Part shown: positions 1 to 64,000 of the stretch, piece after piece
How positions within the stretch are numbered: position 1 is the stretch's first letter
Layout of the letters: each line of letters begins with the position of its first letter
Virus record (IMG/VR): IMGVR_UViG_3300042275_000095
Location: 27,110-91,109 of that record
DNA length: 64,000 bases
Strand: one strand, 5' to 3'
Source of the DNA: a virus
Lineage: Duplodnaviria; Caudoviricetes
The notes under the pieces: model-generated
What the model was told of the DNA's origin: nothing
Database searches by the model: none
The model's input: only the letters and a program-made list of their open reading frames with translations
Position numbers and translations under genes: made by a program

Positions 1-207
1 TCCTTTTTTATATTTATGTAATCTAAATTCAGAAATGTTTATATAACCAGTTGGAATATATACTTCATATACTCGCATTAATAACAACTTAAATGTATCA
101 TTTAAAGTATAACTATCAATTATTTCATTTTCCATGCCCATATCAACAGGTCTAGGATAGTTATATAATTTAGAATTACTTAAATATATTGATACCGGAG
201 CTTTCAT
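1..207 (-). CDS. hypothetical protein (runs off window start)
   Basis: ATG at 207, 2 nt after the stop of the upstream ORF. Frame MKAPVSIYLSNSKLYNYPRP... is open to position 1. Confidence 0.7.
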   Translation of the reverse strand, partial: MKAPVSIYLSNSKLYNYPRPVDMGMENEIIDSYTLNDTFKLLLMRVYEVYIPTGYINISEFRLHKYKKG

Positions 208-209
208 TT

Positions 210-761
210 TTAAAACTTAATATTAGCTAATTTAATACCATGAGTTTGATATTTAATAGGTGCATCTAAATCAACTACCGAGCCATGCATATCTTTTAGT
301 TTATGACCTAACTCTATTAAATTATCAGCTAATTCAATAGTATCTAAATTAACACTTATATTTGTACCTTCAGGTAAAGCCTTTTGAACTTCTGATAAAT
401 TATCTAAATCTTTAAATAACTTATCTATCTCTTGTTTAATATCTGTAATTGGATTTTCAAACTCTTTTTTGGTATATGTAACACCATGAGATATTTTCTT
501 ACCATCAATTGTTGACTTATTAAATTCTAAAGCTAAGTTATCAATTATTTCTTTTAATTGTTTATCCTCTTTAATTAATTCATTAACTTTGTTTAATTTA
601 TAGGTGGCAATATAAAATCTAAGTAAACCTTCATCTGAAATGTTACCTTCATCTATACTTTCTTTAATCATTGCATAGATTTCTTTTTCATTTTTTAATC
701 TTACGGTATTAGATATTATACCACTGTCTAATTTACTAACTTTTTTACCTTCTGTTTTCAT
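210..761 (-). CDS. hypothetical protein
   Basis: 183-aa ORF in a tightly packed minus-strand operon. Confidence 0.8.
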   Translation of the reverse strand: MKTEGKKVSKLDSGIISNTVRLKNEKEIYAMIKESIDEGNISDEGLLRFYIATYKLNKVNELIKEDKQLKEIIDNLALEFNKSTIDGKKISHGVTYTKKEFENPITDIKQEIDKLFKDLDNLSEVQKALPEGTNISVNLDTIELADNLIELGHKLKDMHGSVVDLDAPIKYQTHGIKLANIKF

Positions 762-1062
762 TTGTATAATTATTATAATTAAATACGTAACTTACTCTAT
801 TGTCTCCTTCTATAAGTTCAATTAAATCTTCTAATGTTGCAATTGTTATTAAAAGTGCATGTTCTAAATCATAATTTCTAATTTTTATGATACGTTTATT
901 TCTAAATTTATCTTTAAATGTTAGAGTAACAGTATAGTTAATTCGTAATGAATTAAATTGTCTATTTATGTTAATGTTATATTTAAAACTTTGCACTTTA
1001 ATAACATATGAGTTAATTGTACCTATTAAATATTCCAACTTCATATCTTGTAAATCACTCAT
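745..1062 (-). CDS. hypothetical protein
   Basis: 105-aa ORF overlapping both neighbours. Confidence 0.7.
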   Translation of the reverse strand: MSDLQDMKLEYLIGTINSYVIKVQSFKYNININRQFNSLRINYTVTLTFKDKFRNKRIIKIRNYDLEHALLITIATLEDLIELIEGDNRVSYVFNYNNYTNENRR

Positions 1063-1504
1063 TTTTATGATAATAGGATTTATAAATGTTTAGTATGGTG
1101 TGCCCATCTTCATTACTTATTACATAATCATCGGGATTTAATCCTAGTTGAGATACTTCATTTCTCCATACATCACTAGGTATTTTACCGTTTAGTTCCA
1201 CCTTAAATGTTGCAATTGAATCAACATTATCTACATCAGAGTCTACTTCAAATATTTCAATTAATTCTTTAGTTAACTCTTCATTATTTATAGTGCTAGA
1301 TTGAATATGATCTAATAAAAACTCTAATAAACAGTGAGGACTACAAAAATGAAATTGATTACTTGAATCTAAACTTAAGGCTTTTATACCAGCTCTTTTA
1401 ATTTGTAATTCGCCTTTTGTAGTTTTAATTTCTATCCATCTATCATTTATTATATCACTAGATAATTTATCACATCTATCACATTTGTATACTTCACCTT
1501 TCAT
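1055..1504 (-). CDS. zinc-finger protein (TRASH/MYM-like)
   Basis: CDRC ... HFCSPHC metal-binding pattern. Confidence 0.55.
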   Translation of the reverse strand: MKGEVYKCDRCDKLSSDIINDRWIEIKTTKGELQIKRAGIKALSLDSSNQFHFCSPHCLLEFLLDHIQSSTINNEELTKELIEIFEVDSDVDNVDSIATFKVELNGKIPSDVWRNEVSQLGLNPDDYVISNEDGHTILNIYKSYYHKNE

Positions 1505-1899
1505 TATACATCCTCTACTGTTATTATTAATCCTTCAGGGTACATTAACTTTTCTAATATACAATTAAATGAACTATGTGCATCATAATGTATAGGTCTA
1601 TCTGTCCACTCTTTTATTGAACAACATGCATATGATCTAACTTTAACATTACTCATACTTTTAGAATCACGTACATATACATGTGGAATAAATGAACCTA
1701 ATTTACTTTTACTTTCTGTGCCATCAATTTCTCCCATTGCTTTAACAAATGGTTCTAACTCGTGGATACTTATAAAATCTAATTGGTCATCTATTGGAAC
1801 AGCTATAAACTTAGTTAATGTGTTAGAATCAGTATCTAGAATTGATAAAGTTTTAAAGTCATCTATTTTATAAGTCTTTATAATATATTTAGATCGCAT
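1504..1899 (-). CDS. hypothetical protein
   Basis: 131-aa ORF, stop/start overlap with the downstream gene. Confidence 0.7.
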   Translation of the reverse strand: MRSKYIIKTYKIDDFKTLSILDTDSNTLTKFIAVPIDDQLDFISIHELEPFVKAMGEIDGTESKSKLGSFIPHVYVRDSKSMSNVKVRSYACCSIKEWTDRPIHYDAHSSFNCILEKLMYPEGLIITVEDV

Positions 1900-2924
1900 A
1901 ATATATCGTATACATAATTAATAGCTACTTGTTTATTTGACTTATATGTATCAGATAAATCTTTCATTCCAGTATTAATAACTGTACTATTTAAACCATT
2001 TAATATAAAACGATCATTCATCATCACTCCAATATCATCGTTATCTACTATTATTAAATGATTATCATATTTAGATATCACATCTAACCAAAATTTATTA
2101 AATACTATAGTTTCAGATGATAGTGAATTAACTACAATCTTAGTATTAACTAATGTCGGTTCTACAGAACTTATATATGCTAGTATGTTATTAAATACAG
2201 CCCTACATTTAGTTGATTTAAGTAATATTAATATATCACCTCTTACTAATAAATCAGGTCTTTCAATAGGATGTGGAAAGTTAGTTATAAATCTTGGCAG
2301 TTTACTACTTTTATGTCTATCTATAAAATACAATTTAGAATAAAATAATGGATACAATATAATAACATAAGCTCTGTCCTTATTTGAATGTTCATATGAT
2401 GTTACTTTATCCTTATTATTTATTATTGCAGAATGTAAAGGATATATCCTTTCCCGTTTCATGCATGATTCAGTAATACCATAAGGTTCCCAATATAACG
2501 TATCATATTTACTATAAGGTCTTATATTATAATCTATATCTGTAGGTTCATTATTACTATTAGAGTATTCTATTTTATGTTTAACTATTTCATTTTTTAC
2601 TGCTAGATTTATTAACCATTTACATATTAATATAAACTCTTTAGGATTATTACAATTTAAATTAGTTACTAATCCTGCTATATCTATTATATCACCTCTA
2701 TATCTAATATCTGCAAAATCATGCATACGTAATTTACCATTCTTAACATAGAATGTAACAGATGGTCGTCTTTCATTACGCATTAAATTTAAGGTAGTTC
2801 TACTTTTAACAGACAAGCATTCATTTATTTCCTCTGGTGTTATACTTGTAACCTTAGAGAATAATTCAATTTGATCAAATTGTAATACAAAGTCTAATAA
2901 TCTATCTGTTGGTGATAATAGCAT
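1878..2924 (-). CDS. DNA primase (DnaG/TOPRIM type, crAss-like)
   Basis: Degenerate Zn-binding-domain signature RNERRPS...HDFA...GDIID, TOPRIM DxD (VDNDDIG) and C-terminal KDLSD. Confidence 0.8.
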   Translation of the reverse strand: MLLSPTDRLLDFVLQFDQIELFSKVTSITPEEINECLSVKSRTTLNLMRNERRPSVTFYVKNGKLRMHDFADIRYRGDIIDIAGLVTNLNCNNPKEFILICKWLINLAVKNEIVKHKIEYSNSNNEPTDIDYNIRPYSKYDTLYWEPYGITESCMKRERIYPLHSAIINNKDKVTSYEHSNKDRAYVIILYPLFYSKLYFIDRHKSSKLPRFITNFPHPIERPDLLVRGDILILLKSTKCRAVFNNILAYISSVEPTLVNTKIVVNSLSSETIVFNKFWLDVISKYDNHLIIVDNDDIGVMMNDRFILNGLNSTVINTGMKDLSDTYKSNKQVAINYVYDILCDLNIL

Positions 2925-2936
2925 TAATTAATAAAT

Positions 2937-2972
2937 ATAAAAATAAGGCAGTACTAATGTACTACCTTATTT
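2937..2972 (-). terminator. intrinsic terminator
   Basis: AAATAAGG/CCTTATTT plus AGTAC/GTACT stem, with a G-U pair only on the minus strand, followed by a U-rich run. Confidence 0.65.
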
Positions 2973-2989
2973 AATATTACACTTATAAA

Positions 2990-3823
2990 TTAAATATCCA
3001 TATCATTTAACAACTTTTCAGTGTCTTGGTTAGCACTTTCAAGTTCTTTAAGAATGGCATTTTTAGATTTCTTAGGTGATAGTTCGAATCTATCTCCAGG
3101 TCGCTTACTTACACGTTTAGGTGATTGCCATTTACCATCTTTCTGAATAGCTCTTTCAATAAAACCTTGACCTACATAAGTAGGAATAGTAAAATAATTA
3201 CCATATTTATATTCAGCAACTACTTTAAGTCTCATTACAAAGAATGAATTACCATCTTTATAAATAGGTTCACCTTTGTCACCTGAACGTGCACCATTGA
3301 AACTTCCTGCTACAAATTCAAAGAACTTTGTAAAAGCTTCAACTCTTTCCTCAGGACTCATATTATCATCTACACTTGGTAGATTAAAGTATTCATTTAC
3401 TTCTTTCTTTGTCATTTTAGCAAATGATACATAATTAGGAGAGAAGGCATAGGCATCATGAATGTGCTTAATTCTAGCATACATTGCTTGAGTTAAGTCA
3501 TCAACTGTTTTACTGTCAATGTTAGTATATTCAGTTTCACTGCCTTCCATAAGTTTCTTTGAATGTACACATTTCTCACGTAAAAGCAAATAACGATCTT
3601 CTTCGTCAGTTTTAAGTTTATGATTAATAAACTCAATTTGTAACTCAGGAACTTCTAATCCTTTATACTCACCTTTCTCGTGAACTGTTTTAACTACTTC
3701 AACTCTTACTAACTTAACAAATGGAATGCCATCGTGAATTTCAGCTTTTGTTTGTTTGTCGATTAATGGTTCAATAGGCAACCTACTTTCGACGTTCAAC
3801 GTGTTGTCTAATTTAATAGCCAT
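2990..3823 (-). CDS. conserved crAss-like replication protein, possible ssDNA-binding protein
   Basis: 277 aa, adjacent to primase, followed by its own terminator, acidic C-terminus. Confidence 0.45.
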   Translation of the reverse strand: MAIKLDNTLNVESRLPIEPLIDKQTKAEIHDGIPFVKLVRVEVVKTVHEKGEYKGLEVPELQIEFINHKLKTDEEDRYLLLREKCVHSKKLMEGSETEYTNIDSKTVDDLTQAMYARIKHIHDAYAFSPNYVSFAKMTKKEVNEYFNLPSVDDNMSPEERVEAFTKFFEFVAGSFNGARSGDKGEPIYKDGNSFFVMRLKVVAEYKYGNYFTIPTYVGQGFIERAIQKDGKWQSPKRVSKRPGDRFELSPKKSKNAILKELESANQDTEKLLNDMDI

Positions 3824-3857
3824 AAGTATTATGTTTTAATTAATTAATAAAAAGGTT

Positions 3858-3888
3858 AAAAAAGCCCTATTTATTACCATAGGGCTTT
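3858..3888 (-). terminator. intrinsic terminator
   Basis: GCCCTAT/ATAGGGC stem followed by T6 on the minus strand. Confidence 0.8.
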
Positions 3889-3930
3889 CAATTAAAAAAG
3901 AAACTTTAAGTATTAGCAATAATACATTAA

Positions 3931-4542
3931 TTAATCTTCATCTTCATCTTCTGAATCAGTAGGACGTTCACGTTCTGTACGATTAACCAATGCATAGAGT
4001 TTAACAGTGATAAGTTCACCTTCTGCATTCTTATCTACCGGTACTTCATCAATGAGTTCTCCATTAGCATCTCTGATTTCTTCTACATCGTAAGTGACAA
4101 TCTTATCTGCTTTAACACTGCGTTCATTATCAGGATCAATAGTCAATAGACCAAGTTTTGCCATTTCTTCTACTGGCTTACTTACTGGATCAAAATCAAG
4201 GTCAGGATAAATACCACGAGCCCAAATTCCTGAATAACTGAATTGGTTACTATCACCAATGGTAGTTCCTTTTACTTTACCATCTTTGATATAACCTTTA
4301 GATGTTGCAAAACGGAATCCATTTTTCTCACCTGCTTCAACTCCAAAGTCATAAAGAATAATAGTATCATCTTTATCTTTGTCAATTCCCATAAGATTAA
4401 TAGCACCGCTACTAATACTCATTTTATTTCTCATTGAAGAGAATGTAATTCTTGGTTCACCTGAACGATTAACAACAGTTTTCTGTCTTGCTGCACTTTG
4501 AGCACTTTCAGCTAGTGCATTAAAATCAACATTAAAATCCAT
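3931..4542 (-). CDS. putative single-stranded DNA-binding protein
   Basis: Beta-rich, acidic tail PTDSEDEDED, lies directly downstream of the RecT-like gene. Confidence 0.5.
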   Translation of the reverse strand: MDFNVDFNALAESAQSAARQKTVVNRSGEPRITFSSMRNKMSISSGAINLMGIDKDKDDTIILYDFGVEAGEKNGFRFATSKGYIKDGKVKGTTIGDSNQFSYSGIWARGIYPDLDFDPVSKPVEEMAKLGLLTIDPDNERSVKADKIVTYDVEEIRDANGELIDEVPVDKNAEGELITVKLYALVNRTERERPTDSEDEDED

Positions 4543-4620
4543 AATAAGATTTGTTTAAAATTAATAAAATAAATAAATTAGTTAAATACTTAAATGTAAT
4601 TGGAGTGATTACTTATATGT

Positions 4621-5634
4621 TTAATTTATAACTTCAATAGGATTGCCATTCTCATCTAACAGTACAGTAGTACCTTCAACTTGGTCTAATTCTGCTGGTG
4701 CATACATACCAAATAATATATCAGGTGCGATAGCTCTAGCTCCATTCATGAATGCACGATGGTCAATCATTATATTAGGATACTTATTATAATTACCAGA
4801 TGGTTTTATTAACTCAGCAGCTTCAGCGTCTTTTAATGAAAATCTACTATGTATAACATCTTCATGGTTTTTACCATTTACTATACGAGTACGTCTAAAC
4901 TCATATTCAGTAACTCTAGTTATAATAACAGGTTTACCCTCCTTTAATATAGGAATTAAACCTATAATACCATTACTATTATCGTGGTTCTTTAATTCAT
5001 TAGTTGTATTATATATAACATGTTTTTCAGGTAAAGGTTCATTGTATTTGAATATAACCTTTTCGTCATTTATTAATGCTAAATAGTTATAAGCAGGTTC
5101 AAAATCTTTTATTAATTTCCATGTTACATTAGAACGAGTGATTAACATAGCTTTAGCTAAGTGTACACTAATACTAATTTTAGTGCCACCTTTAGTTGGT
5201 ATCATATAGATATTTTCTAATGCTGTAGTCCAACCTACATTAATCTCTCTTGACTTTTGATATAGTAATAATGCATCACCTTCTCTTGTAATAGAATTGG
5301 TTGATGATTTTACCATAAACGTTAAATACTCTAAAGGACTAGCAAATCCTAAATCATTAGATATTGCTACCACATCTGTCATATGTCCAATAGGTGTTAA
5401 TGATTTAGGAGCTTTAATAAGTTTATTTCCTATTAAAGTGTTATGGTTAGATGTATTAATATCAGTGTTATTGATATTTGCATCTTCAAGTTTATCAAGT
5501 TTAATATCATTAACAACTTCATCATTGTCATTAGATATGTCTACATCCGTTTTCTTATCTTCTACTTTAGTAGGTTCGATAGATTTTTCAGAACTTGGGT
5601 TTTTTGATGTAGTGTTTACCTTATCTTTTTCCAT
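4621..5634 (-). CDS. RecT/Bet-like ssDNA annealing protein
   Basis: C-terminal motif FSLKDAEAAEL...YNKYPNIMIDHRAFMNGARAIAPDILFGMYAPAEL typical of phage RecT-like proteins. Confidence 0.7.
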   Translation of the reverse strand: MEKDKVNTTSKNPSSEKSIEPTKVEDKKTDVDISNDNDEVVNDIKLDKLEDANINNTDINTSNHNTLIGNKLIKAPKSLTPIGHMTDVVAISNDLGFASPLEYLTFMVKSSTNSITREGDALLLYQKSREINVGWTTALENIYMIPTKGGTKISISVHLAKAMLITRSNVTWKLIKDFEPAYNYLALINDEKVIFKYNEPLPEKHVIYNTTNELKNHDNSNGIIGLIPILKEGKPVIITRVTEYEFRRTRIVNGKNHEDVIHSRFSLKDAEAAELIKPSGNYNKYPNIMIDHRAFMNGARAIAPDILFGMYAPAELDQVEGTTVLLDENGNPIEVIN

Positions 5635-5638
5635 ATTG

Positions 5639-5670
5639 TAAAAGTATTATAAAAAATTGACACTTGCAAA
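5639..5670 (-). promoter_or_regulatory. Bacteroidota sigma-A-type promoter (-33/-7)
   Basis: Minus strand TTTG-N20-TACTTTTA, ending 5 nt before the ATG at 5634. Confidence 0.6.
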
Positions 5671-5712
5671 TTTTAAGTTAAGAAATTTACATTTATTTCA
5701 CTTTTATTTACC

Positions 5713-7116
5713 TTAATCAATGACATCTGAGTTTACCAAATATGCTCGTTTACAATCCACATCTGAAAGCATTTTTATAAGATTTGAGAGAGGTTTAGGT
5801 AATATGACTTCATCATCAGCGGTCTTTATAAACGTTGGCAAAAGCCACAAATACCCTGTCAAACCTGTTAATCCAGCTTCTATTTCACTCCCATCTAAAA
5901 GTAAATCTAAATCATGCGATTGTTCAAATTTACCTATTAGCTGAGGTTCAACTATTGTCATCAATACTTTGTTTATATTAGGTGGCACATTGATTGTTTT
6001 AATAGTTTTACCACCTATATATAATTTACACTGATTATTAATGGATGCATCGTGTATAGCTCGTAATAATCTTACAGTTCCTAATTTCTTAGGATTGCCT
6101 TTTTTATCAGTTATTACATTATTTGTATTGTAATTAAACATTAATCTACTAGTTAATGTATTACCTACAGCTAATGTCATAGGATATCCATCAAACCATT
6201 CACTATTTAATTGATTACTTATAAATTCTGCTAACTTTGTAGTATCAACTAAACATAATGTTTGTTCATCGTTATTATGATTAGCGAATTTACTAATTTT
6301 AGTAAATAGTGAATTATTTGCATTTAACATATCATTACGATACTTTATATATGATTGTAATCTAATAGCTATATCATGTAATCTATCAGGATGAAAGTTA
6401 TCAAGTATCATTTTATTATTAATAGTGTTAGGTTGTAATTTAGGATGCCATCCTTCTTCAGTAGCTATCAATCCACAAATGTTATTATATGAAAATCGTT
6501 TACCATTGTATTCCATTCCATATATACAATATCTCATTATATCATAAGGACTTATAGGTAAATCAGTATTTCCTTCAAAGTGACGAGCTAGACTTTTAAA
6601 TAATCTATACTTTTCAATAATAAAATTATTGTATTGTACAAATCTATGTATTTCATCATTTGATAACTTATATAGTTCAACTTCAAATGTTAATTCTTCA
6701 TTGTGAAATTCAGCATTTATATTTTCTAGTTTACGAGTGTTATCTATTATTAAATAACGATCAAAAATAATGTGTGCTAATTTACCAGATGTTAATACAT
6801 CGTACATATAACCTGTACAATCAACAATTCCAAAATCATATCTAACATTACTTAACTTAACTGCTTCTTTTATAGTATAAATTTTAACTATATAATCAGG
6901 ATAAGCATTAAAATATTCTAAATAAATATATTTATAATAATCATTTTCTACTATTATTAATATACTATTTGTTTTTGATTTAACAAATGTTAGAAATTCA
7001 GATACTAACTTTAATGGATTATAAGATTTATAAGTTCTTAACACCATCTTTCTATTAAATTTCATAGCCCATAATTTGACTATATCATTTGGTATAGTTT
7101 CATTACTAAGTATCAT
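5713..7116 (-). CDS. degenerate SF2/SNF2-like helicase homolog
   Basis: Position between PolB and RecT-like gene. Strand/helix patterns (SILIIVE, YDFGIVD, EQTLCLVDTTKLAEFI) resemble RecA-like domains, but there is no intact Walker A or DExx. Confidence 0.4.
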   Translation of the reverse strand: MILSNETIPNDIVKLWAMKFNRKMVLRTYKSYNPLKLVSEFLTFVKSKTNSILIIVENDYYKYIYLEYFNAYPDYIVKIYTIKEAVKLSNVRYDFGIVDCTGYMYDVLTSGKLAHIIFDRYLIIDNTRKLENINAEFHNEELTFEVELYKLSNDEIHRFVQYNNFIIEKYRLFKSLARHFEGNTDLPISPYDIMRYCIYGMEYNGKRFSYNNICGLIATEEGWHPKLQPNTINNKMILDNFHPDRLHDIAIRLQSYIKYRNDMLNANNSLFTKISKFANHNNDEQTLCLVDTTKLAEFISNQLNSEWFDGYPMTLAVGNTLTSRLMFNYNTNNVITDKKGNPKKLGTVRLLRAIHDASINNQCKLYIGGKTIKTINVPPNINKVLMTIVEPQLIGKFEQSHDLDLLLDGSEIEAGLTGLTGYLWLLPTFIKTADDEVILPKPLSNLIKMLSDVDCKRAYLVNSDVID

Positions 7117-7496
7117 ATTGTATTTTTTAAATTTAATCCATTTAATGCATTGGATGCTATATCAATATTAGGTTTAAACTTTTCTTTAGTAGCTTTAACT
7201 GACCGTTTACCTTTATTTGAACGATCATTGATTTTAGCTTTGTTCGCTTCCCACATTTTATATTCATCCTCTTTAGCTGGCATTAATTCTAACCCTGTTG
7301 CAAATGTTTTAGCTCTACCATCAGTCACTTCACATATTTGATAATATAGCCCATTTCTATCAACAATTTCAACATTTGAAACTGTAAGTTCAGCAGTAGT
7401 ATCTACTTTTGTAATTTGTAAACTCATACTACTAGGTGTAATGTATTTAACTTTATCACCTTTTTGATATTTAACAATTCCTATAAATTTACTCAT
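7113..7496 (-). CDS. hypothetical protein
   Basis: Likely start at ATG 7496 (MSKFIG...), overlapping the PolB stop. Confidence 0.7.
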   Translation of the reverse strand: MSKFIGIVKYQKGDKVKYITPSSMSLQITKVDTTAELTVSNVEIVDRNGLYYQICEVTDGRAKTFATGLELMPAKEDEYKMWEANKAKINDRSNKGKRSVKATKEKFKPNIDIASNALNGLNLKNTI

Positions 7497-9726
7497 AGCC
7501 TTCAAATAAGTTACCACTGATACCGCTTTTACTTTTAGTACCAGTTATTAGTTTATAATCTAAATGTAATGCTTTATCTAATATTTTATGTGATTCTTTA
7601 ATATAGTAATTACGATGTAAATCATTAAGACTATGATTATATCGTATATCATTAACTATATTCACAAACTGTCCTTTTTTTAAATTGAAGTTTCTAATTT
7701 GACCTCTTAACTTATACTTATCATGCGTAGGATGGTAACGTTTAATTAATACCTTACCCTGTGTACTAACATAATATCTATCAGTTTTTTGTAACTTGTT
7801 TTCTTCTACTTTACCTGTACTTGGATTAACATGTAAGGTAAACAGTTCCATAACATTGCCAACCTTTTGCGAATATACAAAATTAAATGGATTGTTATTA
7901 CTATTTACAGTATCACTAATAGATATACCATTTAAAAACCAATTTTCAAGTGCTATAGGTACTATTGGCGCACTGTAACCTTTATCTAATTTAATTTCAC
8001 TTTCAAAATCACCTTTTCTTTTAATCTCTCCGTTATCTTTAATTGCAATATAATGATTAACAGATGTTGCTAAATATCTAGAATAGTTTGTAAATTCAAG
8101 ATCGAAATTGAATAGTTTCTCCCACTCATGACACACTTGCAAATATGCATCTCTTTTCCCCTTGGGGACTTTACAGATTATACCATCAGTATTAGCACTT
8201 ACTGTTTGAATACCTTTCAAATATAACATTTCAATTAACTTAAACAACATTAATTGACCATTAATAGTTGTTTTATACATTGCACGTAAATCATATAACC
8301 AACCATGTTGATAGCCTAACTTACCATATATATTATTAATTGAGATTTTTAATCCTTCATTGATGAATTTATATTTTAATCTAATTTCCTTATCTAATGT
8401 CTTATCTTTTTGTAATTTCTTAGCCTCAACCCTATCATTTAACATTACTTCCAAAGCTGCTAGAAATACATTAGGGTCTAAGTGTCTAGGACATACAAAT
8501 GAATTTAACATTATGTTAGGATAATACGATACAACATCAGCATCGGTATAATCATATTCATCAGTACTTTTTAAATACATAGGTCTATCTACACTATGTA
8601 AACCACCTAATGCCATTTTATATTTAGTACCATTAAATATAATTTCCTTTTTAAATTTAACATGTTTAGGATGACCTTTAGAATATGCAGTTGTTCTAAT
8701 TAATTCATTATATAAAGTTTTAAATGTATCAGTTTCAAATGTTATATTATCTGATATTATATCTACAAAAGGCACTGCTCTTCTAACAGTTCTAAGTTTA
8801 TTAAATCGCCATACAGGTTTACCTGATATTTCAGAATACTTACTTTCTAATATCTTATCGCCTGTAGCACTTCTTGATAACGAATGAACGTTCACACCAA
8901 AAGTTTTAGATATTCCAGCTCGCATTTTAAATTCATTTCTACTTTTCTTAAAACCCATAATTGTAATTAATACATCATTTATGTTATAAGTTAAAGTATT
9001 GAATATACGACCTTCTTCTAAACCTTTTGGTGTATCTAGTCTCATACCTGGAGTATATGGTAAGTCTTGTATCCTATACCACATTAATGAAACTGCAACC
9101 TTTTTCAAACTAATACCTAATTCATTTAATCTATTCAACTTCATTATATCTAATTGAATACCTCTAAAGGTTAAAGCTTTTTTCTCATCCCAAGTTAATA
9201 TATCATTTACTATTTTATTACTTAATTCAAATAGTGCATCATTTAATGATTTATAAATATATTTATCATTACTAGGTTGTAATATATTTAACTTAGGTAT
9301 GTACCCAGTATTAGCTACTTCATCATTGGTTCTCATTAATAATCCTAACATAGGGTCATCATAACCTATGTTATTAAAACCTATTCTATAAATAGCTCGT
9401 GTTTTTATAAACTCTTTTAAATTTACACAACCATCACCTTTACGTATTGTAAATATAACAATATTCATATTACGCATTGTTTTAATTAATGCATTAACAT
9501 TATTTGTCATATCCGCTTTACAATACTTCTTAATTAATTGTTTAGATGTATCAGCAGGAATAAATGTAACAGAGAAGAAATCTTTATAATCCTCTATATC
9601 ATAAGCCCATTTATTTATATCAGGAAACTTATTAGGATTAGGATTTACAAATTCTTGTAAATATAAATATGGATTATCTTCAGTTGCAGTATAACCAATA
9701 GAAGATAAATATTTATAATCAATCAT
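7489..9726 (-). CDS. polB: DNA polymerase family B
   Basis: ExoI YDIE, ExoII GFNNIGYDD, ExoIII YNINDV, motif A DVVSYYPN, motif B KISINNIYG, motif C NTDG. Confidence 0.95.
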   Translation of the reverse strand: MIDYKYLSSIGYTATEDNPYLYLQEFVNPNPNKFPDINKWAYDIEDYKDFFSVTFIPADTSKQLIKKYCKADMTNNVNALIKTMRNMNIVIFTIRKGDGCVNLKEFIKTRAIYRIGFNNIGYDDPMLGLLMRTNDEVANTGYIPKLNILQPSNDKYIYKSLNDALFELSNKIVNDILTWDEKKALTFRGIQLDIMKLNRLNELGISLKKVAVSLMWYRIQDLPYTPGMRLDTPKGLEEGRIFNTLTYNINDVLITIMGFKKSRNEFKMRAGISKTFGVNVHSLSRSATGDKILESKYSEISGKPVWRFNKLRTVRRAVPFVDIISDNITFETDTFKTLYNELIRTTAYSKGHPKHVKFKKEIIFNGTKYKMALGGLHSVDRPMYLKSTDEYDYTDADVVSYYPNIMLNSFVCPRHLDPNVFLAALEVMLNDRVEAKKLQKDKTLDKEIRLKYKFINEGLKISINNIYGKLGYQHGWLYDLRAMYKTTINGQLMLFKLIEMLYLKGIQTVSANTDGIICKVPKGKRDAYLQVCHEWEKLFNFDLEFTNYSRYLATSVNHYIAIKDNGEIKRKGDFESEIKLDKGYSAPIVPIALENWFLNGISISDTVNSNNNPFNFVYSQKVGNVMELFTLHVNPSTGKVEENKLQKTDRYYVSTQGKVLIKRYHPTHDKYKLRGQIRNFNLKKGQFVNIVNDIRYNHSLNDLHRNYYIKESHKILDKALHLDYKLITGTKSKSGISGNLFEGYE

Positions 9727-9914
9727 TACAGTTTCTTTATAAATATTAATAATTTATCTATATTCGCTTTGTTTATTGTATGTTCCTCACTAACTTTCTT
9801 TTTACCTGCATATACTGCCATTTTACCACTGTCTTTTCCATGATTAAGAATAGCTCTTATTCTATAACCATTATATTCAGCTATTACATAACCTAATTTA
9901 GTCCTCTTGTTCAT
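9726..9914 (-). CDS. small hypothetical protein
   Basis: 62 aa, TAATG coupling to PolB. Confidence 0.7.
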   Translation of the reverse strand: MNKRTKLGYVIAEYNGYRIRAILNHGKDSGKMAVYAGKKKVSEEHTINKANIDKLLIFIKKL

Positions 9915-10533
9915 GTTGATATATTATTTTAATAGTTATTAATTTATCATTTTTTAGTTCACAATACTTTTCTAACGTGTACAATTTAAATTCATTGTTT
10001 TCTTCCACAGGAATGTATATTTGTACAACATTAAAAGTATTAACAATAAATCCTAAATCTACATGATTAGTAGATTCGTTTGAATTTTGTGTATAAATAA
10101 CAAATGGTAACAGTTCATTACCACTTAATAGTAATGTTTTACATATTGATTCAATACCTTTAGTTATTAAATCAATATTAGTAAAATTATTAACATTTGT
10201 ATATTTATTTGTAAAATCTATGAAATTAAATACATTTATAAATGATATATTAAATGCGTTTGAAAACTGAGATTCTAAATGATACATTGTATCAAATGCA
10301 TTAAGAATGTACTCTTCAAATGATACAATGCTACTAAATTTATTTAATATATCAAATTTAAATACATAACCTAACTTAAAAATTAAATCATGTCTACATG
10401 TTAATTTATCATGATTTTTTATTAAATATTTAAGATTACTATAAGAATCAAATAACTTTTTTATAGTATCGTATGTTATATTTAATTTATTAGCATCATA
10501 ATTACTAATAGTTATATATTTTATTTGTCCCAT
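9898..10533 (-). CDS. hypothetical protein
   Basis: 211-aa ORF in operon. Confidence 0.7.
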   Translation of the reverse strand: MGQIKYITISNYDANKLNITYDTIKKLFDSYSNLKYLIKNHDKLTCRHDLIFKLGYVFKFDILNKFSSIVSFEEYILNAFDTMYHLESQFSNAFNISFINVFNFIDFTNKYTNVNNFTNIDLITKGIESICKTLLLSGNELLPFVIYTQNSNESTNHVDLGFIVNTFNVVQIYIPVEENNEFKLYTLEKYCELKNDKLITIKIIYQHEQED

Positions 10534-10871
10534 ATTGTACCTTGTAAATTGTAATTATTGACTAATCTTTCTATATCAGAACTGTCAGTTATAGCAAACA
10601 TTGTACTATCTAATAACCAAGCTTCTTCTTGTGTTAAACTAGGTTTCATCATAAATGTATTATATAATATATAACCTGCTACACGTTCTTTTTTATATGT
10701 AAATAATTCATAGTTTAATGAATCTATAATAGCTGGGTATTCATTATCACATTTATTTTTTAATTCTACAACTCTTGTTGATAACACTCTAATATTAACT
10801 GTTAATACTACTATACATATACATAATATACCTATAGCTATATTTCGTTTATCATTTGTTAATCGTACCAT
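10521..10871 (-). CDS. hypothetical membrane-anchored protein
   Basis: Likely start at 10871 (MVRLTNDKR). Hydrophobic IAIGILCICIVVLTV followed by a coiled-coil-like segment. Confidence 0.65.
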   Translation of the reverse strand: MVRLTNDKRNIAIGILCICIVVLTVNIRVLSTRVVELKNKCDNEYPAIIDSLNYELFTYKKERVAGYILYNTFMMKPSLTQEEAWLLDSTMFAITDSSDIERLVNNYNLQGTIWDK

Positions 10872-11439
10872 TGTATTTAGGATTAAATTGATATTCAGGT
10901 ACAACCTTACTAAATAATTTATATAATAATTTCCAATGCTCATTATATATAGTTATAAATTCTTTATTTATACCTATATATGAAGGATGATACATTGGCA
11001 TTATTATCATATTTTTATATCTAAAAGGTTTACCTGCTAATTTCTTCACTTGATTAGAATAACCAGTGATTGTAGATATTGCAGTATTACCAAATAATAC
11101 TAATATCTTTGGTTTTACAACATTAATCTCTCGTATTAAATACTCTTTACAATTATTTATTTCATTACTGTTAGGTTCTCTATTACGTGGAGTTTTACAT
11201 TTTATTATATTAGTTAAATATAAATGTTCTTTTTCCCATCCATATAAATTAATATAATAATCTAATAGTTGTCCTGACTTACCTACAAATGGCTCTCCTA
11301 ATTTATCTTCTTTATAACCAGGTGCTTCTCCTATGAACATCATATCAGCATTAATTGATCCTTTTCCATCAACTACTTGAGTTCTTGATATACATAAGTC
11401 ACATCTAATACAAATTTTAATATTAGGATTTATGCTCAT
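10852..11439 (-). CDS. udg: uracil-DNA glycosylase, family 4
   Basis: CxxC-x-LC Fe-S ligands, GEAPG, PFVGKSG, TNIIKC..P.NREP, YHPS. Confidence 0.95.
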   Translation of the reverse strand: MSINPNIKICIRCDLCISRTQVVDGKGSINADMMFIGEAPGYKEDKLGEPFVGKSGQLLDYYINLYGWEKEHLYLTNIIKCKTPRNREPNSNEINNCKEYLIREINVVKPKILVLFGNTAISTITGYSNQVKKLAGKPFRYKNMIIMPMYHPSYIGINKEFITIYNEHWKLLYKLFSKVVPEYQFNPKYNGTINK

Positions 11440-11442
11440 AGT

Positions 11443-12813
11443 CTAAGTTATTGTATAAGCTCTATACTTTGCTCTACTTAATGCAGTATATAACAAATTG
11501 TTTCTAAACTTACTTTGATATTCTTCAACTTGAAAGTCTTTTAAATCTACTATAATATTATCAACAGTTGTACCTTGTAATTTGTGAGTTGTTAAAGCAT
11601 ATCCATAATCTAATTCTTTTTGTATTGTATCATATACACTTCCATCTGTAGCATATAAATAAATATCATCTAATGTTAAATGAGAATCTTTAAATGCATA
11701 ATACTTTATCCAATTTTTACGTCTTTCAGCTTTAGTTGATTGTTTTGCTCTAATGTACGCTTGTTTTAATGCAGGTACAAATCTATTATTATAGGTAGGT
11801 GAATCTCTATTTACAATATTTACAGTTACTATCTTTTTAGTATCCATATTTTGTAAAGTTGTTAAACATCCATCTATTCCTTTTTCATCTGTTCTATATA
11901 CTACATCTATTACAATGTAATCATCACTATTTACAATAGTTGTATTTAGAAAAGAATCTAATAATGTTTTATAACCTGTTAAAACATCACCTTTAACTAA
12001 CATTCCATTTGCATTTGGAAACAATCGTGATCTTATTGATAAGTTAGCATCAGCTATGGTATCTCTACGCCAAGCTGTAAATCTAGTATTTCGTATATCA
12101 GTTACATCTATAAAAAACTCATCTAATAATGCAGGTTTCATATGTCTAGTTAAAGTTTGAATACCAGTTTCCATTTCTCGTAAATCAGCTTTAGCTCTAG
12201 ATAATAATGCATTATTAATTCTACTACTACCGTTTTTTATATCACTTCTTAACTCTGTTAAAAGCATTAATAATTTATTATTTTTAGATTGTCTTACAAC
12301 TTCAGTTAGTTCAAAACTGTCTTGAGTTGCAAATGTTCTAGATATACGATTTTCACCAATTGGTGGTAATTGATATGGATCACCAACATATATTATTTTA
12401 ACACCTAATTTCTTTGCACGTTCAATAGTTAAAGTATGTATACCATGTGGTATTTGAGATGCTTCATCTATAACTATAAGTTTATAATTACCTAATTTTT
12501 GTTCACCCATAGGGTCAAATTGCATACTTCCAACTTTAAAATCAGATATATTGAAATTTGGTCTTAATCCATGTAGTGAATGTAATGTTTCACCCTTTAC
12601 TTTAGTTGCTTGTTCTATAACACGTACTGCTTTATGAGTAGGTGCAGCAACTGCTTTAGAATAATGAATACTTTGTAAAAAGTCTTTCATCATAAAAGTT
12701 TTACCTGTTCCAGCAGGGCCTTTAATTACAGTCCATACTCTATTAGAACTCTCTAAAAACTTTAATAAATGATCTTTACCTTTTTGTTGACTAATCGTTA
12801 AGCTCATACTCAA
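11443..12813 (-). CDS. Dda/RecD-like SF1B DNA helicase
   Basis: GPAGTGKT, APTHKA, VIDEAS, GDPYQLPP, VVRQ, YALTTHKLQG, YTALSRA. Confidence 0.93.
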   Translation of the reverse strand: MSMSLTISQQKGKDHLLKFLESSNRVWTVIKGPAGTGKTFMMKDFLQSIHYSKAVAAPTHKAVRVIEQATKVKGETLHSLHGLRPNFNISDFKVGSMQFDPMGEQKLGNYKLIVIDEASQIPHGIHTLTIERAKKLGVKIIYVGDPYQLPPIGENRISRTFATQDSFELTEVVRQSKNNKLLMLLTELRSDIKNGSSRINNALLSRAKADLREMETGIQTLTRHMKPALLDEFFIDVTDIRNTRFTAWRRDTIADANLSIRSRLFPNANGMLVKGDVLTGYKTLLDSFLNTTIVNSDDYIVIDVVYRTDEKGIDGCLTTLQNMDTKKIVTVNIVNRDSPTYNNRFVPALKQAYIRAKQSTKAERRKNWIKYYAFKDSHLTLDDIYLYATDGSVYDTIQKELDYGYALTTHKLQGTTVDNIIVDLKDFQVEEYQSKFRNNLLYTALSRAKYRAYTIT

Positions 12814-13045
12814 ACACTGTTATGTTAATATTATTAAATGTACCATCTTCATATTTAATCATAACTAAATATTCAGAATGTAGATGTTTAATATTATGTG
12901 TACACATTAGTGTAGTTTTTACTACTGTACGTTTGTGATTGTAGTGACTACTTATAATATATTCTATATTATCTTCGTTATCAGTTACATCTAATAATTC
13001 AGGTCTTCTACAATACTTATTGTTAGTTGCTATTAAAATATACAT
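12791..13045 (-). CDS. hypothetical protein
   Basis: 84-aa ORF in operon. Confidence 0.6.
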   Translation of the reverse strand: MYILIATNNKYCRRPELLDVTDNEDNIEYIISSHYNHKRTVVKTTLMCTHNIKHLHSEYLVMIKYEDGTFNNINITVFEYELND

Positions 13046-13046
13046 A

Positions 13047-13373
13047 TTATTTTACGTTTTGTTCATGACCATCTATTAAGTTTTTACCTACTGATGGTTC
13101 TACATCTACCATAGGCATATCAACAACCTCTTTAACAGTCTCTTCAACTATCTCTGTAATACCCTCGATAGTATTATTATTTATATATAGTATAGGTGTT
13201 TTATCATATTCACCTGTTACTAATAATAAACTATCGTTACTTGTAGATCTAAATACTTCTACACTTTCTACTCTATAGGAAATGGATAGGTCTATAGTAG
13301 TACCCGTAGGAATATAGATAAAGTCCTTATACTTTATTGCCTCCACTATTTCAAAATCTAATTGTTTATGCAT
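13047..13373 (-). CDS. hypothetical protein
   Basis: 108 aa, GGGAGG upstream of the ATG. Confidence 0.7.
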   Translation of the reverse strand: MHKQLDFEIVEAIKYKDFIYIPTGTTIDLSISYRVESVEVFRSTSNDSLLLVTGEYDKTPILYINNNTIEGITEIVEETVKEVVDMPMVDVEPSVGKNLIDGHEQNVK

Positions 13374-13389
13374 ATTTACCTCCCTGTTT

Positions 13390-13719
13390 TTATTGATATG
13401 TTGCTTTAGTTAATCTATATTGATATTTAGTAAATGATGGTAACTCTAATGTATTAAACAATTCATACTCATATTCCTTTAATGGTGGAATATCAAATAC
13501 TTTACTATCTTGTGTAATAGATATATTTCTATTGTCAGTTGCTGCTAATCTCATTATACATTCCAATGTATCTTTAGATAGTATATAGCATGTTGAGAAT
13601 GAACGGTCAGAGTGAATAAAGGCTATATCCAAATAGATATCTGAAATCCATACGCTAAGACCATTACCAAAATGTGCACTTACAATCTTATTCGGTGGTA
13701 CATGTAATTCTTTATTCAT
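13390..13719 (-). CDS. hypothetical protein
   Basis: 109-aa ORF. Confidence 0.7.
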   Translation of the reverse strand: MNKELHVPPNKIVSAHFGNGLSVWISDIYLDIAFIHSDRSFSTCYILSKDTLECIMRLAATDNRNISITQDSKVFDIPPLKEYEYELFNTLELPSFTKYQYRLTKATYQ

Positions 13720-14059
13720 TTGTCAAATCTATTATGTGATAATGCTTTAATGCATTAATGAAATTAGGTAAGTTACTTCTAGTAACATTATCTATTAACT
13801 TACCATCTAACCACCATTGTATAAGGTATTTTCTACTGAACCAACTCTTAGCTTTAGCATATGGTTTAGCTTTATTCTCAATAGGAGAACTAATATATAT
13901 TATTATAGTAAATGGTGTAAACTTCTTTATTACAAAATGACAATGTCTAAAAGGATGGGTTCTAGGACATTGGCTATCACCTATATCATAAGTGTTACTT
14001 ATATACTTTAAATGATTAACTGTATCAATCAATCTATAATGTTTTGGCTTCCTTTTCAT
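13712..14059 (-). CDS. hypothetical basic protein
   Basis: 115-aa ORF. Confidence 0.65.
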   Translation of the reverse strand: MKRKPKHYRLIDTVNHLKYISNTYDIGDSQCPRTHPFRHCHFVIKKFTPFTIIIYISSPIENKAKPYAKAKSWFSRKYLIQWWLDGKLIDNVTRSNLPNFINALKHYHIIDLTNE

Positions 14060-14065
14060 AACATC

Positions 14066-14581
14066 TTATAATAGTTTTAAATATTCAATTAATGTATCTT
14101 CACCAATTATATTAACTGCTTCCATCATTGCATCCTTAGATTTAAAATAAACAGTTAAATTTTTTGTTACAGTATGTGTATTATATCTTAATATAGGAGA
14201 CCCATGGTTATAATACAAATAAAATATCCAACCCGTATTACCTATTTCAGCATGCCAGTCATTACCATTAACGAATCTTGCAACATTTATTAATATAGTA
14301 TATATAGCAACTTTATTAATATCGGTTTGTTTAGTAGTGATAGCTTTTATTGAATCATTACTAATATTTATACGTAAAGGATTCATAGCCTTACATACAA
14401 ATCTACCATCACTCTCTATATAATAACCAAAATCATTATTATCTGCAATTAAAACTTTAATTACATCATGTAATGTAGAAATAGGTTGATTAATTACTAT
14501 TTTACCTTCTTTAAGGTTAGACTCTTTTTCATTAATTTGTTCACCTTTTTCAAGGTGTACTGTATGAGTTCTAGTTTTCAT
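14066..14581 (-). CDS. hypothetical protein, paralog of 21349-21846
   Basis: Shared NVA(R/K)(F/Y)(V/L)NGN.W and V(Y/A)FKS....E.A...IG motifs. Confidence 0.75.
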   Translation of the reverse strand: MKTRTHTVHLEKGEQINEKESNLKEGKIVINQPISTLHDVIKVLIADNNDFGYYIESDGRFVCKAMNPLRINISNDSIKAITTKQTDINKVAIYTILINVARFVNGNDWHAEIGNTGWIFYLYYNHGSPILRYNTHTVTKNLTVYFKSKDAMMEAVNIIGEDTLIEYLKLL

Positions 14582-14583
14582 AG

Positions 14584-14779
14584 TTATTGTTGTATTGAGA
14601 TATGTAATTGATTTTTTACTTCTGAATGTCTATCTTTAACAGATTCGTATATTTTGGTAGCTGTATCAATATCACCACATACCATATGAAATGGCATATC
14701 GAAACAATACCACTACTGTTCTAACTACATCTGGTAATTCTTTGTACCAATCTGTAAATTTATAATCAAATTCTGTCAT
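14584..14779 (-). pseudogene. frameshifted small gene (or programmed +1 frameshift)
   Basis: ATGA-coupled 35-codon ORF. Its +1 frame continues to a TAA ending 2 nt before the next gene's ATG, giving 64 aa if joined at TTT-CGA. Confidence 0.45.
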
Positions 14780-15351
14780 ATTTTATACATTGTTTTATAT
14801 ACGTATACGTAATATACTTGGTCAGTAATTATTTTTATGCTAGTTTGCATATTTGGTATATCTACATGACTGTAGTCAGCTATGAAAATAGCATTAAGTC
14901 CATACTTACCAATTAGAATGTCAACTAAATTACTTAAATTATTAGTAACTGCAATAGGCTCAACTACATTAGCTATAGTATCCTCTTGGTTTATTACATA
15001 TAATTCACTTGGTTTTAGATAATGTTCTAATTTATTAAGCTCATTGATGAACTTTAACTTATGATTCAATACTGTACGATATGACATGCTTGCAAGTCTC
15101 CATAGACATGTACTAGAATGAGTTATATACCCCATCAAGTGTATATAATCATCATCTGTAAGGTCTTCAATAGGTTTACTAATAATAGTTTTACCTTTTT
15201 TAGAACAATGAGGACACGTTAATATAACATAGGTTTTATGCTCATTATCCTCTTTTATTATAGGTCTTGCTGATAATATACCTTCAGTTAATTCTTCAAC
15301 TAACTGAACCATATCAATAACTGGTAACTTTATACTTGCTATATTTCCCAT
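14776..15351 (-). CDS. hypothetical protein with Zn-binding motif
   Basis: CPHC ... HSSTC. Confidence 0.7.
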   Translation of the reverse strand: MGNIASIKLPVIDMVQLVEELTEGILSARPIIKEDNEHKTYVILTCPHCSKKGKTIISKPIEDLTDDDYIHLMGYITHSSTCLWRLASMSYRTVLNHKLKFINELNKLEHYLKPSELYVINQEDTIANVVEPIAVTNNLSNLVDILIGKYGLNAIFIADYSHVDIPNMQTSIKIITDQVYYVYVYKTMYKI

Positions 15352-15371
15352 AACATTTAATTGTTTAATTG

Positions 15372-15475
15372 TATAAAATGACCCTCTACATGGCTATATA
15401 CCTCTGCCTCCGAAAGATTGTACTACTTAGCCCTACTCACTAGCATACGGGTTCCATGTTTCAGGTCATTTATAT
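15372..15475 (-). ncRNA. candidate structured intergenic RNA
   Basis: AAAUGACC/GGUCAUUU and ACAUGG/CCAUGU stems separated by a UGAA/AGAG internal loop, enclosing further hairpins. GC-rich relative to flanks. Confidence 0.45.
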
Positions 15476-15943
15476 TTACTCAGTCGTATGTTCTTCGTTT
15501 ATTTCCTTATATTTATTGTCATAGTGAACATTATTAAATTCATCTCTTGTTGGTATTTGTGAATCACTTAGAATACGAGTGCGATAGTTAGTATTTCTTA
15601 CTAATCCTAATGCCACATTTTTTGTAAAAGCGGTTTTATCTTTCTCAACTTCAAGTTTATACTCTAACGTAGCTATTTTCAAATCACGTTCTCTTTTGTC
15701 ACAATCTCTTTCTCGTACTTCTAATTTTGCATTTCTATCGTCAAAATTTCTATAATGACTAAGTTTATTATTAGCAGTTTCTAATCGTGTGGTTAACTTA
15801 CTTATTTCTTCTTTCTGCTCTATTATAGTCTTAGCGTCTCTTTCACCTTGTTCTAATACTTTCTTTAAAGTATCTCCAACTTGTGCAGGTAAATGCTTTT
15901 TAATTAATTGTTCAATTTCGTTTGTCATAATTTCTTTCTCCAT
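15476..15943 (-). CDS. coiled-coil hypothetical protein
   Basis: 155 aa, charged heptad-like central region. Confidence 0.75.
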   Translation of the reverse strand: MEKEIMTNEIEQLIKKHLPAQVGDTLKKVLEQGERDAKTIIEQKEEISKLTTRLETANNKLSHYRNFDDRNAKLEVRERDCDKRERDLKIATLEYKLEVEKDKTAFTKNVALGLVRNTNYRTRILSDSQIPTRDEFNNVHYDNKYKEINEEHTTE

Positions 15944-15963
15944 GATTTATTTGTGTTATATAA

Positions 15964-16305
15964 TTAATATCCACTTACAGGTAAATCTTGATTCTGTATA
16001 TATGTTCTATGTTCCCATTCATCTTCATCTGGATTAGTTAATGAATGATAATATTGCTTTAATTCTTCGCCTATAGCATCTAACTTAGTAGCACTTTCAT
16101 TATCAGTTGTACCAGTCTGTCTACGTATTGTATCATTAACGCATACTTTACCTAACATACCTCCACCTAAATAGTTTTGATATGCAGCCATCTTTTGACC
16201 CTCAAAACCAAATGGTGTAAGGTCTATCTCTATTCCACCACCTCTACTACTTACTTCAATTCTTAATATTGTAGTTTCTACTCCTTGTAATGTAATTGTT
16301 TCCAT
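15964..16305 (-). CDS. hypothetical protein
   Basis: 113 aa, AYQNYLGGGMLG core. Confidence 0.75.
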   Translation of the reverse strand: METITLQGVETTILRIEVSSRGGGIEIDLTPFGFEGQKMAAYQNYLGGGMLGKVCVNDTIRRQTGTTDNESATKLDAIGEELKQYYHSLTNPDEDEWEHRTYIQNQDLPVSGY

Positions 16306-16386
16306 GTTATTTGATAGTTAGTTAATAGTTAGTTAATCTAGTTGCAATTTCTTTCATTACGTATCCACATACATTACCCATAACCG

Positions 16387-16566
16387 CTAAAACTCCGCTG
16401 GTCTATCAAAAGGCATCATTGGAGGATTATCATTAAGCATTTCGAGATAATGTTCGTAAAGTATTGCGTCCTCACATCTACAACAGCCACAATTGGCAAT
16501 TGCCTTTAGTGCTTTGTCTGCTATTTCTTGGTAAAAATTAGCATCCTGTGTTATTTGTATTGCCAT
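16387..16566 (-). CDS. small hypothetical protein, possibly a truncated remnant
   Basis: 59-aa ORF MAIQITQDANFYQEIADKALKAIANCGCCRC..., below the ORF-track cutoff. Confidence 0.4.
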   Translation of the reverse strand: MAIQITQDANFYQEIADKALKAIANCGCCRCEDAILYEHYLEMLNDNPPMMPFDRPAEF

Positions 16567-16654
16567 ATATCCATCAAGTTTTGTACCGTTCTTTTCCGCT
16601 TTTTGCTATTTGTTTATTCATAAGAAAGTAAATAATAAATACTTCAATTTACTT

Positions 16655-17197
16655 TCATTTAATATTACTAATGTAATTATCAAACCTTTCTTTATTAGTT
16701 GTTTCATCAAAGCTAATATGTGAGAGTTGATGATACTCTAAAAAGTCTTGTTCTGTAGCAGGTTGTAAATCATCTATCCACAATTTATTAACTCCAAAAC
16801 CTAGTAGTTTACTATATTGCATGTTTGTAGTTAATGTAGCACCTCTCATAGGACTATCTGCCAATACATACATATCAATATATCGCCCATCGTACAATTC
16901 TTTTTCAGGTCTGATATAGCCAAAATAGCAATTATCATATACCACATATAATACTTCGTCTTTATGTACCATATTGTAATCTATTTCAACATATAACTTA
17001 TATAGATAATCATGTATTTGATGTAAATGACCAGATGTATTTACACCATCCTTAAATAACTTATTCCTATTAAAATAGTAAGGCATATTATCGTATTTAG
17101 TACCTTTTATGATATATCCAATATACTGATTATCAAAATATACCATAACATGTGGTAATTCTTTATCGTTACCTTTATTACGTTTTAATTCTATCAT
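16655..17197 (-). CDS. hypothetical protein
   Basis: 180 aa, internal duplication VYFDNQYIGYI / VVYDNCYFGYI. Confidence 0.7.
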   Translation of the reverse strand: MIELKRNKGNDKELPHVMVYFDNQYIGYIIKGTKYDNMPYYFNRNKLFKDGVNTSGHLHQIHDYLYKLYVEIDYNMVHKDEVLYVVYDNCYFGYIRPEKELYDGRYIDMYVLADSPMRGATLTTNMQYSKLLGFGVNKLWIDDLQPATEQDFLEYHQLSHISFDETTNKERFDNYISNIK

Positions 17198-17415
17198 TTG
17201 TTAATCTCCTCTATTTTTGATTTATATTCTAATGGTTTAAAATATGCATATGGTGATAAGTTCATAATACATAATAAACATGTATAACTTCCATTTTCAT
17301 TATCATAATCATTACCATTATCATACATACATCTAATACATCCTACAAAGTTAATATTAGGTTCTGTTTCAACAACTATTAAATGATTATCTAACTCTTT
17401 TAATATCTTTTCCAT
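17194..17415 (-). CDS. small Cys-rich protein
   Basis: CIRC ... CLLC. Confidence 0.65.
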   Translation of the reverse strand: MEKILKELDNHLIVVETEPNINFVGCIRCMYDNGNDYDNENGSYTCLLCIMNLSPYAYFKPLEYKSKIEEINK

Positions 17416-17420
17416 ATGTT

Positions 17421-17810
17421 TTATATTAATAACCTAAGTAACATTCCTACAACTAATCCAATTGTTACACTTACACGTATTATACCCCTACGTTTGACTG
17501 AATTACAAAATATGATTGCATTACTAGTATTACCTGTTAAACTTATTATTTTTTTAAGTACATCTAATCTATACTTATGAGGTGCAAATACTAATATTAA
17601 AGTATTTATTGTAATAAATAGCTCACTTAATCTTACTAATCCAAGTAAAATAAGAAACATGTTAAATCTAGTACTAAATTTCATATATAAGTGAGCTTCA
17701 CGTAATTTATTATATACTTTATTATCAGTAATTGCAAGGTCATATACACTTTTATGTGTTTTATCATTTGATTTATTTAATGCATCTAATACTTCATTAA
17801 AGTTTTTCAT
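17421..17810 (-). CDS. hypothetical membrane protein
   Basis: Likely start at 17810 (MKNF), with hydrophobic segments. Confidence 0.65.
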   Translation of the reverse strand: MKNFNEVLDALNKSNDKTHKSVYDLAITDNKVYNKLREAHLYMKFSTRFNMFLILLGLVRLSELFITINTLILVFAPHKYRLDVLKKIISLTGNTSNAIIFCNSVKRRGIIRVSVTIGLVVGMLLRLLI

Positions 17811-17891
17811 AGCAATGGTTATTAAATTAGTGAATAATCGGTAATTCCCCATACGGGAAAAGAGAAGCCATTTTCATTACAAACTAACTAG

Positions 17892-18290
17892 CTACCATTC
17901 TAAATCATCATTTAAACTTTTAAATGGTTCTTCTGTTAACATATAAGCTATCTTATTAAATACTTCTATAATATCGTTGTCAGTTGGGATGATATGAGGT
18001 TTCTCATATTTATAAGATGCTATTATACCTGTATCAACATCATTACCATTTAATAACAATTCTCTTGGTGATTCGTGATCTAGTTTAATTTTAGAAATAT
18101 ATATACCTTTTAATGTGTAATATATAAATATTCCAAATTTAATAGTTAAATAACTATTTATTATAGTTAGTTGTAAGTAAGCAGGTATACTTTTAAATTT
18201 ATCATATGATATAGTTATACCTGTTCTATTATAATACTTTTTAAAACTTGTTTCACTTACAATGTATATAAATCTACTTATAAATTTCAT
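17892..18290 (-). CDS. hypothetical protein
   Basis: Likely ATG at 18290. Confidence 0.65.
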   Translation of the reverse strand: MKFISRFIYIVSETSFKKYYNRTGITISYDKFKSIPAYLQLTIINSYLTIKFGIFIYYTLKGIYISKIKLDHESPRELLLNGNDVDTGIIASYKYEKPHIIPTDNDIIEVFNKIAYMLTEEPFKSLNDDLEW

Positions 18291-18356
18291 AACTAATTGA
18301 AGATTTAAAGGTTTCAATTTTATAATCTAATTGATTAATTTTAAACTGTAAATATA

Positions 18357-18420
18357 AAATGTACCATAAGAATAATGTAAATAAAATCATACTTATTATT
18401 ACAACTCTCATGGTACATTT
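18357..18420 (-). promoter_or_regulatory. long intergenic hairpin (possible RNase III or stability element)
   Basis: AAATGTACCAT/ATGGTACATTT 11-bp stem, extended by a G-U pair on the minus strand. Confidence 0.45.
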
Positions 18421-18430
18421 CTTCTTAGAA

Positions 18431-18763
18431 TTAATCATCATTTTCTATTAATTGTTTATTAGTAATAGCTAAATTGTTAATTTTATCAATATTAGCTTTA
18501 ATTTTCATACCCTCTTTAAAAGGTGACCAATAAATAGCAACACTATACGGCTTAGATGAACCGCTGAATGATTTTTCAGTCCAAGGTGGCCATTTGTTAT
18601 TTTTAGGTAAACTATAAAGTTTATTATATGCATTTATTGTATCAATGTACACAATGTTATAAAATTTATCTTTTACCTTCAATTGCAAACGTTCCAACTC
18701 CTTATTGTAAACAACTTTTCCTTTTACAGGAATGCTTACATCTTTAATCGGTATTGTTTTCAT
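18431..18763 (-). CDS. hypothetical protein
   Basis: 110-aa ORF. Confidence 0.7.
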   Translation of the reverse strand: MKTIPIKDVSIPVKGKVVYNKELERLQLKVKDKFYNIVYIDTINAYNKLYSLPKNNKWPPWTEKSFSGSSKPYSVAIYWSPFKEGMKIKANIDKINNLAITNKQLIENDD

Positions 18764-19292
18764 TGTTTGAAGTTATGTTAAAGATTGAACAGGTTGGAGA
18801 ACGACCTATTATTAATAATTCTCGTTTAGACACTACTACTTCATCTCCATCAGGTAGTGTTATTTCAACTGCTCCAGGTTGTGCAGTTACTCTAATGTTA
18901 GTAACAATACCCCAATTGTATTTCATATCCCACCCTTTTACATGGGCAGAATCTTGTACCATAACTAAGTCATTAAGTCTTAACTTATTAGGTATTACAT
19001 TTGGTTTACCGTATATTATATCACCATCTTTATATTTGTTTTGTACTTTGTATTGCAATCTTCCAAGTATTTTAGTCATACCTGTAATGTCATTAATAAT
19101 TGCAAATTGAGCTAATGGTATAAATTGATTTCTATTATACTTTTTACCATCTGACATTAGATACTTATTTTCATCTCTAATGTACTTTATGATAGTTAGT
19201 CGTTTATCACTATCAAAAGGTAACATTATAGCAGGATTGCTAAATATTATTTCTTCTACTGGCAGTGTTGTAACTATTGCACGTGTTTCCAT
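18744..19292 (-). CDS. hypothetical protein, possible C-terminal SH3/KOW-like domain
   Basis: LNDLVMV...GIVTNI...VEITL...EL pattern. Confidence 0.6.
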   Translation of the reverse strand: METRAIVTTLPVEEIIFSNPAIMLPFDSDKRLTIIKYIRDENKYLMSDGKKYNRNQFIPLAQFAIINDITGMTKILGRLQYKVQNKYKDGDIIYGKPNVIPNKLRLNDLVMVQDSAHVKGWDMKYNWGIVTNIRVTAQPGAVEITLPDGDEVVVSKRELLIIGRSPTCSIFNITSNNENNTD

Positions 19293-19327
19293 AGTTATAT
19301 TATTTGGTTAAACTTTAATGTTTATTA

Positions 19328-19816
19328 TCAATTTTGTAAATATATACCATCAATATCATTTAATAATGAATTAATTAATTCATCGCCTTTATCTATTATT
19401 TTAATTTTATTAGTTTTTCCATTTTTTACTATAGCTTTATTTAATGTTATAGGGTCATAGTCTAATTTAACTAATATGAATTTAAGTGGATCAGTTTTAT
19501 CATTTATAAAATTTTCATCTATGACTAATAATCCTAAATTCTCATTTAGAATTGAACTAGTTGAATAGACAGATACTATATTTTCTAATAGATATAAGTA
19601 ATTTGTAATATTATAACTCTTATGATGTATATCATGAGAATTATCAGTTACTTTATTCATTATATTATTAAATATATCTACTTGTAATTTATCAGTTCTT
19701 ATACCTACTAGTAATTTAAAACGTATTACATCTATACATATCCAAAGATTATCTTCTAATTCTTCAATTAGTAAAAACGGTACGTTTGCAATTTCGGTGA
19801 ACATTCCTTGTTTCAT
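19328..19816 (-). CDS. hypothetical protein
   Basis: 162-aa ORF. Confidence 0.7.
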   Translation of the reverse strand: MKQGMFTEIANVPFLLIEELEDNLWICIDVIRFKLLVGIRTDKLQVDIFNNIMNKVTDNSHDIHHKSYNITNYLYLLENIVSVYSTSSILNENLGLLVIDENFINDKTDPLKFILVKLDYDPITLNKAIVKNGKTNKIKIIDKGDELINSLLNDIDGIYLQN

Positions 19817-19852
19817 AGCTTTTTATGTTAAATTAATAAATCCATTTAAAAT

Positions 19853-19888
19853 AGGGCTGAATCCACTATTACTAGTTTCATCAGCCCT
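19853..19888 (-). promoter_or_regulatory. stem-loop with GUAA tetraloop and tandem G-A pairs
   Basis: AGGGCUGA-UGAA-ACUA-GUAA-UAGU-GGAU-UCAGCCCU on the minus strand. Confidence 0.55.
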
Positions 19889-19913
19889 TGTTATCCCAAC
19901 CACGGAAACTCTT

Positions 19914-19937
19914 AAAAAGGGCTAAATTAATAGCCCT
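19914..19937 (-). terminator. intrinsic terminator
   Basis: AGGGCTA/TAGCCCT stem followed by a T run on the minus strand. Confidence 0.75.
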
Positions 19938-20101
19938 ATTGATAGCTTTTACTTAAATGTAAATTAGACACTATGTTAATTTGATACGGTTAATAAATAG
20001 ATTTTTGTTTGATTAATTATCCAATCTGTAATAATTAATTTGTAGTACGGTAAGAACGTATAATTGTAGTCTATTATTGTAGCTATCTAATGTCTTAAAA
20101 A

Positions 20102-20207
20102 GGAGTATTCTCACATGTGGAAAAGTTAACAAAACATAAAAGTTAAAACACTAACCAAAATGAGAGAAGACGGTGTTATATCAGGAAGGATATGTGAGAA
20201 TTACTCC
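20102..20207 (-). ncRNA. candidate small RNA unit 1 (closing stem plus large pyrimidine-rich loop)
   Basis: GGAGTA-TTCTCACAT / ATGTGAGAA-T-TACTCC inverted repeat. The loop shares motifs with unit 2. Confidence 0.45.
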
Positions 20208-20290
20208 AATAGTTTACAAGTTATTTAATATATTTAATAACTTCAATTTAATGAATAATTAAATACATTATATAATGTATAATAAATTTA

Positions 20291-20375
20291 AAATTAGTAT
20301 GACAATAAGCAGGTAGGATGTTGAAACTAAAATGACCAAAACCAAAGTGCTATCGGTAGGATATCATACTAATTT
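20291..20375 (-). ncRNA. candidate small RNA unit 2
   Basis: AAATTAGTATGA/TCATACTAATTT 12-bp stem. The loop shares AUAUCCUWCC..GAUA and UCAUUUURGUU with unit 1. Confidence 0.45.
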
Positions 20376-20389
20376 ATTAGCTGTAGTTG

Positions 20390-20827
20390 TTAGTTGTTAA
20401 ATGTTGAGTAAAACATTTTAGTTAAAAAGATTATCAAATCGTTACTTCTATTAGATAAATTGTATTTCATATGAAATGTAATTTCATTAGATTCGGTTAA
20501 TTCATCTAATTTATTTATAAAGTTTGATAATTCACTGTAGAGTTTAGTAATATCATTATATTCCTTAGTGTCTAATCTGTATTCGACAATGAAATTACCA
20601 TGATATACTACATCAGTAACTTTAGCTAATTCTTTGTATAGTTTCTTATTTTGATTAATAAGTTCTTTTTCATTAGCTAAAGTTATCTTATTCTCGTTGC
20701 CATGTAGAATGTTTAAACGAACTGTTAATACATCAGTATAATAAAATATTGAAATATCAACTTTTATAATATCATTCTTATTTGGCATATCATTGAATAG
20801 GTCTAAAGACCCTGAAGTGTTTGCCAT
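20390..20827 (-). CDS. hypothetical protein
   Basis: 145 aa. The start codon lies inside a copy of the dispersed motif. Confidence 0.7.
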   Translation of the reverse strand: MANTSGSLDLFNDMPNKNDIIKVDISIFYYTDVLTVRLNILHGNENKITLANEKELINQNKKLYKELAKVTDVVYHGNFIVEYRLDTKEYNDITKLYSELSNFINKLDELTESNEITFHMKYNLSNRSNDLIIFLTKMFYSTFNN

Positions 20828-20861
20828 CTTTCTTTCCTTTAGGGGATTTGTAATTAATTGA

Positions 20862-21305
20862 TTACTGATTATATAAATTTACTAGTTTTTCTAATCTAGC
20901 TACAAATAGCAATTTGTTAAAATTAGATGGATTATCTCGTTCCAATGTTATCATTGCAATACTTATTTCACGTATTGGTGAAAGTATAATTTTCATTATA
21001 TACGTTTCTGATAGGTCACGTTTCATACTAACTTTTAATACTTCACCATCTAAGACTTTAGTAATTTCAATACTATCATCTAATTTAGTAATATTATCTA
21101 TAATTACTTTTTCTTTTTCTTCACGAATTTCATCTTTTAATCCAAATAATAGAATAAAATCCACTAAACGATCTTTTGGTAATTCCACATCTTTTAAATA
21201 TGTATTTACTTTTTCTATCATTACCCCCATTTCAAGTGTTTCATTTACTTTAGTGTCGTCTCCTTCGTTATTAATAGTTGGGTTGTTTTTAGCTTCTTTT
21301 TCCAT
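20862..21305 (-). CDS. hypothetical protein
   Basis: 147-aa ORF. Confidence 0.7.
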   Translation of the reverse strand: MEKEAKNNPTINNEGDDTKVNETLEMGVMIEKVNTYLKDVELPKDRLVDFILLFGLKDEIREEKEKVIIDNITKLDDSIEITKVLDGEVLKVSMKRDLSETYIMKIILSPIREISIAMITLERDNPSNFNKLLFVARLEKLVNLYNQ

Positions 21306-21348
21306 GTTTTTAATTTTAAAATAATTTATAATTTAATTAATTAGTATA

Positions 21349-21846
21349 TTACCACCATTTAATTGCAGCTATGATTGATTCTTTTCCAATCAACTTTAAT
21401 GCTGTTTCAGCTAACTGTTCACTTTTAAATGCCACCTCTGTAGTTAAAAATGAAACATTTTGTGATACAATAACCACATCATCTAAAGCATTCAATGCAA
21501 ATACATAACACATTTTATCTACATCAGGTTCCCAATTACCATTTAGATATTTTGCTACATTACGTAGATGATTGATACATTTTAATGAGACAGCTTGTTT
21601 CATAGTAAAACAATTAGTCATATTTGTTATCTCTGACTTGGTATTTACACTATAAGGTAATATTTCACCATGTACATTAATACGATAAGGTGTATTAGCA
21701 CGAACTAATTTATTATACACGCTGTACGTATCTAATTTGATTTCTTTTTTGATTATATCTACATTAATGGTAGGATGATAATTAATTATCACCTTTACAT
21801 TAGTATGGTCGTCAGTTAAGTCTACATTATATGTTTTTGTTTTCAT
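21349..21846 (-). CDS. hypothetical protein, paralog of 14066-14581
   Basis: NVAKYLNGNWEPD ... VAFKSEQLAETALKLIG. Confidence 0.75.
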   Translation of the reverse strand: MKTKTYNVDLTDDHTNVKVIINYHPTINVDIIKKEIKLDTYSVYNKLVRANTPYRINVHGEILPYSVNTKSEITNMTNCFTMKQAVSLKCINHLRNVAKYLNGNWEPDVDKMCYVFALNALDDVVIVSQNVSFLTTEVAFKSEQLAETALKLIGKESIIAAIKWW

Positions 21847-21862
21847 ATTAATTTCTCCTATG

Positions 21863-22084
21863 TTAAACGGTTGTATAAAATGGTTGAATATTGTCTTTTA
21901 TATTGTTGAAGTCGTAAATGCGTTCAACATTTGTACTGTTAATCTTATTTACTTGTTCAAGGTTATCACTTATAACACCTACTCTAGCTTTTACAAAAGC
22001 GATTGTTGCTATTGATTTGTAAGGTGCATTGACCATATAATATGGTAATCCTTTGAGTTTGAATATTGGTGTAGTGGCTGGCAT
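21863..22084 (-). CDS. small hypothetical protein
   Basis: 73-aa ORF. Confidence 0.6.
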   Translation of the reverse strand: MPATTPIFKLKGLPYYMVNAPYKSIATIAFVKARVGVISDNLEQVNKINSTNVERIYDFNNIKDNIQPFYTTV

Positions 22085-22098
22085 ATTTCAAGTATTGG

Positions 22099-22368
22099 TT
22101 ATAAATCCTTTAACTCTTTTTCACGTTTATCAATCATTAATGTTATCCGTTCTAGCATTGCACGTTTAGCGACTCCGGCAATTTCACCTTCAAGGTTGTT
22201 ACTATTATGAATATAACGTAAATCCTTCATATAAGATATAGGAAGATTATTTATATTACCTATTCCTATACAAGTGTGACTGTCATCTTCTAATATACTT
22301 CGTAATTTAGTTAGATGTTTTAACTCTTCATTGAGTTTTATTATTTTGTTAATCTTCTCTATTTCCAT
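22099..22368 (-). CDS. small helical hypothetical protein
   Basis: 89-aa ORF. Confidence 0.7.
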   Translation of the reverse strand: MEIEKINKIIKLNEELKHLTKLRSILEDDSHTCIGIGNINNLPISYMKDLRYIHNSNNLEGEIAGVAKRAMLERITLMIDKREKELKDL

Positions 22369-22408
22369 ATGTTATTTATTAATCAAATATTAAGTGAATT
22401 AATTAAAC

Positions 22409-22498
22409 TGTGGCTAAAGTGTACCTAAGAGCTGAACCTACGGGTCTTTCAGGGTTACTCGTTTGCACACAGTACTGTTAACCCTTGTTCCTGCCACA
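22409..22498 (-). ncRNA. candidate pseudoknotted intergenic RNA
   Basis: P1 UGUGGC/GCCACA, P2 AGGGUUA/UAACCCU, P3 GACC-CGUA-GGUU. Loop GUGUGC can pair with 3' GUACAC. G-U pairs form only on the minus strand. Confidence 0.5.
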
Positions 22499-22509
22499 TA
22501 TAATAACTA

Positions 22510-22695
22510 TCATTCTGCTATCCATCTACCATCATAGTAGTATTTAACACTTCTACCAGCAGGATGAAAGTTTAAGGTTACAATGTTGTTTTTGAAATCA
22601 CGATGTACTCTACAGTACTGTGCACCAGTGAATGCAATGTGATTTAATACTTTAGCTTTGAGCCAATATTTGGGTAATGGGTATTTATATTTCAT
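22510..22695 (-). CDS. small hypothetical protein
   Basis: 61-aa ORF. Confidence 0.6.
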   Translation of the reverse strand: MKYKYPLPKYWLKAKVLNHIAFTGAQYCRVHRDFKNNIVTLNFHPAGRSVKYYYDGRWIAE

Positions 22696-22713
22696 ATTGA
22701 TTGGTTTTGGTAA

Positions 22714-22911
22714 TTATTGAATTATTGCTTTGAATGACACTGGTTTAATTACATGTGTTAATGTTGAACAATCATCAACCATTTCATAGATATAGATGAA
22801 TTTATCATCAAACATTAAACTAGCATGATTTTCTATATCAAGTGTAGTTTGCTGTTCACGACTATCTGTAGTCATTCTATATGTTATTCTACTTGCTACT
22901 AGTTGTTCCAT
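22714..22911 (-). CDS. small hypothetical protein, paralog of 23554-23754
   Basis: IYIYE......L...IKPVSFK vs IYCYE......L...IKPLSYK. Confidence 0.65.
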   Translation of the reverse strand: MEQLVASRITYRMTTDSREQQTTLDIENHASLMFDDKFIYIYEMVDDCSTLTHVIKPVSFKAIIQ

Positions 22912-22946
22912 GTTGTAATCTCCTCTATTTGTGTATTATTTAACAG

Positions 22947-23198
22947 TTAAGCTTTATGCCACATTACAATTAATCCTTTTCTTATCAACCTACTTTCAAC
23001 AATATTTTTCTCTTTAATATCATATGAATCAATAAACTTTTCTAAATCCTCCATTGATTTGAACTCATTATAATATAGATGAGTAGATTGTTCTGCGTAC
23101 TCTTTCATTGCAGGTAATATCACATTATCTACAAATGATTGGTTAATAATTGTATTTGGTTCTTCTTGTTCCCAGTACTTATATAATATCTTTTCCAT
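22947..23198 (-). CDS. small hypothetical protein
   Basis: 83 aa, AMKEYAEQ motif. Confidence 0.65.
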   Translation of the reverse strand: MEKILYKYWEQEEPNTIINQSFVDNVILPAMKEYAEQSTHLYYNEFKSMEDLEKFIDSYDIKEKNIVESRLIRKGLIVMWHKA

Positions 23199-23201
23199 AC
23201 T

Positions 23202-23447
23202 TTACAGATTAAATAACTTAGTTAGTTTAGACTTCAATTCATCATCTAAATACGTAATATAATTTTGTATATCATCATTTGCCTTTTGTGGGGCATCAGT
23301 TTTATTGATAAGTGTGTGTGATACTATATATTGAATATATTCATTTCTGAATTGTTTTGCATCTTTTACAGTACTAATTGTCTTTAATGCATGTAAAACA
23401 TCTGGCAATGTTATAAATGGTTTGTTGTTAGGATTTAATATACTCAT
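23202..23447 (-). CDS. small hypothetical protein
   Basis: 81-aa ORF. Confidence 0.65.
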   Translation of the reverse strand: MSILNPNNKPFITLPDVLHALKTISTVKDAKQFRNEYIQYIVSHTLINKTDAPQKANDDIQNYITYLDDELKSKLTKLFNL

Positions 23448-23553
23448 GATAGCTTATTTATAATGTTAGAATATTATATAACAATTGTACTACCTAATGT
23501 TACACACAATATTATTAATATCATAATTAATGGTAGTATTGTTAATTTGATAA

Positions 23554-23754
23554 TTATTTATAAACAATCTTATAAGATAACGGTTTAATTTCTTGTTTCA
23601 ATTTTAAGATTCCATTATGTCGTTCATAACAATATATTGTACCATTATTAATTGTGATTTTGGAATACTCAGCTGCTCTTACTAATTCAGCTTTAGTTGT
23701 TAAACTTACGTAATATCTTATAAATTTTATTTCAGGTTTTAATGGGCTTTCCAT
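23554..23754 (-). CDS. small hypothetical protein, paralog of 22714-22911
   Basis: 66-aa ORF. Confidence 0.65.
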   Translation of the reverse strand: MESPLKPEIKFIRYYVSLTTKAELVRAAEYSKITINNGTIYCYERHNGILKLKQEIKPLSYKIVYK

Positions 23755-23811
23755 AATTATTAGTTTTAATTGATAGTTAGAGTAATTTCTTTAGTGGTTA
23801 GGTTTGATAGC

Positions 23812-24057
23812 TTTAGATTAGAAAGTTGATAGGTGAGGTTGGAATTAATTTGAAAATATTTGATAATAGTTGTGAGGGTTGATAGATAGTAGTATGGTGG
23901 TGAATGTGTGAGATTAGTAGGAGCTGGGTGCTGCACCCTTCCAATACACACTCAATATATCTAATCTCATCTCTTAATATAGTAAAAAGCTACAAACAAC
24001 TACATCAAGATAACTATATCTTAAACACATTTCAATATAGTCATACCACATTCACCA
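23812..24057. other. non-coding G/C skew-switch region with central hairpin
   Basis: Plus strand is C-free over 23812-23923, then GGGTGC-T-GCACCC (23926-23938), then G-poor. Two inverted repeats (9 and 11 bp) span the centre. Confidence 0.7.
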
Positions 24058-24196
24058 TTTTACTGCTTAAACTAAATCATCACAAAAGACTAAAACAGTC
24101 CATACTACTAGAACATCTTATAAATCAGCTATTTGTTTATGCTGTATTCAATAAAAAAGGTAATATCATAGGCTATTTGTTGATGTGCAATTAATC

Positions 24197-24232
24197 AAAA
24201 GGGTGAGCGATGCTAGTTAACATCACTCACCT
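24197..24232 (-). terminator. intrinsic terminator
   Basis: GGTGAG.GATG/CATC.CTCACC stem (G-U on the minus strand) followed by TTTT. Confidence 0.75.
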
Positions 24233-24258
24233 AATAGCAATATGAATTAATTAATCAA

Positions 24259-25131
24259 TTAGTCTTCTATCTTGCTTTCTGCATCAGCAAGTTGAGACTT
24301 AAAGGTCTTTAGCTCTTCATTTAGAGTTCCAATCTTCTCTTCGGCAGTCTTAGCTTTAGCAGGTGTTAACTTACCGCTATCAAGTTGTGCCTGAGTACTA
24401 TCAATTAAAGCATTGTGTTCTGCTATTGCATTCTTGAGCTTGTTAATCTCAATACGTGCAGCCTTCTCTTCATCACTGGTACGAAGATCAGGTATAGCAG
24501 TACGTGCTTGCTGTTGCTTTAATTGCATAGCTTCAATCTTACGCATATTAGCTTCAGCTTTGGCTTTAGAGTCATCACTGAGCATGATACGTCTGACATA
24601 GTTAGGCAATGTGAATGGCATAAGAGGCGAAACCTCATAGCTCAATTTAACATCGCCAATGTCATAGCGTCCGTCCTCACTTGGAGAAATCACAAATGGA
24701 TCTCCGCCTTTACGCTGATAGGTATTACCTACAATGCGTTGTACTGCCAGAACTTTCAAGAATGCACAATCGTATGAACCATCGTCTTTGATTTCAGCGG
24801 CAGTATACATAGGTATCATCTCCTCAGCTATTTGATAGTCTTGAGGAATACGAGCTATGTGAAAGTCATAAAGTGATAGTGAACCTATCTCTTTAAGTCT
24901 GTCAGGCATCAATGAATGGTCATGAAGCAATACAGCCGAGTGGGTAATATCAGCTTTACCATTTTTAGATGTCCGTATCTTAGTGTCATATTTATCACTA
25001 ATGATACGATCTAATTGAATACCTTCAATCGGCACCTTAATGGCAGTTATTGCTTCTGCATAAGGATACTCTTCGCCTGCTAATCTTTCCATCAGTTTAG
25101 TGTCCTGAATAGACATGTTTACGTTTGCCAT
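24259..25131 (-). CDS. hypothetical (probably early) protein with C-terminal coiled coil
   Basis: 290 aa, visibly more GC-rich than neighbours, terminators on both sides. Confidence 0.85.
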   Translation of the reverse strand: MANVNMSIQDTKLMERLAGEEYPYAEAITAIKVPIEGIQLDRIISDKYDTKIRTSKNGKADITHSAVLLHDHSLMPDRLKEIGSLSLYDFHIARIPQDYQIAEEMIPMYTAAEIKDDGSYDCAFLKVLAVQRIVGNTYQRKGGDPFVISPSEDGRYDIGDVKLSYEVSPLMPFTLPNYVRRIMLSDDSKAKAEANMRKIEAMQLKQQQARTAIPDLRTSDEEKAARIEINKLKNAIAEHNALIDSTQAQLDSGKLTPAKAKTAEEKIGTLNEELKTFKSQLADAESKIED

Positions 25132-25248
25132 AATTTTAATTATTTTAATTATTAAACTGTGTATTACTTCAAAGTTGTAAGCAATTTGACTAAGTGCGCT
25201 AACTGTCCACCAATTCAGCGCAGCTATTTGTATTTGTGTCGATGCTTT

Positions 25249-25276
25249 AAAAAAACTCCCTAACTTAATAGGGAGT
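25249..25276 (-). terminator. intrinsic terminator
   Basis: ACTCCCTA/TAGGGAGT stem followed by a T run on the minus strand. Confidence 0.85.
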
Positions 25277-25283
25277 CTTAATG

Positions 25284-25880
25284 TTAAAGTGACCTTAACT
25301 GTTTACCAGTTCTTTTGATTACAGTTTGCACACTTTCAGTACTACTCAATGTTCTAGCCAACATTGCCATATCAAAATCAATATTGAACGGTTGACCATA
25401 ATATACATTGTAACTTAATGTACCTTGTTTAGCAGTCCTCTTGTTTACCTTAGTAGCGTCTTGAATAGTGCTATACTTCTTACCTACAGTATATCTCTTA
25501 ATATAGATATTCATTAAGAGATCTGGACCAGATTGCAGACCTTTTCTCAATATTAAATCGAGAGTGTCTACATCATCACAGTAAGATAGCTTGGCAAACT
25601 TCTCCATTTCATCAATAGAGACTTTAACAGCTACTATACTATACTTACTACCATTGATATCACATGTTCCATTAATATCAGGATTCATAAAATTGATAAT
25701 GTAGCCGCTTCCATCACTCATTTTACTTATAATCTTTGCACCAGTATCAACTAATAAAACTGGGAAGATTTCAATTGAGTCCACAGCAGGCACTTCACGA
25801 TCATCAATGTAAAGTTTAGTAAGTTCTGCTTCTTTTGCTTTTAACATGTTTGATAACATGTTCATTTCTGAATCTTTCAT
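25284..25880 (-). CDS. hypothetical protein
   Basis: 198-aa ORF. Confidence 0.8.
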   Translation of the reverse strand: MKDSEMNMLSNMLKAKEAELTKLYIDDREVPAVDSIEIFPVLLVDTGAKIISKMSDGSGYIINFMNPDINGTCDINGSKYSIVAVKVSIDEMEKFAKLSYCDDVDTLDLILRKGLQSGPDLLMNIYIKRYTVGKKYSTIQDATKVNKRTAKQGTLSYNVYYGQPFNIDFDMAMLARTLSSTESVQTVIKRTGKQLRSL

Positions 25881-25926
25881 ATTGCTATTTATTTAAATGA
25901 TTAACTATCGTTCGTCGATAGTCTTT

Positions 25927-25971
25927 GCGGACAGAGAGGAATCGAACCTCTCTATACACCATGTGTCCTAC
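25927..25971 (-). ncRNA. anticodon-less tRNA-like element 1
   Basis: GU[A]GGACA-CAUGGUG-UAUA-GAGAGG-UUCGAUU-CCUCUC-UGUCC-GC. Confidence 0.7.
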
Positions 25972-26402
25972 TCAGTACGATGTAACACAGAACCTATACC
26001 TATCACAATAAACCCTATTGCTAATGATATAAATCCTTCTTTGAATGATTGCATTGGATTATCACCTCTAATAAACCACATTACTATCACTAGTTTTAAT
26101 AGTGACATCAGCGATATTGTACTTCCAGCTACTAATAATGAGACACTTATGATATCACGTCGTCGGGATTTAATGTATCTCGCATAATGATAATAAAATA
26201 ACTCATCTAGACTTTCACGCCTTTCATAATTAGCATTAGCTATCTCACATGCACCATCAAAACCCCAAGTCTCAACTTTTTCTTTAAGACTGATAGGTAA
26301 TGATTTATATGTATCAGGTGTGATAAATAAATCATCTAACATGTGAAATGTCTCAGCTGCGAGATACATTCTAAAGTTATAGGTCATCTTAAACTTAGGC
26401 AT
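25968..26402 (-). CDS. hypothetical membrane protein (2 C-terminal TM segments)
   Basis: IISVSLLVAGSTISLMSLLKLVIVMWFI and GFISLAIGFIVIGIGSVL. Confidence 0.75.
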   Translation of the reverse strand: MPKFKMTYNFRMYLAAETFHMLDDLFITPDTYKSLPISLKEKVETWGFDGACEIANANYERRESLDELFYYHYARYIKSRRRDIISVSLLVAGSTISLMSLLKLVIVMWFIRGDNPMQSFKEGFISLAIGFIVIGIGSVLHRTE

Positions 26403-26712
26403 TGCTACCTCCTTTCATAATAAATTTATGAATAGATGTAAACTCTACATTATTAAGGTCATTTAAGACCTTTGCAGAACCAGGTTGACCCATATCACAA
26501 ATTACAATGTCCAACACTGTAGGTCTACTAACCAATGTACATATGACTTCTGTTGGATTAAACCTTAATAAGGTCATGTATCCAATTTCACCAACATATG
26601 CACGGGCTGTCAATCTACCTTGTGCGTCCAATGCAATTAATTTGTGATACATCTTTCTTGAGATTGTTTCATTTTTGCGGATTAATAATCCTGCTTTTTC
26701 TAATTCTTTCAT
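26395..26712 (-). CDS. hypothetical protein
   Basis: 105-aa ORF. The GGAGG near its end serves the next gene. Confidence 0.7.
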   Translation of the reverse strand: MKELEKAGLLIRKNETISRKMYHKLIALDAQGRLTARAYVGEIGYMTLLRFNPTEVICTLVSRPTVLDIVICDMGQPGSAKVLNDLNNVEFTSIHKFIMKGGSNA

Positions 26713-26881
26713 AGCTTTTTGTTTTGTGTAACTGTTGCTATTAGTTACGATTATAGTTAGTTGTAATTACTACTCTGCAAATATTAGCCACATACAATAG
26801 GTTGTACATATTTACAGAGTTATTATCTCTAATCCTTATTATAATGGATGAGTTTATAGACTACTGAGATTACGCAGTCTT

Positions 26882-26932
26882 AGTGCCTAGTCGAGAATCG
26901 AACTCGAATATACTATCCATAGCTAGGCTACC
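26882..26932 (-). ncRNA. anticodon-less tRNA-like element 2
   Basis: GGU[A]GCCUAG-CUAUGGAUAG-UAUAU-UCGAG-UUCGAUU-CUCGA-CUAGGC-ACU. Confidence 0.7.
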
Positions 26933-27120
26933 TTTGTACCATTAACTACTATACCCTAATGGTTTGGGTAAGCACGGTTAATATAGACCACGTGCTATTC
27001 TATACTATCTTATGTGGTTGGGATAGTACCAATTACTACTATATTATCACCTGTAGTAGCTTCAGGGATACTGTTCTTTGTCTAACTTGGGGAACTAGCT
27101 AAGACCCAATCTCACAGCTA

Positions 27121-27369
27121 TTACAAATAGTACCATGTAGTACTATTGGCATCACACTGTAATGGTCTATTACCTTGTAACTCAAAGTCATCAGGTAATT
27201 CCAAACGTGTGTTCCAATATGTACCATCAGTAGCACCATCCATATAGCGTGTGTCTGTAGTATATCCTACATATGCATCCTCAGATACACTCTCAGGATC
27301 ATTAGGATAAAATGTACTACTACCATCACGCCATTCTGTGAGGTTACCGAATATATACATACGGTACAT
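27121..27369 (-). CDS. small acidic hypothetical protein (first gene of the leftward arm)
   Basis: 82-aa ORF. Confidence 0.6.
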   Translation of the reverse strand: MYRMYIFGNLTEWRDGSSTFYPNDPESVSEDAYVGYTTDTRYMDGATDGTYWNTRLELPDDFELQGNRPLQCDANSTTWYYL

Positions 27370-27553
27370 TTACTGTGCTATCAACTACTAGTCCTTGATA
27401 ACGTAGGACTGTGTCACTTGACACTTACCAATAAATAAATAAAATAATTATTCATTTATTGGTAATTAAATGTAAATGAAGGGCTACCCTTGGTAGGGGG
27501 TACTCCACTTACAACAATTTGTACCCGTCGCTGATATAGGTGGGTCACGCTAG

Positions 27554-27788
27554 AACACCCTCACTCTATTTTCACATCTTCCAAACTATCCTAAACTCTA
27601 ATATATTTTACTATCATCTCCTTCTAATCCAACTAACCAATATTATCTCTAATCTCTAATCTACTCCACTTAACAATTAATCAATCTCACCTTATCTCTA
27701 CCAAATTAAATACTCTACCTTTCTAACTATTAAATAACTAATCAACCCCCTACCCCCTACTACCCTACTTTAATATAATATATAATAA
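27554..27788. other. 235-nt G-free tract in the divergence region (candidate origin element)
   Basis: No G on the plus strand between G27553 and G27789. Includes CCCCCTACCCCCTACTACCC near its right end. Confidence 0.85.
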
Positions 27789-27837
27789 GTACCGGTCATT
27801 TAATATTGTAAATAACTAGCAAGCGTTAGCTAATAAA

Positions 27838-27862
27838 GTGCATCTCTTTCTCCTTTAGGGAG
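27838..27862. repeat. dispersed hairpin/polypurine/GATGC motif (representative copy)
   Basis: GTGCATCTCTTTCTCCTTTAGGGAG. Related copies at 8147, 17846, 20823, 52445, 58025 and 60768. Confidence 0.75.
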
Positions 27863-27961
27863 ATAGCCAAATACTCTAAAGTAATTACTCTTGTTAACTA
27901 TTAACTCTAATATACTAATCTATATCTCTAAATAAATATTTAAAATAATATATTGTCTAGC

Positions 27962-27992
27962 TTGATTTTGTCAAAATTTTAGTATAACTTTA
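27962..27992 (+). promoter_or_regulatory. Bacteroidota-type promoter for the rightward arm
   Basis: TTG-N20-TAACTTTA. Confidence 0.55.
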
Positions 27993-28006
27993 TCCACTGA
28001 AGTAAG

Positions 28007-28068
28007 TTAGTAATAAATCACAGGTAACTAATAAGTAAATTAGTAATAATCCACAGATAACTAATAAG
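28007..28068 (+). repeat. two imperfect 29-bp direct repeats (33-bp period)
   Basis: TTAGTAATAAATCACAGGTAACTAATAAG / TTAGTAATAATCCACAGATAACTAATAAG. Confidence 0.8.
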
Positions 28069-28156
28069 ACTTACAATTTTAGAAAGTTTTTTAATTTTTT
28101 TAAATTACTATAAATTAATTACTAATAAAATAAGTTATAAATTAAATTAATTTAAA

Positions 28157-28549
28157 ATGGAAGAGTTAACTAAGTTTGAACCTTATGGAGAATCATTAAT
28201 GATTAAAAGAGTTATTACAGTATCTAATTTAGCATTAAATGGAGTAGGTAAGGTAAAACCAGAACATGAGAAAGAAATTTCAATTACTATTGTAAAAGTG
28301 GGTAATGACAAATACAAAGATGTTATTGGTAAACGACCTATGTTTCCAAGTAATATGAAGCAGATGATGATTAATGGTAGTGCTACATTAGTATATGATA
28401 TGGATAATAAGAAATCTATTCAATATTATCAGGAGCATAATAAAGAATCTAATGTAATAAAAGATAATAAAGAAATTGATATAACAGGTGTTACTGAGTT
28501 TGTAGATTATTTTATTGTAAATGCTAATTATTTAATTGGAATAAAATAG
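28157..28549 (+). CDS. putative GroES/gp31-like co-chaperonin
   Basis: FEPYGESLMIKR, ITIVKVGN, IGKRPMF and YFIVNANYLIGI parallel GroES segments IRPLxDRVxVKR, GEVxAVG, VGDxVxF and YLIxxExDILAI. Confidence 0.55.
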   Translation: MEELTKFEPYGESLMIKRVITVSNLALNGVGKVKPEHEKEISITIVKVGNDKYKDVIGKRPMFPSNMKQMMINGSATLVYDMDNKKSIQYYQEHNKESNVIKDNKEIDITGVTEFVDYFIVNANYLIGIK

Positions 28550-28974
28550 TGAGAAAAGACCGGATAATAACAAGTGCATTGAACGCAGCAGTTGAAGCGG
28601 CTAATGAATCAGGAGATAGTAGAATTAAAAAACTTAATAATTCTGATACATTAGATTTAGTTACGCTTATAATTAATCATCATACGATGTGTATTAGAGA
28701 TGAGATGTTATCTGGTGAAGATAGAGTTATAATTCCTAAAATAGGAGCTTTCACTAAGAACAACAATAAAGCAATTTTTAATGATATAAAAAAGACGGTT
28801 TTAAATAAGCATGGATATTCTGATTGGATTGATGTACCTAAGCCTTTAAGACCGTCTATTTTAAGGGAGATAAACCTTATAGCAAAGGATAAATTTCAAA
28901 GCATTAAAAGAGCTAAAAAGGTTAAAGCTATTGATGTGTTGAATGAAAATAATATATCATTTAAAAAAGATTAA
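28549..28974 (+). CDS. HU/IHF-like DNA-binding protein
   Basis: Helix followed by GEDRVIIPKIGAFT (HU V.I.GFG.F motif), basic C-terminus. Confidence 0.6.
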   Translation: MRKDRIITSALNAAVEAANESGDSRIKKLNNSDTLDLVTLIINHHTMCIRDEMLSGEDRVIIPKIGAFTKNNNKAIFNDIKKTVLNKHGYSDWIDVPKPLRPSILREINLIAKDKFQSIKRAKKVKAIDVLNENNISFKKD

Positions 28975-28992
28975 ATTTTTTTACATTAATAG

Positions 28993-29023
28993 TTGTATAT
29001 ATTAAAAAGGTGTACTATCTTTG
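28993..29023 (+). promoter_or_regulatory. Bacteroidota sigma-A promoter
   Basis: TTG-N20-TATCTTTG, exact TAnnTTTG -7 box. Confidence 0.75.
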
Positions 29024-29048
29024 TAGTGAACTTAAAAATTTAAGCCTT

Positions 29049-29213
29049 ATGACAAATATTGTTGTTACTGAATCAGCAAGACAGGTAGTAAAATCAAATG
29101 GAAAAGCATTAAATTCTACTATTAGTGAAGTACGCAAATCTAAGAAATCTGAAGGTAGAACTAAATTAGGAATTACATTTAAGAGAATAGCAAATGCAAT
29201 CTATTTGATGTAA
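29049..29213 (+). CDS. small basic protein
   Basis: True start is likely ATG 29049 (MTNIVV...), downstream of the promoter. Confidence 0.6.
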   Translation: MTNIVVTESARQVVKSNGKALNSTISEVRKSKKSEGRTKLGITFKRIANAIYLM

Positions 29214-29214
29214 T

Positions 29215-29865
29215 ATGAAATTAGATAACAGATTTACACCTATATTAAAGGATGATGAAAATGCCGTAAGTATAAGTCTTCCACTATGTGACAGAGCATA
29301 TAGGGAATTATATGAAGACAAAGCCGACCCTATTCTAAGAGATAAGGAGTTGGCTTTTGTCGTATTAACTCAGTCACCTAGTAGTTCACTAGTTAAACAA
29401 GGGTTTGAAGGTGATGAGTTATTTGAAGCTGCTAGACGTGAATTAGGATTATCTAAATTGTGGAAACCATCAGAGAAGGTATTACATGCAATACAACATT
29501 ATAATAGTACAAATGGTTCTGCAATTGAAAAGTATGTAAAGAACTTACATAAACAATACAACAATAGAAATAAGAGTATTAGTATAATAGCTAAGAAAAT
29601 AAAATTATTACAAAATCAAATTCATAGAGTTGAAGAGTTAGGAGATAACAATACTTCTATGGTATTAGAGTTAATAAATCAATTAGTTGAATTAGAAAAA
29701 TCAATAGATGTATTATCTAAATCTGTACCAGAACAAGTTAAAACTTTTAATAGTGCTATATCAGAACTACAAGAAGAGATGAAACGCAATGTTGTAACTC
29801 AAGGTGGTGGTATAGTAGATGATTCTATGGATCCTGACAAATCAGTTATAAATCAAAGATCATGA
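29215..29865 (+). CDS. conserved crAss-like protein upstream of terminase (possible small terminase subunit)
   Basis: Helical, 216 aa, syntenic position before the PD-(D/E)xK nuclease and TerL. Confidence 0.5.
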   Translation: MKLDNRFTPILKDDENAVSISLPLCDRAYRELYEDKADPILRDKELAFVVLTQSPSSSLVKQGFEGDELFEAARRELGLSKLWKPSEKVLHAIQHYNSTNGSAIEKYVKNLHKQYNNRNKSISIIAKKIKLLQNQIHRVEELGDNNTSMVLELINQLVELEKSIDVLSKSVPEQVKTFNSAISELQEEMKRNVVTQGGGIVDDSMDPDKSVINQRS

Positions 29866-30842
29866 TGGTAGAAGAACGCATAATCTATTTTAATGAAGAA
29901 TTGCATAAATATACCGATCAATTTAGTAATGTATATACAAGTGCTACAACTAAGTTAAGTGAATATGAACAAAAGCAAGACTTTAAAAAAATAGCAATGG
30001 CTTGCGAAAGGATTGGTAAGAATCCAGAACATAGAAACTATTATAAATACAAAGGTAAAACTGCTCAACAATTATTGAAAGAGTGGAAACTAATTACCGA
30101 CAACTCACTCGATAGAGGAAATACGGAACACAATTATTTAGAAATAAGTGTGAAATTAGCTAATGGGTTTGAGAGTAATTATAAAAAAGGTAAAAGTTTA
30201 TCAATTGGAAATAAAGAATATACTAGAATGTATAGTATATATGATTTGAAAATAGGTAACTTAAATGATGTAGGAGAAATATCAATTGAAGAATTAAAAG
30301 TTCAGAATTTACATATACGATACCCTGATATATTTAATCTAATTGTCAGTTTACATAAAAAAGGATTTAAGTTTTATCCTGAGATAGTAGTCTATCATCC
30401 TGATTGGTTAATTTCAGGTATGGTAGATTTACTTGCTGTTAGAGGTAATGAATTTATAATTATTGATTGGAAAACTAATAAAGGAGATATATCTTTTGAA
30501 GCGGGTTATTATGAGAAAGATTCTAATGGTGATATGACAAATGTATTTCATAAAACAGGTAAAACATTTAAATATCCTATTCAACATTTACCTGCATCTA
30601 CAGGTCATAAGTACTCATTACAATTATCATTATATGCATATTTCATTGAAAGGTTTGGATTTAAATTAAAAGGTTTATTATTATTTCATATTACACATAA
30701 CGAGATTAAAGAAAGTGACAATATAAGATGGAGAACTAAACCTATTAAAATTGAATACTTTAAAGATGAAATTGAAGCTATAGGTAATGATATAATATTA
30801 ACAGGTGATAACCGTAATACTCAATATAATGCATTTAAATAA
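29862..30842 (+). CDS. PD-(D/E)xK family nuclease
   Basis: RGNTEH...PEIVVY...SGMVDLL...IIDWKTN...YSLQLSLY. Confidence 0.88.
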   Translation: MMVEERIIYFNEELHKYTDQFSNVYTSATTKLSEYEQKQDFKKIAMACERIGKNPEHRNYYKYKGKTAQQLLKEWKLITDNSLDRGNTEHNYLEISVKLANGFESNYKKGKSLSIGNKEYTRMYSIYDLKIGNLNDVGEISIEELKVQNLHIRYPDIFNLIVSLHKKGFKFYPEIVVYHPDWLISGMVDLLAVRGNEFIIIDWKTNKGDISFEAGYYEKDSNGDMTNVFHKTGKTFKYPIQHLPASTGHKYSLQLSLYAYFIERFGFKLKGLLLFHITHNEIKESDNIRWRTKPIKIEYFKDEIEAIGNDIILTGDNRNTQYNAFK

Positions 30843-31368
30843 TAAGGAAGTTTTATGTATTTCATCTTTTTATGAATATTCAAATATTTATAATAATATA
30901 AAAGATGATGTTGAATACGATATCCATATATATCAATGGATAGTAATAGAAAATAACTATTTACGAATCTGTAAAATAGATGGTATTTTACCTGAAACTA
31001 TTTATACAATTTCAGATGTTAGAGATTTAGTATTACCTGGTGTGTATAAATTACAATTACGTAAAGAAGATACACCTTTAACTATTAAATATAGAACCTT
31101 ATTTCCAAAATTATTTAAATACCATATAGAATTGGTTGTTCCAAATAGAACTGGGATATATTATCATATAGGTAATAAATTTAATCAGAGTGATGGTTGT
31201 GAATTAGTAGGAAATAAAATTATTAAATACAAACATAAATTTGATAATGACAAAACATATGTTTTAGAACAGGTATTAAACAGTAGAGTTACATATAAAC
31301 AAATGTACACTAATTTATTACCATTTTTAAATAATGATAATATAAATATATATATTCATATTCTATGA
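30829..31368 (+). CDS. DUF5675-type L,D-peptidase (candidate endolysin)
   Basis: LPGVYKL...VPNRTGIYYHIGNKFNQSDGCELVG (YkuD-like His/Cys motif). Likely start at 30829. Confidence 0.75.
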   Translation: MHLNNKEVLCISSFYEYSNIYNNIKDDVEYDIHIYQWIVIENNYLRICKIDGILPETIYTISDVRDLVLPGVYKLQLRKEDTPLTIKYRTLFPKLFKYHIELVVPNRTGIYYHIGNKFNQSDGCELVGNKIIKYKHKFDNDKTYVLEQVLNSRVTYKQMYTNLLPFLNNDNINIYIHIL

Positions 31369-33677
31369 CAATAGGAAAGGAATTTGTATTTGATTATCCA
31401 AGTGCTTTTATAAACTTTATAAATGAAGATAAAAGTCAATATAAAAGAGCTAAGGATTGTATTAATCCTTTAACAGGTAAAAAATATATTGATCCAAATG
31501 ATGAATTTTTAGTAGGTAAAAGTGGAGGCATATTGATGGATATGTCTTTTACTTTTGTTAATACTCATTTATTAAGAAAGCCAGCTTTAGAATATTTATC
31601 TAAAGGTAGATATACAGGAGCAAAAAGAGGTTCGTCTGAATATGATAAATTTAGACGCAGAGAAGAGTATTTTAGATATTATGGTTATGATGCCATGTGT
31701 AAAAAAACATTAGATGGTAAAATAGAAAAACTTCATATCACAGGTGAACACTATAATTTCATTAACTATGGACGTATAATGTTACTTGATGAAAGTAAGA
31801 TACGAAAAGGGTTATTGAATGTAGCTAAAGAAGAATCTATACCTATATTTATAGATGCTCAATATTGGTATTTTAAATCTAAAGAGTTTGCTAAATTAAA
31901 TTCATTTCATTTTATAGTAGGTAAAGCGAGACGTGGTGGATATAGCTATATGGAAGCTATTGATTCTGCTAATATTGTTAATTTAATACCAAAGATTACA
32001 GTTATACATGGTGCATTTGATAAGAAATATCTTACTCAAGGTAACTCTATATCAGGTATGGCACGTACTCAGTTAAACTTCTATGAACAATCTACACCTT
32101 TTAATAGATGTGGTTATAAGAAACATAAGCAAGGGTTTTATTATCCATCTGGTTTATTAAAAAAGGATTTAGAGGAAATTAAATTAGGATATAAATATAT
32201 AGATGGAACTGAAGGTGGATATTTAAGTAAGATATTAGCAATATCATTCTTTAATAATAAAGATGCAGCTATTGGAAAAGATGGTATTCGTATTAAACTA
32301 GAAGAGCTATCTAACTTTGAAAACTTTGATGGTGTAATGGGTGTACTAGAACCTACTACAAGAACAGGTTCATATACTACAGGTTTTATTGTTGCATTTG
32401 GTACTGGTGGTTCAGAAGAAGGTAAATGGATAATCTTTGAACGTAATTTCTATAATCCAATGCGACATAAGTTTTTAATGTTTGAAAATGTATGGGATAA
32501 AGATAGAAGAAATACAGTATGTGGTTTCTTTAAACCTTATTGGTGGGGATTACAAGGTACAATAAATAATAAGTATGCATTAGATGAAGATGGTAATAGT
32601 AATTATGATGTAGCTATTGAGATATCTAAGAATGAGCGTAGAATTAAATTTGAAGATGGAGATGTAACAGAATCTGATTTCACTTTATATTGTGGTCAAT
32701 ATGCAAACCATCCATCTGAAGCATTTAGTGGATCAACTTCTGGTATTTTTAGTAGTCAAGATTTAAGTAATCATATAAGTGATGTTTTATCTAATTCAGC
32801 TCATAAATATTATAGTGATGGTGTTTTAGGAGTAGTTGATGGAGTAGTTCAATTTATAAGCAATGATTCAATAAAAGCTAATAAATTAGATTATGAAATT
32901 CATCCTTATGTAGATGATGTACCTGTTAAAGGAGGACAAGATGTCCATGGATGTGTTAGAATATGGCATCATCCTAATATTCCAAATGGTGAAAAAGGTA
33001 CTGATATTTATTATGGTATAGCTGACCCTGTAGCTATAGATAAAAATAAAGATAGTATAGGGGTTAAAGATTCATTAAATTCATTTCAAATATGGATGCA
33101 ACCACGTAGAGGTACTAGAACAACAGGTGATATATTAGTTGCTACATATAGAGGTCGTAAAGACAGAACTGAAGATACAGATAGAATATTTTTATATATG
33201 CTTATTTATTACAACTGTAGAGGATTAGTAGAAATTAACAGAGGTAATTTAAAATCTAATTTTAATAAATGGGGAAGGTCACATATGTTATATCGTAATC
33301 CTCTTCGTATGTTAGAACAATTAGAACGAGATGGCTATGTAGATGAAAGTAATATACCTATAGGTTTAAATATGTCAGGTTCATTAAAAGACGATACATT
33401 ACTTCAATTAAAGTCTTTTATTTATACTATGTACACTACTGATGCAGATGATACGATTAGATTCATTTTACATGATATATCTGAAATTAGTATATTACGA
33501 GAATTGGATAAATTTGATGTTAATGGTAACTTCGATACACTTAGTGCATTATTATTATTAATGGTATTAAGAGCCTATATATTAGCAATAACTAAAGAAG
33601 ATGTTGATAAAGCATTGAATATGAATGATGCAATTAATAGAACCTCATCAATAGTTGATGAATTAGGACTAATTTAA
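31365..33677 (+). CDS. terL: terminase large subunit
   Basis: GKARRGGYSY Walker A, IKLEE Walker B, FGTGG, nuclease IADP and GNFD. Confidence 0.93.
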   Translation: MTIGKEFVFDYPSAFINFINEDKSQYKRAKDCINPLTGKKYIDPNDEFLVGKSGGILMDMSFTFVNTHLLRKPALEYLSKGRYTGAKRGSSEYDKFRRREEYFRYYGYDAMCKKTLDGKIEKLHITGEHYNFINYGRIMLLDESKIRKGLLNVAKEESIPIFIDAQYWYFKSKEFAKLNSFHFIVGKARRGGYSYMEAIDSANIVNLIPKITVIHGAFDKKYLTQGNSISGMARTQLNFYEQSTPFNRCGYKKHKQGFYYPSGLLKKDLEEIKLGYKYIDGTEGGYLSKILAISFFNNKDAAIGKDGIRIKLEELSNFENFDGVMGVLEPTTRTGSYTTGFIVAFGTGGSEEGKWIIFERNFYNPMRHKFLMFENVWDKDRRNTVCGFFKPYWWGLQGTINNKYALDEDGNSNYDVAIEISKNERRIKFEDGDVTESDFTLYCGQYANHPSEAFSGSTSGIFSSQDLSNHISDVLSNSAHKYYSDGVLGVVDGVVQFISNDSIKANKLDYEIHPYVDDVPVKGGQDVHGCVRIWHHPNIPNGEKGTDIYYGIADPVAIDKNKDSIGVKDSLNSFQIWMQPRRGTRTTGDILVATYRGRKDRTEDTDRIFLYMLIYYNCRGLVEINRGNLKSNFNKWGRSHMLYRNPLRMLEQLERDGYVDESNIPIGLNMSGSLKDDTLLQLKSFIYTMYTTDADDTIRFILHDISEISILRELDKFDVNGNFDTLSALLLLMVLRAYILAITKEDVDKALNMNDAINRTSSIVDELGLI

Positions 33678-33686
33678 GACATTGTA

Positions 33687-36107
33687 ATGGAAAATAGAAG
33701 TAAAGATATACCGGAACAAAGAGTATCATTAAATAAAAAACTTACAAGTGCTAATTGGTATGAACCAACTATTGATTATTGGATAGACCTTGCACAAAGA
33801 ACTGCTCAACCATATCAAAAAATAGCAAATGAATCTTTAGATATAGCAAATGGTGATATTGACCCTAATGAATATAAACATATAATGTCACCATTAGCTA
33901 AATCAAGTGATGAAAAAGTCAGAAGTCTTAAATTGACCACTCCAATGAGGTCTACAGATTTCATATCTGCAATTAGAGATAAATCATTAGGTGAATATAT
34001 AGAATTACCATTTCCAGTAACAGTTATATCTAATAGTGAAAAGGCAATTATACGTAAAAAGAACTTTGTTAAACGTAAATTAATGGCTTATGCAGTTGAA
34101 CGTTTCATGTCAGAAGTTAATAAGATAAAACAGCAAGCTGAACAACAGGGTCAGGAAGTAACTGAAGATATGTTTCCTGATTCTGAAACTTACGTTAATG
34201 AAGTAATTGAAGAGTTTTTAAATAATAAAGCTGATGTAGACGCTAAGATATTAAAATTAATACGTAATGAAGTAGATTTTGAAATTAAGAGAAGTGAAGC
34301 ATATGTTAATTGGTGGATGACTGAACAGTTTTATACCATGTGTGGAATTGAAGGTAATAATGTAACATATGATATTATACCTGTAACTGAAGGATTCCCT
34401 GTTTGTCAATATGGAGAGAATGTAGAAGACGGAGATGCATTTCTATATAAGTATAGATTATCTTATAATCAAATGGTTGATGAATACAGAGACCAATTAA
34501 GTAATTCTGATATGATGTTACTTAATCATATAGAAAATGCAACAGGTAAGAATGGAGCAGTAGCTAGTTTTGGTTTAACATATGGTGATTTTATAAAAGC
34601 ATTTCCTAATAGAGCAGGCAGAACTGATGATTTAGCATATAAAAATTCATTAAGTGAATGGACTAATGAAACTGTATTAATACATAAATTATTTTTTAAG
34701 AGTGAAACTAAAGTTAAAATTGTAACATATATTGATTTAGATGGCTCACAAAAGGATATTGTATTACCTGCTGATTATAAACTCAACCCTGAAATAGGTG
34801 ATATTACTTTTAGATATGATTGGATAAATGTAGTATTTGAAGCTACTAGGATTGGTGATACAACTACTGGTTTATATATACCACCTCGTATAATACCTGT
34901 TCAATTAAGTGATAGAAATAACCCATCACGTTGTAAATTACCTGTAGGCGGTAGAGTGGGATTAGTAAAAGGAATTAAATTAAAACCTGTACCGATAAGA
35001 CTAAAACCTTATCAAATTATTGATAATATATTAGTTAATAGAATTGAAGCTGAAATTGCAAAATATCAATCATTTATTGAAGCTATACCTAAGAGTGCGT
35101 TAGCTGCAATGGATGATAGTATAGGTAAAGCATTTTATTCTATTAAGAATAACAGTTTGATGATATATGATGATGATAAATTGAAACCTCAAGAATTAGT
35201 AAATGGAGTTAGATTTATTGTCAATGATAGTTTATATAACTACATTAAAGTTCTTATGGAATTAAGAGATAAGAACAAAGAAGATGCATATGATACAAGC
35301 AGTGTGAATAATGATAGTTTAGGTAACATAGATACTAAATCTGTTAAAGGTAATGTAGAATATAATATTGCTAGAGCTAGATTGGGTATGGTATTAGGGG
35401 TTCAATTGTTTAACAATGCTTTATCTAAAGATTTAACAAAATTATTAGAATATAGTAAAATAGCATGGGAACGTGGTAAGGCAGGTCATATAGAAAACAA
35501 AGATGGTAAGTTAGAAAACTTCTCTGTTAATATTGAAGAACACATGGAATCTGAATATGGAATCTTTGTTAAGAATTCTAAATCATCTCAAGATAAGATT
35601 AACCACTATGTACAATTAGCACAAGCTGGGGCTCAAAATGATATGATGGAGTTAGCAATAGAGAGTGTTGACTTTGATAATATGCCAGGTGCTAAACAAA
35701 CATTGCTAGATGCTATTAAAGCTAAACGTGACTTTGATCGTGAAATGGCAGAATATAATCGTAAGAGTGCATCTGAGAATATTCAAGCACAAGTTCAAGA
35801 TAAACAAGCTCAACGTCAACATGAAATACAATTAGAACAACTTAAACAGGAGTATGAAACTCAACGTGAAAGTATGAAGCTTGAAATGCAAATGATAATT
35901 GAACAAATGAAATTAGCAGGTGCATCTTCTGAAGGTAATGTAGATAGTCAATATCTTAAAACATTACAAGAATTACAAAAAGATAAAGCACAAGAGTTGA
36001 AACAATTAGATTTAAAATTCAAAGAACGTAAACATAAAGAAGATTTAGCATTTAAGAATAAGCAATTACAGACACAAAAAGAAATAGCTAAGATGAATAA
36101 AAATTAA
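33687..36107 (+). CDS. portal protein
   Basis: 806 aa directly after TerL, with the long C-terminal coiled coil seen in crAss-like portals. Confidence 0.88.
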   Translation: MENRSKDIPEQRVSLNKKLTSANWYEPTIDYWIDLAQRTAQPYQKIANESLDIANGDIDPNEYKHIMSPLAKSSDEKVRSLKLTTPMRSTDFISAIRDKSLGEYIELPFPVTVISNSEKAIIRKKNFVKRKLMAYAVERFMSEVNKIKQQAEQQGQEVTEDMFPDSETYVNEVIEEFLNNKADVDAKILKLIRNEVDFEIKRSEAYVNWWMTEQFYTMCGIEGNNVTYDIIPVTEGFPVCQYGENVEDGDAFLYKYRLSYNQMVDEYRDQLSNSDMMLLNHIENATGKNGAVASFGLTYGDFIKAFPNRAGRTDDLAYKNSLSEWTNETVLIHKLFFKSETKVKIVTYIDLDGSQKDIVLPADYKLNPEIGDITFRYDWINVVFEATRIGDTTTGLYIPPRIIPVQLSDRNNPSRCKLPVGGRVGLVKGIKLKPVPIRLKPYQIIDNILVNRIEAEIAKYQSFIEAIPKSALAAMDDSIGKAFYSIKNNSLMIYDDDKLKPQELVNGVRFIVNDSLYNYIKVLMELRDKNKEDAYDTSSVNNDSLGNIDTKSVKGNVEYNIARARLGMVLGVQLFNNALSKDLTKLLEYSKIAWERGKAGHIENKDGKLENFSVNIEEHMESEYGIFVKNSKSSQDKINHYVQLAQAGAQNDMMELAIESVDFDNMPGAKQTLLDAIKAKRDFDREMAEYNRKSASENIQAQVQDKQAQRQHEIQLEQLKQEYETQRESMKLEMQMIIEQMKLAGASSEGNVDSQYLKTLQELQKDKAQELKQLDLKFKERKHKEDLAFKNKQLQTQKEIAKMNKN

Positions 36108-36192
36108 ATTTAAGTTACAATATATACTGAATTGATTGTAAATAAGAATACCTATAATATATATTAATTAATAACTTAACAATTAACTGATT

Positions 36193-37713
36193 ATGACAGA
36201 TGTTAAAATTGAAAAAACAAATCTTTTGAACAGTGAATTAAACATAGTACAATTGGGAGTTGATTTTAAACTTCCTAATTTCTATGCATTAGATGTATCA
36301 GGTGGAAATAATAATTCTGATAATAATTCTGATAATACTTCTGATAATGATAATTCAGATAATAATTCAGATAATAATTCAGATAACAATAAAATTGATA
36401 ATTCAACTACTGATAAATCTAAAAATGTAAATACTAATAATTCAGATAATAATACATTTTCAACTGATGGACTTGAATCAATAACCCTTGAAGGAGAAAA
36501 AGATGATTATTATTTGAGTGCTAATGGTGAAGTAGTTAACAATAAAGGTGAAGTTAAATACAGTAAAGAAGAATATGACAAGCTAGTTGCTAATAATGTT
36601 GTTGATGATGTACCTGATGGTTACACTTTAGTTGAGGTAGATGGTTTTGATGAAACTGTTTATTTAAATGAAAATAAAGAATTAGTAAATGCAAAAGGTG
36701 AAGTATTAAAAACTGCTGATGAAGTAGAAGCTGAATATGATATGGGAAATGATGATACAAACCCATTTATTGAAGGTTTAAGAAGTACTAATTTATTTGA
36801 AGATGTAGATTCTTTAGAATTTACACCTGATAGTGTAACTAGTGTTGTAAATACTGCATATGATAAAGGTGTTAATAAAGGTAAAGATGTAGCTATAGCT
36901 GAACTTAAATCTAAGTATCCACAATTAGATGATGTAATTAGACATATGGAATTGTATGGTACAGATTTTAGTAATTTTAATCAATTACCTGATTATGCAA
37001 GCATTGAAATAAATGATAATACTTCAATTGGAGTATTAGATTCAATTGTTAAAGATTGGCATACTGCTAAAGGCTTACCTATGGATACCGATTATATTAA
37101 TTTTCTAAAGAATGGAGATAAGTATAATGAGTATGTTACTAAACTTAAAGCTGATTTATCTAATATGGTTGTTGAAAGAAAAACTGAAATGGATAAACAA
37201 ATAGCAGCTAAAGAAAAAGCCAAACAAGATAGAATTAATAATTATTGGGGAGTGGCTATAGATAATAAAGGTAATATGGTTGACCTCAATATAGAAAACT
37301 CAGTTTATAATAAAGTTATGAAAACCGGTGAAGTTAAACTGGGAGATGAAACATTGCAAATTCCTAAAGTAATTAGATCAAATATTACTGGTGAACCAAA
37401 AGAGTACTCTAGACAAGATTTCTTCAATTGGTTATTTATACCAAAACCTGTAGAAATTGATGGTGAACGAATAAATGCAACAGGTTATGATATTTATTTG
37501 TATAATACAAATAAGAATCGTACTGTAAATCACGATGTCGTAGACGCATTTACAGCTTTTACAAATGGTGATAAATCACAACTCATTAAGCAATCTGTTA
37601 ATAAGCATGTAAAAACCCAAAAGAGTATTAAACTTAGTAGTAAAAGTAGTTCAACTACCAGTAGAAAAACAAGTAAAAAAACAGATGGTAAACCTAAAAT
37701 GAGGATTAATTAA
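36193..37713 (+). CDS. putative capsid scaffolding protein
   Basis: Acidic, low-complexity N-terminus, located between portal and MCP. Confidence 0.65.
   Translation: MTDVKIEKTNLLNSELNIVQLGVDFKLPNFYALDVSGGNNNSDNNSDNTSDNDNSDNNSDNNSDNNKIDNSTTDKSKNVNTNNSDNNTFSTDGLESITLEGEKDDYYLSANGEVVNNKGEVKYSKEEYDKLVANNVVDDVPDGYTLVEVDGFDETVYLNENKELVNAKGEVLKTADEVEAEYDMGNDDTNPFIEGLRSTNLFEDVDSLEFTPDSVTSVVNTAYDKGVNKGKDVAIAELKSKYPQLDDVIRHMELYGTDFSNFNQLPDYASIEINDNTSIGVLDSIVKDWHTAKGLPMDTDYINFLKNGDKYNEYVTKLKADLSNMVVERKTEMDKQIAAKEKAKQDRINNYWGVAIDNKGNMVDLNIENSVYNKVMKTGEVKLGDETLQIPKVIRSNITGEPKEYSRQDFFNWLFIPKPVEIDGERINATGYDIYLYNTNKNRTVNHDVVDAFTAFTNGDKSQLIKQSVNKHVKTQKSIKLSSKSSSTTSRKTSKKTDGKPKMRIN
36310..36390 (+). repeat. 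12-bp tandem repeat encoding (NNSD)n
   Basis: AATAATTCWGAT units. Confidence 0.85.
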
Positions 37714-37715
37714 TT

Positions 37716-39197
37716 ATGAAAATTTTAAAACAGGCTGTAAATTATGACACCGATTATTTCGTAGATGAAAATACGTTATATCGGAATGAATTGGTAAGTC
37801 CTATTGAGCTTACACAAGCTATTACTTACTTATGGGGAATGAATAGTAAAGAGTTCCCATTGCTTAACCACGTCTTTGGTCAAGGTGGTGTTAAGACTAA
37901 GAAGCCTACAATGCTTAATGAAACTACCTATACTTGGAAAGTAATGGGTCGTATGGAATTAATTACTGTTGTAGACGGATTAGCTGTTGGCACATTAACT
38001 CAACCTGGAATTGGTGGTACTACATTTGACATTTTGTTTAGAGATGGAATGTTACATGCTTATTACACTATTTACACACCTAGTGGAAAACAGTTACGTG
38101 TTAACTATGAACCTACTAGAGAAGGTCAACTGTGGCGTGCGAATGTTACATTGATGACTAACAACATGGCTGACTATGTACCACTAGGAGACTTTGTAGA
38201 AGGCTTAGCATGGGGTTATGGTGTACCAACTATTGCAAGAAGTAAATCAGGTGGTACAGCTAGCAACCGTGTAACTCCGGGTGAAGCTACTAACCAATTT
38301 GGTTTCTACCGTTTCTCAGATAACATTGCAGGTAACATTGCAAATCAGGTTACTGAAGTAGAGTTTACTTTTGATGGTCATCCTCCTACTAAACTTTGGA
38401 TGCCAGAAGAAATGCGTCAATTTGAGTGGCAAAATCTATCAATGATTGAGGTTGATTTGTGGGAATCAGAATATAACCGTACAGAAGATGGTAGAATTAC
38501 ACTTATTGATGATGAAACAGGAGAGCCTATTCCAAAAGGGTCAGGTATTTTTGAAACTGTTAAATCTGTAGGTAACTACGATACGTATTTTAATTTAACA
38601 GTTGATAAATTAGATGGTATTGTAAATTATATTTATGACCATCGAACTGATTCTACACCTACAGAACTCGTATTGTATACTGGTTCAGGTGGAATGAGAG
38701 CGTTCCATGAAGCTATTCAACGTGATGCTATTGCTAATCAATTCTTTACTCCTTTAGGGGATAATGTAATTAGTGGTGGTAGTCATCTTACTTATGGTGC
38801 TTACTTTAAGCAGTATAAGACTATTAATGATGTACTTATCACAGTACAAGAGAGTGATTATTTTAATCATAGTACCAAAGCACAGATGGATCGTCGTAAT
38901 GGCAGAATGCATAATGGACATCCATTCTATTCTTACAATATGGCTATCTTAGATGTATCTATTGATGGAACAGGTGGTCGTAATGTAGAGATGGTAGCTG
39001 AAGAAGGTCGTGAGAAGCTAGTTAAAATCTATGAAGGTATGTCAACTATTCCTGCTGTATGGGCGCCAGCTGCAAGTTCAGGAGTAGCAAGAGCAGCTAC
39101 CAAAAAAGATGTAGCATCTTATGAAATGATTATGAGTGCCGGTATTAATATGAAAAATCCATATACCTCATTCTTAATTGAATTTGAAGGTGAATAA
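37716..39197 (+). CDS. major capsid protein
   Basis: 493 aa, YTWKVMGR, GEPIPKGSGI, LYTGSGGMRAF, crAss-like synteny. Confidence 0.9.
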   Translation: MKILKQAVNYDTDYFVDENTLYRNELVSPIELTQAITYLWGMNSKEFPLLNHVFGQGGVKTKKPTMLNETTYTWKVMGRMELITVVDGLAVGTLTQPGIGGTTFDILFRDGMLHAYYTIYTPSGKQLRVNYEPTREGQLWRANVTLMTNNMADYVPLGDFVEGLAWGYGVPTIARSKSGGTASNRVTPGEATNQFGFYRFSDNIAGNIANQVTEVEFTFDGHPPTKLWMPEEMRQFEWQNLSMIEVDLWESEYNRTEDGRITLIDDETGEPIPKGSGIFETVKSVGNYDTYFNLTVDKLDGIVNYIYDHRTDSTPTELVLYTGSGGMRAFHEAIQRDAIANQFFTPLGDNVISGGSHLTYGAYFKQYKTINDVLITVQESDYFNHSTKAQMDRRNGRMHNGHPFYSYNMAILDVSIDGTGGRNVEMVAEEGREKLVKIYEGMSTIPAVWAPAASSGVARAATKKDVASYEMIMSAGINMKNPYTSFLIEFEGE

Positions 39198-39246
39198 AAA
39201 ATAGTAATTAACATAGTATAAAAGAAAATATAATAACTTACTGACT

Positions 39247-40233
39247 ATGATAGAAGTTAATAATCAAGTGGAGCTAAGAGTTAGGCAAAGAGAAAGTGAA
39301 TTTCAAAAGGTGAATTCATCACACTTACCTCGTGGGCCAGAACGGCTAGGTGAGAGTAAGCGATCTACATCTATTTTAAAGAGTGATAATTCTCTTATGG
39401 AACTCTTGATGCCTGAACTCTTAGGTATCTCTGCACAATCTCCAACATGGGATAGCAGATTAGTAGGATATTTTGGTTCCTTAGTAATATATGTGAATAA
39501 TACATTGAAGTTAGAAGTTGGATATAAGTATTCACTTTCAGATCCAAGAAGAGAAAAGTACATTGAGGAATTAAAAAATAAACATAAAAGTATAAAAGAC
39601 GATAAGTCATTAGCTGACTATGTTGAAAGTAATATTGATTATAAATATCGAATTCTGTATGGTACTCCGATTAATAAAGAGGATTATATTAAATATAGAG
39701 TTGCATTAGAACATTCTCATGTAGCTAATAAAATAGATTATTTAGATTCTAGTTCTAAAATAAGATTCTATATTTATACAGAAGAAGAACAAATTGAGAA
39801 AGTTAAACTTGAAGCTAAGCGTAAACGTAGTATAATTAAAGCTCAATCTACAATTATGAGTAAGGATGAAACGTTACGTGATGCTATATGGGCATTCTCA
39901 TTAATAGAAGCTAAAGGCAATGTAGATAAGTTATTGGAAGATGAATTAATAATAGAACTTGAACATATTGCAACTAATTATCCAGATTGGTTAATAGATG
40001 CAGCTAGTGATAACGATTTAGAGTTGAAAGCTAGCATTGCTAAATATGTTTTAAAAGGTGTACTATATAAACTTCCAGCATCTCAAACTATTGTCGATGG
40101 AGCTAATAAAGAATTGGTATTAGGTAACTCCATTCCAGAGGTAATAGAATACTTTAAGAATGAAGACAATTCACAAACTATCAATTCATATGAAATGAAG
40201 TATAAAACGTTATCTAGTAAAAATAAGAAGTAA
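39247..40233 (+). CDS. conserved crAss-like capsid-module protein
   Basis: Follows MCP, with GTPINKEDYIKYRVALEHSHVAN and IRFYIY. Confidence 0.7.
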   Translation: MIEVNNQVELRVRQRESEFQKVNSSHLPRGPERLGESKRSTSILKSDNSLMELLMPELLGISAQSPTWDSRLVGYFGSLVIYVNNTLKLEVGYKYSLSDPRREKYIEELKNKHKSIKDDKSLADYVESNIDYKYRILYGTPINKEDYIKYRVALEHSHVANKIDYLDSSSKIRFYIYTEEEQIEKVKLEAKRKRSIIKAQSTIMSKDETLRDAIWAFSLIEAKGNVDKLLEDELIIELEHIATNYPDWLIDAASDNDLELKASIAKYVLKGVLYKLPASQTIVDGANKELVLGNSIPEVIEYFKNEDNSQTINSYEMKYKTLSSKNKK

Positions 40234-40235
40234 TT

Positions 40236-41270
40236 ATGAAACATATTTTTGTAACAAACGAAAACTACGGAGTAGATGTTGAAGATAGTTTGGTAGCAGG
40301 TTTAAATACTGTTGACAATCTAATTGCAGGTGCTATCGTATTTATTAACGCTGAAACAGGTAACAGTGTCGATCCTGATACAGGTATTTCCAATAATGCA
40401 TTACCTAATGCATTGCTTAATGTATGTCTAAGTCATGGTTCAAGTGTTAATCCAGACGTAATTGTATTAAATGGTAATAATATTGTAGATATTAAAAAGA
40501 ATACATATAGTGCACCAGTTGCTAAAGTAATGGCATTTGGTGATGAAGCTAAACCTGTATCCTTTACACCAGCTGCTGGTAATACATATACAATTGTAAT
40601 TGAGAATCGTGACAAATCAATTCATCAAACTGACCGTAAACGTTATTATACAACTATTGGTAGAACTGGAGATACTATTGTAACAGTTCTTAATAGATTA
40701 ATTGCAAAAATTAATAATGATAGTTTACAAAGTGTAACTGCTAGCTTACATAATACTGACGATGGTATTAAGTTTAGAGGCACTACTGTTAATAACTTTG
40801 GTGTATTTGTAATGGATGATTTAATAGGAGCAGGTAATGTAATTGAAGCTGCAAAAGCTGATCTATCAGGTGCTATTATTGATGGTGTATATTATGATGC
40901 TAATACACCTATTACATTAGCGACTAAATATGGAAATGCAGCATTAGATGGAGCAGGCGTAGCTGATATTGGATATGCAATGTGGAACGGCGGTGTAGGT
41001 ACACCTACTCATGTTGCTGCATTAGAAGAAGAATTATCATCTCATAAAGGTGACCATAAGTCATTGTATAGAAGTGAACAATTCTTTAATGCTCCTACCA
41101 ATTTAGATACCACTGCTACATATCATATTTACGATATTGAGTTTAATAGTGGTAAAGCAGCAGGCCCGTTTAAAGCTGAGAATTTCACACAACATCTTAT
41201 GATTGCAGCTAAAAGTGGAAATGCAACACTAATAGCTGACTTAGAAACTCTCTTTGCTAATTACCTTTAA
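40236..41270 (+). CDS. virion structural protein (auxiliary capsid protein-like)
   Basis: Gly/Ala/Thr-rich, syntenic position. Confidence 0.6.
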   Translation: MKHIFVTNENYGVDVEDSLVAGLNTVDNLIAGAIVFINAETGNSVDPDTGISNNALPNALLNVCLSHGSSVNPDVIVLNGNNIVDIKKNTYSAPVAKVMAFGDEAKPVSFTPAAGNTYTIVIENRDKSIHQTDRKRYYTTIGRTGDTIVTVLNRLIAKINNDSLQSVTASLHNTDDGIKFRGTTVNNFGVFVMDDLIGAGNVIEAAKADLSGAIIDGVYYDANTPITLATKYGNAALDGAGVADIGYAMWNGGVGTPTHVAALEEELSSHKGDHKSLYRSEQFFNAPTNLDTTATYHIYDIEFNSGKAAGPFKAENFTQHLMIAAKSGNATLIADLETLFANYL

Positions 41271-41279
41271 TAATGTAAT

Positions 41280-42506
41280 ATGAACATTGTTCAAATGCAT
41301 ACTGCGATAGACGTTGGAGTTAATCATCTTAACTCCAACTCTTATCGCAAAATTCCTAAAGAAGTTAAAGACTCTTTAATAAGCAATATAAGTATAGAGT
41401 TTATATTAAAAGCGGTAAATGATATAGGTTCATCTTTATTAATGCCTAGCACTAGAGATGAAATGAAAGCTATATCAACTAATCTAAGAACTTTATATAC
41501 TAATATTGATTTACCAAAGTTACCAGATGAAGATTTTACAGATGGTAACTTTGCTACTTTTGAAATACCTTCATTTACCACAGGTTCTATTACATCAGGT
41601 TTGATAAGACATCAAACTAGGTATCGTTTTATAACAGTTGGTAGTACTGATTGGACAGGTATATTTCCAGGTTCTCCCAGTAATGGAGATGAAGTAGTAT
41701 CTAATTTATCAATATTAGATAGTACAAGTGGTGATATATCCATAATTGAAGGTGTAACATATAAAGTTATACAAAAAGGTACATATAGTAATTGGGAAAG
41801 TATAGGTTATAGTACAAATGAAATAAGAAAAGGTGTAGTTATTAAAGCTACAACAAATGATACTATATTATCTGGTACTAATGTCAAATTACAACCTTTA
41901 ACTGCATTTCCAACTTGGGTAAGTTCAGAGTTGTATATGATTGATAATTACAATATGTTAGCTTACCAATCTATAAATGCTACTATATCATTAAGAGAGT
42001 TTTCAAAAGGACGAGTTAAAATAGGCTCATATTTAATTGTAGATGCTCAATCCGGAGATGATTTTACATCAATAGGTGGTACTTCTATAAGTACAACAGG
42101 TGATATAATAACATGTGCCAGTGAAACTAATGTTAATTTTACAAATGGTTCTAAGATAGCTAAGATTATATATGTACCATGTTTGATAACAACTAAAGAG
42201 TTATCAGCTAATTTACAATTAAATGATAGTTATACATCATCAACGGCACCTTTAGCAGTTATTTCAAACAATGAAATTTATATATATCATAGTGAACATT
42301 TTAAAATACGTAATGCAAACTTGACATATATTAGAACACCTAGACGTGTAAATTTAGATTATGGTATTTCATCTGACATAAATGAAGTAACTCATCCATC
42401 TATAATAGATGCAGTTGTATCTAGAATAATTGCAAATGTTAAAGGTGAAAACTATCAAGCTGTAAAGACAGAACAATCAGTTGAACAAAAAACACATAGA
42501 TTATAA
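41280..42506 (+). CDS. tail ring / head-tail connector protein with internal insertion
   Basis: N-terminal MNIVQMH..I.......S and C-terminal LTYIRTP...THPSIIDAVV resemble crAss ring proteins. Confidence 0.6.
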   Translation: MNIVQMHTAIDVGVNHLNSNSYRKIPKEVKDSLISNISIEFILKAVNDIGSSLLMPSTRDEMKAISTNLRTLYTNIDLPKLPDEDFTDGNFATFEIPSFTTGSITSGLIRHQTRYRFITVGSTDWTGIFPGSPSNGDEVVSNLSILDSTSGDISIIEGVTYKVIQKGTYSNWESIGYSTNEIRKGVVIKATTNDTILSGTNVKLQPLTAFPTWVSSELYMIDNYNMLAYQSINATISLREFSKGRVKIGSYLIVDAQSGDDFTSIGGTSISTTGDIITCASETNVNFTNGSKIAKIIYVPCLITTKELSANLQLNDSYTSSTAPLAVISNNEIYIYHSEHFKIRNANLTYIRTPRRVNLDYGISSDINEVTHPSIIDAVVSRIIANVKGENYQAVKTEQSVEQKTHRL

Positions 42507-43009
42507 TGGCAACATCATTCGCACCAATAGGCAGTATAGTAACACCAACAAGTGTAATATTTGTAAGTAGTGTTGTTCAATTTACAACAACTGTTTATAA
42601 ATTAGATGAAAATAACAGTTGGGAAGTAGTACAAACATTTGATACGCCTGTAACAGAACAAACTGTAACATTGTCTTCTGATGGAGTTTATTACTTTCAT
42701 TTAGAGGAATATGGTAATACAGGTGAGAGTATATTTGTATATATATGCTATGAAGAAGTTAAAGCTAAGTTAAGAAGCTATATTAAGAGTATTCTATGTT
42801 CATGTTGTGAAGATGATTGTAATCCTTGTAGTAATGAAACAGTTTATGATTTTAATATGTTACATCACTTATCATTGAGTTATTTAGGAAGTAATGAGTT
42901 TTTATTAATTCAAACTGATATAACAGATGTTACTACATTAGATAAACTTCATAGTATTAATAATGCAATAGTACGAACTAAGAAATACATACTTAATTAT
43001 GATATTTGA
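42506..43009 (+). CDS. structural protein (Cys-rich C-terminus; tail hub-like)
   Basis: TAATG coupling, CSCCEDDCNPC. Confidence 0.5.
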   Translation: MATSFAPIGSIVTPTSVIFVSSVVQFTTTVYKLDENNSWEVVQTFDTPVTEQTVTLSSDGVYYFHLEEYGNTGESIFVYICYEEVKAKLRSYIKSILCSCCEDDCNPCSNETVYDFNMLHHLSLSYLGSNEFLLIQTDITDVTTLDKLHSINNAIVRTKKYILNYDI

Positions 43010-43673
43010 TAACTATAGTATAGCGATACGTGAAGATGCAGTAGTTTATGCTCATATGTTAGCATATAGAGACATTTACAATGCTGTATGGGAATCACAG
43101 TGGTTACAAGAAGATAAATATGGTAAAGGTTTAGAGAGTGCTAAGATAACAGCATATAATGCTTGGTTGTTATTTAAATGTATTATACAAGATGATTTGA
43201 CTTTGTATAATGAAATAAGCGATAAGATACCTGAATCTCAAATTTATACATTAAATGAATATAACGATGTGTTAAATTGCTTTAGATGTGCAGCCGTTGA
43301 TATTGATGTAACTTTAGATTATTCACAACCACCTATGGATTTAAACAATAAACCTTATTATTATGGTGTTTCTACAGATGGTAATTTAACAGCTGAAGAA
43401 ATACAAAGTGTTTTAACTTCTGATAATACTAGATCATTAGGTATGGAAGTTGAAATAGGAATTGGTGACCCAGTGTACGTGTACTTTGTATATCCTACAG
43501 AATGGGGAACTGTAGAAGAAATTATATTAAGTGGGTTTAACCAAGTTAGTGCATATGATACAGAGTTTGATAGTGTTCAGTATGCAACATTAGCTGGTAT
43601 GACCCCTTATACAGTAGTAAGGTCATTGTTAACTAATGATATTGATGCACCCTTAACAGTACAATTTAAGTAA
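42999..43673 (+). CDS. structural protein
   Basis: YYYG...YVYFVYPTEWG beta domain common in phage structural proteins. Confidence 0.55.
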   Translation: MIFDNYSIAIREDAVVYAHMLAYRDIYNAVWESQWLQEDKYGKGLESAKITAYNAWLLFKCIIQDDLTLYNEISDKIPESQIYTLNEYNDVLNCFRCAAVDIDVTLDYSQPPMDLNNKPYYYGVSTDGNLTAEEIQSVLTSDNTRSLGMEVEIGIGDPVYVYFVYPTEWGTVEEIILSGFNQVSAYDTEFDSVQYATLAGMTPYTVVRSLLTNDIDAPLTVQFK

Positions 43674-44152
43674 TGGCAACTACAGTATATTCTCCATATT
43701 TACCTATGTTTACAGGGTTTCACATTTTAAGTGCAACTCATGTAGATAATAGAACTGTTGTAGAAACGATAGCAGATAGAGATGCATTATCGTCTACCAG
43801 ATTACCTGATGGATTAGAGTGCTTGATAATGCAAGCTGTTAGGGATGGTGACAGTGTAGTAAAATATAGATGGTATGATGATGAATGGCATCCTATAGTA
43901 TCAGGTAGTAGTGGAGGAGGAGATGACTTTAATCACACTGCTACATTTGTAATAGCAGATTGGATAGAAGATGTAAGTAAACCATATAATAAATATTATA
44001 TTGAGGTAGCACATACAGGTAGTAAATATCCTTCTCATTTAGTATTCACATCTGATGGTGAAGGAGTTGTATTAGAATATAAAGAGATTAGTACCTCAGT
44101 ATTTAGGTTGTATAATAGACATCCGTTTGATGGTACATTAACAGCTAACTAA
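43673..44152 (+). CDS. fibre-associated structural protein
   Basis: VDNRTVVETIADRDAL...DGL motif, TAATG coupling. Confidence 0.55.
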   Translation: MATTVYSPYLPMFTGFHILSATHVDNRTVVETIADRDALSSTRLPDGLECLIMQAVRDGDSVVKYRWYDDEWHPIVSGSSGGGDDFNHTATFVIADWIEDVSKPYNKYYIEVAHTGSKYPSHLVFTSDGEGVVLEYKEISTSVFRLYNRHPFDGTLTAN

Positions 44153-44167
44153 TTAAATTAAGAAATT

Positions 44168-46144
44168 ATGCAATATAGAAGTGATTTAATGTTCATTAAC
44201 CCGTTAGATATACGGGATAAGAACGGTAATATACAACTATCATTTCCTGACCCTACTGCAAGTGCTGATAATTATTTAAGTGTACTTAATGGGTATAGTG
44301 GTACAACTGGACAATATAAAGGTGTAGGTTTTGCTAGTGAAGGTGGTGGGTCTAATATAGATATTTATCTTGCACCAAAAGGAGATGGTATAGCTAGAAT
44401 ATACTCAGCTAGTGCTACATCATATAGAGAGTTAATTGCAGGGATATCTAATGCTATTGCAACAGTAGATTATGTAGAACGTGCTGTTACAATAGGTGTT
44501 ATATATCTACAACACGTTAAAGCTGTATTTGATAACAGTGGTTCAGCATTAACAGCTCCAGTAGCAGGTTCTGTTACTATTGATGGTAATACTATTACCA
44601 CAGGAGATAGAGTTTTAGTTAAAGCTAGTAATGATACATATAACACTTGGATAGTTGAATGTGGTGTTGATAGTTGGACTAAAGTAGAAGACTTCTTAGA
44701 TGAAGATACTAATGACCCACTACAAGAAGTACATTATAAAGTAGGTGCTACAACATTTGTAGATAACGATGGTACGTCTCCTACATATAAAGATGTAAGA
44801 TTTACATGGAATGGTACAGAGTGGGTATTACAATATAGTTCTAGTGAATTACCATATGGTGCAGAAGAAGGTGTAAAGTTAACTAACTTTACATTTAGTA
44901 TGGATATACCTAATCTTACTGAATTAACTATACCTGCTGATGATGACTATTTGGCAATATATGATACTAGTGGTACTATCCATAAGAAGATTTCAGTATT
45001 GAATTTATTACCAGAGCCAGCTGGTACATATTCATGGGAAATAGGAGCAGATAATAGTACAGATAATCAAGTATCTAGTTCTCACGATGTTCATCTATTA
45101 GGAGATACAGATAATTGGGTAGATACTGTATATTCGTACTCAGCAGGAGTACATACTATTAAATTTCAATATGGTTTAGCAGGTGGATTAAATAGAGTAT
45201 TAATGACTAATGCTTTAGGTAACCCAATTGAAGCAAATGGTGGAAAAGGTTTTATACTTAGACCTGCATACAATACACCTTGGGATAGTGGTACAATTGG
45301 TGAATTTATCCAAAGTACTAAATTACCATTAGGTGGTTCAGGTTCAGCAGGTGCACTAGTATTATACACACCTGAGGCAACAGGTCATTATGTAACACTA
45401 CAAGCACCAGCTACTGCAACAGACCAAACATACTTATTACCACAAGCATATCCGACTGAAGATTTATATGTATTAGCAGCTACTACAACAGGTACTATGT
45501 CATGGGTAGCACGTACTACAAATACAGATAAATTAGTTGCAGCAGATACAGGTGGTACAGCAGGTTATTTAACTAATGTACTACAAGGTACGACAGATGG
45601 TACACCAATTAGTGGTATTAAAGTATCTACATATAATACTAATTATACTCTAATTCAACAAACTATAAGTGATACAGGTGTAACTAGAGATGCTGTAGCT
45701 ACAGATTTACTTGCAGTATATGATACTACAGGAGACAAATTAATTAATGGTAATGTAACTGCTTCTCAACTTAGTAGTATATATCTACTTAGTAATTATG
45801 TTAGTACTAATGTATTCTACAATGGTTCTATTGCAGTATATGAATTAGGACAATCTGATTTCACATTAGTTAATACTGAATATGTAGCGAGTGATACAAT
45901 AGATAGTATTATTGGTAGTACCGACTATGATAGCGATTGGGTATTGGCTATAGTACAACGTAAATATACAGATGGCAGTACAACTAAATATGAGACTATT
46001 CAATGTAATACTAGAGTTTATAGGGATGACGGTAATGGAGATAAAGGTACAGTTGATATAGCATTTACTAACCAACCTGGAGCAGGTGAAGTATTTAGAG
46101 TAACATTAATATTAGACCCTACTCTTTTAACACAACCATCATAA
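44168..46144 (+). CDS. tail fibre protein
   Basis: 658 aa, Thr/Gly-rich, TIDGNTITTGDRVLVK motif. Confidence 0.7.
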   Translation: MQYRSDLMFINPLDIRDKNGNIQLSFPDPTASADNYLSVLNGYSGTTGQYKGVGFASEGGGSNIDIYLAPKGDGIARIYSASATSYRELIAGISNAIATVDYVERAVTIGVIYLQHVKAVFDNSGSALTAPVAGSVTIDGNTITTGDRVLVKASNDTYNTWIVECGVDSWTKVEDFLDEDTNDPLQEVHYKVGATTFVDNDGTSPTYKDVRFTWNGTEWVLQYSSSELPYGAEEGVKLTNFTFSMDIPNLTELTIPADDDYLAIYDTSGTIHKKISVLNLLPEPAGTYSWEIGADNSTDNQVSSSHDVHLLGDTDNWVDTVYSYSAGVHTIKFQYGLAGGLNRVLMTNALGNPIEANGGKGFILRPAYNTPWDSGTIGEFIQSTKLPLGGSGSAGALVLYTPEATGHYVTLQAPATATDQTYLLPQAYPTEDLYVLAATTTGTMSWVARTTNTDKLVAADTGGTAGYLTNVLQGTTDGTPISGIKVSTYNTNYTLIQQTISDTGVTRDAVATDLLAVYDTTGDKLINGNVTASQLSSIYLLSNYVSTNVFYNGSIAVYELGQSDFTLVNTEYVASDTIDSIIGSTDYDSDWVLAIVQRKYTDGSTTKYETIQCNTRVYRDDGNGDKGTVDIAFTNQPGAGEVFRVTLILDPTLLTQPS

Positions 46145-46161
46145 AATAAGGAGGATATCTT

Positions 46162-47814
46162 ATGTACGTACGCTCCTTATTAACATTAGTTAATATATCA
46201 GATAGTATTAGCACTCCATCTATAGGTGTGGGTGCTGAATACTGTCATTTATATGCTGATGATAATCAGTTATATTTAAGTGTTCCGTATTCTGAAACAT
46301 TAGTTGAGAGAATAGTAGGTATTAGACCAAGTTATATACAGAATCATGGTATAGTGTATTATGATACAACTGGAACAAGAAATGAATTTAATATCATACC
46401 GCCTAATAACACTACTATAAAAAAGTTACTTACTAGTTATGATGATACTACTAATTTAACTTTTAAATGGGTTGACGTAAATGATTTAATTACATTACCA
46501 GATGTATATTGGTCATTAGATGCAACACATGGATTATATCCAACTAGTATTACCAATAGGGTAACTATAGGTGAAGCTGCTAGTGCAGATGGAGCAGGTA
46601 CAGCATTATATATAAAAGGTAACCAATCTATCAAAGATGGTTTATTATCTACACTTAATTCAGTAGGTAATATACTAGCTACATATAAAGATAATTTAAA
46701 TACTACATATTTAGACAGTAAACCGTTAGTAGGTAATTATGGTGGATATTTAGTTACCCATACAGATAATGCTAAAGATGCATTATTACATCTCAATAGC
46801 TCAGGTGTTACATTAAATCATTTAATGGCATATCTTAGTCCAACTGACCTTAGTAGTGCAGACGCTAGCATTATTACAGCTAGGTCGATGGAGAATAGCT
46901 TTAATGATACAGGTTATGGATTTAGAAGACATAAAAGTACTACAATTAGTACTGGAGATACAACATGGGCAATAGACCATAGCTTATATGAAATAGAAAA
47001 TGTTACATTTAATAAACAAGGTATTATAAATGTAACAGTTTCAAATCCTATTACAAATAAGATATATACAGCTAAGATTGTATCAAATGATAATAATGAT
47101 GGTTTATCATTACCGTCTAACGCCACTGTACTATCAGGTGAGTTTATAGCTAATGATACTAACTACATGCAAATAATGTGTGTAGAAGATGGTACATATG
47201 GTACAGTTGAATACTTAGTTACATACAGTCAAGATAAATCAATGGTTAATAAGACATCTTATGCCATAACTGATTTAACTGATGTAGCCAATGACTATAG
47301 TACATTAAAAGATAGGTTATTACGAGTTAATCCCACTGGCGATGGTATTATATTTTCATCATTATTAGGAGCCACTCTTAATTCAACAGATGGTTATATA
47401 CCTAGTTGGAATGGTACAACAGGTTCATTATTAAATAATGGGTATGCAGTAAGTACTGATTTATACACTGAGAATACAAATTCTTATTTAGTAACAGCCG
47501 ATGTTATAAAGGAAGTGATTGATGAAAGTAAAGCACAAGTCGTATCTACAAGTGCAAATGTAGATGCAGATACTAAAGTAATATTAATAGATAAATCATC
47601 TGGAGACTTAACATTAACGTTCCCTGATTTATCAGGTAGTGATACTAGAGCTAGAGTATGGATTGTTAAGGATGTAAGTGCAACTGAGAATAATAATGAT
47701 TTAATTATTGCAACTGCTGGTACACATACTGTAGAAGGTGAAACTACATTTACTGTTTCAGGTAATGGATTTGCTAGAGATGTTATATTTGTAACTAATT
47801 ATCATATAGCGTAA
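46162..47814 (+). CDS. tail fibre protein
   Basis: 550 aa, ITDLTDV repeat, C-terminal LTLTFP...WIVKD domain. Confidence 0.65.
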   Translation: MYVRSLLTLVNISDSISTPSIGVGAEYCHLYADDNQLYLSVPYSETLVERIVGIRPSYIQNHGIVYYDTTGTRNEFNIIPPNNTTIKKLLTSYDDTTNLTFKWVDVNDLITLPDVYWSLDATHGLYPTSITNRVTIGEAASADGAGTALYIKGNQSIKDGLLSTLNSVGNILATYKDNLNTTYLDSKPLVGNYGGYLVTHTDNAKDALLHLNSSGVTLNHLMAYLSPTDLSSADASIITARSMENSFNDTGYGFRRHKSTTISTGDTTWAIDHSLYEIENVTFNKQGIINVTVSNPITNKIYTAKIVSNDNNDGLSLPSNATVLSGEFIANDTNYMQIMCVEDGTYGTVEYLVTYSQDKSMVNKTSYAITDLTDVANDYSTLKDRLLRVNPTGDGIIFSSLLGATLNSTDGYIPSWNGTTGSLLNNGYAVSTDLYTENTNSYLVTADVIKEVIDESKAQVVSTSANVDADTKVILIDKSSGDLTLTFPDLSGSDTRARVWIVKDVSATENNNDLIIATAGTHTVEGETTFTVSGNGFARDVIFVTNYHIA

Positions 47815-49232
47815 TGAGTAATATACGTGGTGGACATAAGAAATTAATATTATCAGATATTAAACCTGATGGTTCAGGATATGATGATTATACATTTAAG
47901 TATATATCATTTCTTATGTTTGATGGTGATATTAAGATAATAGATAGGTATAATGAAGATTGGAATCTTGTAAGTTATGACCCTGATGCAAAGTATTCAG
48001 CTATATGCACAAGGTGGAATAGAATGTACTTAGTAAATACCAATTCAAGTGGTTATGCTGAGTTCTCATTGATAAAAGATTACGCAGGCGATATATCAAC
48101 AGATGGAGTAGTTATTGATACACCATTGGATGGAATAATTAATTTATTAGGTGTATCTAGACATCCAACTGATACATACGATAATATATTAAGGTATGTA
48201 GAGGAAGTTGGTAGTAATACATATTTACAGTATTTAGTATGTAATAGTGTAAGTGAAACAATACCTTATAGAAATACTATATATTCCAATACCTATGACT
48301 ATAGAACATTACCATATGATTGGGATGGTGTTACTATAGATAGCGTAACTGATTTGGTAATAAGTATAATGCGACATGAGTATCAAAATGGTGTATATTC
48401 AGATGATTATATAGGAGTTGGTCATTCTACCTTAACTCCTAATGTAGTAATATTTACTGAAAAAGAAGAGTTCTATGCTGAGGGTAATCAAAGTGGTAGC
48501 GGGTCACCTGAAATATGGAGCATTGCTAAACTTAAAGTATGGTTATCATTAGATGGAGGTTCTACATTAACTGATATATCTAGTAGATTAAATCCTACAT
48601 TTGACTTAGATAATACAAAATATGTAGTAGACCATTGGGAATTAGATGATGCAACTTATACATGTGATACTATATATTGGACAGTTAACCCAAATGGTAG
48701 ATTGTTATGTGGAGTACAACCACCATACAATAAACATAATAGAAGTTATGGCGGAACAACTAGATTCCATATTAGTTATAATTATGGCGCAACTTTTGAA
48801 GATGAACATCAGATTATAGAAACAGGTAATGTGTTTTATTTACCAGTATGTAATAATATGGGAGCTAACGGTAATATATTATTAGGTAAATACTTTGATT
48901 CGTTTGAGGACAGTTATACATACGATAATCATTTACAACTTAGCATATATAATATACATACTAAAACAATAACTGCTATACCTGATGTAACTACACTATC
49001 AGATTGGTCATTTTATTACTATAAACCTTCTACATATGCTATATCAGGAGACGGTAATACAGTAATAGTAGGTGGTACTTGTTTAAGAACACCTATTGCC
49101 CAATATAAAATGGTATATTTTAAAATAGATATATCTAATGTAAATAACCCTAGTATTGTAACAGGTGCTTATTATCCAACTATACCATCAGTATTAGGAT
49201 TTGGAGTATCTAAAATTATAACAAATTTTTAG
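47814..49232 (+). CDS. beta-propeller (Asp-box/BNR) tail-associated protein
   Basis: SLDGGSTL and SYNYGATF Asp-box-like motifs. Confidence 0.5.
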   Translation: MSNIRGGHKKLILSDIKPDGSGYDDYTFKYISFLMFDGDIKIIDRYNEDWNLVSYDPDAKYSAICTRWNRMYLVNTNSSGYAEFSLIKDYAGDISTDGVVIDTPLDGIINLLGVSRHPTDTYDNILRYVEEVGSNTYLQYLVCNSVSETIPYRNTIYSNTYDYRTLPYDWDGVTIDSVTDLVISIMRHEYQNGVYSDDYIGVGHSTLTPNVVIFTEKEEFYAEGNQSGSGSPEIWSIAKLKVWLSLDGGSTLTDISSRLNPTFDLDNTKYVVDHWELDDATYTCDTIYWTVNPNGRLLCGVQPPYNKHNRSYGGTTRFHISYNYGATFEDEHQIIETGNVFYLPVCNNMGANGNILLGKYFDSFEDSYTYDNHLQLSIYNIHTKTITAIPDVTTLSDWSFYYYKPSTYAISGDGNTVIVGGTCLRTPIAQYKMVYFKIDISNVNNPSIVTGAYYPTIPSVLGFGVSKIITNF

Positions 49233-49235
49233 GAT

Positions 49236-51197
49236 ATGTATATAAAGAATTTAACAGACATATTAGATATAACTATCAACAACTCAGCTGCTGGTGATAT
49301 ACGTATATTATCTAGAGTAGGTACTAACAACTGGTCAGATTATCTAAATGTATTAACTACAAGTATAGGTAATAGCAATTCATCATTATTAACTGAAGCT
49401 GCAATTAAAGCTATACTACCATCATCTGACCATGGTGAGTTAGACGGGTTATCTGATGATGACCATGCACAGTATTTAACTGAGGGTAGGGCTGATACAT
49501 GGTTAGCAGCAGGACATGAAAGTACATTTAACCATTCATTATTACACAATCATAGTAATAAAATTGTATTAGATGGAATATCTAGTACCAACGTAAGCAA
49601 TTGGAATACAGCATATGGATGGGGTGACCACGATGGTTTATATGAACCTATATTTATACATGAAACTGGATTTAATTTACCATTAGGTACTACAGCAGGT
49701 ACAGTAGCAGAAGGTAATCACACTCATTCTAGTTATATTACTACTAGTAGTGTAACTTATGAAACGTTGGATAGTAACGGTGATGTAGGAAGTGGTGCAG
49801 GTCAATTAGCTATAGGTAATCATACACATAGTGGAGTATATGCACCTAATAGTCATACACATACAATGTCAGAGATAAGTGATATGTCAGGTGTAACATC
49901 AGGTACTTATACTAATGCTGATATTACAGTAGATCAATACGGTAGAGTAACTAGTGCAAGTAATGGTACTATCTCTACTACATACTGGACTGTATCAGGT
50001 GATAATATACACAATAATAATAGTGGAAATGTAGGCATCGGCACTACATCACCATATAGTAAGCTAGATGTAACAGGTAATTTTACTATATCAAATGATA
50101 CAGCTTTAGGTAGTGGTGCACAGATGGTACAAAACTTTGTAGCATATAATGCTCAGACTAGTCCTGTTACACAAAAGGTGTATGGTAATATAGCTGTAGT
50201 AGTAGTTGATAATACAGTAGATAGTGAAGACGCTAACATGTATATCAATACATTAAAAGGTGGTAGTACAAGTACAGACATTGCTATATTAAGTGGTGTA
50301 GCAATGTTTTATAATGGTGTAAGAATTGATGATGGTGAAACATTAGCATGGAATTTAAGAGATTCACAAACTACATACATTAAAGGTATAAAAGGTGGTA
50401 CTACTGATTACTTGGAATTTAATGCTATGGGATATTATACATTCGATACATATTCTGATTCAGGTTATTACAAATTCTATATAAATAATAGTGAGATATT
50501 AAATATTAGTCCTAATGGTATAAATTTAGGTAGTAGTTCACCAGCAGCAGCTAATTCTATTGTAGCAGATGGTAGTATAACAGCAGGTGTAGATATTACA
50601 GTAGGTGGCATATTAAAACCAGATACTGATAGTGGTGCAGATATAGGAGAAACAGCTAAGAGATTCAAATCTACATACTTAGACCTCTTATATGCAAAAG
50701 GTAACCTTATATTAGATAGTACAAGTGACCAAGAAATATGGCAAAAGAATGGTAATGATATTAAGATATATAGTGATGGTTCAGGTAAGGTAATACTTAA
50801 TACTAGAATACAGCTTCAACTTACAACAATGGAAAGTGGGGAATTAGATGTAGGAACATCGTGGGAGCATGTAGCAAGGATTAATATAACACCTGATATG
50901 GTAGGGTTAAAGATTAAATCAATGTATATATCATGTGGTACTAAACCTAGCCATACACTATACGTAGGTGCAAGACGAGCTGATGCAAGTGGTACATTAA
51001 TGGGTACATATTATGAAGTCTTTAGTACAACTCCGGCTTATACTAGCACAGGTAACATATTAAGGGAGTTTACTGGAGTGAATACAAGTAATAACACATT
51101 GGCTGATAAAGAAGTGTTGGATATAAGGTGTTATTATGCTAGTACGCCTACAACAAAGGCAAAAGATGTAGTAGTAACTTTAATCCTTGATTTATAA
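49236..51197 (+). CDS. tail fibre protein with HxH repeats
   Basis: HGELDGLSDDDHAQYL, GNHTH x2, HTHT, GNVGIGTTSP. Confidence 0.75.
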   Translation: MYIKNLTDILDITINNSAAGDIRILSRVGTNNWSDYLNVLTTSIGNSNSSLLTEAAIKAILPSSDHGELDGLSDDDHAQYLTEGRADTWLAAGHESTFNHSLLHNHSNKIVLDGISSTNVSNWNTAYGWGDHDGLYEPIFIHETGFNLPLGTTAGTVAEGNHTHSSYITTSSVTYETLDSNGDVGSGAGQLAIGNHTHSGVYAPNSHTHTMSEISDMSGVTSGTYTNADITVDQYGRVTSASNGTISTTYWTVSGDNIHNNNSGNVGIGTTSPYSKLDVTGNFTISNDTALGSGAQMVQNFVAYNAQTSPVTQKVYGNIAVVVVDNTVDSEDANMYINTLKGGSTSTDIAILSGVAMFYNGVRIDDGETLAWNLRDSQTTYIKGIKGGTTDYLEFNAMGYYTFDTYSDSGYYKFYINNSEILNISPNGINLGSSSPAAANSIVADGSITAGVDITVGGILKPDTDSGADIGETAKRFKSTYLDLLYAKGNLILDSTSDQEIWQKNGNDIKIYSDGSGKVILNTRIQLQLTTMESGELDVGTSWEHVARINITPDMVGLKIKSMYISCGTKPSHTLYVGARRADASGTLMGTYYEVFSTTPAYTSTGNILREFTGVNTSNNTLADKEVLDIRCYYASTPTTKAKDVVVTLILDL

Positions 51198-52015
51198 TGG
51201 CGTTTACTTTTGACAAGTGGGTATATGCAGGTAAATATAACATGTATGATAATTTATCTTTAAATTATTCTTATACTGCAACAATTAACCATAATAATGG
51301 GAATATTATAATAGCAGACCAAGATGATTTACGAGAATATACTGTAAGTATAACTAAGTTGAGTTCATCGTATACTATAAGTTTAACGTTAGTTAAGACT
51401 AAGTTATCAGTTACAGGACATTGGATTCAAAATATGTATATGTCTGAAGATGGAAGTAAATTATATACATATAGTGTTTTGGACAAGGTATTTAGGCAAC
51501 ATAATATGTCAACTGCCTACGATATAACTACATTATCTCAATATTGGTATGATGATGTTAATTATGTAGATACATACGACCAAATAAGAGGTATATATGC
51601 AATCGGTGACAACGTATTATATATAAATATGTGGGATGATGTAGTACGATATACTATGACAGGTGGTAACTTATCAACTATGAGTTATCATAGTAGAAAG
51701 GATGGGCCGAGATACAGAAGTGGATTATGGAAGGTAGGTGCAAATGAGTTAATTACAGCAGGTGGTAATATTGTTACTAACTTTGATTTAGTTACAGGTA
51801 TTGATAATTTAAGTACTGCAACAATGTCTAGTGATATAACAATTCCTAGTGGCGCAAAATGTGCAAATCATATAGGTATGACAGATGAATATTTCGTATT
51901 GGGGTCTTCGGCGGATGATGAACTATATTTCTTTGTACCTAAACCTGAACCGCCTATGTTAGGATTATATCCAACTGATAAAACAAAATTTATTCCAAAT
52001 AGTATAAATATATAA
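51197..52015 (+). CDS. putative beta-propeller receptor-binding or accessory protein
   Basis: SEDGSKLY...MSTAYDITTL motif, TAATG coupling. Confidence 0.5.
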   Translation: MAFTFDKWVYAGKYNMYDNLSLNYSYTATINHNNGNIIIADQDDLREYTVSITKLSSSYTISLTLVKTKLSVTGHWIQNMYMSEDGSKLYTYSVLDKVFRQHNMSTAYDITTLSQYWYDDVNYVDTYDQIRGIYAIGDNVLYINMWDDVVRYTMTGGNLSTMSYHSRKDGPRYRSGLWKVGANELITAGGNIVTNFDLVTGIDNLSTATMSSDITIPSGAKCANHIGMTDEYFVLGSSADDELYFFVPKPEPPMLGLYPTDKTKFIPNSINI

Positions 52016-52027
52016 ATAAATTAAACT

Positions 52028-52288
52028 ATGGCGCACAACAATGCAAATAATGTAGCAATGGCACAAGCTGTTGATATATCAATGGACTTTGAAAAACTTA
52101 GTGCAAGTATTCATAAGTTGAACCAATACTATGTATCTAGAGGTTTATCATCTAGTATTGCAGATGAAGAAAATATGGGTAATGGTGTAACAGGTGCTGA
52201 ATTTAAGGCATTTATAGCATCAGTAAACGCTATCGACACATGGATAGATACACAATTTCACAGAACTAACCTAAACGCAATTAAGTAG
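52028..52288 (+). CDS. small hypothetical protein
   Basis: 86-aa ORF. Confidence 0.7.
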   Translation: MAHNNANNVAMAQAVDISMDFEKLSASIHKLNQYYVSRGLSSSIADEENMGNGVTGAEFKAFIASVNAIDTWIDTQFHRTNLNAIK

Positions 52289-52290
52289 TT

Positions 52291-53298
52291 ATGTTTAATG
52301 ATAAAGTAGATTATACGTTTAATTATTGGGATGAAAACCTAAGGTATATGGCTCAGAAGGGTCATGATGATAATGGTAGAGGGGATGGCCTATATAGAAC
52401 ATCTTTAGCTTATATAGCATACGGTAATGCTAAGTTAAAGAGTAGCATCCTTTCTTCCTTTAGGGAGTTTACAATGATTAACAAAAGACATCGTAAATTA
52501 GTACAGGGAGCTAGAGCACCTTTTAGACATAGTGAAGATGACTTTAGTCGTGATCAATATATTTTAGCAGTATCTGCTTTATACATTAAAGGTGACAGTG
52601 ATGAACTTGTTAATATTACTAGTAAAATACCATATCGTTTAAGTAGACGTTTTAGAATGACTCCTACATTATGGTGTTGGACTAAATATTTACAAGGTAA
52701 AAATAAGAAATTCAATTTAGTACTTTATAGAACATTAGAGTTACTATCACAATTATTTATAATACCTATATCTAAATTAGGGCAATTAATCACAGGATTA
52801 AATAAACATTACAGTATTACAGAATTATTGTCTGTTGATCCTAATCTACCGTATTGGCACTATGACAATACTAAAAAAGAATGGATTTATAAAACAGAAC
52901 CATCTAAAACTGCAACATTATCTCATAAGTTATGTAACAAACATTTAATGATGAAAGATACCAGATGGTGGTATAAGCTAGCCTATGGTCTAATTACTCC
53001 AGGATATGCTAATTCATTAGGTGCATACATGGCACACATTGCAGCAGGTAAATTGCTCAAACGTTTACTATTAACAAATATACCTAAAGCTAATATATTG
53101 CAAAGGTATTTATTAGATGATAAATCTTTAGATATTAAAACTGAGATATTAAAGGATTATCATGATTGTACAGGTTATATTTGGAATAGTAACTTTTTAG
53201 GTACAAGTATTAAGTATAAGTTATCAAAGCGTGAAACAGAATACAACAATGTTCCATTGGACATTATTAAAGCTTTTACAGATGCCAAGGAAGAATAA
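52291..53298 (+). CDS. hypothetical protein (helical, possible enzyme)
   Basis: 335 aa, GRGDGLYRT and RAP...DDFSRDQ conserved-looking motifs. Confidence 0.75.
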   Translation: MFNDKVDYTFNYWDENLRYMAQKGHDDNGRGDGLYRTSLAYIAYGNAKLKSSILSSFREFTMINKRHRKLVQGARAPFRHSEDDFSRDQYILAVSALYIKGDSDELVNITSKIPYRLSRRFRMTPTLWCWTKYLQGKNKKFNLVLYRTLELLSQLFIIPISKLGQLITGLNKHYSITELLSVDPNLPYWHYDNTKKEWIYKTEPSKTATLSHKLCNKHLMMKDTRWWYKLAYGLITPGYANSLGAYMAHIAAGKLLKRLLLTNIPKANILQRYLLDDKSLDIKTEILKDYHDCTGYIWNSNFLGTSIKYKLSKRETEYNNVPLDIIKAFTDAKEE

Positions 53299-53506
53299 TA
53301 AATATAAACTTAAAATGCGGTTTGGTATACAGCATGACTTCTTTTCTGATATACATAAGAATGTAATAAAAGCTAAGTATTTTAAATCATTGCAACCAGA
53401 AAGTAGAATTACAAAAATTGAAGTAGATAAGATTAATAAGATAATAAATGAGAAAGTTAAATCACAACATGAAAAGTCTAATACTACTAATTTCAACAGC
53501 AAGTAG
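53282..53506 (+). CDS. small basic protein
   Basis: Likely start at 53282 (MPRKNN...). Confidence 0.5.
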   Translation: MPRKNNKYKLKMRFGIQHDFFSDIHKNVIKAKYFKSLQPESRITKIEVDKINKIINEKVKSQHEKSNTTNFNSK

Positions 53507-53536
53507 TATTTTACTTAGTATTATAATTATATAAAT

Positions 53537-53782
53537 ATGACTGATAAACCTAAAGATGAGAAAAAGATAGTTACCATCGCTAAAAAAGTATGGAATTTTT
53601 TAGATGGACATAAAACTAAAATAGGTACAGCTATCTATTTTGCAAATGAATTATTTGGTGCTAAATTACCAACGCAATGGAGTGGTGCATTGGAAACAGG
53701 AGCTGAAATAATGATTGCTTTAGGTTGGGTACATTATTTATATAAAGGTAAAAACAATATTAACAAACTTAAAAAGAAATAA
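53537..53782 (+). CDS. putative holin
   Basis: 81 aa, LDGHKTKIG followed by two hydrophobic helices and a highly basic C-terminus. Confidence 0.55.
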   Translation: MTDKPKDEKKIVTIAKKVWNFLDGHKTKIGTAIYFANELFGAKLPTQWSGALETGAEIMIALGWVHYLYKGKNNINKLKKK

Positions 53783-53783
53783 C

Positions 53784-54170
53784 ATGGCAGGAATTAGAAA
53801 AGATGCTATTGATGTAACAGTTGATTATCTTGATGATAAAATTAAAGCTGGTATTGCAGAACCAATTGATGGACTTGGAATACGTCTACTATTAAACTTT
53901 GCAAATGATAAACTGTTTTCAAAAATGCCAGAAGAGGATTGTGAAATTCTCAGTGATTCAATGGTAAACATTTTTGATGATAATGAAGTAACTGTAGAAG
54001 AGCTAGAAGAAGAAGCAGCTAACATTTCTACTATTCTATCAGGTTATATTAAAATTCCATTGGTTGATAATACACCTGAAGAGAATGCCATTATTGAAGG
54101 AGTATTAATTGTAATTATTAAATCAATCGAAGCTCTAGTTGAAAAGGTTAAAGCTAAGAATGAGGAATAG
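53784..54170 (+). CDS. acidic helical hypothetical protein
   Basis: 128-aa ORF starting 1 nt after the putative holin. Confidence 0.7.
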   Translation: MAGIRKDAIDVTVDYLDDKIKAGIAEPIDGLGIRLLLNFANDKLFSKMPEEDCEILSDSMVNIFDDNEVTVEELEEEAANISTILSGYIKIPLVDNTPEENAIIEGVLIVIIKSIEALVEKVKAKNEE

Positions 54171-54182
54171 TAAATAATCCTA

Positions 54183-54213
54183 TAAACTTATACAATAAAG
54201 TACAGGATTGCAA
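54183..54213 (-). promoter_or_regulatory. leftward (antisense) Bacteroidota-type promoter
   Basis: Minus strand TTG-N20-TAAGTTTA. Confidence 0.5.
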
Positions 54214-54245
54214 TAGTAAAAAATTAAACTTTTTTTACAAACTAC

Positions 54246-54276
54246 TTGCATTTCTGTATTTTATTGTTTATATTTA
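54246..54276 (+). promoter_or_regulatory. rightward Bacteroidota-type promoter
   Basis: TTG-N20-TATATTTA. Confidence 0.6.
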
Positions 54277-54337
54277 TAAGGTTAATTAAAAAGATATTGT
54301 TATAATCTATTAATGTATAATCTAAACAATAAAGAAC

Positions 54338-54850
54338 ATGACAAGACGAGAAGTATTTAATTTTTTTAATCATTTTGATAAACTTAGACTACCTAAAGAA
54401 TCTGAAAATCACAGTATGAAATTTGCATTAGGTGTCAATAAAAGTAGATTAGAACCTTTGTATAATGTAATCAAAGATGAAATTAAAACAGTACCTGAGT
54501 ATCAAGAATATTACAATGAGTACAGTACATTGCTTCGTAAGTATTCAACTAAACCCAAAGATGGAGGCGATGTAGTTAAACAAGATTTGAAAACAGGTGG
54601 TACAGAAGTTAACATTGATGATACAAAAGCAACTGAGTTTAATAAAGAAATTAATCAACTACGTGAAAAGTATAAGAGTACAATTGAACAAGTTAATAAA
54701 TTTGAAAGTGAATTTCAAGAGTATTTAAATGGCGAAATAGAAGATAATTTGTTACCTAACATTATAAAAGTATCAGTTGATAATATACCTTACGATGTTT
54801 ATAATACAGATGATCACTTCTATTTAATAGCATTTATGGTTAAAGATTAA
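54338..54850 (+). CDS. conserved phage helical protein (tail-assembly-chaperone-like)
   Basis: FALGVNKSRL...LLRKYS pattern typical of ORFs following tail fibres. Confidence 0.5.
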   Translation: MTRREVFNFFNHFDKLRLPKESENHSMKFALGVNKSRLEPLYNVIKDEIKTVPEYQEYYNEYSTLLRKYSTKPKDGGDVVKQDLKTGGTEVNIDDTKATEFNKEINQLREKYKSTIEQVNKFESEFQEYLNGEIEDNLLPNIIKVSVDNIPYDVYNTDDHFYLIAFMVKD

Positions 54851-54873
54851 GTGTAATTTAAAACAATTAAGTA

Positions 54874-55467
54874 ATGGCACTAGCACCCGAATATATAACA
54901 GGAGGCGCTGCTATAATAGCAGCAATAATAGGTGGCTTGGCTACTATCAAATGGGAACGTTTTAGAATAAGAAGATTAAAAAATAGAAAGTATAAGTTAA
55001 TAAACCAACGTATAAAGATAGATGCTGAGATACATGGAATGTTAGGTGTCTTACTTGGAATAACTAAAAGTGATAGGACTTACATATATCAGTTTCATCC
55101 TGATGCAAGCCCTATTTATTTTAGTTGTTCATATGAAGAAGTTAAACCTGGAGTAAGCATAGAAGCTGATAATCGCCAAAATTTAACATTATCACATCAT
55201 ACGTCATTCATCCAAGATATACAAGAAGAAGCAGTGACTTGTTGTAATGTGGATACAATAATGGATAAAAAAATAGGAAAAATATTAAATAGTCAAGGAG
55301 TTAAAACCGTATGCCTATGGCCTATTAAAAATGATAATGGGTATGTAATAGGGTTTGTAGGAGTTGATTATTTATCTAAACAACGTAGTATAGATTGTGA
55401 TATTAAGACATTACTTTCAAATTTTGCATTTACTGTATTTCCTAAATTAGCAAGTTATGAAAAGTAA
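54874..55467 (+). CDS. membrane-anchored GAF-domain protein (holin-like or sensor)
   Basis: Single N-terminal TM, then SDRTYIYQFH...FSCSYEEVKPGVS...QGVKTVCLWPI...VIGFVGVDY GAF signature. Confidence 0.8.
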   Translation: MALAPEYITGGAAIIAAIIGGLATIKWERFRIRRLKNRKYKLINQRIKIDAEIHGMLGVLLGITKSDRTYIYQFHPDASPIYFSCSYEEVKPGVSIEADNRQNLTLSHHTSFIQDIQEEAVTCCNVDTIMDKKIGKILNSQGVKTVCLWPIKNDNGYVIGFVGVDYLSKQRSIDCDIKTLLSNFAFTVFPKLASYEK

Positions 55468-55861
55468 GAAAATCGCATTTGTGGACGATAATCCAAATGA
55501 TCTAACTTTATATGGAGCAATGCTTAAGAATATGAATTATGAAGTATTGTTAATAAATAATCCATATATAGCCATAGATAAAATTAATGAATTTAAACCT
55601 GATATTGTATTTATGGATGTAAGGTTAGGTACTAACATTTCAGGTTTTCATTTAGTTAATAAATTAAGAATTGATAATTTTAAAGGTGCAGTTTATATGT
55701 TAAGTGCATCAGATGATTTTACAAATATAAATAATAGTTTAGATAGTGGGGCAGATGACTATTTAGTAAAACCTATTTTCAGTAATATTTTAAATAATTT
55801 AATTGAACGTTATAATGGCAACTCTAAAAGAGATATCAAACCAATGTTTAGCAATTGCTAA
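55457..55861 (+). CDS. single-domain response regulator (CheY-like receiver)
   Basis: D10-D11, phosphoacceptor D54, S83, Y102 and K105-P106 all present, no output domain. Confidence 0.92.
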   Translation: MKSKKIAFVDDNPNDLTLYGAMLKNMNYEVLLINNPYIAIDKINEFKPDIVFMDVRLGTNISGFHLVNKLRIDNFKGAVYMLSASDDFTNINNSLDSGADDYLVKPIFSNILNNLIERYNGNSKRDIKPMFSNC

Positions 55862-56429
55862 GATAAAACCTGATATTGTAGATTACAATATTCAATTGAT
55901 AGCCGCCGCTAATCTATTTATTTCAGCATACGCTAAACGTATAAGAGACGATATAAATAAAGGTAGACCTCAAGAGGCTTATTTAATAACTTACGATGTT
56001 GAAATGCAATATGATGAAACTAGAGGGGTATTAAGAAGCAAGTATAAAATATATAAGCCTATCCGTACAAATGAGTATGCCCCATTTAAAAGTGTTGGTA
56101 GTAAAGATGGCAGATTCATATTACAATATTCAAATAAGCAATCCTTTTGGATGCGTAGATTATCACAGTTTATGTCAGATGTTACATGTTATACTTATGA
56201 GCATGACTACCTTTACATATTTAATAATCATAAAATAGCAACTGTTGAATTAACAGCTGCATTTGAGTTACCATATTTAATTGAAATTGGTAATGAAGAA
56301 GTACAAAAGTTAGATAATGGTGAAGCACTGTTAAATGAATTTCCATGTCCTAATGATATGATAAATTCTATAGTAGCTGAAGTAGCATCAATGTTAATAT
56401 CAAACCCTACATCTAGTGGCAAAGCATAA
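55815..56429 (+). CDS. tail ring protein
   Basis: Likely start at 55815 (MATLKEIS...), with YLYIFN and EFPCPNDMINSI resembling crAss ring proteins. Confidence 0.6.
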   Translation: MATLKEISNQCLAIAKIKPDIVDYNIQLIAAANLFISAYAKRIRDDINKGRPQEAYLITYDVEMQYDETRGVLRSKYKIYKPIRTNEYAPFKSVGSKDGRFILQYSNKQSFWMRRLSQFMSDVTCYTYEHDYLYIFNNHKIATVELTAAFELPYLIEIGNEEVQKLDNGEALLNEFPCPNDMINSIVAEVASMLISNPTSSGKA

Positions 56430-57384
56430 TACTAAATATAATATTAAAGCATATTATGATAAATATATATCTTTGATATTGTCTCAACAAGAGCCATTAA
56501 TAGCAGAGAGAAAAGAAATCTATGTTATTAAAATAAAGCTGTATAAAAAGATAATGCCTTATAAAGAAGAATTGTTAAAAATAAGAGGACTATTTAAGTT
56601 CTTACGTAGTATTCAATTCTCACCTAATATGTATGATGAAGTTAAACATCATAGATATGCAAAGGCTGTTAAAAAACATTTAGAAAATAAAGAATTAGCT
56701 ACTAACTGTGTAGCTATAATGGAATATACAGCTAATGATTTAAAATGTAAAAAGAAATTAAAAGATACTGAATCTGCATTAATAACAAGTAGTGCGTATA
56801 AAAAAATATTAGATGCGTATTATAACTATATATCTAATTGGATATTGCAAGGATATGTTTTTTATATTGGCCCTAACCTAGGTAAAATATATATTAAAGA
56901 AAGACATAAGAATTTCATAAATGAATTAGGTGAAACAAGAGGAATAGTTGATTATGCTGCATCATATGCACTATTAGAATCAATAGCTAAAAAACAAGAA
57001 GCGGAAGGAAAGCATCAATTATATACCGAATATAAAGAGTTGCATAAGTATAACATTAGACAGTTTACACATGCTATGAAATCTCACACGTATTCACCAA
57101 GTAATCCTGATTTACCAAAATGGATAATCTATCATACTGATGATTGGGTTCCTTATTTTATATGGGGAAATAAAGATAAGAGTATGACTGAATTATCTAA
57201 ATATACTTTTAAACCTACATCATTTATAAATACTAAACTACGCAATAAAGAATTATTTATTAGCAATGTTGAAAATATAGATGATATTATAAATTGTAAT
57301 GAATTAGGTGTGAAAGACAAAATGTTTTTAATTAAACGATTCGATTCCAGTTATTATAAGGAGACTAGAGATGATATATCATAG
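56416..57384 (+). CDS. crAss IHF-like protein
   Basis: ILQGYVFYIGPNLGKIYIKE...W...YTFKP, syntenic before the tail tubular protein. Confidence 0.6.
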   Translation: MAKHNTKYNIKAYYDKYISLILSQQEPLIAERKEIYVIKIKLYKKIMPYKEELLKIRGLFKFLRSIQFSPNMYDEVKHHRYAKAVKKHLENKELATNCVAIMEYTANDLKCKKKLKDTESALITSSAYKKILDAYYNYISNWILQGYVFYIGPNLGKIYIKERHKNFINELGETRGIVDYAASYALLESIAKKQEAEGKHQLYTEYKELHKYNIRQFTHAMKSHTYSPSNPDLPKWIIYHTDDWVPYFIWGNKDKSMTELSKYTFKPTSFINTKLRNKELFISNVENIDDIINCNELGVKDKMFLIKRFDSSYYKETRDDIS

Positions 57385-58075
57385 TATTAGTAGTGAAGTG
57401 TTAGTAGCTAAAATAGATAATAGCTATACAATTACAGGTAGTACAGATTGGATAACTAGATTACCTGAGTGGGTTGCAGATGCGATGGCTCAAATAGATA
57501 TGCCATTATCTTATTCAAGACAAGAACCGTATAAAATGACAATTGCAGGTAGACGTGGCAAATTACCTTGTAACGTAGAACGTGTTTTATTCATAACAAA
57601 AGATGGTAAAGCAATGTCATATATACAAGATGGTGTAATGAGACAACCTAATGAAAATATTGAAATAAGTGGTACATATTTTTATGAATATACAAAATCT
57701 GGTCATATTATATGCAATTTTGAAAGCGGTACAACTTACGTTTATTATAAAGGTATTGATAGTGCATATAACAAAGTTCTGGGTATATCGTTCCCTTATG
57801 TGCCATATAATAGAGTTTTATTGAACGCTTTGGAAAGTTATACACTTTATCGTATATTAACAAAAGGCGGTACAGTACTAGGACAAAGTTTAGCTAACAA
57901 TAATCCATATACAAATCCAGCTTTACAATGGGAATTATCATTAAAAAAGGTTAGAATTGCATTGTTAGATGATTATGATGAAGCTATGGAAAATATAGAT
58001 GCTACTATGAGAGGCTTCATAAAACCCTACGGGGAAGAAAGAGATACACGTGATTACTTAAATACATTAGAATAA
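57371..58075 (+). CDS. tail tubular / ring protein (P22 gp4-like)
   Basis: EWVADAMAQI...GKLPC...PYVP...ALESY, directly upstream of the stabilisation protein. Confidence 0.7.
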   Translation: MIYHSISSEVLVAKIDNSYTITGSTDWITRLPEWVADAMAQIDMPLSYSRQEPYKMTIAGRRGKLPCNVERVLFITKDGKAMSYIQDGVMRQPNENIEISGTYFYEYTKSGHIICNFESGTTYVYYKGIDSAYNKVLGISFPYVPYNRVLLNALESYTLYRILTKGGTVLGQSLANNNPYTNPALQWELSLKKVRIALLDDYDEAMENIDATMRGFIKPYGEERDTRDYLNTLE

Positions 58076-58076
58076 T

Positions 58077-61000
58077 ATGAGATTTACAGGTGGTATGCAA
58101 CCTGATGCAAACATTTATGATTATGTAGATGGTACATGGGTTAATGCAAAGAATATAAGACGAGTTAATAATGTTATAGAAGTTGACTATGGCACTGTTG
58201 ATGTATCTACTATAGGTGGTGAAGTTGTTGGAGTATGTAATACTGGAACGGCGTTATATATATTCTCAAGTGAACAAACAGCAGGTAGAGATAGGATATC
58301 TAAATTTGATGGTACATCTGTAACTTTATTATTATATGCAGATTTAGACTTAACACCTAATGTTGAATTACAAGTAGTGTATAAATATAATGAAAAAGGT
58401 GAAGTTGTTTTAGCTTGGATTGATAGTATTAATAAACTTAAAGTTTTAAATATAGATAACTTACCATTCATAAACGGTATTGATCCTGTAACTAAAGAAT
58501 TATCCGTATCTTCAGATTTAGATTTAATTACAAATTGTCCAGTGTTTGACCAACCTACATTATCATTAAAATCAGAAGTAGATGGTATTTATAATGCAGG
58601 TGTTTATCAAGTATGCATTAGGTATAAATATAAAGATGTTATTACAAATTGGTCAGTATTGTCTAATAGAGTTATTATATTAGGAACTTCTAAAACTTTA
58701 AATTATTCTTCTTATAGTTATCATACGTTAAGAAGTTTATATAATGATAATGTTTATGGAATGTATCCTTATTTATTTAATAGCATTAATAATAAATCAT
58801 TAGAGCTGACATTATATGAATTAGATACATCATATCAATATATTGATATAGCTGTAATTAAATCTTTAGATGCTGGAGCATATGAAAGTACAGTAGGATT
58901 AATAACTAATATTAAAATAAACAACTATAGTGAATTTACAGTTAAATTATCAGGACGATATGATAGTTATACTGAATTAAGTGACATTTTAAATAAGTCA
59001 TATTCAATATTAGCTCCTAAGAGTATTACTAATTTCAGAGATAAATTATTAATTGGTAATTATTCATCTATTGACATTAATGATGACCCTAGAGATATAT
59101 TATCAAATTTAACTATAAATTGGAAAGCTGAAAAATCAAGTAGTAAAAGTGCAACTTTTCAATGGGGGGAAGTATATGCATTTTATGCAGCATATGTATA
59201 TGAAGATGGAACTAAAAGTCCGTACTTTCATATATACGGAAGAGAGCATGTATCTCCATATGATGATGATTTTAAAACATCTAATACTGCGTGGATGCCA
59301 CCGTTAACATCAGGTGATGATATAGTAGGTCAAATGGGAGCATGGCAAAATGATGATGAAGTGTACACAGATGGTGATTATGTAGGTGAAAACGTAAGAC
59401 ATCATAGATTTCCACATAAGAATTGGGCATTATCTACCGCTATAAGTGATGCAGGTTGGACAAATGAAGATACAAAGTTTGCAAAATTAGGTATAACTAT
59501 AGATTTATCAACTGTTACATTACCAAGTAATGTTAAAGGTATTTCAATAGGATATGCAAAACGTGATTTAAAAAATGCAACTGTTGTAGATGTAGGAATG
59601 GCAAGTCATGTAGAATATAAATTATATACTGATTTATCATTAGAATATAATGGTACAATGTTTAATTTCCCTATTGCATTTATTAATGGCTTTATACCAT
59701 CAAATCCATACATTGTAGGAGTTTATGATTATAAACATGAATTGGCAGCATGGACAACATCAGGAGAAATATCATTAATTTATAAACTAGAAGATAATGA
59801 ATCAACTGATAATACATTTAGACCTGATTGTTATTTCTTAGAACACACATCATATTATACTGAAAGTTCTCCTAGTCCTTATGTAGGGCACACAGTTCAA
59901 TTAATGAACAATATATCCAATATTTATAATCCTTATAGCAATCAAGAAATAGTAACATGTGCATATATTAAAAATGGAACAAGTAAAGCAATATATGAAG
60001 GTGATGTATATACATCATATGCTGTGATGCCAAAATATACATTAGTAGAACGTGAAGGTGGATTAGATGATGTTATACTTAGAGAACATAGGCAAGTCAT
60101 AATAACATCTCCGTTAATACCAGACTTAATGGAGTTTTCAGGATTACCTATGTACAATGATAATAGTATAAATGTGAACATGTTTGAAAAAGGGGTACAA
60201 ACATTATCATTTAATAGATTTTATATTAGACTAATGGGTTTACCTCAACTTCCATTAAGTGAAATATATGTAATGTTTGATGCATTAGTTAATCCAATAA
60301 ATGAATTTAAAAACTCCATAGTAATATCAGATATAGGAAACATAAATGATAATAAATGGTTACGATTTGATACATCTAACTATTATACGATGCCTAATAT
60401 AAATGGTAGTATTTATCAATTAATTACATATGGAAATGCTTTATATATACGAACTAATAGAAGTATATATATGGCTAAAATACGTGATACTTTTGATATG
60501 TCTAATGGGCAAGTAGGCTTAAAATCAGGTGAACTATTTGACCAATTACCACAAGAGTTAATACCTACCTCAACTGGATTTATAGCAGGTAATTCTAAAT
60601 TAGCAACAAGCATAACTAAAATAGGAGTTGTTATAGTTGACATTACAACATCAAGTATTTATATATTAGGTAATGAATTTGTAGATTTAACTATAACAAA
60701 TAAGGAATATTTTAAATGGCTATTCAATAATATATATGAAGGAGCTGTTAATAAACCAGTAAACAATGTGCATCTTTCTTCCCTTGAGGGAGCTAGTATA
60801 TGCTATGAATCAGCTTACAATCGTTTATTCATAACTCTTAATACTAAAGTATTAACTTTCGATGTTATGAGTAAACAGTTAATATCAGTATTCGACATTG
60901 AGCCAAATTACATATTTAGTTTACTAGGCAATAATACTCCTTATTATATATGTGGTAATTCAAATGATGGATTTAAAATTAAAAAATTATCTAACTCAAC

Positions 61001-61478
61001 TTATCCAGATGAAGCATATATTGAAGTATCTATTGCAGTTAAAGACTTACCTGTAATAGGTTTTAATAAGATAATGTGGAATACATTAGATGGTAATAAT
61101 AGTACAATAAAATCTATTTCAATATGGAGTGATTTAGCTGCAACTGGTGAAATAGATATAGTAACTGCGGATGTTACAATGGTTGATGATAATAATACTA
61201 TTGTTGGTAATACTACGTTTGATGTAAGTGGAATGTATAGCTTTAATGATATATTTGATAATGTAATAGATAAAGCTGTATCTATATTTACAAGTACTAA
61301 TAGATATCAAGTTGAAATAAACGATAGTAACATTAATATTAACAAAAGAGATACTGATATATTTGCAACTCATTTTAGGATTAGATTATATCTTAAGAAG
61401 TCAGGAGTTAGTATATCAAATAGAAATTGTAAACTTAGAAGTTTAGATATAATACTTAAATCATACACCTCAAAATAA
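58077..61478 (+). CDS. tail stabilisation (muzzle) protein (P22 gp10-like)
   Basis: 1133 aa, GGMQPD...NAKN start, GEVYAFY and VRHHRFP motifs. Confidence 0.82.
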   Translation: MRFTGGMQPDANIYDYVDGTWVNAKNIRRVNNVIEVDYGTVDVSTIGGEVVGVCNTGTALYIFSSEQTAGRDRISKFDGTSVTLLLYADLDLTPNVELQVVYKYNEKGEVVLAWIDSINKLKVLNIDNLPFINGIDPVTKELSVSSDLDLITNCPVFDQPTLSLKSEVDGIYNAGVYQVCIRYKYKDVITNWSVLSNRVIILGTSKTLNYSSYSYHTLRSLYNDNVYGMYPYLFNSINNKSLELTLYELDTSYQYIDIAVIKSLDAGAYESTVGLITNIKINNYSEFTVKLSGRYDSYTELSDILNKSYSILAPKSITNFRDKLLIGNYSSIDINDDPRDILSNLTINWKAEKSSSKSATFQWGEVYAFYAAYVYEDGTKSPYFHIYGREHVSPYDDDFKTSNTAWMPPLTSGDDIVGQMGAWQNDDEVYTDGDYVGENVRHHRFPHKNWALSTAISDAGWTNEDTKFAKLGITIDLSTVTLPSNVKGISIGYAKRDLKNATVVDVGMASHVEYKLYTDLSLEYNGTMFNFPIAFINGFIPSNPYIVGVYDYKHELAAWTTSGEISLIYKLEDNESTDNTFRPDCYFLEHTSYYTESSPSPYVGHTVQLMNNISNIYNPYSNQEIVTCAYIKNGTSKAIYEGDVYTSYAVMPKYTLVEREGGLDDVILREHRQVIITSPLIPDLMEFSGLPMYNDNSINVNMFEKGVQTLSFNRFYIRLMGLPQLPLSEIYVMFDALVNPINEFKNSIVISDIGNINDNKWLRFDTSNYYTMPNINGSIYQLITYGNALYIRTNRSIYMAKIRDTFDMSNGQVGLKSGELFDQLPQELIPTSTGFIAGNSKLATSITKIGVVIVDITTSSIYILGNEFVDLTITNKEYFKWLFNNIYEGAVNKPVNNVHLSSLEGASICYESAYNRLFITLNTKVLTFDVMSKQLISVFDIEPNYIFSLLGNNTPYYICGNSNDGFKIKKLSNSTYPDEAYIEVSIAVKDLPVIGFNKIMWNTLDGNNSTIKSISIWSDLAATGEIDIVTADVTMVDDNNTIVGNTTFDVSGMYSFNDIFDNVIDKAVSIFTSTNRYQVEINDSNININKRDTDIFATHFRIRLYLKKSGVSISNRNCKLRSLDIILKSYTSK

Positions 61479-61486
61479 TAATAGAC

Positions 61487-63121
61487 ATGGAACCGTTATC
61501 AATGATAAGTGCCGGAGTAGGATTAGGCATGAATGTGTATAATATGATACAACAACGTAAACAGCAAAAAGAAGCTGAAGCATTAGCTGATAGGCAACAA
61601 TTTGCAATTAATCAATCAGCAGATGCAGCTGAATTAGCTAGTTTTCAATCATCTATGGGTGGAACTACAATGTTTGCATTAGGTGGTAATAGTGAAGGCA
61701 ATGTAAGTTTTTATCCTGGTGAAATGCGCCTAAGTAAAGGGGTTAAGTTATTAACTGGCAATCCTCATGAGTTAGGTGGAATTAGTAAATTTCAAATGAC
61801 TAAAACAGGTATTCAATCTACAGATATAGAAGCTGAAGGTGGAGAAATAGAATTATCTACAAATGAAGGTAATTTATTAATTTCTAACAGACTTGCTCCA
61901 GCTAGTGGTAATTATGATAGTTATGCTAGTAAAGCTATACCTGTTGCACTAGAACATAATAAATATACAAGTAATTCTAAATTAGGTCAATTAGGTAGAA
62001 ATGCTGAAACTAGATTATCAAAAGGATTGAAATCTATTTATGATGAACAAGAAAGTCATAAAGAAGCTGAAGGTATTGAAACTAAAAAGATAATGTCAAC
62101 TGGTGGGCCTGATTGGGATCCTACATCACCTTTTTACAAAGCTCCTAATATGTTACAAAGTATTGACAATGTACCTATTCCACCACAAGTAACATTACAT
62201 AGTCGTAAGAATTTAAATAATTTACTTGCTACAACAAAATTTAATGCAATTGATGAATTATCAGAAGTTGAAAAAGATGTAACTAATAGTGCATGGTTAA
62301 CTAAAGATAATGAACCTGATTGGGATAGATTTGCAAAACTTGCAGATAATACAATAAAAACCGATCCTCTATTTGACAATGAAATATTAAATGATACACC
62401 TAATTTAGAACCAAATTGGATACCTGATTTAGATGCAGGAGATTATGCATTAGTTGGATTAAATGGTTTATCTCAAGGCATTGCAGCGTATGCAGCTAGT
62501 AAAGTTAAACCTATAAGACCACCTATGGGTAAAGCAGCATTAATCAATCCTAATCATCGTAATGATGCAGATAGAAGTCAATTAAATGCTGATTATTCTA
62601 AAGCTATGTCAGATATGGCTAACAAAGGTACAGATATATCACGTATGAGTTCTACATTGGCAGCGTTAAGTGATAGTAAAAATAAAGCTATGGCTAACTT
62701 ATCTGAAGATGAATATAATAAAACATTAAGCAATCATAGAATTAATTCTCAAATGGCTAATCAAATTATGTTACAAAATCAGCAATTGCAAGCTCAGTAT
62801 CTTAAAGATATTCAACAACATGAACTTAATACTATATCTAATTATAGTAAAGCTGCAACAGATACAATTAGTGGATTTGCAAATTTGAAAAACCAACAAC
62901 GTAATGTTGACCAAATGAATGCTGAATTAGATATAGCAGCTAGTGATAATAGACCTATGGTAGAAGCTTATAATATGATGAATAAGTATGGTCCTACAGC
63001 AGCTAATAATAAAGAAGTAGATTTAGAAGGATTTGAAACATATCTAAATACACAGAATTTAACAAATAGTCAACGTACATTATTACTTGATACATTTAAA
63101 ACTAAATTCAATATTCAATAA
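61487..63121 (+). CDS. putative internal virion (cargo/ejection) protein
   Basis: Gly/Ala-rich hydrophobic N-terminus, FALGG, GNPHELGG, EAEGGE, Gln-rich coiled coil. Confidence 0.65.
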   Translation: MEPLSMISAGVGLGMNVYNMIQQRKQQKEAEALADRQQFAINQSADAAELASFQSSMGGTTMFALGGNSEGNVSFYPGEMRLSKGVKLLTGNPHELGGISKFQMTKTGIQSTDIEAEGGEIELSTNEGNLLISNRLAPASGNYDSYASKAIPVALEHNKYTSNSKLGQLGRNAETRLSKGLKSIYDEQESHKEAEGIETKKIMSTGGPDWDPTSPFYKAPNMLQSIDNVPIPPQVTLHSRKNLNNLLATTKFNAIDELSEVEKDVTNSAWLTKDNEPDWDRFAKLADNTIKTDPLFDNEILNDTPNLEPNWIPDLDAGDYALVGLNGLSQGIAAYAASKVKPIRPPMGKAALINPNHRNDADRSQLNADYSKAMSDMANKGTDISRMSSTLAALSDSKNKAMANLSEDEYNKTLSNHRINSQMANQIMLQNQQLQAQYLKDIQQHELNTISNYSKAATDTISGFANLKNQQRNVDQMNAELDIAASDNRPMVEAYNMMNKYGPTAANNKEVDLEGFETYLNTQNLTNSQRTLLLDTFKTKFNIQ

Positions 63122-63150
63122 TATAATCACTTATTTAAATAAAATATATT

Positions 63151-64000
63151 ATGGCAGATATAGTTAATAGCATGTCAATATTACCTCAAGCTCCACAGGT
63201 AAATATGCAAACATATACAAATGCATTTGATACTAATAGAGCAACATATGCTGAAAATAAAATGCTATATGAAAAAGCTAGAATTCAAATGGCAAAAGAC
63301 GAACAATCTGTTGCACCTATTAAAGACTATCAAGATTCAGTAGTAAATGCGTGGAATCAAACATTTGGTAGTATAAATGAATCTATTGAAGCTGGTGATT
63401 TTATTGGTTTAGACGGTATTATTGATAAAGCTGCTTTAGATTACGCTACTGATTGGAATTTAAATACAGCTAAATATAATACTATAAAACACCAAGAATT
63501 TAGAAAACAAGCATTAACTAATGAAAAAGATAAACATAGTTGGCAAACTGAATTATTATTAAGAACTCAACAATTACCAAATAAAGATCCTAAAACAGGT
63601 AAATTAGAACGAGTTGGTGAATATAATTATGGGGCTGATTATTTTGATATGACAACTGCCCAAGCTAAGTTGTTTAGTGCAGCTAAAGAAGATTTTAAAG
63701 ATGCATCTAGAACAGATATAGAAAATATGAAATTTGTAACTGTATCTGATATATCAAATTATGATGGTGAAATGGCATATAATTTTGGACTTATTACAGG
63801 AAGTACTGCTAAATACGATGCTACTAATAAAGTAATGTATATACAATATGATGAACATTCATATGGTACAATGGGTAATGGATTAGCTAAAGTATCTGAA
63901 ATAAATAATGCTAAAGCTCAAGCTATTTATTCTATAATATCACATGACCATGATGCAATAGCTTACTTTAAATCAATGGCTGATTTATTAACTGCGGATG
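63151..64000 (+). CDS. putative cargo protein (runs off window end)
   Basis: ATG at 63151, frame MADIVNSMSILPQAPQVNMQ... open to the end of the window. Confidence 0.75.
   Translation, partial: MADIVNSMSILPQAPQVNMQTYTNAFDTNRATYAENKMLYEKARIQMAKDEQSVAPIKDYQDSVVNAWNQTFGSINESIEAGDFIGLDGIIDKAALDYATDWNLNTAKYNTIKHQEFRKQALTNEKDKHSWQTELLLRTQQLPNKDPKTGKLERVGEYNYGADYFDMTTAQAKLFSAAKEDFKDASRTDIENMKFVTVSDISNYDGEMAYNFGLITGSTAKYDATNKVMYIQYDEHSYGTMGNGLAKVSEINNAKAQAIYSIISHDHDAIAYFKSMADLLTAD

Follow-up and report, generated by a model that had tools for sequence, protein, structure and literature searches.

Does a short purine-rich word scattered through a crAss-like phage genome act as a signal, and if so, what might read it? 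The word was described in an earlier note on a window of 64,000 nucleotides, which is part of a 91-kb (91,109 bp) genome. The note listed seven sequences inside and between genes, all of which we found where and on the strands reported, and the observation of a dispersed motif is confirmed. Its form needs correction: on the purine strand, the canonical motif is CCC-N4-GG-R7-GAWG(C/G), ungapped and of fixed length. The genome contains nine canonical copies, six of them in the window, and, at window 58025, a variant with two additional bases that probably belongs to the set. This gives 9–10 copies of a word of 21–24 bases, on both strands and in both intragenic and intergenic DNA (Table 1). Two 'weaker copies' were dropped. 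The one at 36485(+) codes for a peptide segment (T-P-L-G-E-K-M-I) that is conserved among crAss-like loci, and the one at 38742(-) has a weight-matrix score of 1.7, which is noise level.

About 0.2 copies are expected by chance in the genome. The earlier note proposed a comparison with shuffled sequence, and the motif frequency lies far above that background. We counted 11 sites for the loose pattern CCC-N2-5-GG-R7-13 in the 91,109 bp, where 200 dinucleotide-preserving shuffles predict 0.24; when GATGC is required as well, 6 are observed and 0.005 expected from such shuffles. The 10-mer CCCTAAAGGA is the most over-represented in the genome under a third-order Markov model (5 copies, 0.05 expected). 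The nine fixed-length copies score 36–46 with a weight matrix and the next best site 12, although the scores of the nine are circular, as the same copies built the matrix. On shuffled genomes, the mean maximum score is 7.9 and the overall maximum 15.2.

Table 1. Copies of the motif and one context feature (window positions unless marked as genome positions)
Feature	Position	Strand	Matrix score or remark
Canonical copy CCCCAAGGGGAAAAGAGATGC, 21-nt core	8147-8167	-	42.8
Canonical copy CCCATACGGGAAAAGAGAAGC	17848-17868	+	36.0
Canonical copy CCCTAAAGGAAAGAAAGATGG	20824-20844	-	38.6
G-free tract, 235 nt, no G on plus strand	27554-27788	.	context feature
Canonical copy CCCTAAAGGAGAAAGAGATGC	27840-27860	-	46.1 (highest)
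Canonical copy CCCTAAAGGAAGAAAGGATGC	52445-52465	-	40.4
Probable variant copy CCCTACGGGGAAGAAAGAGATACAC, two extra purines and GATAC	58025-58049	+	fails fixed-length matrix
Canonical copy CCCTCAAGGGAAGAAAGATGC	60770-60790	-	45.9
Canonical copy, upstream of window	genome 10182	+	
Canonical copy, upstream of window	genome 25036	-	
Canonical copy, upstream of window	genome 25052	+	

The copy at 8147 lies within the family-B DNA polymerase (PolB) gene (7489–9726, minus strand), where the purine strand is sense and encodes V-P-K-G-K-R-D-A. The copies at 52445 and 60770 are antisense within genes: the first in a 335-aa ORF (52291–53298, plus), whose coding strand reads S-I-L-S-S-F-R-E-F at this site, and the second in a 1133-aa ORF (58077–61478, plus). 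The variant overlaps the final codons of ORF 57371–58075, about 30 nt upstream of the same 1133-aa ORF. Between two minus-strand genes, the copy at 17848 is antisense to both, and its N4/GG part overlaps the opposite-strand ATG of ORF 17421–17852(-). The copy at 20824 ends at a start codon, as had been noticed before; its ATG starts a 145-aa ORF (20390–20827, minus). The copy at 27840 sits in a 790-bp divergent intergenic region with its purine strand directed to the replicative (minus) arm. It does point towards the G-free tract, which lies about 50 nt downstream in the purine direction and has a run of C-clusters (ccccctaccccctactaccc) at its motif-proximal end. The relative G1 has the same layout of motif and tract in unrelated sequence. 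The tract may be a context for motif function, and we treat it as a candidate only.

The motif is a DNA-level signal and not a protein motif, as the earlier note held. Synonymous-codon shuffling leaves 0.003 intragenic copies expected against 4 observed, copies occur on both strands, and intergenic and intragenic copies have changed jointly in a relative. In this relative, G1, an intergenic and an antisense-genic copy carry the identical changed 27 nt, CCCGGAAGGAAGAAAAAATGCCCTCCA, and the genic copy reached its changed form partly via synonymous changes (TTT/TTC, AGG/CGG, GAG/GAA). G1 has its own version of the copy in the same divergent intergenic region, at 1385(-).

The motif is also kept by selection. 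In the relatives G1, L152, L153 and L154, with protein identities of 59–78%, 10 of the 11 orthologous positions that could be tested carry a copy, and the PolB-gene copy occupies the same codons in L152, L153 and L154. At the 335-aa ORF, the copy is retained in G1 and L110 through synonymous codon choice; the more distant homologue in L111 retains the peptide and has no motif. The PolB site coincides with a conserved peptide, and its third-position identity is unexceptional (0.63, gene mean 0.57). Close relatives differ in the 3' block GAWGC, where they have GATAC, GATAT, AATGC or AATAG. The sequence differs between lineages while the places persist, so the reader of the motif is probably a sequence-specific protein that acts on DNA and is encoded by the phage itself. 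The motif is phage-specific: against 9 copies in 91 kb, a set of 301 genomes (about 1 Gb) from the taxonomic class to which one Bacteroidaceae genome belongs has 41, which is near the control level. The motif is a DNA signal under selection, fixed in length and asymmetric between the strands.

It is also one lineage's version of a dispersed signal common to seven of the crAss-like genomes that we examined. A related word tops the same enrichment test in p-crAssphage (31 copies), cr127_1 (10 copies) and four IMG/VR crAss-like genomes (G005–G008, 12–19 copies). Each of these six genomes, the prototype gut crAssphage among them, has its own version, and all seven share an architecture of a C-run, about four bases and then a G/purine run. 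The enrichment test found no such signal in the genome of phage phi14:2. We found no published description of the signal, which is apparently undescribed.

Relative to genes, the purine strand is sense in 6 copies and antisense in 4 in this genome, and intragenic copies pooled over the seven genomes divide into 40 sense and 39 antisense. Because intragenic copies face both ways, the motif is most likely not an ordinary promoter, terminator or N4-type hairpin promoter. Of 113 pooled sites, 30% are intergenic, though intergenic sequence makes up about 7% of the DNA; these intergenic copies favour one orientation (24 versus 10). Neighbouring sites alternate in orientation in 76 of 113 cases (57.9 expected, p = 0.0004). 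Per-strand spacing is more even than random in the relatives, but even spacing was not demonstrable in this genome (CV 0.54 and 0.61; P = 0.14 and 0.46). Divergent doublets are located at conserved landmarks. In this phage, L152, L153, cr127_1 and p-crAssphage, a doublet is placed upstream of the final gene(s) of the replicative arm. The genes that follow it in p-crAssphage include the annotated RepL genes, and a second doublet there is upstream of the other RepL. One p-crAssphage doublet is in the divergent region, where a preprint predicts an origin.

The earlier note saw a CCC-loop-GG hairpin and drew an analogy to the hairpin promoters of phage N4. A crAss-type virion RNA polymerase is indeed encoded here, by a 5780-aa ORF with DFDID at residue 2805. 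The hairpin itself is weak, not robust and not what is conserved: folded as single-stranded DNA, the sites reach only -0.4 to -3.8 kcal/mol (z-scores +0.7 to -2.0), with loops of 4, 5 or 6 nt. With marginal hairpins, a shifting register and an orientation that ignores the direction of transcription, the N4 analogy is not supported. The overall interpretation is partly supported, and the proposed roles (promoter, primase site, nick site, nucleoid-protein site) are reasonable candidates.

We tentatively propose that the copies are strand-specific start sites for phage-directed RNA or primer synthesis, which we consider possible rather than probable. Each copy would start a primer or short non-coding transcript that serves replication and not gene expression. 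The C-run and N4 would form the recognition element on the 3' side of the template, and the pyrimidine tract would be copied into a product that begins with the 11-purine run. Starts usually favour purines, and the usual primer length matches an 11-base purine run. A back-to-back doublet would give two divergent starts, and from the copy in the divergent region synthesis would run into a tract with G-clusters and no C, which could hold an RNA–DNA hybrid. Such start sites would fit an asymmetric, fixed-length motif, like sites read by a polymerase or primase. They would also fit the use of both strands regardless of gene direction, the even per-strand spacing in relatives, the divergent doublets at conserved landmarks (one in the predicted-origin region of p-crAssphage) and the order of motif, G-clusters and C-free tract, which is kept in G1 without sequence conservation. 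The phage's own enzymes may suit this role, as it encodes a primase-like protein besides the virion RNA polymerase, and the virion polymerase of a crAss-like phage uses single-stranded DNA as a template for transcription in vitro. Against start sites, we count the variable GAWGC block, the PolB third-position identity and the spacing in this genome. Known primases recognize about three bases, not about twenty. Phage phi14:2 also has a primase and a virion polymerase and is without the signal; its early virion-polymerase transcripts, the only ones mapped in a crAss-like phage, have no common upstream motif.

A credible but unlikely alternative is that the copies are site-specific nick sites, each cut on one strand by a phage nickase when the DNA is mature or replicating, as known from T5, phiKMV-like and tf/LUZ24-like phages. 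Copy number, positional conservation and lineage-specific sequence are common to the motif and these nick words. However, the known systems all nick a single strand, whereas copies here lie on both, and at the back-to-back doublet the two strands would be cut no more than about 50 bp apart. No nickase was identified among the proteins checked against Pfam and PHROGs: eight replicative-arm proteins had no Pfam match, two others matched only UDG or dUTPase, and several more had no PHROGs assignment.

We also consider it unlikely that the copies bind a phage protein on duplex DNA, be it a regulator, a stoperator-like roadblock, a replication initiator or an architectural or condensing protein, with the doublet as a high-affinity operator of the adjacent gene. 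The fixed length is compatible with such read-out, and the intergenic excess and the doublets upstream of the last replicative-arm gene(s) and of RepL genes speak for it. Yet stoperators follow transcription, and a regulator has no evident reason for sites deep in long genes. The 191-aa product of the doublet-adjacent gene has no detectable DNA-binding family or RepL similarity, and its structure prediction (pLDDT 52) gave no usable fold.

We give little credence to a polar signal like Chi or KOPS, read on one strand by a helicase-nuclease or DNA motor that protects or orients phage DNA at ends or breaks. Gene-independent sites on both strands, alternating neighbours and the even spacing in relatives would be expected of it. 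A RecD/Dda-like helicase, an exonuclease and a RecT-like protein are common to this phage and the six other motif-bearing genomes, a profile that is non-discriminating. Chi and KOPS words are short, host-enriched and not fixed in place, in contrast to the motif, and regular spacing was not evident in this genome.

An ordinary gene-expression signal (virion or host RNA polymerase promoter, terminator, or Shine-Dalgarno plus ATG) is very unlikely. The purine strand does resemble AGGAG, a spacer and ATG, one copy provides the start codon of the 145-aa gene, the copies at genome 25036(-) and window 58025(+) are about 30–35 nt upstream of genes, and pooled intergenic copies prefer one orientation. 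But Shine-Dalgarno sequences are generally absent from this genome's genes, 2 of the 9 copies have no ATG and the others open frames of only 5–26 aa, and relatives have ATA or AAT at the ATG position. Moreover, the antisense copies and the lack of strand preference within genes do not suit such a signal, and the weak stem is not followed by a T-run. A miniature mobile or REP/BIME-like repeat spreading by insertion is highly improbable: inverted doublets are similar to BIMEs or REPINs, but the 335-aa ORF and PolB align gap-free across the site, a distant homologue has the peptide without the motif, places are stable in diverged relatives, and palindromic character is weak.

Among known systems, the early promoters of the N4 virion RNA polymerase and promoters of the T7/T3/SP6 type are also fixed-length, lineage-specific words read by a phage enzyme, and N4 likewise injects its RNA polymerase. 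Those promoters face their genes, which the copies here do not, and the N4 hairpin has a 5–7-bp stem and a 3-nt loop, whereas stems here are marginal, of 2–5 bp and shifting in register. The segment CTAAAGGAGAA resembles the T3 start region, CTAAAGGGAGA; this is a lead only. The crAss polymerase is a two-barrel enzyme and not T7-like. The nick motifs of T5, phiKMV-like (CGACNNNNNCCTACTCCGG) and tf/LUZ24-like (TACTRTGMC) phages are conserved words of 9–20 nt with 4–14 copies per genome, which occur inside and outside coding sequence and hold comparable places from one relative to the next, all of which recalls the motif. They lie on one strand and have demonstrated nicks; the copies here lie on both strands and are candidate sites.

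Like the motif, the stoperators of cluster A mycobacteriophages repeat one asymmetric word at many dispersed places, in some cases within genes. They are repressor sites of about 13 bp oriented with transcription, in contrast to the evenly divided intragenic copies here, which have no known repressor. Chi (RecBCD/AddAB) and KOPS/SRS (FtsK/SpoIIIE) are likewise polar, strand-specific words that occur on either strand without regard to genes, and KOPS and SRS are also G/purine-rich; they have 5–8 nt, against 21–24 nt for the phage-specific motif. A close likeness is to the 'pyrimidine tract / TAC / G-run' signal of p-crAssphage (Carjivirus communis) and other gut crAss-like phages. This too is the top over-represented word of its genome, with 10–31 copies on both strands, intergenic and intragenic in either orientation, places retained among relatives and a back-to-back doublet close to where the replicative arm ends. 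The version described here has fewer copies and a longer word, with an additional fixed 7-purine spacer and GAWGC, and its middle four bases are variable where the gut signal has GTAG or TGTAG.

The motif occurs far more often in this genome than shuffled sequence predicts. All seven sequences listed in the earlier note were found at their stated positions. The source record (IMG/VR) is linear, 91,109 bp long and 29% G+C, the window being its bases 27110-91109. A loose form of the pattern, CCC-N2-5-GG-R7-13, occurs at 11 places in the genome against 0.24 expected from dinucleotide shuffles, and with GATGC added the count is 6 against 0.005. The most over-represented 10-mer is CCCTAAAGGA (5 copies versus 0.05 under a Markov background). 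Aligned at their right ends, the copies are ungapped and read CCC, 4 variable bases, GG, 7 purines and GAWG(C/G). Nine canonical copies score 36-46 with a weight matrix, for which the peak is 12 in the background and 15 in shuffled genomes; six of the nine lie within the window and three upstream of it. By the purine strand, three are on plus and six on minus. Read on the pyrimidine strand, four are inside genes (two sense, two antisense) and five are intergenic or at a gene boundary. A further copy is a probable variant because it has two extra purines and GATAC (Table).

The conserved element is a fixed distance between sequence blocks, with no stem. The earlier note had described a hairpin, but folding energies at the seven window sites are just -0.4 to -3.8 kcal/mol and do not clearly improve on those of shuffles. 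As single-stranded DNA their z-scores run from +0.7 to -2.0, with loops of 4, 5 or 6 nt in shifting register, which rules out the hairpin as the conserved element. Two weaker copies also drop out: the one at 38742 is weight-matrix noise, and the one at 36485 belongs to a coding segment that is conserved throughout crAss-like loci, dozens of distant ones included, and resembles the motif through coding constraint alone. Searching IMG/VR for the exact version of the motif gave single, chance-like matches only, and no known RNA families or tRNAs were found at the motif sites.

Features of the phage genome, in window coordinates or in those of the full record (genome)
Feature	Position	Strand	Remarks
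Canonical copy	genome 10182	+	inside giant ORF, upstream of window
Back-to-back pair of copies (doublet)	genome 25036(-)/25052(+)	both	upstream of window
Variant copy	window 58025	+	overlaps end of ORF 57371-58075
Coding segment resembling the motif	window 36485-36510	+	CC-N4-GGAGAAAAAGATGAT in 506-aa ORF after portal gene; encodes T-P-L-G-E-K-M-I
Giant 5780-aa ORF	genome 6999-24341	+	upstream of window; ADFDID at residue 2805
Terminator-like hairpin	L001:1780-1815(-) = genome 25330-25365		upstream of window, after dUTPase gene; AGGGAGTG-TGTAAAA-GCACTCCCT then TTTTT
G-free tract, 235 nt	window 27554-27788	no G on plus	divergent intergenic region
C5 clusters (G5 on minus)	near window 27742-27767		motif-proximal end of G-free tract
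RecT-like protein	window 4621-5634	-	matched by tblastn in each of the six further motif-bearing genomes tested
RecD/Dda-like helicase	window 11443-12813	-	matched by tblastn in each of the six further motif-bearing genomes tested
Exonuclease	window 29862-30842	+	matched by tblastn in each of the six further motif-bearing genomes tested

The proposal that this is a DNA-level signal gains support from a codon-preserving background, which the motif exceeds: shuffling synonymous codons in every ORF yields 0.003 strict copies per trial, compared to 4 observed inside genes. Together with the dinucleotide shuffles and the Markov background, this rules out chance or a coding artefact. The motif is also present at 10 of 11 testable orthologous places in four relatives, an IMG/VR fragment (G1) and three Logan contigs. 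G1 aligns colinearly with genome 53.9-82.9 kb, the DNA being about 70% and the terminase 78% identical. It has copies at both testable places, the divergent intergenic region and, antisense, a 335-aa ORF. Both are CCCGGAAGGAAGAAAAAATGCCCTCCA, 27 nt identical to each other and unlike this phage's version. Within the ORF, S-S-F-R-E-F is unchanged between G1 and this phage with synonymous differences TTT/TTC, AGG/CGG and GAG/GAA; farther 3' in G1 the protein itself changes, tracking the motif. By sequence comparison, then, intergenic and antisense-genic copies have changed together within a lineage, and this evidence is clean. A 76% identical homologue of the 335-aa ORF retains CCC-N4-GG-R7; in a 48% identical one the peptide is retained via other codons and the motif is absent.

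The three contigs (L152, L153 and L154, from Logan assemblies) encode family-B DNA polymerases (PolB) 78, 66 and 59% identical to this phage's; IMG/VR contained no relatives of PolB or of the 1133-aa protein. All three have a motif copy at the same PolB codons. Two of them have the full back-to-back pair in the interval separating the dUTPase gene from the replicative arm's last gene, and the third has half of it there. The PolB site overlies the conserved peptide K-V-P-K-G-K with unexceptional third-position identity, so this copy alone is insufficient as proof of selection on the DNA; among four sequences it has no significant excess of synonymous-site conservation.

We applied the same enrichment test to other Crassvirales genomes. 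The top-ranked word is GC-rich in each motif-bearing genome tested: TTCCAT-CCTC[TC]ACGGGG[GA]GT in p-crAssphage (31 copies), a ~45-nt word around GCCCTTGTGGC in cr127_1 (10 copies), and TCTACAGGGA, CTACRGGGGA, CCTCTACGGG and CTCTACAGGG in four complete IMG/VR genomes, G005-G008 (12-19 copies each). The purine strands share an architecture of a C-run, about 4 bases and a G/purine run, with lineage-specific flanks: CTCCC-TAAA-GG-AGAAAGA-GATGC in this phage, CTCCCC-GTAG-AGGATGGAA in p-crAssphage, GGCC-ACAA-GG-GCGAGAG-GTGTT in cr127_1 and C-run-(T)GTAG-purines in G005-G008. Unlike the other carriers, this phage has a fixed seven-purine spacer inserted ahead of GATGC. No description of the signal turned up in literature searches, even with literal motif strings, and the p-crAssphage phage-plasmid preprint does not mention it. 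Cellulophaga phage phi14:2 (L133+L134) has no enriched GC-rich dispersed word. Among crAss-like phages, early transcripts have been mapped in this one only, and the published result that it has no early promoter motif is therefore uninformative for lineages that carry the signal.

Pooling the seven motif-bearing genomes gives 113 sites, 79 of them inside genes. The 34 intergenic sites (30%) fall in about 7% of the DNA and split 24 to 10 in orientation. Neighbouring copies alternate orientation in 76 of 113 cases (57.9 expected, p = 0.0004). Copies are regularly spaced along the strands of p-crAssphage (P <= 0.001) and G007, and along a single strand in each of G005, G006, G008 and cr127_1; for the nine sites of this genome the CV is 0.54 and 0.61 (P = 0.14 and 0.46). 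This phage, L152, L153, cr127_1 and p-crAssphage each have a doublet upstream of the replicative arm's last gene or genes, and p-crAssphage has a further one in its divergent region.

Several p-crAssphage copies (BK010471, L108/L109; e.g. 6022, 28078, 28173, 44954, 58728, 93668, 95865) directly precede GC-rich stem-loops flanked by AGCG/GAAGCG repeats; two such cases are inside long ORFs, namely gp45 and gp50. Of the 11 sense-strand intragenic copies there, seven are in a common reading frame, and the five translated by eye give P-S-S-T-G-G/S.

This phage is known from metagenomes only. It has the crAss layout, with a structural arm that includes the giant ORF and a replication arm transcribed the opposite way, and PHROGs assignments identify terminase, portal, major head protein, a DNA polymerase, a Dda/RecD-like helicase and a primase. 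No INPHARED phage has a capsid protein more than 40% identical to this one's; every match is to a member of the Crassvirales, the nearest being cr127_1 (Crevaviridae), and a DNA similarity search of INPHARED found no close relatives. A published paper describes DFDID as a catalytic signature that marks the virion RNA polymerase of crAss phages, and judged by this signature the giant ORF is its carrier. Since the signature lies inside a single 5780-aa ORF, the polymerase appears to be fused to the neighbouring giant virion proteins in this lineage, whereas p-crAssphage and phi14:2 have these proteins as separate genes. No Shine-Dalgarno sequence was found ahead of this genome's start codons, which would fit a Bacteroidota-type host. 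Phyletic profiling with tblastn singled out no reader protein; even the phi14:2 terminase and capsid protein escape the method, which leaves absence and divergence in that phage indistinguishable.

The product of the gene beside the doublet has no similarity to RepL, which rules out that identity, and belongs to no Pfam or PHROG family; its AlphaFold model has a pLDDT of 52.5. Nearby, the arms of the terminator-like hairpin include CTCCCT/AGGGAG, the same as the motif's start.

In the divergent region, the purine direction from the copy at 27840-27860 leads through about 50 nt to five-G clusters and then to 235 nt without C. G1 (L026:971-1132, about 1245-1265) shares this composition and arrangement of features in sequence that does not align. 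The tract may act as an element of an R-loop or an origin, or may specify an unstructured non-coding RNA. Tracts similarly free of one base are also present near the early-arm start in p-crAssphage, cr127_1 and G008; such a tract beside a copy is found only in this phage, G1 and G008, and is thus not a general rule. G-rich, C-free transcripts form persistent RNA-DNA hybrids at origins such as those of ColE1 and the mitochondrial heavy strand. The corresponding divergent region of p-crAssphage, which carries a motif doublet, has a predicted origin upstream of repL according to a preprint.

Mainly from this layout in three genomes, the predicted p-crAssphage origin and the hybrid-forming transcripts, we tentatively rank first, at well below even odds, the reading that phage-directed synthesis of RNA or primers starts at the motif in a strand-specific way. 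A broader idea is more speculative and we hold it rather unlikely: many crAss-like phages including this one would have sequence-programmed, strand-specific start sites on both strands and through genes, at which the injected two-barrel RNA polymerase or a primase-helicase would initiate primers or R-loop transcripts, so that replication would start at many fixed points instead of one origin. If true, it would be a mode of genome replication without a described counterpart among phages.

Second to a start site, the motif may by analogy be a nick site, an uncertain reading: known phage nick motifs have similar lengths and copy numbers and are likewise conserved in position, but occupy one strand, whereas the canonical copies here are on both. 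A protein-binding operator or architectural site follows as a doubtful candidate. Less likely again is a polar signal for a DNA motor or nuclease. Chi-like enrichment in the host was not seen, with 41 matches in 301 genomes from the taxonomic class of a Bacteroidaceae genome, near the reversed-pattern control, an indirect test; the phage has 9 in 91 kb. A search of 185,579 species genomes gave 17 single matches, and neither search found a chromosome full of the motif, which argues against a host word.

We consider an ordinary expression signal improbable. Start-codon and ORF checks rule out ribosome-binding sites with small ORFs, as an ATG at a fixed distance opens a real ORF at one of nine copies, two have no ATG and the rest open ORFs of 5-26 aa. 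The weak stem and the lack of a following T-run exclude an intrinsic terminator, and with 4 of 10 copies antisense and four deep inside genes an N4-type or gene-facing promoter is ruled out. A mobile repeat is very improbable: intragenic copies align gaplessly to homologues, which excludes REP/BIME-like insertion, and the distant homologue has the peptide without the motif. Readings beyond these six take the remainder of the probability.

The most abundant phage of the human gut belongs to the Crassvirales, whose replication, early transcription and DNA processing are largely unknown. A word of ~20 bases held by selection through genes, at fixed positions on both strands and in many lineages, each of which has its own version, is probably read by conserved phage machinery, as far as sequence can tell, and identifying that reader would open one of these steps to study. 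The motif is also a potential easy marker for classifying crAss-like contigs. The main interest is the signal family as a whole, to which the window adds a version that is longer and strictly fixed in length, in a lineage distant from the gut prototype; a clear instance of co-changed intergenic and antisense-genic copies; a conserved doublet ahead of the replicative arm's last gene; and, in the divergent control region, a motif, G-clusters and C-free tract whose layout is conserved.

Among known systems, the nick motifs of T5, phiKMV-like and tf/LUZ24-like phages are found on one strand only. N4 promoters, to which the earlier note compared the motif, have a 5-7-bp stem and a 3-nt loop and lie upstream of early genes, facing them; here the stems are weak, the stable stem, 3-nt loop and fixed register are missing, and orientation is free. 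Nor is the motif a stoperator-like site: stoperators are tied in orientation to the direction of transcription, in contrast to this motif, which inside genes of the seven genomes occurs 40 times sense and 39 times antisense.

Follow-up and report, generated by a model that had tools for sequence, protein, structure and literature searches.

The stretch of DNA analysed here (the window, 64,000 nucleotides) covers positions 27,110 to 91,109 of an IMG/VR virus record of 91,109 bp and 28.8% G+C. The record begins and ends with the same 253 bases (G000:C1 1-253 and 90857-91109), and this terminal overlap indicates that the nominally linear record is a circular, permuted or terminally redundant assembly of ~90.9 kb. 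Proteins neighbouring the large conserved proteins of this phage bear the Crass_capsid domain, and its portal and DNA polymerase match phage families, from which we conclude that the phage is crAss-like. Its replication and early genes occupy the minus strand of the window from 1 to 27,400 and its structural genes the plus strand from 28,157, the two blocks diverging from a non-coding region at 27,370-28,150. The non-coding stretch before the first leftward ORF is conserved between the window (27380-27560, minus strand) and the related contigs L002 (~820-960, minus strand) and L017 (~1060-1230, minus strand). Within it are a long palindrome of A/U and a short hairpin with compensating changes (GUGUCA..UGACAC vs GUGCC..GGCAC); it may be an early promoter or leader.

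Downstream of the ORF at 27121-27369 lies an ORF-free stretch of 400 nt, closed by an RNA element (element 2). About 175 nt of this stretch (26935-27110, minus strand) form a structured leader with several hairpins and a long-range helix (UUGGGU/ACCCAA); the leader has no Rfam match and runs directly into element 2. Two overlapping small genes follow on the same strand (25968-26712 in the ORF list), encoding proteins of 105 aa (26395-26712) and 144 aa (25968-26402), neither of which has a Pfam or PHROG match or relatives in IMG/VR. The gene pair is thus bracketed, with element 2 upstream and a second element (element 1) downstream.

A sequence-only reading of this DNA had proposed that the two elements are miniature tRNA mimics, and both are found on the minus strand, element 1 at 25927-25971 and element 2 at 26882-26932, the string originally given for element 2 beginning one base inside that interval. 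Element 1 consists of two outer pairs, an A, an outer stem of 4-5 bp, an 11-nt connector that contains AUGGUGUA, an inner stem of 6-7 bp and the T-loop UUCGAUU. It starts (25971) one base ahead of the TAG stop of the 144-aa gene, whose three bases (25970-25968) lie inside its 5' strand, so that the proposed overlap with the upstream stop is real. Element 2, which in this phage has three outer pairs, a bulged A and a 6-bp acceptor-like stem, continues with a mini-hairpin whose loop is UGGA and, past the linker UAUAU, with a T stem of 5 bp that is capped by the same T-loop. In both elements the stems stack into a fully paired helix of 11 bp (5+6 or 6+5) whose sequences are unrelated; both carry a UGG in the connector and a UAUA(U) linker, and both lack an anticodon arm and CCA, all as had been described. 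Only 15-17 nt separate the acceptor and T stems. Two further features stood only in part. The bulged A is present in both elements between the outer pairs and the main helix, but those outer pairs fail in L017. The mini-hairpin carrying UGG is found in element 2, but in element 1 it amounts to 2 bp, and comparison with the wider family (below) makes this segment an unpaired bulge. Each element is followed on the same strand by a 7-bp hairpin, that after element 1 (25904-25922, 5-nt loop) lying 4 nt downstream and that after element 2 (26858-26880, 9-nt loop) beginning 1 nt past the element.

The loop UUCGAUU on a stem of at least 5 bp, closed by an acceptor-like helix, occurs in only these two hairpins in the 91-kb genome. 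For element 2 the predicted minimum-energy fold coincides with the fold first proposed; for element 1 the tRNA-like fold is predicted at -14.0 kcal/mol, 2.5 kcal/mol worse than an alternative long hairpin. As had been anticipated, ARAGORN calls no tRNA gene, and no tmRNA gene, in the window or the whole 91-kb genome, and Rfam gives no match in the genome at gathering level. The window elements themselves match nothing in Rfam at gathering level or at E<=10; the sole trace is a T-arm stretch of 17 nt that aligns to cyano_tmRNA with 10.7 bits, where the gathering score is 70. The elements are therefore neither canonical tRNAs (RF00005), having neither an ARAGORN gene nor an Rfam tRNA match, nor tmRNAs, for which the ARAGORN search was negative. 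The TROVE domain is absent from the 91-kb genome, while control genomes are positive, and the Phage_integrase (tyrosine integrase), CCA-adding enzyme and RtcB domains are likewise absent from the phage genome. These absences led us to drop the readings of the elements as Y RNAs (YrlA, for which there is also no Rfam match), as attP sites and as substrates of phage-encoded processing or ligation; any processing must rely on host enzymes.

A nucleotide search of GenBank phages with this region, extending to near and distant matches, returned none, and relatives were traced through the portal and a 770-aa protein. In L002, whose proteins are 35-77% identical, a block ~90% identical in nucleotide sequence to window 26,855-27,110, and so taking in the leader, ends in element 2. 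Element 2 is likewise present in the contigs L005 and L017, where a small ORF separates the leader from the element, so the leader-element 2 unit is modular and the element is a separable module that follows an ORF, like element 1. In the more distant crAss-like contigs L026 and L027, whose 770-aa protein is 45-49% identical, the syntenic region holds no copy. The insert in the L005 leader is a 75-aa ORF flanked by two copies of a ~30-nt hairpin with the stem AGCACG/CGUGCU (1311-1343 and 1606-1640, plus strand), of which the window has a copy at ~26971-26996 (minus strand); the ORF looks like a small gene cassette inserted at the hairpin.

Comparison of the orthologues of element 2 (L002/L005 and L017; n=3) reveals compensatory change throughout the structure. 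The acceptor stem changes from U-A to C-G and from C-G to A-U, two pairs of the T stem change on both sides, and the mini-hairpin changes from U-A to C-G while its loop UGG(A/U) is kept and the T-loop UUCGAUU is invariant. The hairpin at 26858-26880 is kept in L002 through G-U/G-C changes, and L017 has a different 7-bp hairpin in its place. When element 1 is added, giving four distinct copies, 7 of 13 pairs have changed on both sides and 96% of cells are paired, compared with 31-45% when the partners are slid; the covariation claimed for the stems is thereby borne out. Near-identical strains (L019) have element 1 unchanged, and model R1 gives it 62.3 bits. Both elements are genuine features of the minus strand and not products of chance.

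IMG/VR was scanned with a pattern made from the connector and T-loop of element 1 (ATGGTGTA, 4-9 nt, GTTCGATTC), and the looser pattern was present in more than 117 IMG/VR contigs among the matches listed. In 88 viral loci that we read, 45 matches (35 distinct sequences) pass a filter that asks for the T-loop, at least 4 bp in the outer stem, at least 6 bp in the inner stem and a 5' bulge of 8 nt; the remainder are ordinary tRNAs or chance matches. In most of those that pass, the outer stem measures 5 bp and the inner stem 7 bp, and the 3' strand is continuous over 12 nt. Thirty distinct sequences from unrelated phage contigs align without gaps, sharing the 12-bp helix, the T-loop and the 5' bulge AUGGUGUA. 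In this alignment 11 of the 12 pairs have changed on both sides; it is important to note that, since the sequences were chosen for pairing, their 100% pairing is a product of construction, but the diversity of their stems is not. G-U pairs occur solely on the transcribed strand, so the structure is one of RNA.

A covariance model, R2, built only from these 30 sequences from other phages, finds element 1 at full length (30.1 bits, E=4e-4 in 924 kb) but misses element 2, a variant that has a mini-hairpin and linker instead. The 8-nt bulge of the family, A(U/A)GGUG(U/A)A, is placed 7 bp from the loop, and element 1 holds AUGGUGUA within its 11-nt connector; the bulge sequence was forced by the search pattern, but second copies on which it was not forced retain GGUG. 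These extra, unselected copies, of which R2 brings the number to as many as three per 1 kb in some phages, have the bulges AAGGUGAA, GCGGUGUA and AUAGGAUGUA and the loop UUCGACU. Across the family the T-loop is UUCGA(U/C)U, and in most members the stacked helix is 12 bp; in tRNA the acceptor and T stems stack as 7+5 bp. Elements 1 and 2 share with the family a stacked helix of ~12 bp with a continuous 3' strand, the T-loop UUCGA(U/C)U, a position after an ORF and a following hairpin. Three other interpretations of the region were tried and rejected. A mini-ORF AUG-GUG-UAG in the bulge, with a UGAUG stop-start overlap, fails on the unforced copies, which have AAGGUGAA or GCGGUGUA; a SECIS-like hairpin after UGA fails because the stop codons vary (UAG, UAA, UGA), as do their positions; and a 270-nt block with element 2 as one tmRNA, RNase P RNA or group I intron has no Rfam match and is split by the ORF insertions in L005 and L017.

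A stricter pattern occurs at 21 of the 88 viral loci, whereas 596 Gb of prokaryotic genomes yielded it on only 3 contigs, among them a Prochlorococcus single-cell assembly. This contrast identifies a phage RNA family, and not host tRNA debris or attP sites. At Rfam gathering level, 22 related or family loci gave no match to the elements, the matches elsewhere in these loci being one ordinary tRNA (L065) and a glutamine-II riboswitch (L055), and no self-cleaving ribozyme was found at the equivalent junctions in relatives. We found no description of the family in the literature or in Rfam; a 2023 catalogue of 10,006 viral RNA candidates (PMC10690425) may contain it. Elements 1 and 2 are members of a widespread, uncatalogued family of phage RNAs that copy the acceptor/T-arm top half of tRNA. 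The crAss-like members, the model of the subfamily with the AUGGUGUA bulge, the contrast between viral and prokaryotic genomes and the coincidence with an RNA 3' end in mycobacteriophage L5 (below) are new here.

If the elements were instead decaying tRNA genes or tRNA-derived attP sites, functionless as such, one could point to T arms identical to those of real phage tRNAs, such as the tRNA-Gln in L035, and to the true attP of phage D29, which also has a T arm. However, both strands of the elements covary, including a 5' acceptor strand that an attP does not need, the family pattern is almost absent from the prokaryotic genomes, and this phage has neither a tyrosine integrase nor tRNA genes of its own. 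We consider a relic origin of this kind largely excluded. The original contention that these are not decayed tRNA genes has thus held up, and it is because of the compensatory changes in homologues, together with the size and phage-specificity of the family, that we regard the elements as acceptor/T-arm mimics maintained under selection.

The ORFs upstream of family members are mutually unrelated. The upstream stop codon is mostly within the 5' strand of the element or a few nucleotides ahead of it, and where it is within the strand it is either a basal UAG, the case of element 1, or a UGA with which the bulge starts. A second hairpin lies 1-4 nt downstream of nearly all members, and also follows element 2 and its L017 copy. 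In L074 (282-1197, minus strand) there are three copies in ~900 nt, each followed by a 7-8-bp hairpin with the conserved loop A(C/A)UGA, so that a punctuation unit of two hairpins is repeated. T7-like cyanophages carry the element immediately upstream of the major capsid gene, in a gap that has no annotation. At this capsid-upstream site Prochlorococcus phage P-SSP10 (L170, 1466-1500, plus strand) has an ordinary hairpin without a T-loop, so the T-loop is not always needed there; downstream of the hairpin, the motif UUGGCA..GCCC..GUACG is conserved in P-SSP10 and related contigs. In two phages of high G+C (L035, 1510-1565, and L060, 8466-8508, both minus strand) the element is directly followed by (G/A)CCA, resembling an encoded CCA tail, and in L035 the genuine tRNA-Gln is 1.1 kb off in the same operon.

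The lack of relationship among the upstream genes, and the differing small ORFs inserted beside element 2 in L005 and L017, would suit a role at the DNA level, in which the elements are boundaries of recombination, joints at which phages swap small accessory genes. Against this, the stems covary and are not conserved, and their G-U pairs are confined to one strand, which argues for RNA rather than DNA homology, while the insertion in L005 is flanked by repeats of another hairpin. We therefore hold such a role to be very improbable.

A possible bearing on function comes from Cluster A mycobacteriophages, in which the element lies near the genome's right end on the leftward strand. In George it clearly belongs to R2, at 39 bits. 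L5 (NC_001335) has an element-2-like variant at ~51,137-51,179 on the minus strand (L175, 638-680), with a 4-bp outer stem, a mini-hairpin and a T arm at 51,141-51,157, followed by a G+C-rich hairpin and gene 89; D29 (NC_001900) has a covarying T arm at the equivalent place (~47,980-48,010, minus strand), and the T arm covaries among L5, D29 and George. In L5 the ~500-nt non-coding RNA transcribed from Pleft is the most abundant phage transcript and very stable (Dedrick et al. 2017, PMC5712189), and by RNA-seq and Northern analysis ~90% of Pleft transcripts end in 51,140-51,190 (PMC5712189). The T arm falls within this zone, which is a 50-nt range of coverage and so compatible with an end on either side of the element. 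The authors described the way this 3' end is set as unclear and saw no canonical terminator (PMC5712189), and the term 'tRNA-like' does not occur in their paper. The cloned Pleft region is toxic to both M. smegmatis and E. coli, and the deletions that map the essential part of the toxic region lie just upstream of the element (PMC5712189). The Pleft regions of L5, D29 and StarStuff share with our phage the layout of an early promoter, a structured leader (several hundred nt of non-coding RNA in the mycobacteriophages), a T-arm element, a hairpin and then the first small genes; the hosts and phage families are unrelated.

We consider it somewhat better than an even chance (roughly 0.55) that the elements constitute a tRNA-like module for the formation or processing of RNA 3' ends. 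What RNase P, RNase Z and the CCA-adding enzyme recognise in a tRNA is the helix of acceptor and T arm together with the T-loop. Starting from the structure of the elements, their selection, their phage-specific distribution and their position after ORFs, we infer the enzymes and the cleavage as follows. The elements would be transcribed within the leftward early operon, where host RNase P would read the 5' side of the element and RNase Z or an equivalent enzyme the 3' side, with CCA possibly added afterwards. Element and following hairpin together would set a discrete, stable RNA end and lessen read-through into downstream genes. The outcome could be a tRNA-like 3' end resistant to exonucleases, a cut between cistrons, or both, the hairpin serving as a trailer or partial terminator. 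Element 2 would thus end the structured leader RNA, and element 1 the two-gene message that ensues. That the elements are processing signals in an early polycistronic mRNA was already part of the sequence-only reading; the proposal fits the genomic context and the L5 Pleft data, with cleavage as its conjectural step.

The details of element 1 bear on where such a cut might fall. Cleavage by RNase P at its base would remove the upstream TAG, which favours processing on the 3' side or, alternatively, a deliberate non-stop message. Bacterial RNase P contacts the 3'-RCCA of its substrates, and, there being no CCA, this contact is missing in all but rare members (L035, L060). The further suggestion of a tRNA-like elbow between D-loop and T-loop must be divided. 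In element 2, and in the family member in L044, the junction sits 5 bp away from the loop with a connector of 12-17 nt, and by a geometric estimate a contact between GG and the T-loop is conceivable. In the common family form, by contrast, the 8-nt bulge exits the helix at a distance of 7 bp from the loop, rather than the 5 bp of tRNA, and by the same estimate such an elbow is unlikely.

There are two other explanations for the position and conservation of the elements that have to be weighed against 3'-end processing. The first is that they are purely structural, helix and hairpin acting as a terminator, an attenuator or a block to exonucleases in which tRNA enzymes are not involved, and the likeness to tRNA contributing just a very stable loop fold. 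The regular presence of a second hairpin, the ending of ~90% of L5 Pleft transcripts in the zone of the element and the hairpin without a T-loop at the P-SSP10 site are all as this would have it. Against it, the T-loop heptamer is invariant while the stems vary freely, and helix length clusters at 12 bp; nor is there a U run, as in an intrinsic terminator, after either element or its downstream hairpin, and the L5 authors saw no canonical terminator (PMC5712189). We regard a purely structural 3'-end element as unlikely, and a role for the tRNA likeness in loop stability alone as equally so.

The second is that the elements act in trans, an excised RNA of 45-50 nt accumulating as a tRNA mimic that titrates or misleads a host factor which binds the top half of tRNA. 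This factor might be an enzyme of tRNA processing or modification, or else a defence protein by which acceptor ends are sensed or attacked, the latter corresponding to the decoy role that the sequence-only reading had put forward. Released 'anticodon-less tRNAs' of 45-55 nt might, on this account, act early in infection by saturating or redirecting RNase P, the CCA-adding enzyme, TruB or TrmA, or else might blunt a defence system that senses or modifies acceptor ends. Conservation of the family across unrelated phages and its place in early operons are compatible with such a role, as is the L5 Pleft region, which carries the variant and combines great abundance and stability with toxicity to M. 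smegmatis and E. coli. However, there is no known binding partner, the essential part of the toxic L5 region, as defined by deletions, lies immediately upstream of the element, which therefore cannot be credited with the toxicity, and the anticodon loop needed by most anticodon nucleases is absent here. Titration of a host factor thus appears quite unlikely to us, and we are no less doubtful of the saturation of tRNA enzymes or the blunting of a defence system as particular forms of it.

Processing at the ends of tRNA-like folds, which we prefer as the explanation, has several known parallels. Acceptor/T-arm minihelices have reportedly served as model substrates for RNase P, RNase Z and the CCA-adding enzyme, as attributed to McClain, Guerrier-Takada and Altman in 1987. 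Like the phage elements, these lack D and anticodon arms and consist of a coaxial helix of 12 bp under a T-loop, but they are synthetic, end in a 3' CCA and have no bulge, whereas the phage elements lack CCA and have a GG-containing connector of 8-17 nt. In mascRNA/menRNA (Rfam RF01684) a tRNA mimic makes or caps an RNA 3' end through RNase P/Z; mascRNA is, unlike the phage elements, a eukaryotic full cloverleaf, and neither Rfam nor ARAGORN detects it here. The tRNA-like domain of tmRNA resembles the phage elements in mimicking the top half only, but its halves are at the ends of the RNA, with a tag ORF and CCA, and it too is not detected here. YrlA has a non-decoding tRNA-like module with a T arm, is present in some phages (Chen et al. 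2014, PMC4201824), and in M. smegmatis is cut by RNase P and receives CCA (PMC4201824). It differs in lying beside Ro60/Rsr and in having a Ro-binding stem and a D arm, while our phage has no TROVE protein and no Rfam match to it. The t-elements of plant mitochondria are tRNA-like folds around the T-arm motif GGTTCRANYCC (Forner et al. 2007, PMC1920247), situated inside polycistronic transcripts beside or overlapping the ends of ORFs, and the limits of these folds match experimentally mapped mRNA ends that RNase P and RNase Z produce (PMC1920247). They are like the phage elements in their T-arm fold and their position at ORF ends. However, t-elements are organellar and mostly degenerate cloverleaves derived from tRNA genes, whereas the phage elements are 45-50 nt, have no anticodon arm, are known from sequence and form a covarying family across unrelated phages.

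Since neither Rfam nor tRNA finders cover the family, annotations of phage genomes omit it. The question of the L5/D29 Pleft 3' end, open since 2017, becomes testable in a tractable laboratory system, and the compact 45-nt form could serve synthetic operons as a part for stabilising or processing RNA. Should the elements after all act in trans, they would be an RNA-based tool of host takeover or anti-defence common to crAss-like phages, cyanophages and mycobacteriophages, and the toxic effect of the L5 Pleft RNA could be due to them. If, on the other hand, crAss-like phages, T7-like cyanophages and Cluster A mycobacteriophages all use these top-half mimics as punctuation in their operons, then the tRNA-maturation enzymes of the host would be an overlooked general regulator of phage gene expression.

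Follow-up and report, generated by a model that had tools for sequence, protein, structure and literature searches.

A conserved TM-GAF and receiver gene pair in a crAss-like phage: a candidate phospho-switched lysis-control module

Could a phage without a kinase of its own tie the timing of lysis to the phosphorylation signalling of its host? The question is raised by two overlapping genes of a crAss-like phage, one encoding a membrane-anchored GAF protein (ORF A) and the other a stand-alone receiver (ORF B). To our knowledge, lysis control is almost unknown in crAss-like and other Bacteroidota phages, and we know of no holin system that uses a two-component phosphorylation signal. If the receiver gates ORF A, this would be the first known phage to feed phosphorylation signals of its host directly into a lysis device, and the pair would constitute a compact, transferable two-gene module. 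Here we examine the anatomy, relatives and genomic setting of the pair, and weigh the lysis-control reading against three alternatives.

The gene pair and its setting

The window, which is the whole 64,000-nt stretch analysed here, belongs to a virus record of 91,109 bp with an estimated completeness of 96% (CheckV). The pair lies between tail-fibre-like genes and the genes for tail ring proteins 2 and 1, in a run of overlapping reading frames:

54338..54850, + strand: 170-aa coiled-coil-like ORF, directly 5' of the pair (context gene)
54874..55467, + strand: ORF A, TM-GAF protein, 197 aa (ORF list, profile searches, AF2 model)
55457..55467, + strand: 11-nt overlap of ORF A and ORF B, ATGAAAAGTAA
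55457..55861, + strand: ORF B, single-domain receiver (REC), 134 aa (Pfam Response_reg, catalytic-site alignment)
55815..56429, + strand: crAss tail ring protein 2 (Pfam CrAss_Ring_2, 2e-14)
57371..58075, + strand: crAss tail ring protein 1 (Pfam CrAss_Ring_1, 7e-10)

The start of the ring protein 2 gene (ATG at 55815) was inferred from the lengths of its orthologues (204–206 aa). The first 47 nt of this gene overlap the receiver gene, and the pair is therefore embedded in a late tail-gene block. A promoter predicted at 54246 by the first-pass annotation of this DNA finds no backing, as sigma-70-like sites occur at chance level (43 found versus 47.5 expected from shuffles). The two ORFs overlapping by 11 nt that the same annotation described are present at exactly the coordinates it gave. 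The junction TATGAAAAnTAA is conserved in the related loci L001, L002 and L004, and L092 has an 8-nt overlap, ATGTGTAA. This arrangement, with the stop of ORF A overlapping the start of ORF B, suggests translational coupling. Against an 84%-identical relative, dN/dS is 0.15 for ORF A and 0.13 for ORF B, and this purifying selection implies that neither is a chance ORF.

The pair is kept in all crAss-clade relatives found, at 50–85% identity, and the 170-aa coiled-coil-like ORF is conserved along with it in that clade only. The pair also occurs in L092, a non-crAss contig that shares nothing else with the phage and has neither the ring proteins nor the 170-aa ORF. ORF B belongs to a receiver clade of eight phage proteins (E 1e-35 or better), and a TM-GAF gene precedes the receiver in every member of this clade with a readable context. 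Co-occurrence of the clade with TM-GAF is strict: in each relative found, the receiver gene is conserved together with the GAF gene, so that one of the refuting outcomes named in the initial reading did not occur. The majority of TM-GAF genes lack a receiver: none was found beside TM-GAF at the marine loci (0/80) or in L005, L006, L093, L095 and L096. The receiver is an add-on in one TM-GAF subclade. Other receiver-bearing viral loci (L106–L112) were considered and set aside as ordinary regulators without TM-GAF.

ORF A carries a GAF domain behind a membrane anchor

ORF A consists of a short N-terminus, a TM helix at residues ~8–26, a basic stretch at residues 26–41 and a GAF domain at residues ~43–197. 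The hydrophobic segment reaches a Kyte–Doolittle 19-residue maximum of 1.87 and is followed directly by KWERFRIRRLKNRKYK; there is no K or R before the TM segment and there are eight in the 15 residues after it. In the AF2 model (pLDDT 93.8), residues 5–64 form one continuous helix that would run from the membrane to the GAF domain.

Pfam GAF, GAF_2 and GAF_3 gave no match to ORF A at E up to 1, the Pfam scan at that limit listed DUF1601 alone, and PHROGs returned only phrog_38864, a family without an assigned function. Exhaustive HMMER/phmmer searches retrieved, with E down to 3e-18, PAS/GAF/HisKA/HATPase kinases, in which the stretches matched coincide with Pfam GAF and are thus their GAF domains. 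Comparison with a 12-sequence kinase-GAF alignment in hhalign gave 99.9% probability (E 9e-36). The ORF A model matches solved GAFs with a Foldseek probability of 1.0 and Z of 17–18. All top hits are GAFs, and VIA aligns 7lsc_C with Z 18.1 over 147 residues (rmsd 2.5 Å). The fold is thus the alpha/beta fold of GAFs, in which an N-terminal helix leads to a central antiparallel sheet resting on a layer of helices. ORF A carries a bona fide GAF domain, and the layout proposed at first sight, with one N-terminal TM, a basic stretch and a kinase-like GAF, is borne out by hydropathy, phmmer and AF2/VIA.

R68, H75 and E88, all polar, hardly vary across the TM-GAF family and could line a ligand pocket. 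Further structural matches of the model (Z ~12) include the cAMP-bound GAF domain of Lcd1 (5w10_A) and PDE GAFs; no ligand motif was identified in the GAF domain of ORF A. Bilin binding, raised by cyanobacteriochromes among the top structural matches, was rejected, as there is no chromophore argument and the likeness is that of the general GAF fold. No GAF-REC fusions were found among the mid-length ORF A matches checked.

Kinship with T-type holins

ORF A is one of a large family of phage TM-GAF proteins, ~200 aa long and annotated as hypothetical only, with 393 matches in the representative library and 184 IMG/VR relatives of one subgroup. A locus scan with the A2 alignment returned one locus. 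The TM-GAF family alignment (A1, 85 sequences) and the T4/T5 holin T family alignment (A5) matched in hhalign with 89–94% probability and E of 2.4e-6 to 8.5e-8, over 130–134 columns. Controls gave 0.1–0.3% for a receiver alignment, at most 1.4% for 30 column-shuffled versions of A5 and 0.2% for A5 reversed. A generic kinase-GAF alignment did not detect the T holins (0.6–1.2% in hhalign), and the link to T is therefore specific to the phage TM-GAF family. Pfam Phage_holin_T gave no match to ORF A at E up to 1, the relation emerging by profile–profile comparison only. Judged by that comparison, the TM-GAF family is a remote homologue of T4/T5 holin T. Structure points the same way, upholding the likeness to the GAF fold of T4 T that the initial reading had drawn: the T domain (6pxe_T) matches the ORF A model with Z 13.3 and rmsd 3.4 Å over 136 of its 147 residues (model residues 43–192 against T residues 72–218).

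T4 holin T, a class III holin (Pfam Phage_holin_T; PDB 6psk, 6px4 and 6pxe), resembles ORF A in its size (~200–218 aa), its single N-terminal TM, its long helix and its GAF-like globular C-terminal domain, and it too has a small partner protein encoded with it. The partner in T4 is the antiholin RI, which binds the C-terminal domain of T and delays lysis (PMC11413866). The two systems differ in that the partner is an RI-like periplasmic protein in one and a phospho-receiver in the other, and in that the domain of ORF A is much nearer to canonical kinase GAFs than that of T. T acts in lysis, a role that is proposed for ORF A. A search of the open-access literature turned up no description of the T4 T domain as a GAF. 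At the level of sequence, the TM-GAF family connects the T holins with canonical GAF domains, and a widespread hypothetical family gains a testable assignment as relatives of T4/T5 holin T.

Predicted topology of the GAF domain

In the TM-GAF family, K+R average 0.88 on the N-terminal side of the TM and 4.49 on the C-terminal side, where 74 of 85 members have the excess. The corresponding means for the T holins are 2.43 and 1.86. The first-pass annotation had invoked the positive-inside rule to place the GAF of ORF A in the cytoplasm, and the same orientation is predicted family-wide: the GAF domain of TM-GAF proteins would face the cytoplasm, opposite to T4 T and like SpoIISA. T has ~30 cytoplasmic N-terminal residues and a periplasmic domain, whereas TM-GAF proteins have an N-terminus of ~7–13 residues and a GAF predicted to be cytoplasmic. 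The invariant cysteines of T, C175 and C207, are not conserved in ORF A, where C175 aligns with W149. Since TM-GAF proteins are predicted to be oriented the other way round, the mechanism of T would not be simply transferable.

SpoIISA of Bacillus subtilis is a Nout–Cin membrane protein with a cytoplasmic GAF and a proposed holin-like action, and SpoIISB, the small cytoplasmic product of the adjacent gene, binds this GAF and neutralises SpoIISA (PMC3057836). ORF A is predicted to share the Nout–Cin orientation and the cytoplasmic GAF that follows an extended helix. The systems differ in that SpoIISA has three TM segments and ORF A one, SpoIISB is a 56-aa disordered basic peptide and ORF B a folded receiver, and the SpoIISA–SpoIISB genes are chromosomal in Bacilli while ORF A and ORF B are phage-borne. 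SpoIISA was not among the PDB matches of the TM-GAF family profile at E up to 10.

A stand-alone receiver in a phage without a kinase

ORF B scores 67 bits with PF00072 (Response_reg; E 2e-18), where the cut-off is 30.2, and 66.9 bits in the genome search. In an alignment with B. subtilis PhoP (1mvo), its residues D10, D11, D54, S83 and K105-P106 occupy the catalytic positions, and an output domain is absent. The Pfam match and the PhoP alignment establish what had been proposed from the letters, a CheY-like receiver that is catalytically complete and carries no output domain. D54, K105 and P106 do not vary among the five orthologues of the receiver alignment; the acidic pocket of the L002 receiver has DN in place of DD. 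The nearest cellular relatives of ORF B are the receivers of OmpR-family regulators, and the phage clade is well separated from cellular receivers, which appear at E ~1e-18.

ORF B is the sole receiver in the 91,109-bp record. The search for a phage kinase was made with the HATPase_c domain and found no HATPase_c kinase domain in the whole record, extending to the full sequence the absence of a histidine kinase reported for the window. ORF B resembles single-domain response regulators such as CheY, Spo0F and DivK, which consist of the receiver fold only, have all the catalytic residues and act by protein–protein contact. It differs from them in being phage-encoded without a cognate kinase or phosphotransferase (by the HATPase_c search), and in being always paired with TM-GAF rather than with a kinase, chemotaxis or phosphorelay gene.

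Lysis genes in this phage and in other lineages

The pair was initially placed beside the lysis genes, a placement that is not borne out. No endolysin is recognisable nearby, and the phage has a single recognisable lysin candidate, 23 kb away:

30805..31365, + strand: DUF5675 (C82-like peptidase) ORF, candidate lysin, 23 kb from the pair
53537..53782, + strand: 81-aa putative "holin-like" ORF with two weakly hydrophobic helices and a charged C-terminus

DUF5675 has been read as a lysin (bioRxiv 10.64898/2026.04.11.717860). Whole-proteome Pfam and PHROG scans found no classical endolysin, holin or spanin. The 81-aa ORF is the gene first called holin-like, a name that is not confirmed: its Kyte–Doolittle 19-residue maximum is 0.79–1.27 in six orthologues, no Pfam or PHROG match reaches E 0.01, and there is no similarity to the holin phrog_9987. 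A 335-aa ORF at 52291–53298 was examined as a lysin candidate, the Atlas giving only viral hypotheticals and a sub-threshold alpha/alpha-toroid lead (0.80).

The link between the pair and lysis comes instead from the homology to holin T and from the lysis-cassette synteny of family members elsewhere. TM-GAF members lie in or adjoin recognisable lysis cassettes in four other phage lineages, with the following gene orders:

Nonlabens phage P12024S: gp12 (TM-GAF), endolysin (phrog_894, 5e-45), holin (phrog_3427, 3e-31)
L093: tail fibres, TM-GAF, holin-like (phrog_8226, 1e-3), 111-aa ORF, endolysin (phrog_669, 7e-23)
L096: TM-GAF, Rz-like spanin, Rz1-like spanin
L010-type marine phages: peptidase, holin (phrog_9987, 4e-9), TM protein, lipoprotein, TM-GAF

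In T4, gene t likewise comes after tail-fibre genes (37 and 38). Zn-ribbon and sigma-factor-like genes are the constant neighbours 3' of TM-GAF in the marine lineage, where the position directly 5' is occupied by lysis-like genes at ~36 of 80 loci and by PhoH at 40 of 80. Three of the TM-GAF lineages have a separate canonical holin, so that TM-GAF may act as a regulator or have nothing to do with hole formation.

Proposed mechanism and alternatives

We tentatively propose that the pair is a phospho-switched lysis-control module made up of a holin-T-like ORF A and a dedicated receiver partner, a plausible reading that we prefer but hold with reserve. ORF A would be a holin-T-like membrane protein whose TM helix continues into a cytoplasm-facing GAF, and ORF B its dedicated cytoplasmic partner, made by translational coupling with it. 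The GAF would control the assembly of TM helices into a lethal membrane lesion, or modulate another holin. Precedents for such control by a partner are the C-terminal domain of T4 holin T, blocked by RI, and the cytoplasmic GAF of SpoIISA, blocked by SpoIISB; the receiver could be the partner that blocks or releases the GAF of ORF A. Its affinity for the GAF would be set by phosphorylation of D54; since the phage lacks its own kinase, the phosphate would presumably come from acetyl-phosphate or from the histidine kinases of the host. The timing of lysis would then track the signalling or energy state of the host. More doubtful is a wider proposition, in which the TM-GAF family would be a cytoplasm-facing sister or ancestor of the T-type holins that, in the crAss-like clade, came to be gated by a receiver charged by host kinases or acetyl-phosphate, forming a two-component lysis clock or antiholin switch.

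An alternative that we regard as unlikely is that the pair hijacks host signalling. ORF B would serve as a phosphate sink or decoy for a host two-component or phosphorelay pathway, with the TM-GAF protein tethering it near host kinases or sensing a metabolite, and late host physiology would be reprogrammed. Single-domain receivers are established as phosphate sinks, CheY2 of Sinorhizobium being one example. A complete phosphorylation site without an output domain fits such a role, as do a phage with no kinase and the lack of a recognisable lysis gene adjoining the pair. The nearest cellular relatives of ORF B also favour it, since kinship with OmpR-family receivers makes cross-talk with host kinases plausible. 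However, hijacking of this kind leaves unexplained both the homology of TM-GAF to holin T and the lysis cassettes elsewhere, and, for a takeover function, a place among the late tail genes is late. Even if the link to lysis fails, the strict pairing of a membrane GAF with a phage receiver that has no kinase would be unusual as a signalling arrangement.

We find it improbable that ORF A is a membrane-bound sensor or sponge for a small molecule, for instance a cyclic nucleotide or another GAF ligand produced in host defence, with ORF B as a downstream adaptor and a role in counter-defence or superinfection control. Cyclic nucleotides and metabolites are common GAF ligands (PMC3057836). The canonical GAF of ORF A, with its 99.9% match to kinase GAFs and near-invariant R68, H75 and E88, would suit ligand binding, as would the structural matches to cAMP-bound Lcd1 and the PDE GAFs. 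Yet no ligand motif was identified in ORF A, a sponge has no need of a membrane anchor, and the synteny of the family is with lysis genes, not with defence or anti-defence genes.

Least probable is a role of the pair in the crAss-like tail, with both products being virion-associated or ejection proteins and the TM inserting into the host membrane at infection: the pair does sit among tail genes, running with overlapping frames from the tail-fibre-like genes to ring proteins 2 and 1, but it is not obvious what a phospho-receiver would do in a virion, L092 has the pair without ring proteins, and the TM-GAF family adjoins lysis genes in siphovirus-like, podovirus-like and jumbo phages without crAss tail genes.

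Genomic setting of the gene pair

The virus record, from a crAss-like phage of ~28% G+C, is 91,109 bp long with a CheckV completeness of 96%, and the window is its right-hand 64 kb. The features needed here are the following.

37716-39197: Crass major capsid protein
54874-55467, plus strand: ORF A, 197 aa, membrane-anchored GAF (TM-GAF) protein
55457-55861, plus strand: ORF B, 134 aa, stand-alone receiver
55815-56429, plus strand: tail ring protein 2
57371-58075, plus strand: tail ring protein 1

The pair is set within plus-strand late genes, closely spaced or overlapping, in the order 170-aa ORF, ORF A, ORF B, ring protein 2, 322-aa ORF, ring protein 1 and 1133-aa ORF, with an 11-nt overlap between ORFs A and B. 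The listed ORF of ring protein 2 starts at TTG 55803 (55803-56429); orthologues of 204-206 aa point to ATG 55815, and with that start the gene shares 47 nt with the receiver gene. Two features lie just outside the window. One ORF of 5780 aa (G000:C1:6999-24338, whole-record coordinates), upstream, presumably encodes the crAss-type giant RNA-polymerase polyprotein and covers a stretch that first resembled an ORF desert. A minus-strand dUTPase gene (G000:C1:25406-26035; phrog_135, 4e-51) encodes an N-terminal extension of ~60 aa with a strongly hydrophobic TM-like segment, which is unusual for a dUTPase.

A membrane-anchored GAF protein and an intact receiver

Residues 8-26 of ORF A are hydrophobic, and eight Lys/Arg fall in the next 15 residues. 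Pfam gave no match to ORF A, and its sole PHROGs match is phrog_38864, of unknown function. In an exhaustive HMMER search with E capped at 1e-3, ORF A had 393 relatives; about half are ~200 aa long and built in the same way. The remainder are internal domains of long proteins, by Pfam PAS/GAF/HisKA/HATPase kinases or GGDEF proteins, in which the region matching ORF A is the Pfam GAF region (e.g., in homologue P0020, match 91-206, GAF 75-209). In the AlphaFold2 model (pLDDT 93.8; input A1, the 85-sequence family alignment), helix 5-64 runs unbroken from the TM segment into an alpha/beta domain that groups with solved GAFs (Foldseek probability 1.0; VIA-align Z 18.1, 147 residues, 2.5 A). The first-pass annotation, which had described a TM helix, a basic stretch and a GAF domain, was correct on each count.

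ORF B scores 67 bits against Pfam Response_reg (cut-off 30.2), and D10/D11, D54, S83 and K105-P106 align with the catalytic positions of B. subtilis PhoP. Only ~20 residues, overlapping the ring protein 2 gene, follow the receiver fold, in agreement with the original description of an intact receiver lacking an output domain. Kinase absence, noted before for the window, extends to the entire 91,109-bp genome: a six-frame search found no HATPase_c, and ORF B as the only receiver.

Conservation of the pair

Both genes, with the same TATGAAAAnTAA junction, occur in every crAss-like relative found, where ORF A is 50-85% identical; compared with the closest relative, ORF A has a dN/dS of 0.15 and ORF B one of 0.13. 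Searching with a profile of the receiver alignment recovered a tight clade of eight proteins at E 1e-35 or better, followed by a sharp drop to ordinary OmpR-family regulators (E ~1e-18). The TM-GAF gene precedes the receiver in all clade members with readable context. One clade member is from contig L092, where the pair overlaps by 8 nt and identity is 36% for the ORF A homologue and 28% for the receiver; this contig has a T4_baseplate gene and no other gene in common with this phage. Because the pair is conserved both among crAss-like relatives and in this otherwise unrelated contig, it behaves as a two-gene cassette, and the co-conservation on which the earlier proposal depended is seen in every relative found. 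The two proteins likely work together.

The TM-GAFs that are paired with a receiver fall, in a quick tree, within one supported 12-member clade (SH-aLRT 97), which also includes the unpaired homologue P0040. At L095:3658-7307, P0040 and the 169-aa ORF after it, which has no known function, have IS605 OrfB/TnpB (Cas12f-like) genes on both sides, which hints that this small cassette is mobile. No receiver lies within 4 kb of the TM-GAF gene at any of 80 loci of an IMG/VR subgroup, nor is one present at loci L005, L006, L093, L095 and L096. This distribution marks the receiver as an add-on of a single TM-GAF subclade.

Relationship to holin T and predicted topology

As the architecture of ORF A resembled that of the T4 holin, we built A5, an alignment of seven T4/T5-type holins. 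Comparison of A1 with A5 by hhalign gave 89-94% probability (E 2.4e-6 to 8.5e-8) over 130-134 columns, the whole domain. Controls reached 0.1-0.3% for the receiver alignment, at most 1.4% for thirty column-shuffled versions of A5, and 0.2% for reversed A5. A 12-sequence kinase-GAF alignment scored 99.9% against A1 and only 0.6-1.2% against T. On these profile comparisons the phage TM-GAF family is a sequence bridge from canonical GAFs to T holins. An exhaustive structural search matched the solved periplasmic domain of T4 T (6pxe_T) to the ORF A model (Z 13.3, rmsd 3.4 A, 136/147 residues), which bears out the GAF-like domain ascribed to T on first reading. The other structural matches listed are all GAF-type or GAF-containing, except one long helical protein (rmsd 19 A). 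We found no paper in the open-access literature that calls the T4 T domain GAF-like. Gene t, like ORF A, lies downstream of tail-fibre genes; the two invariant cysteines of T are not conserved in ORF A.

T holins are N-in with a periplasmic domain, and average 2.43 Lys/Arg before the TM segment and 1.86 after. The TM-GAF family averages 0.88 before and 4.49 after, with a C-terminal excess in 74/85 members. This strong bias, unlike that of T holins, predicts that the GAF shares the cytoplasm with the receiver; the side first proposed for ORF A from charge is thus predicted family-wide. SpoIISA is a published precedent for this predicted arrangement: it is Nout-Cin, has an extended helix leading into a cytoplasmic GAF and causes holin-like membrane damage, and SpoIISB, the small protein of the adjacent gene, binds its GAF and neutralises it (PMC3057836).

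Lysis-gene neighbours across the TM-GAF family

Viral contigs often carry members of this family (184 IMG/VR relatives of one subgroup alone), all of them annotated as hypothetical. In four separate lineages the gene lies in or beside a lysis cassette.

Nonlabens phage P12024S: tail protein, gp11, TM-GAF (gp12), endolysin (phrog_894, 5e-45), holin (phrog_3427, 3e-31)
L093: tail fibres, TM-GAF, holin-like (phrog_8226, 1e-3), 111-aa ORF, endolysin (phrog_669, 7e-23)
L096: TM-GAF, Rz-like and Rz1-like spanins
Marine lineage (L010 type): peptidase, holin (phrog_9987, 4e-9), TM protein, lipoprotein, TM-GAF

This arrangement does not hold throughout the family: of the 80 marine loci, ~36 have lysis-like genes directly upstream and 40 have PhoH, and the constant neighbours there are the downstream Zn-ribbon and sigma-factor-like genes. 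We lean towards a lysis-related role for the family.

Marine contigs L009-L088 (e.g., L010:2017-6787) share a conserved block of PhoH, an optional peptidase, holin, TM protein and lipoprotein (88 aa, EF-hand-like DSDSNGTID motif), then TM-GAF followed by genes for Zn-ribbon, sigma-factor-like (phrog_1740) and 350-aa proteins. TM-GAF is always with the Zn-ribbon/sigma genes, even where the lysis genes are missing. An uncultured jumbo phage (LR756508; L006:3845-5637) encodes a 220-aa TM-GAF homologue and, two genes later, a protein of 134 aa that combines a signal peptide, a coiled coil and a C-terminal TM (phrog_937, 'hemolysin', 3e-5), which may be a lysis or spanin-like partner.

Possible roles of the pair and lysis genes in this phage

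The reading we find most likely, at somewhat less than even confidence, is that ORF A acts in lysis as a protein or regulator resembling holin T, and that the receiver translated with it would gate its cytoplasmic GAF, the host supplying the phosphorylation. Rival readings would make the pair a decoy for host signalling, a ligand sensor or sponge, or virion protein(s). Holin-antiholin systems, membrane toxins that bear a GAF and single-domain receivers were all known before; what is new is that a large phage family lacking annotation can be assigned as predicted cytoplasm-facing relatives of holin T, and that one TM-GAF subclade pairs strictly with a kinase-less phospho-receiver.

The first-pass annotation had placed the pair beside the lysis genes, which fails for this window: Pfam and PHROG scans recognised no classical endolysin, holin or spanin across the whole genome, and the only candidate lysin is distant.

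30805-31365, plus strand: DUF5675 protein, 23 kb from the pair

Little can be concluded from this distance by itself; T4 t and e are widely separated too. DUF5675 was read as a C82-like peptidase lysin in a 2026 preprint (bioRxiv 10.64898/2026.04.11.717860). The 81-aa ORF at 53537-53782, previously called holin-like, matches no holin profile, and its two helices are weakly hydrophobic (Kyte-Doolittle maximum across six orthologues 0.79-1.27), leaving it only a possible holin. As for the promoter predicted at 54246, sigma-70 sites are no more numerous than chance predicts (43 found vs 47.5 expected). Two ~143-aa ORFs in the minus-strand (early) block (17424-17852 and 25971-26402), each with two predicted TM segments and no family match, are alternative holin or membrane-protein candidates.
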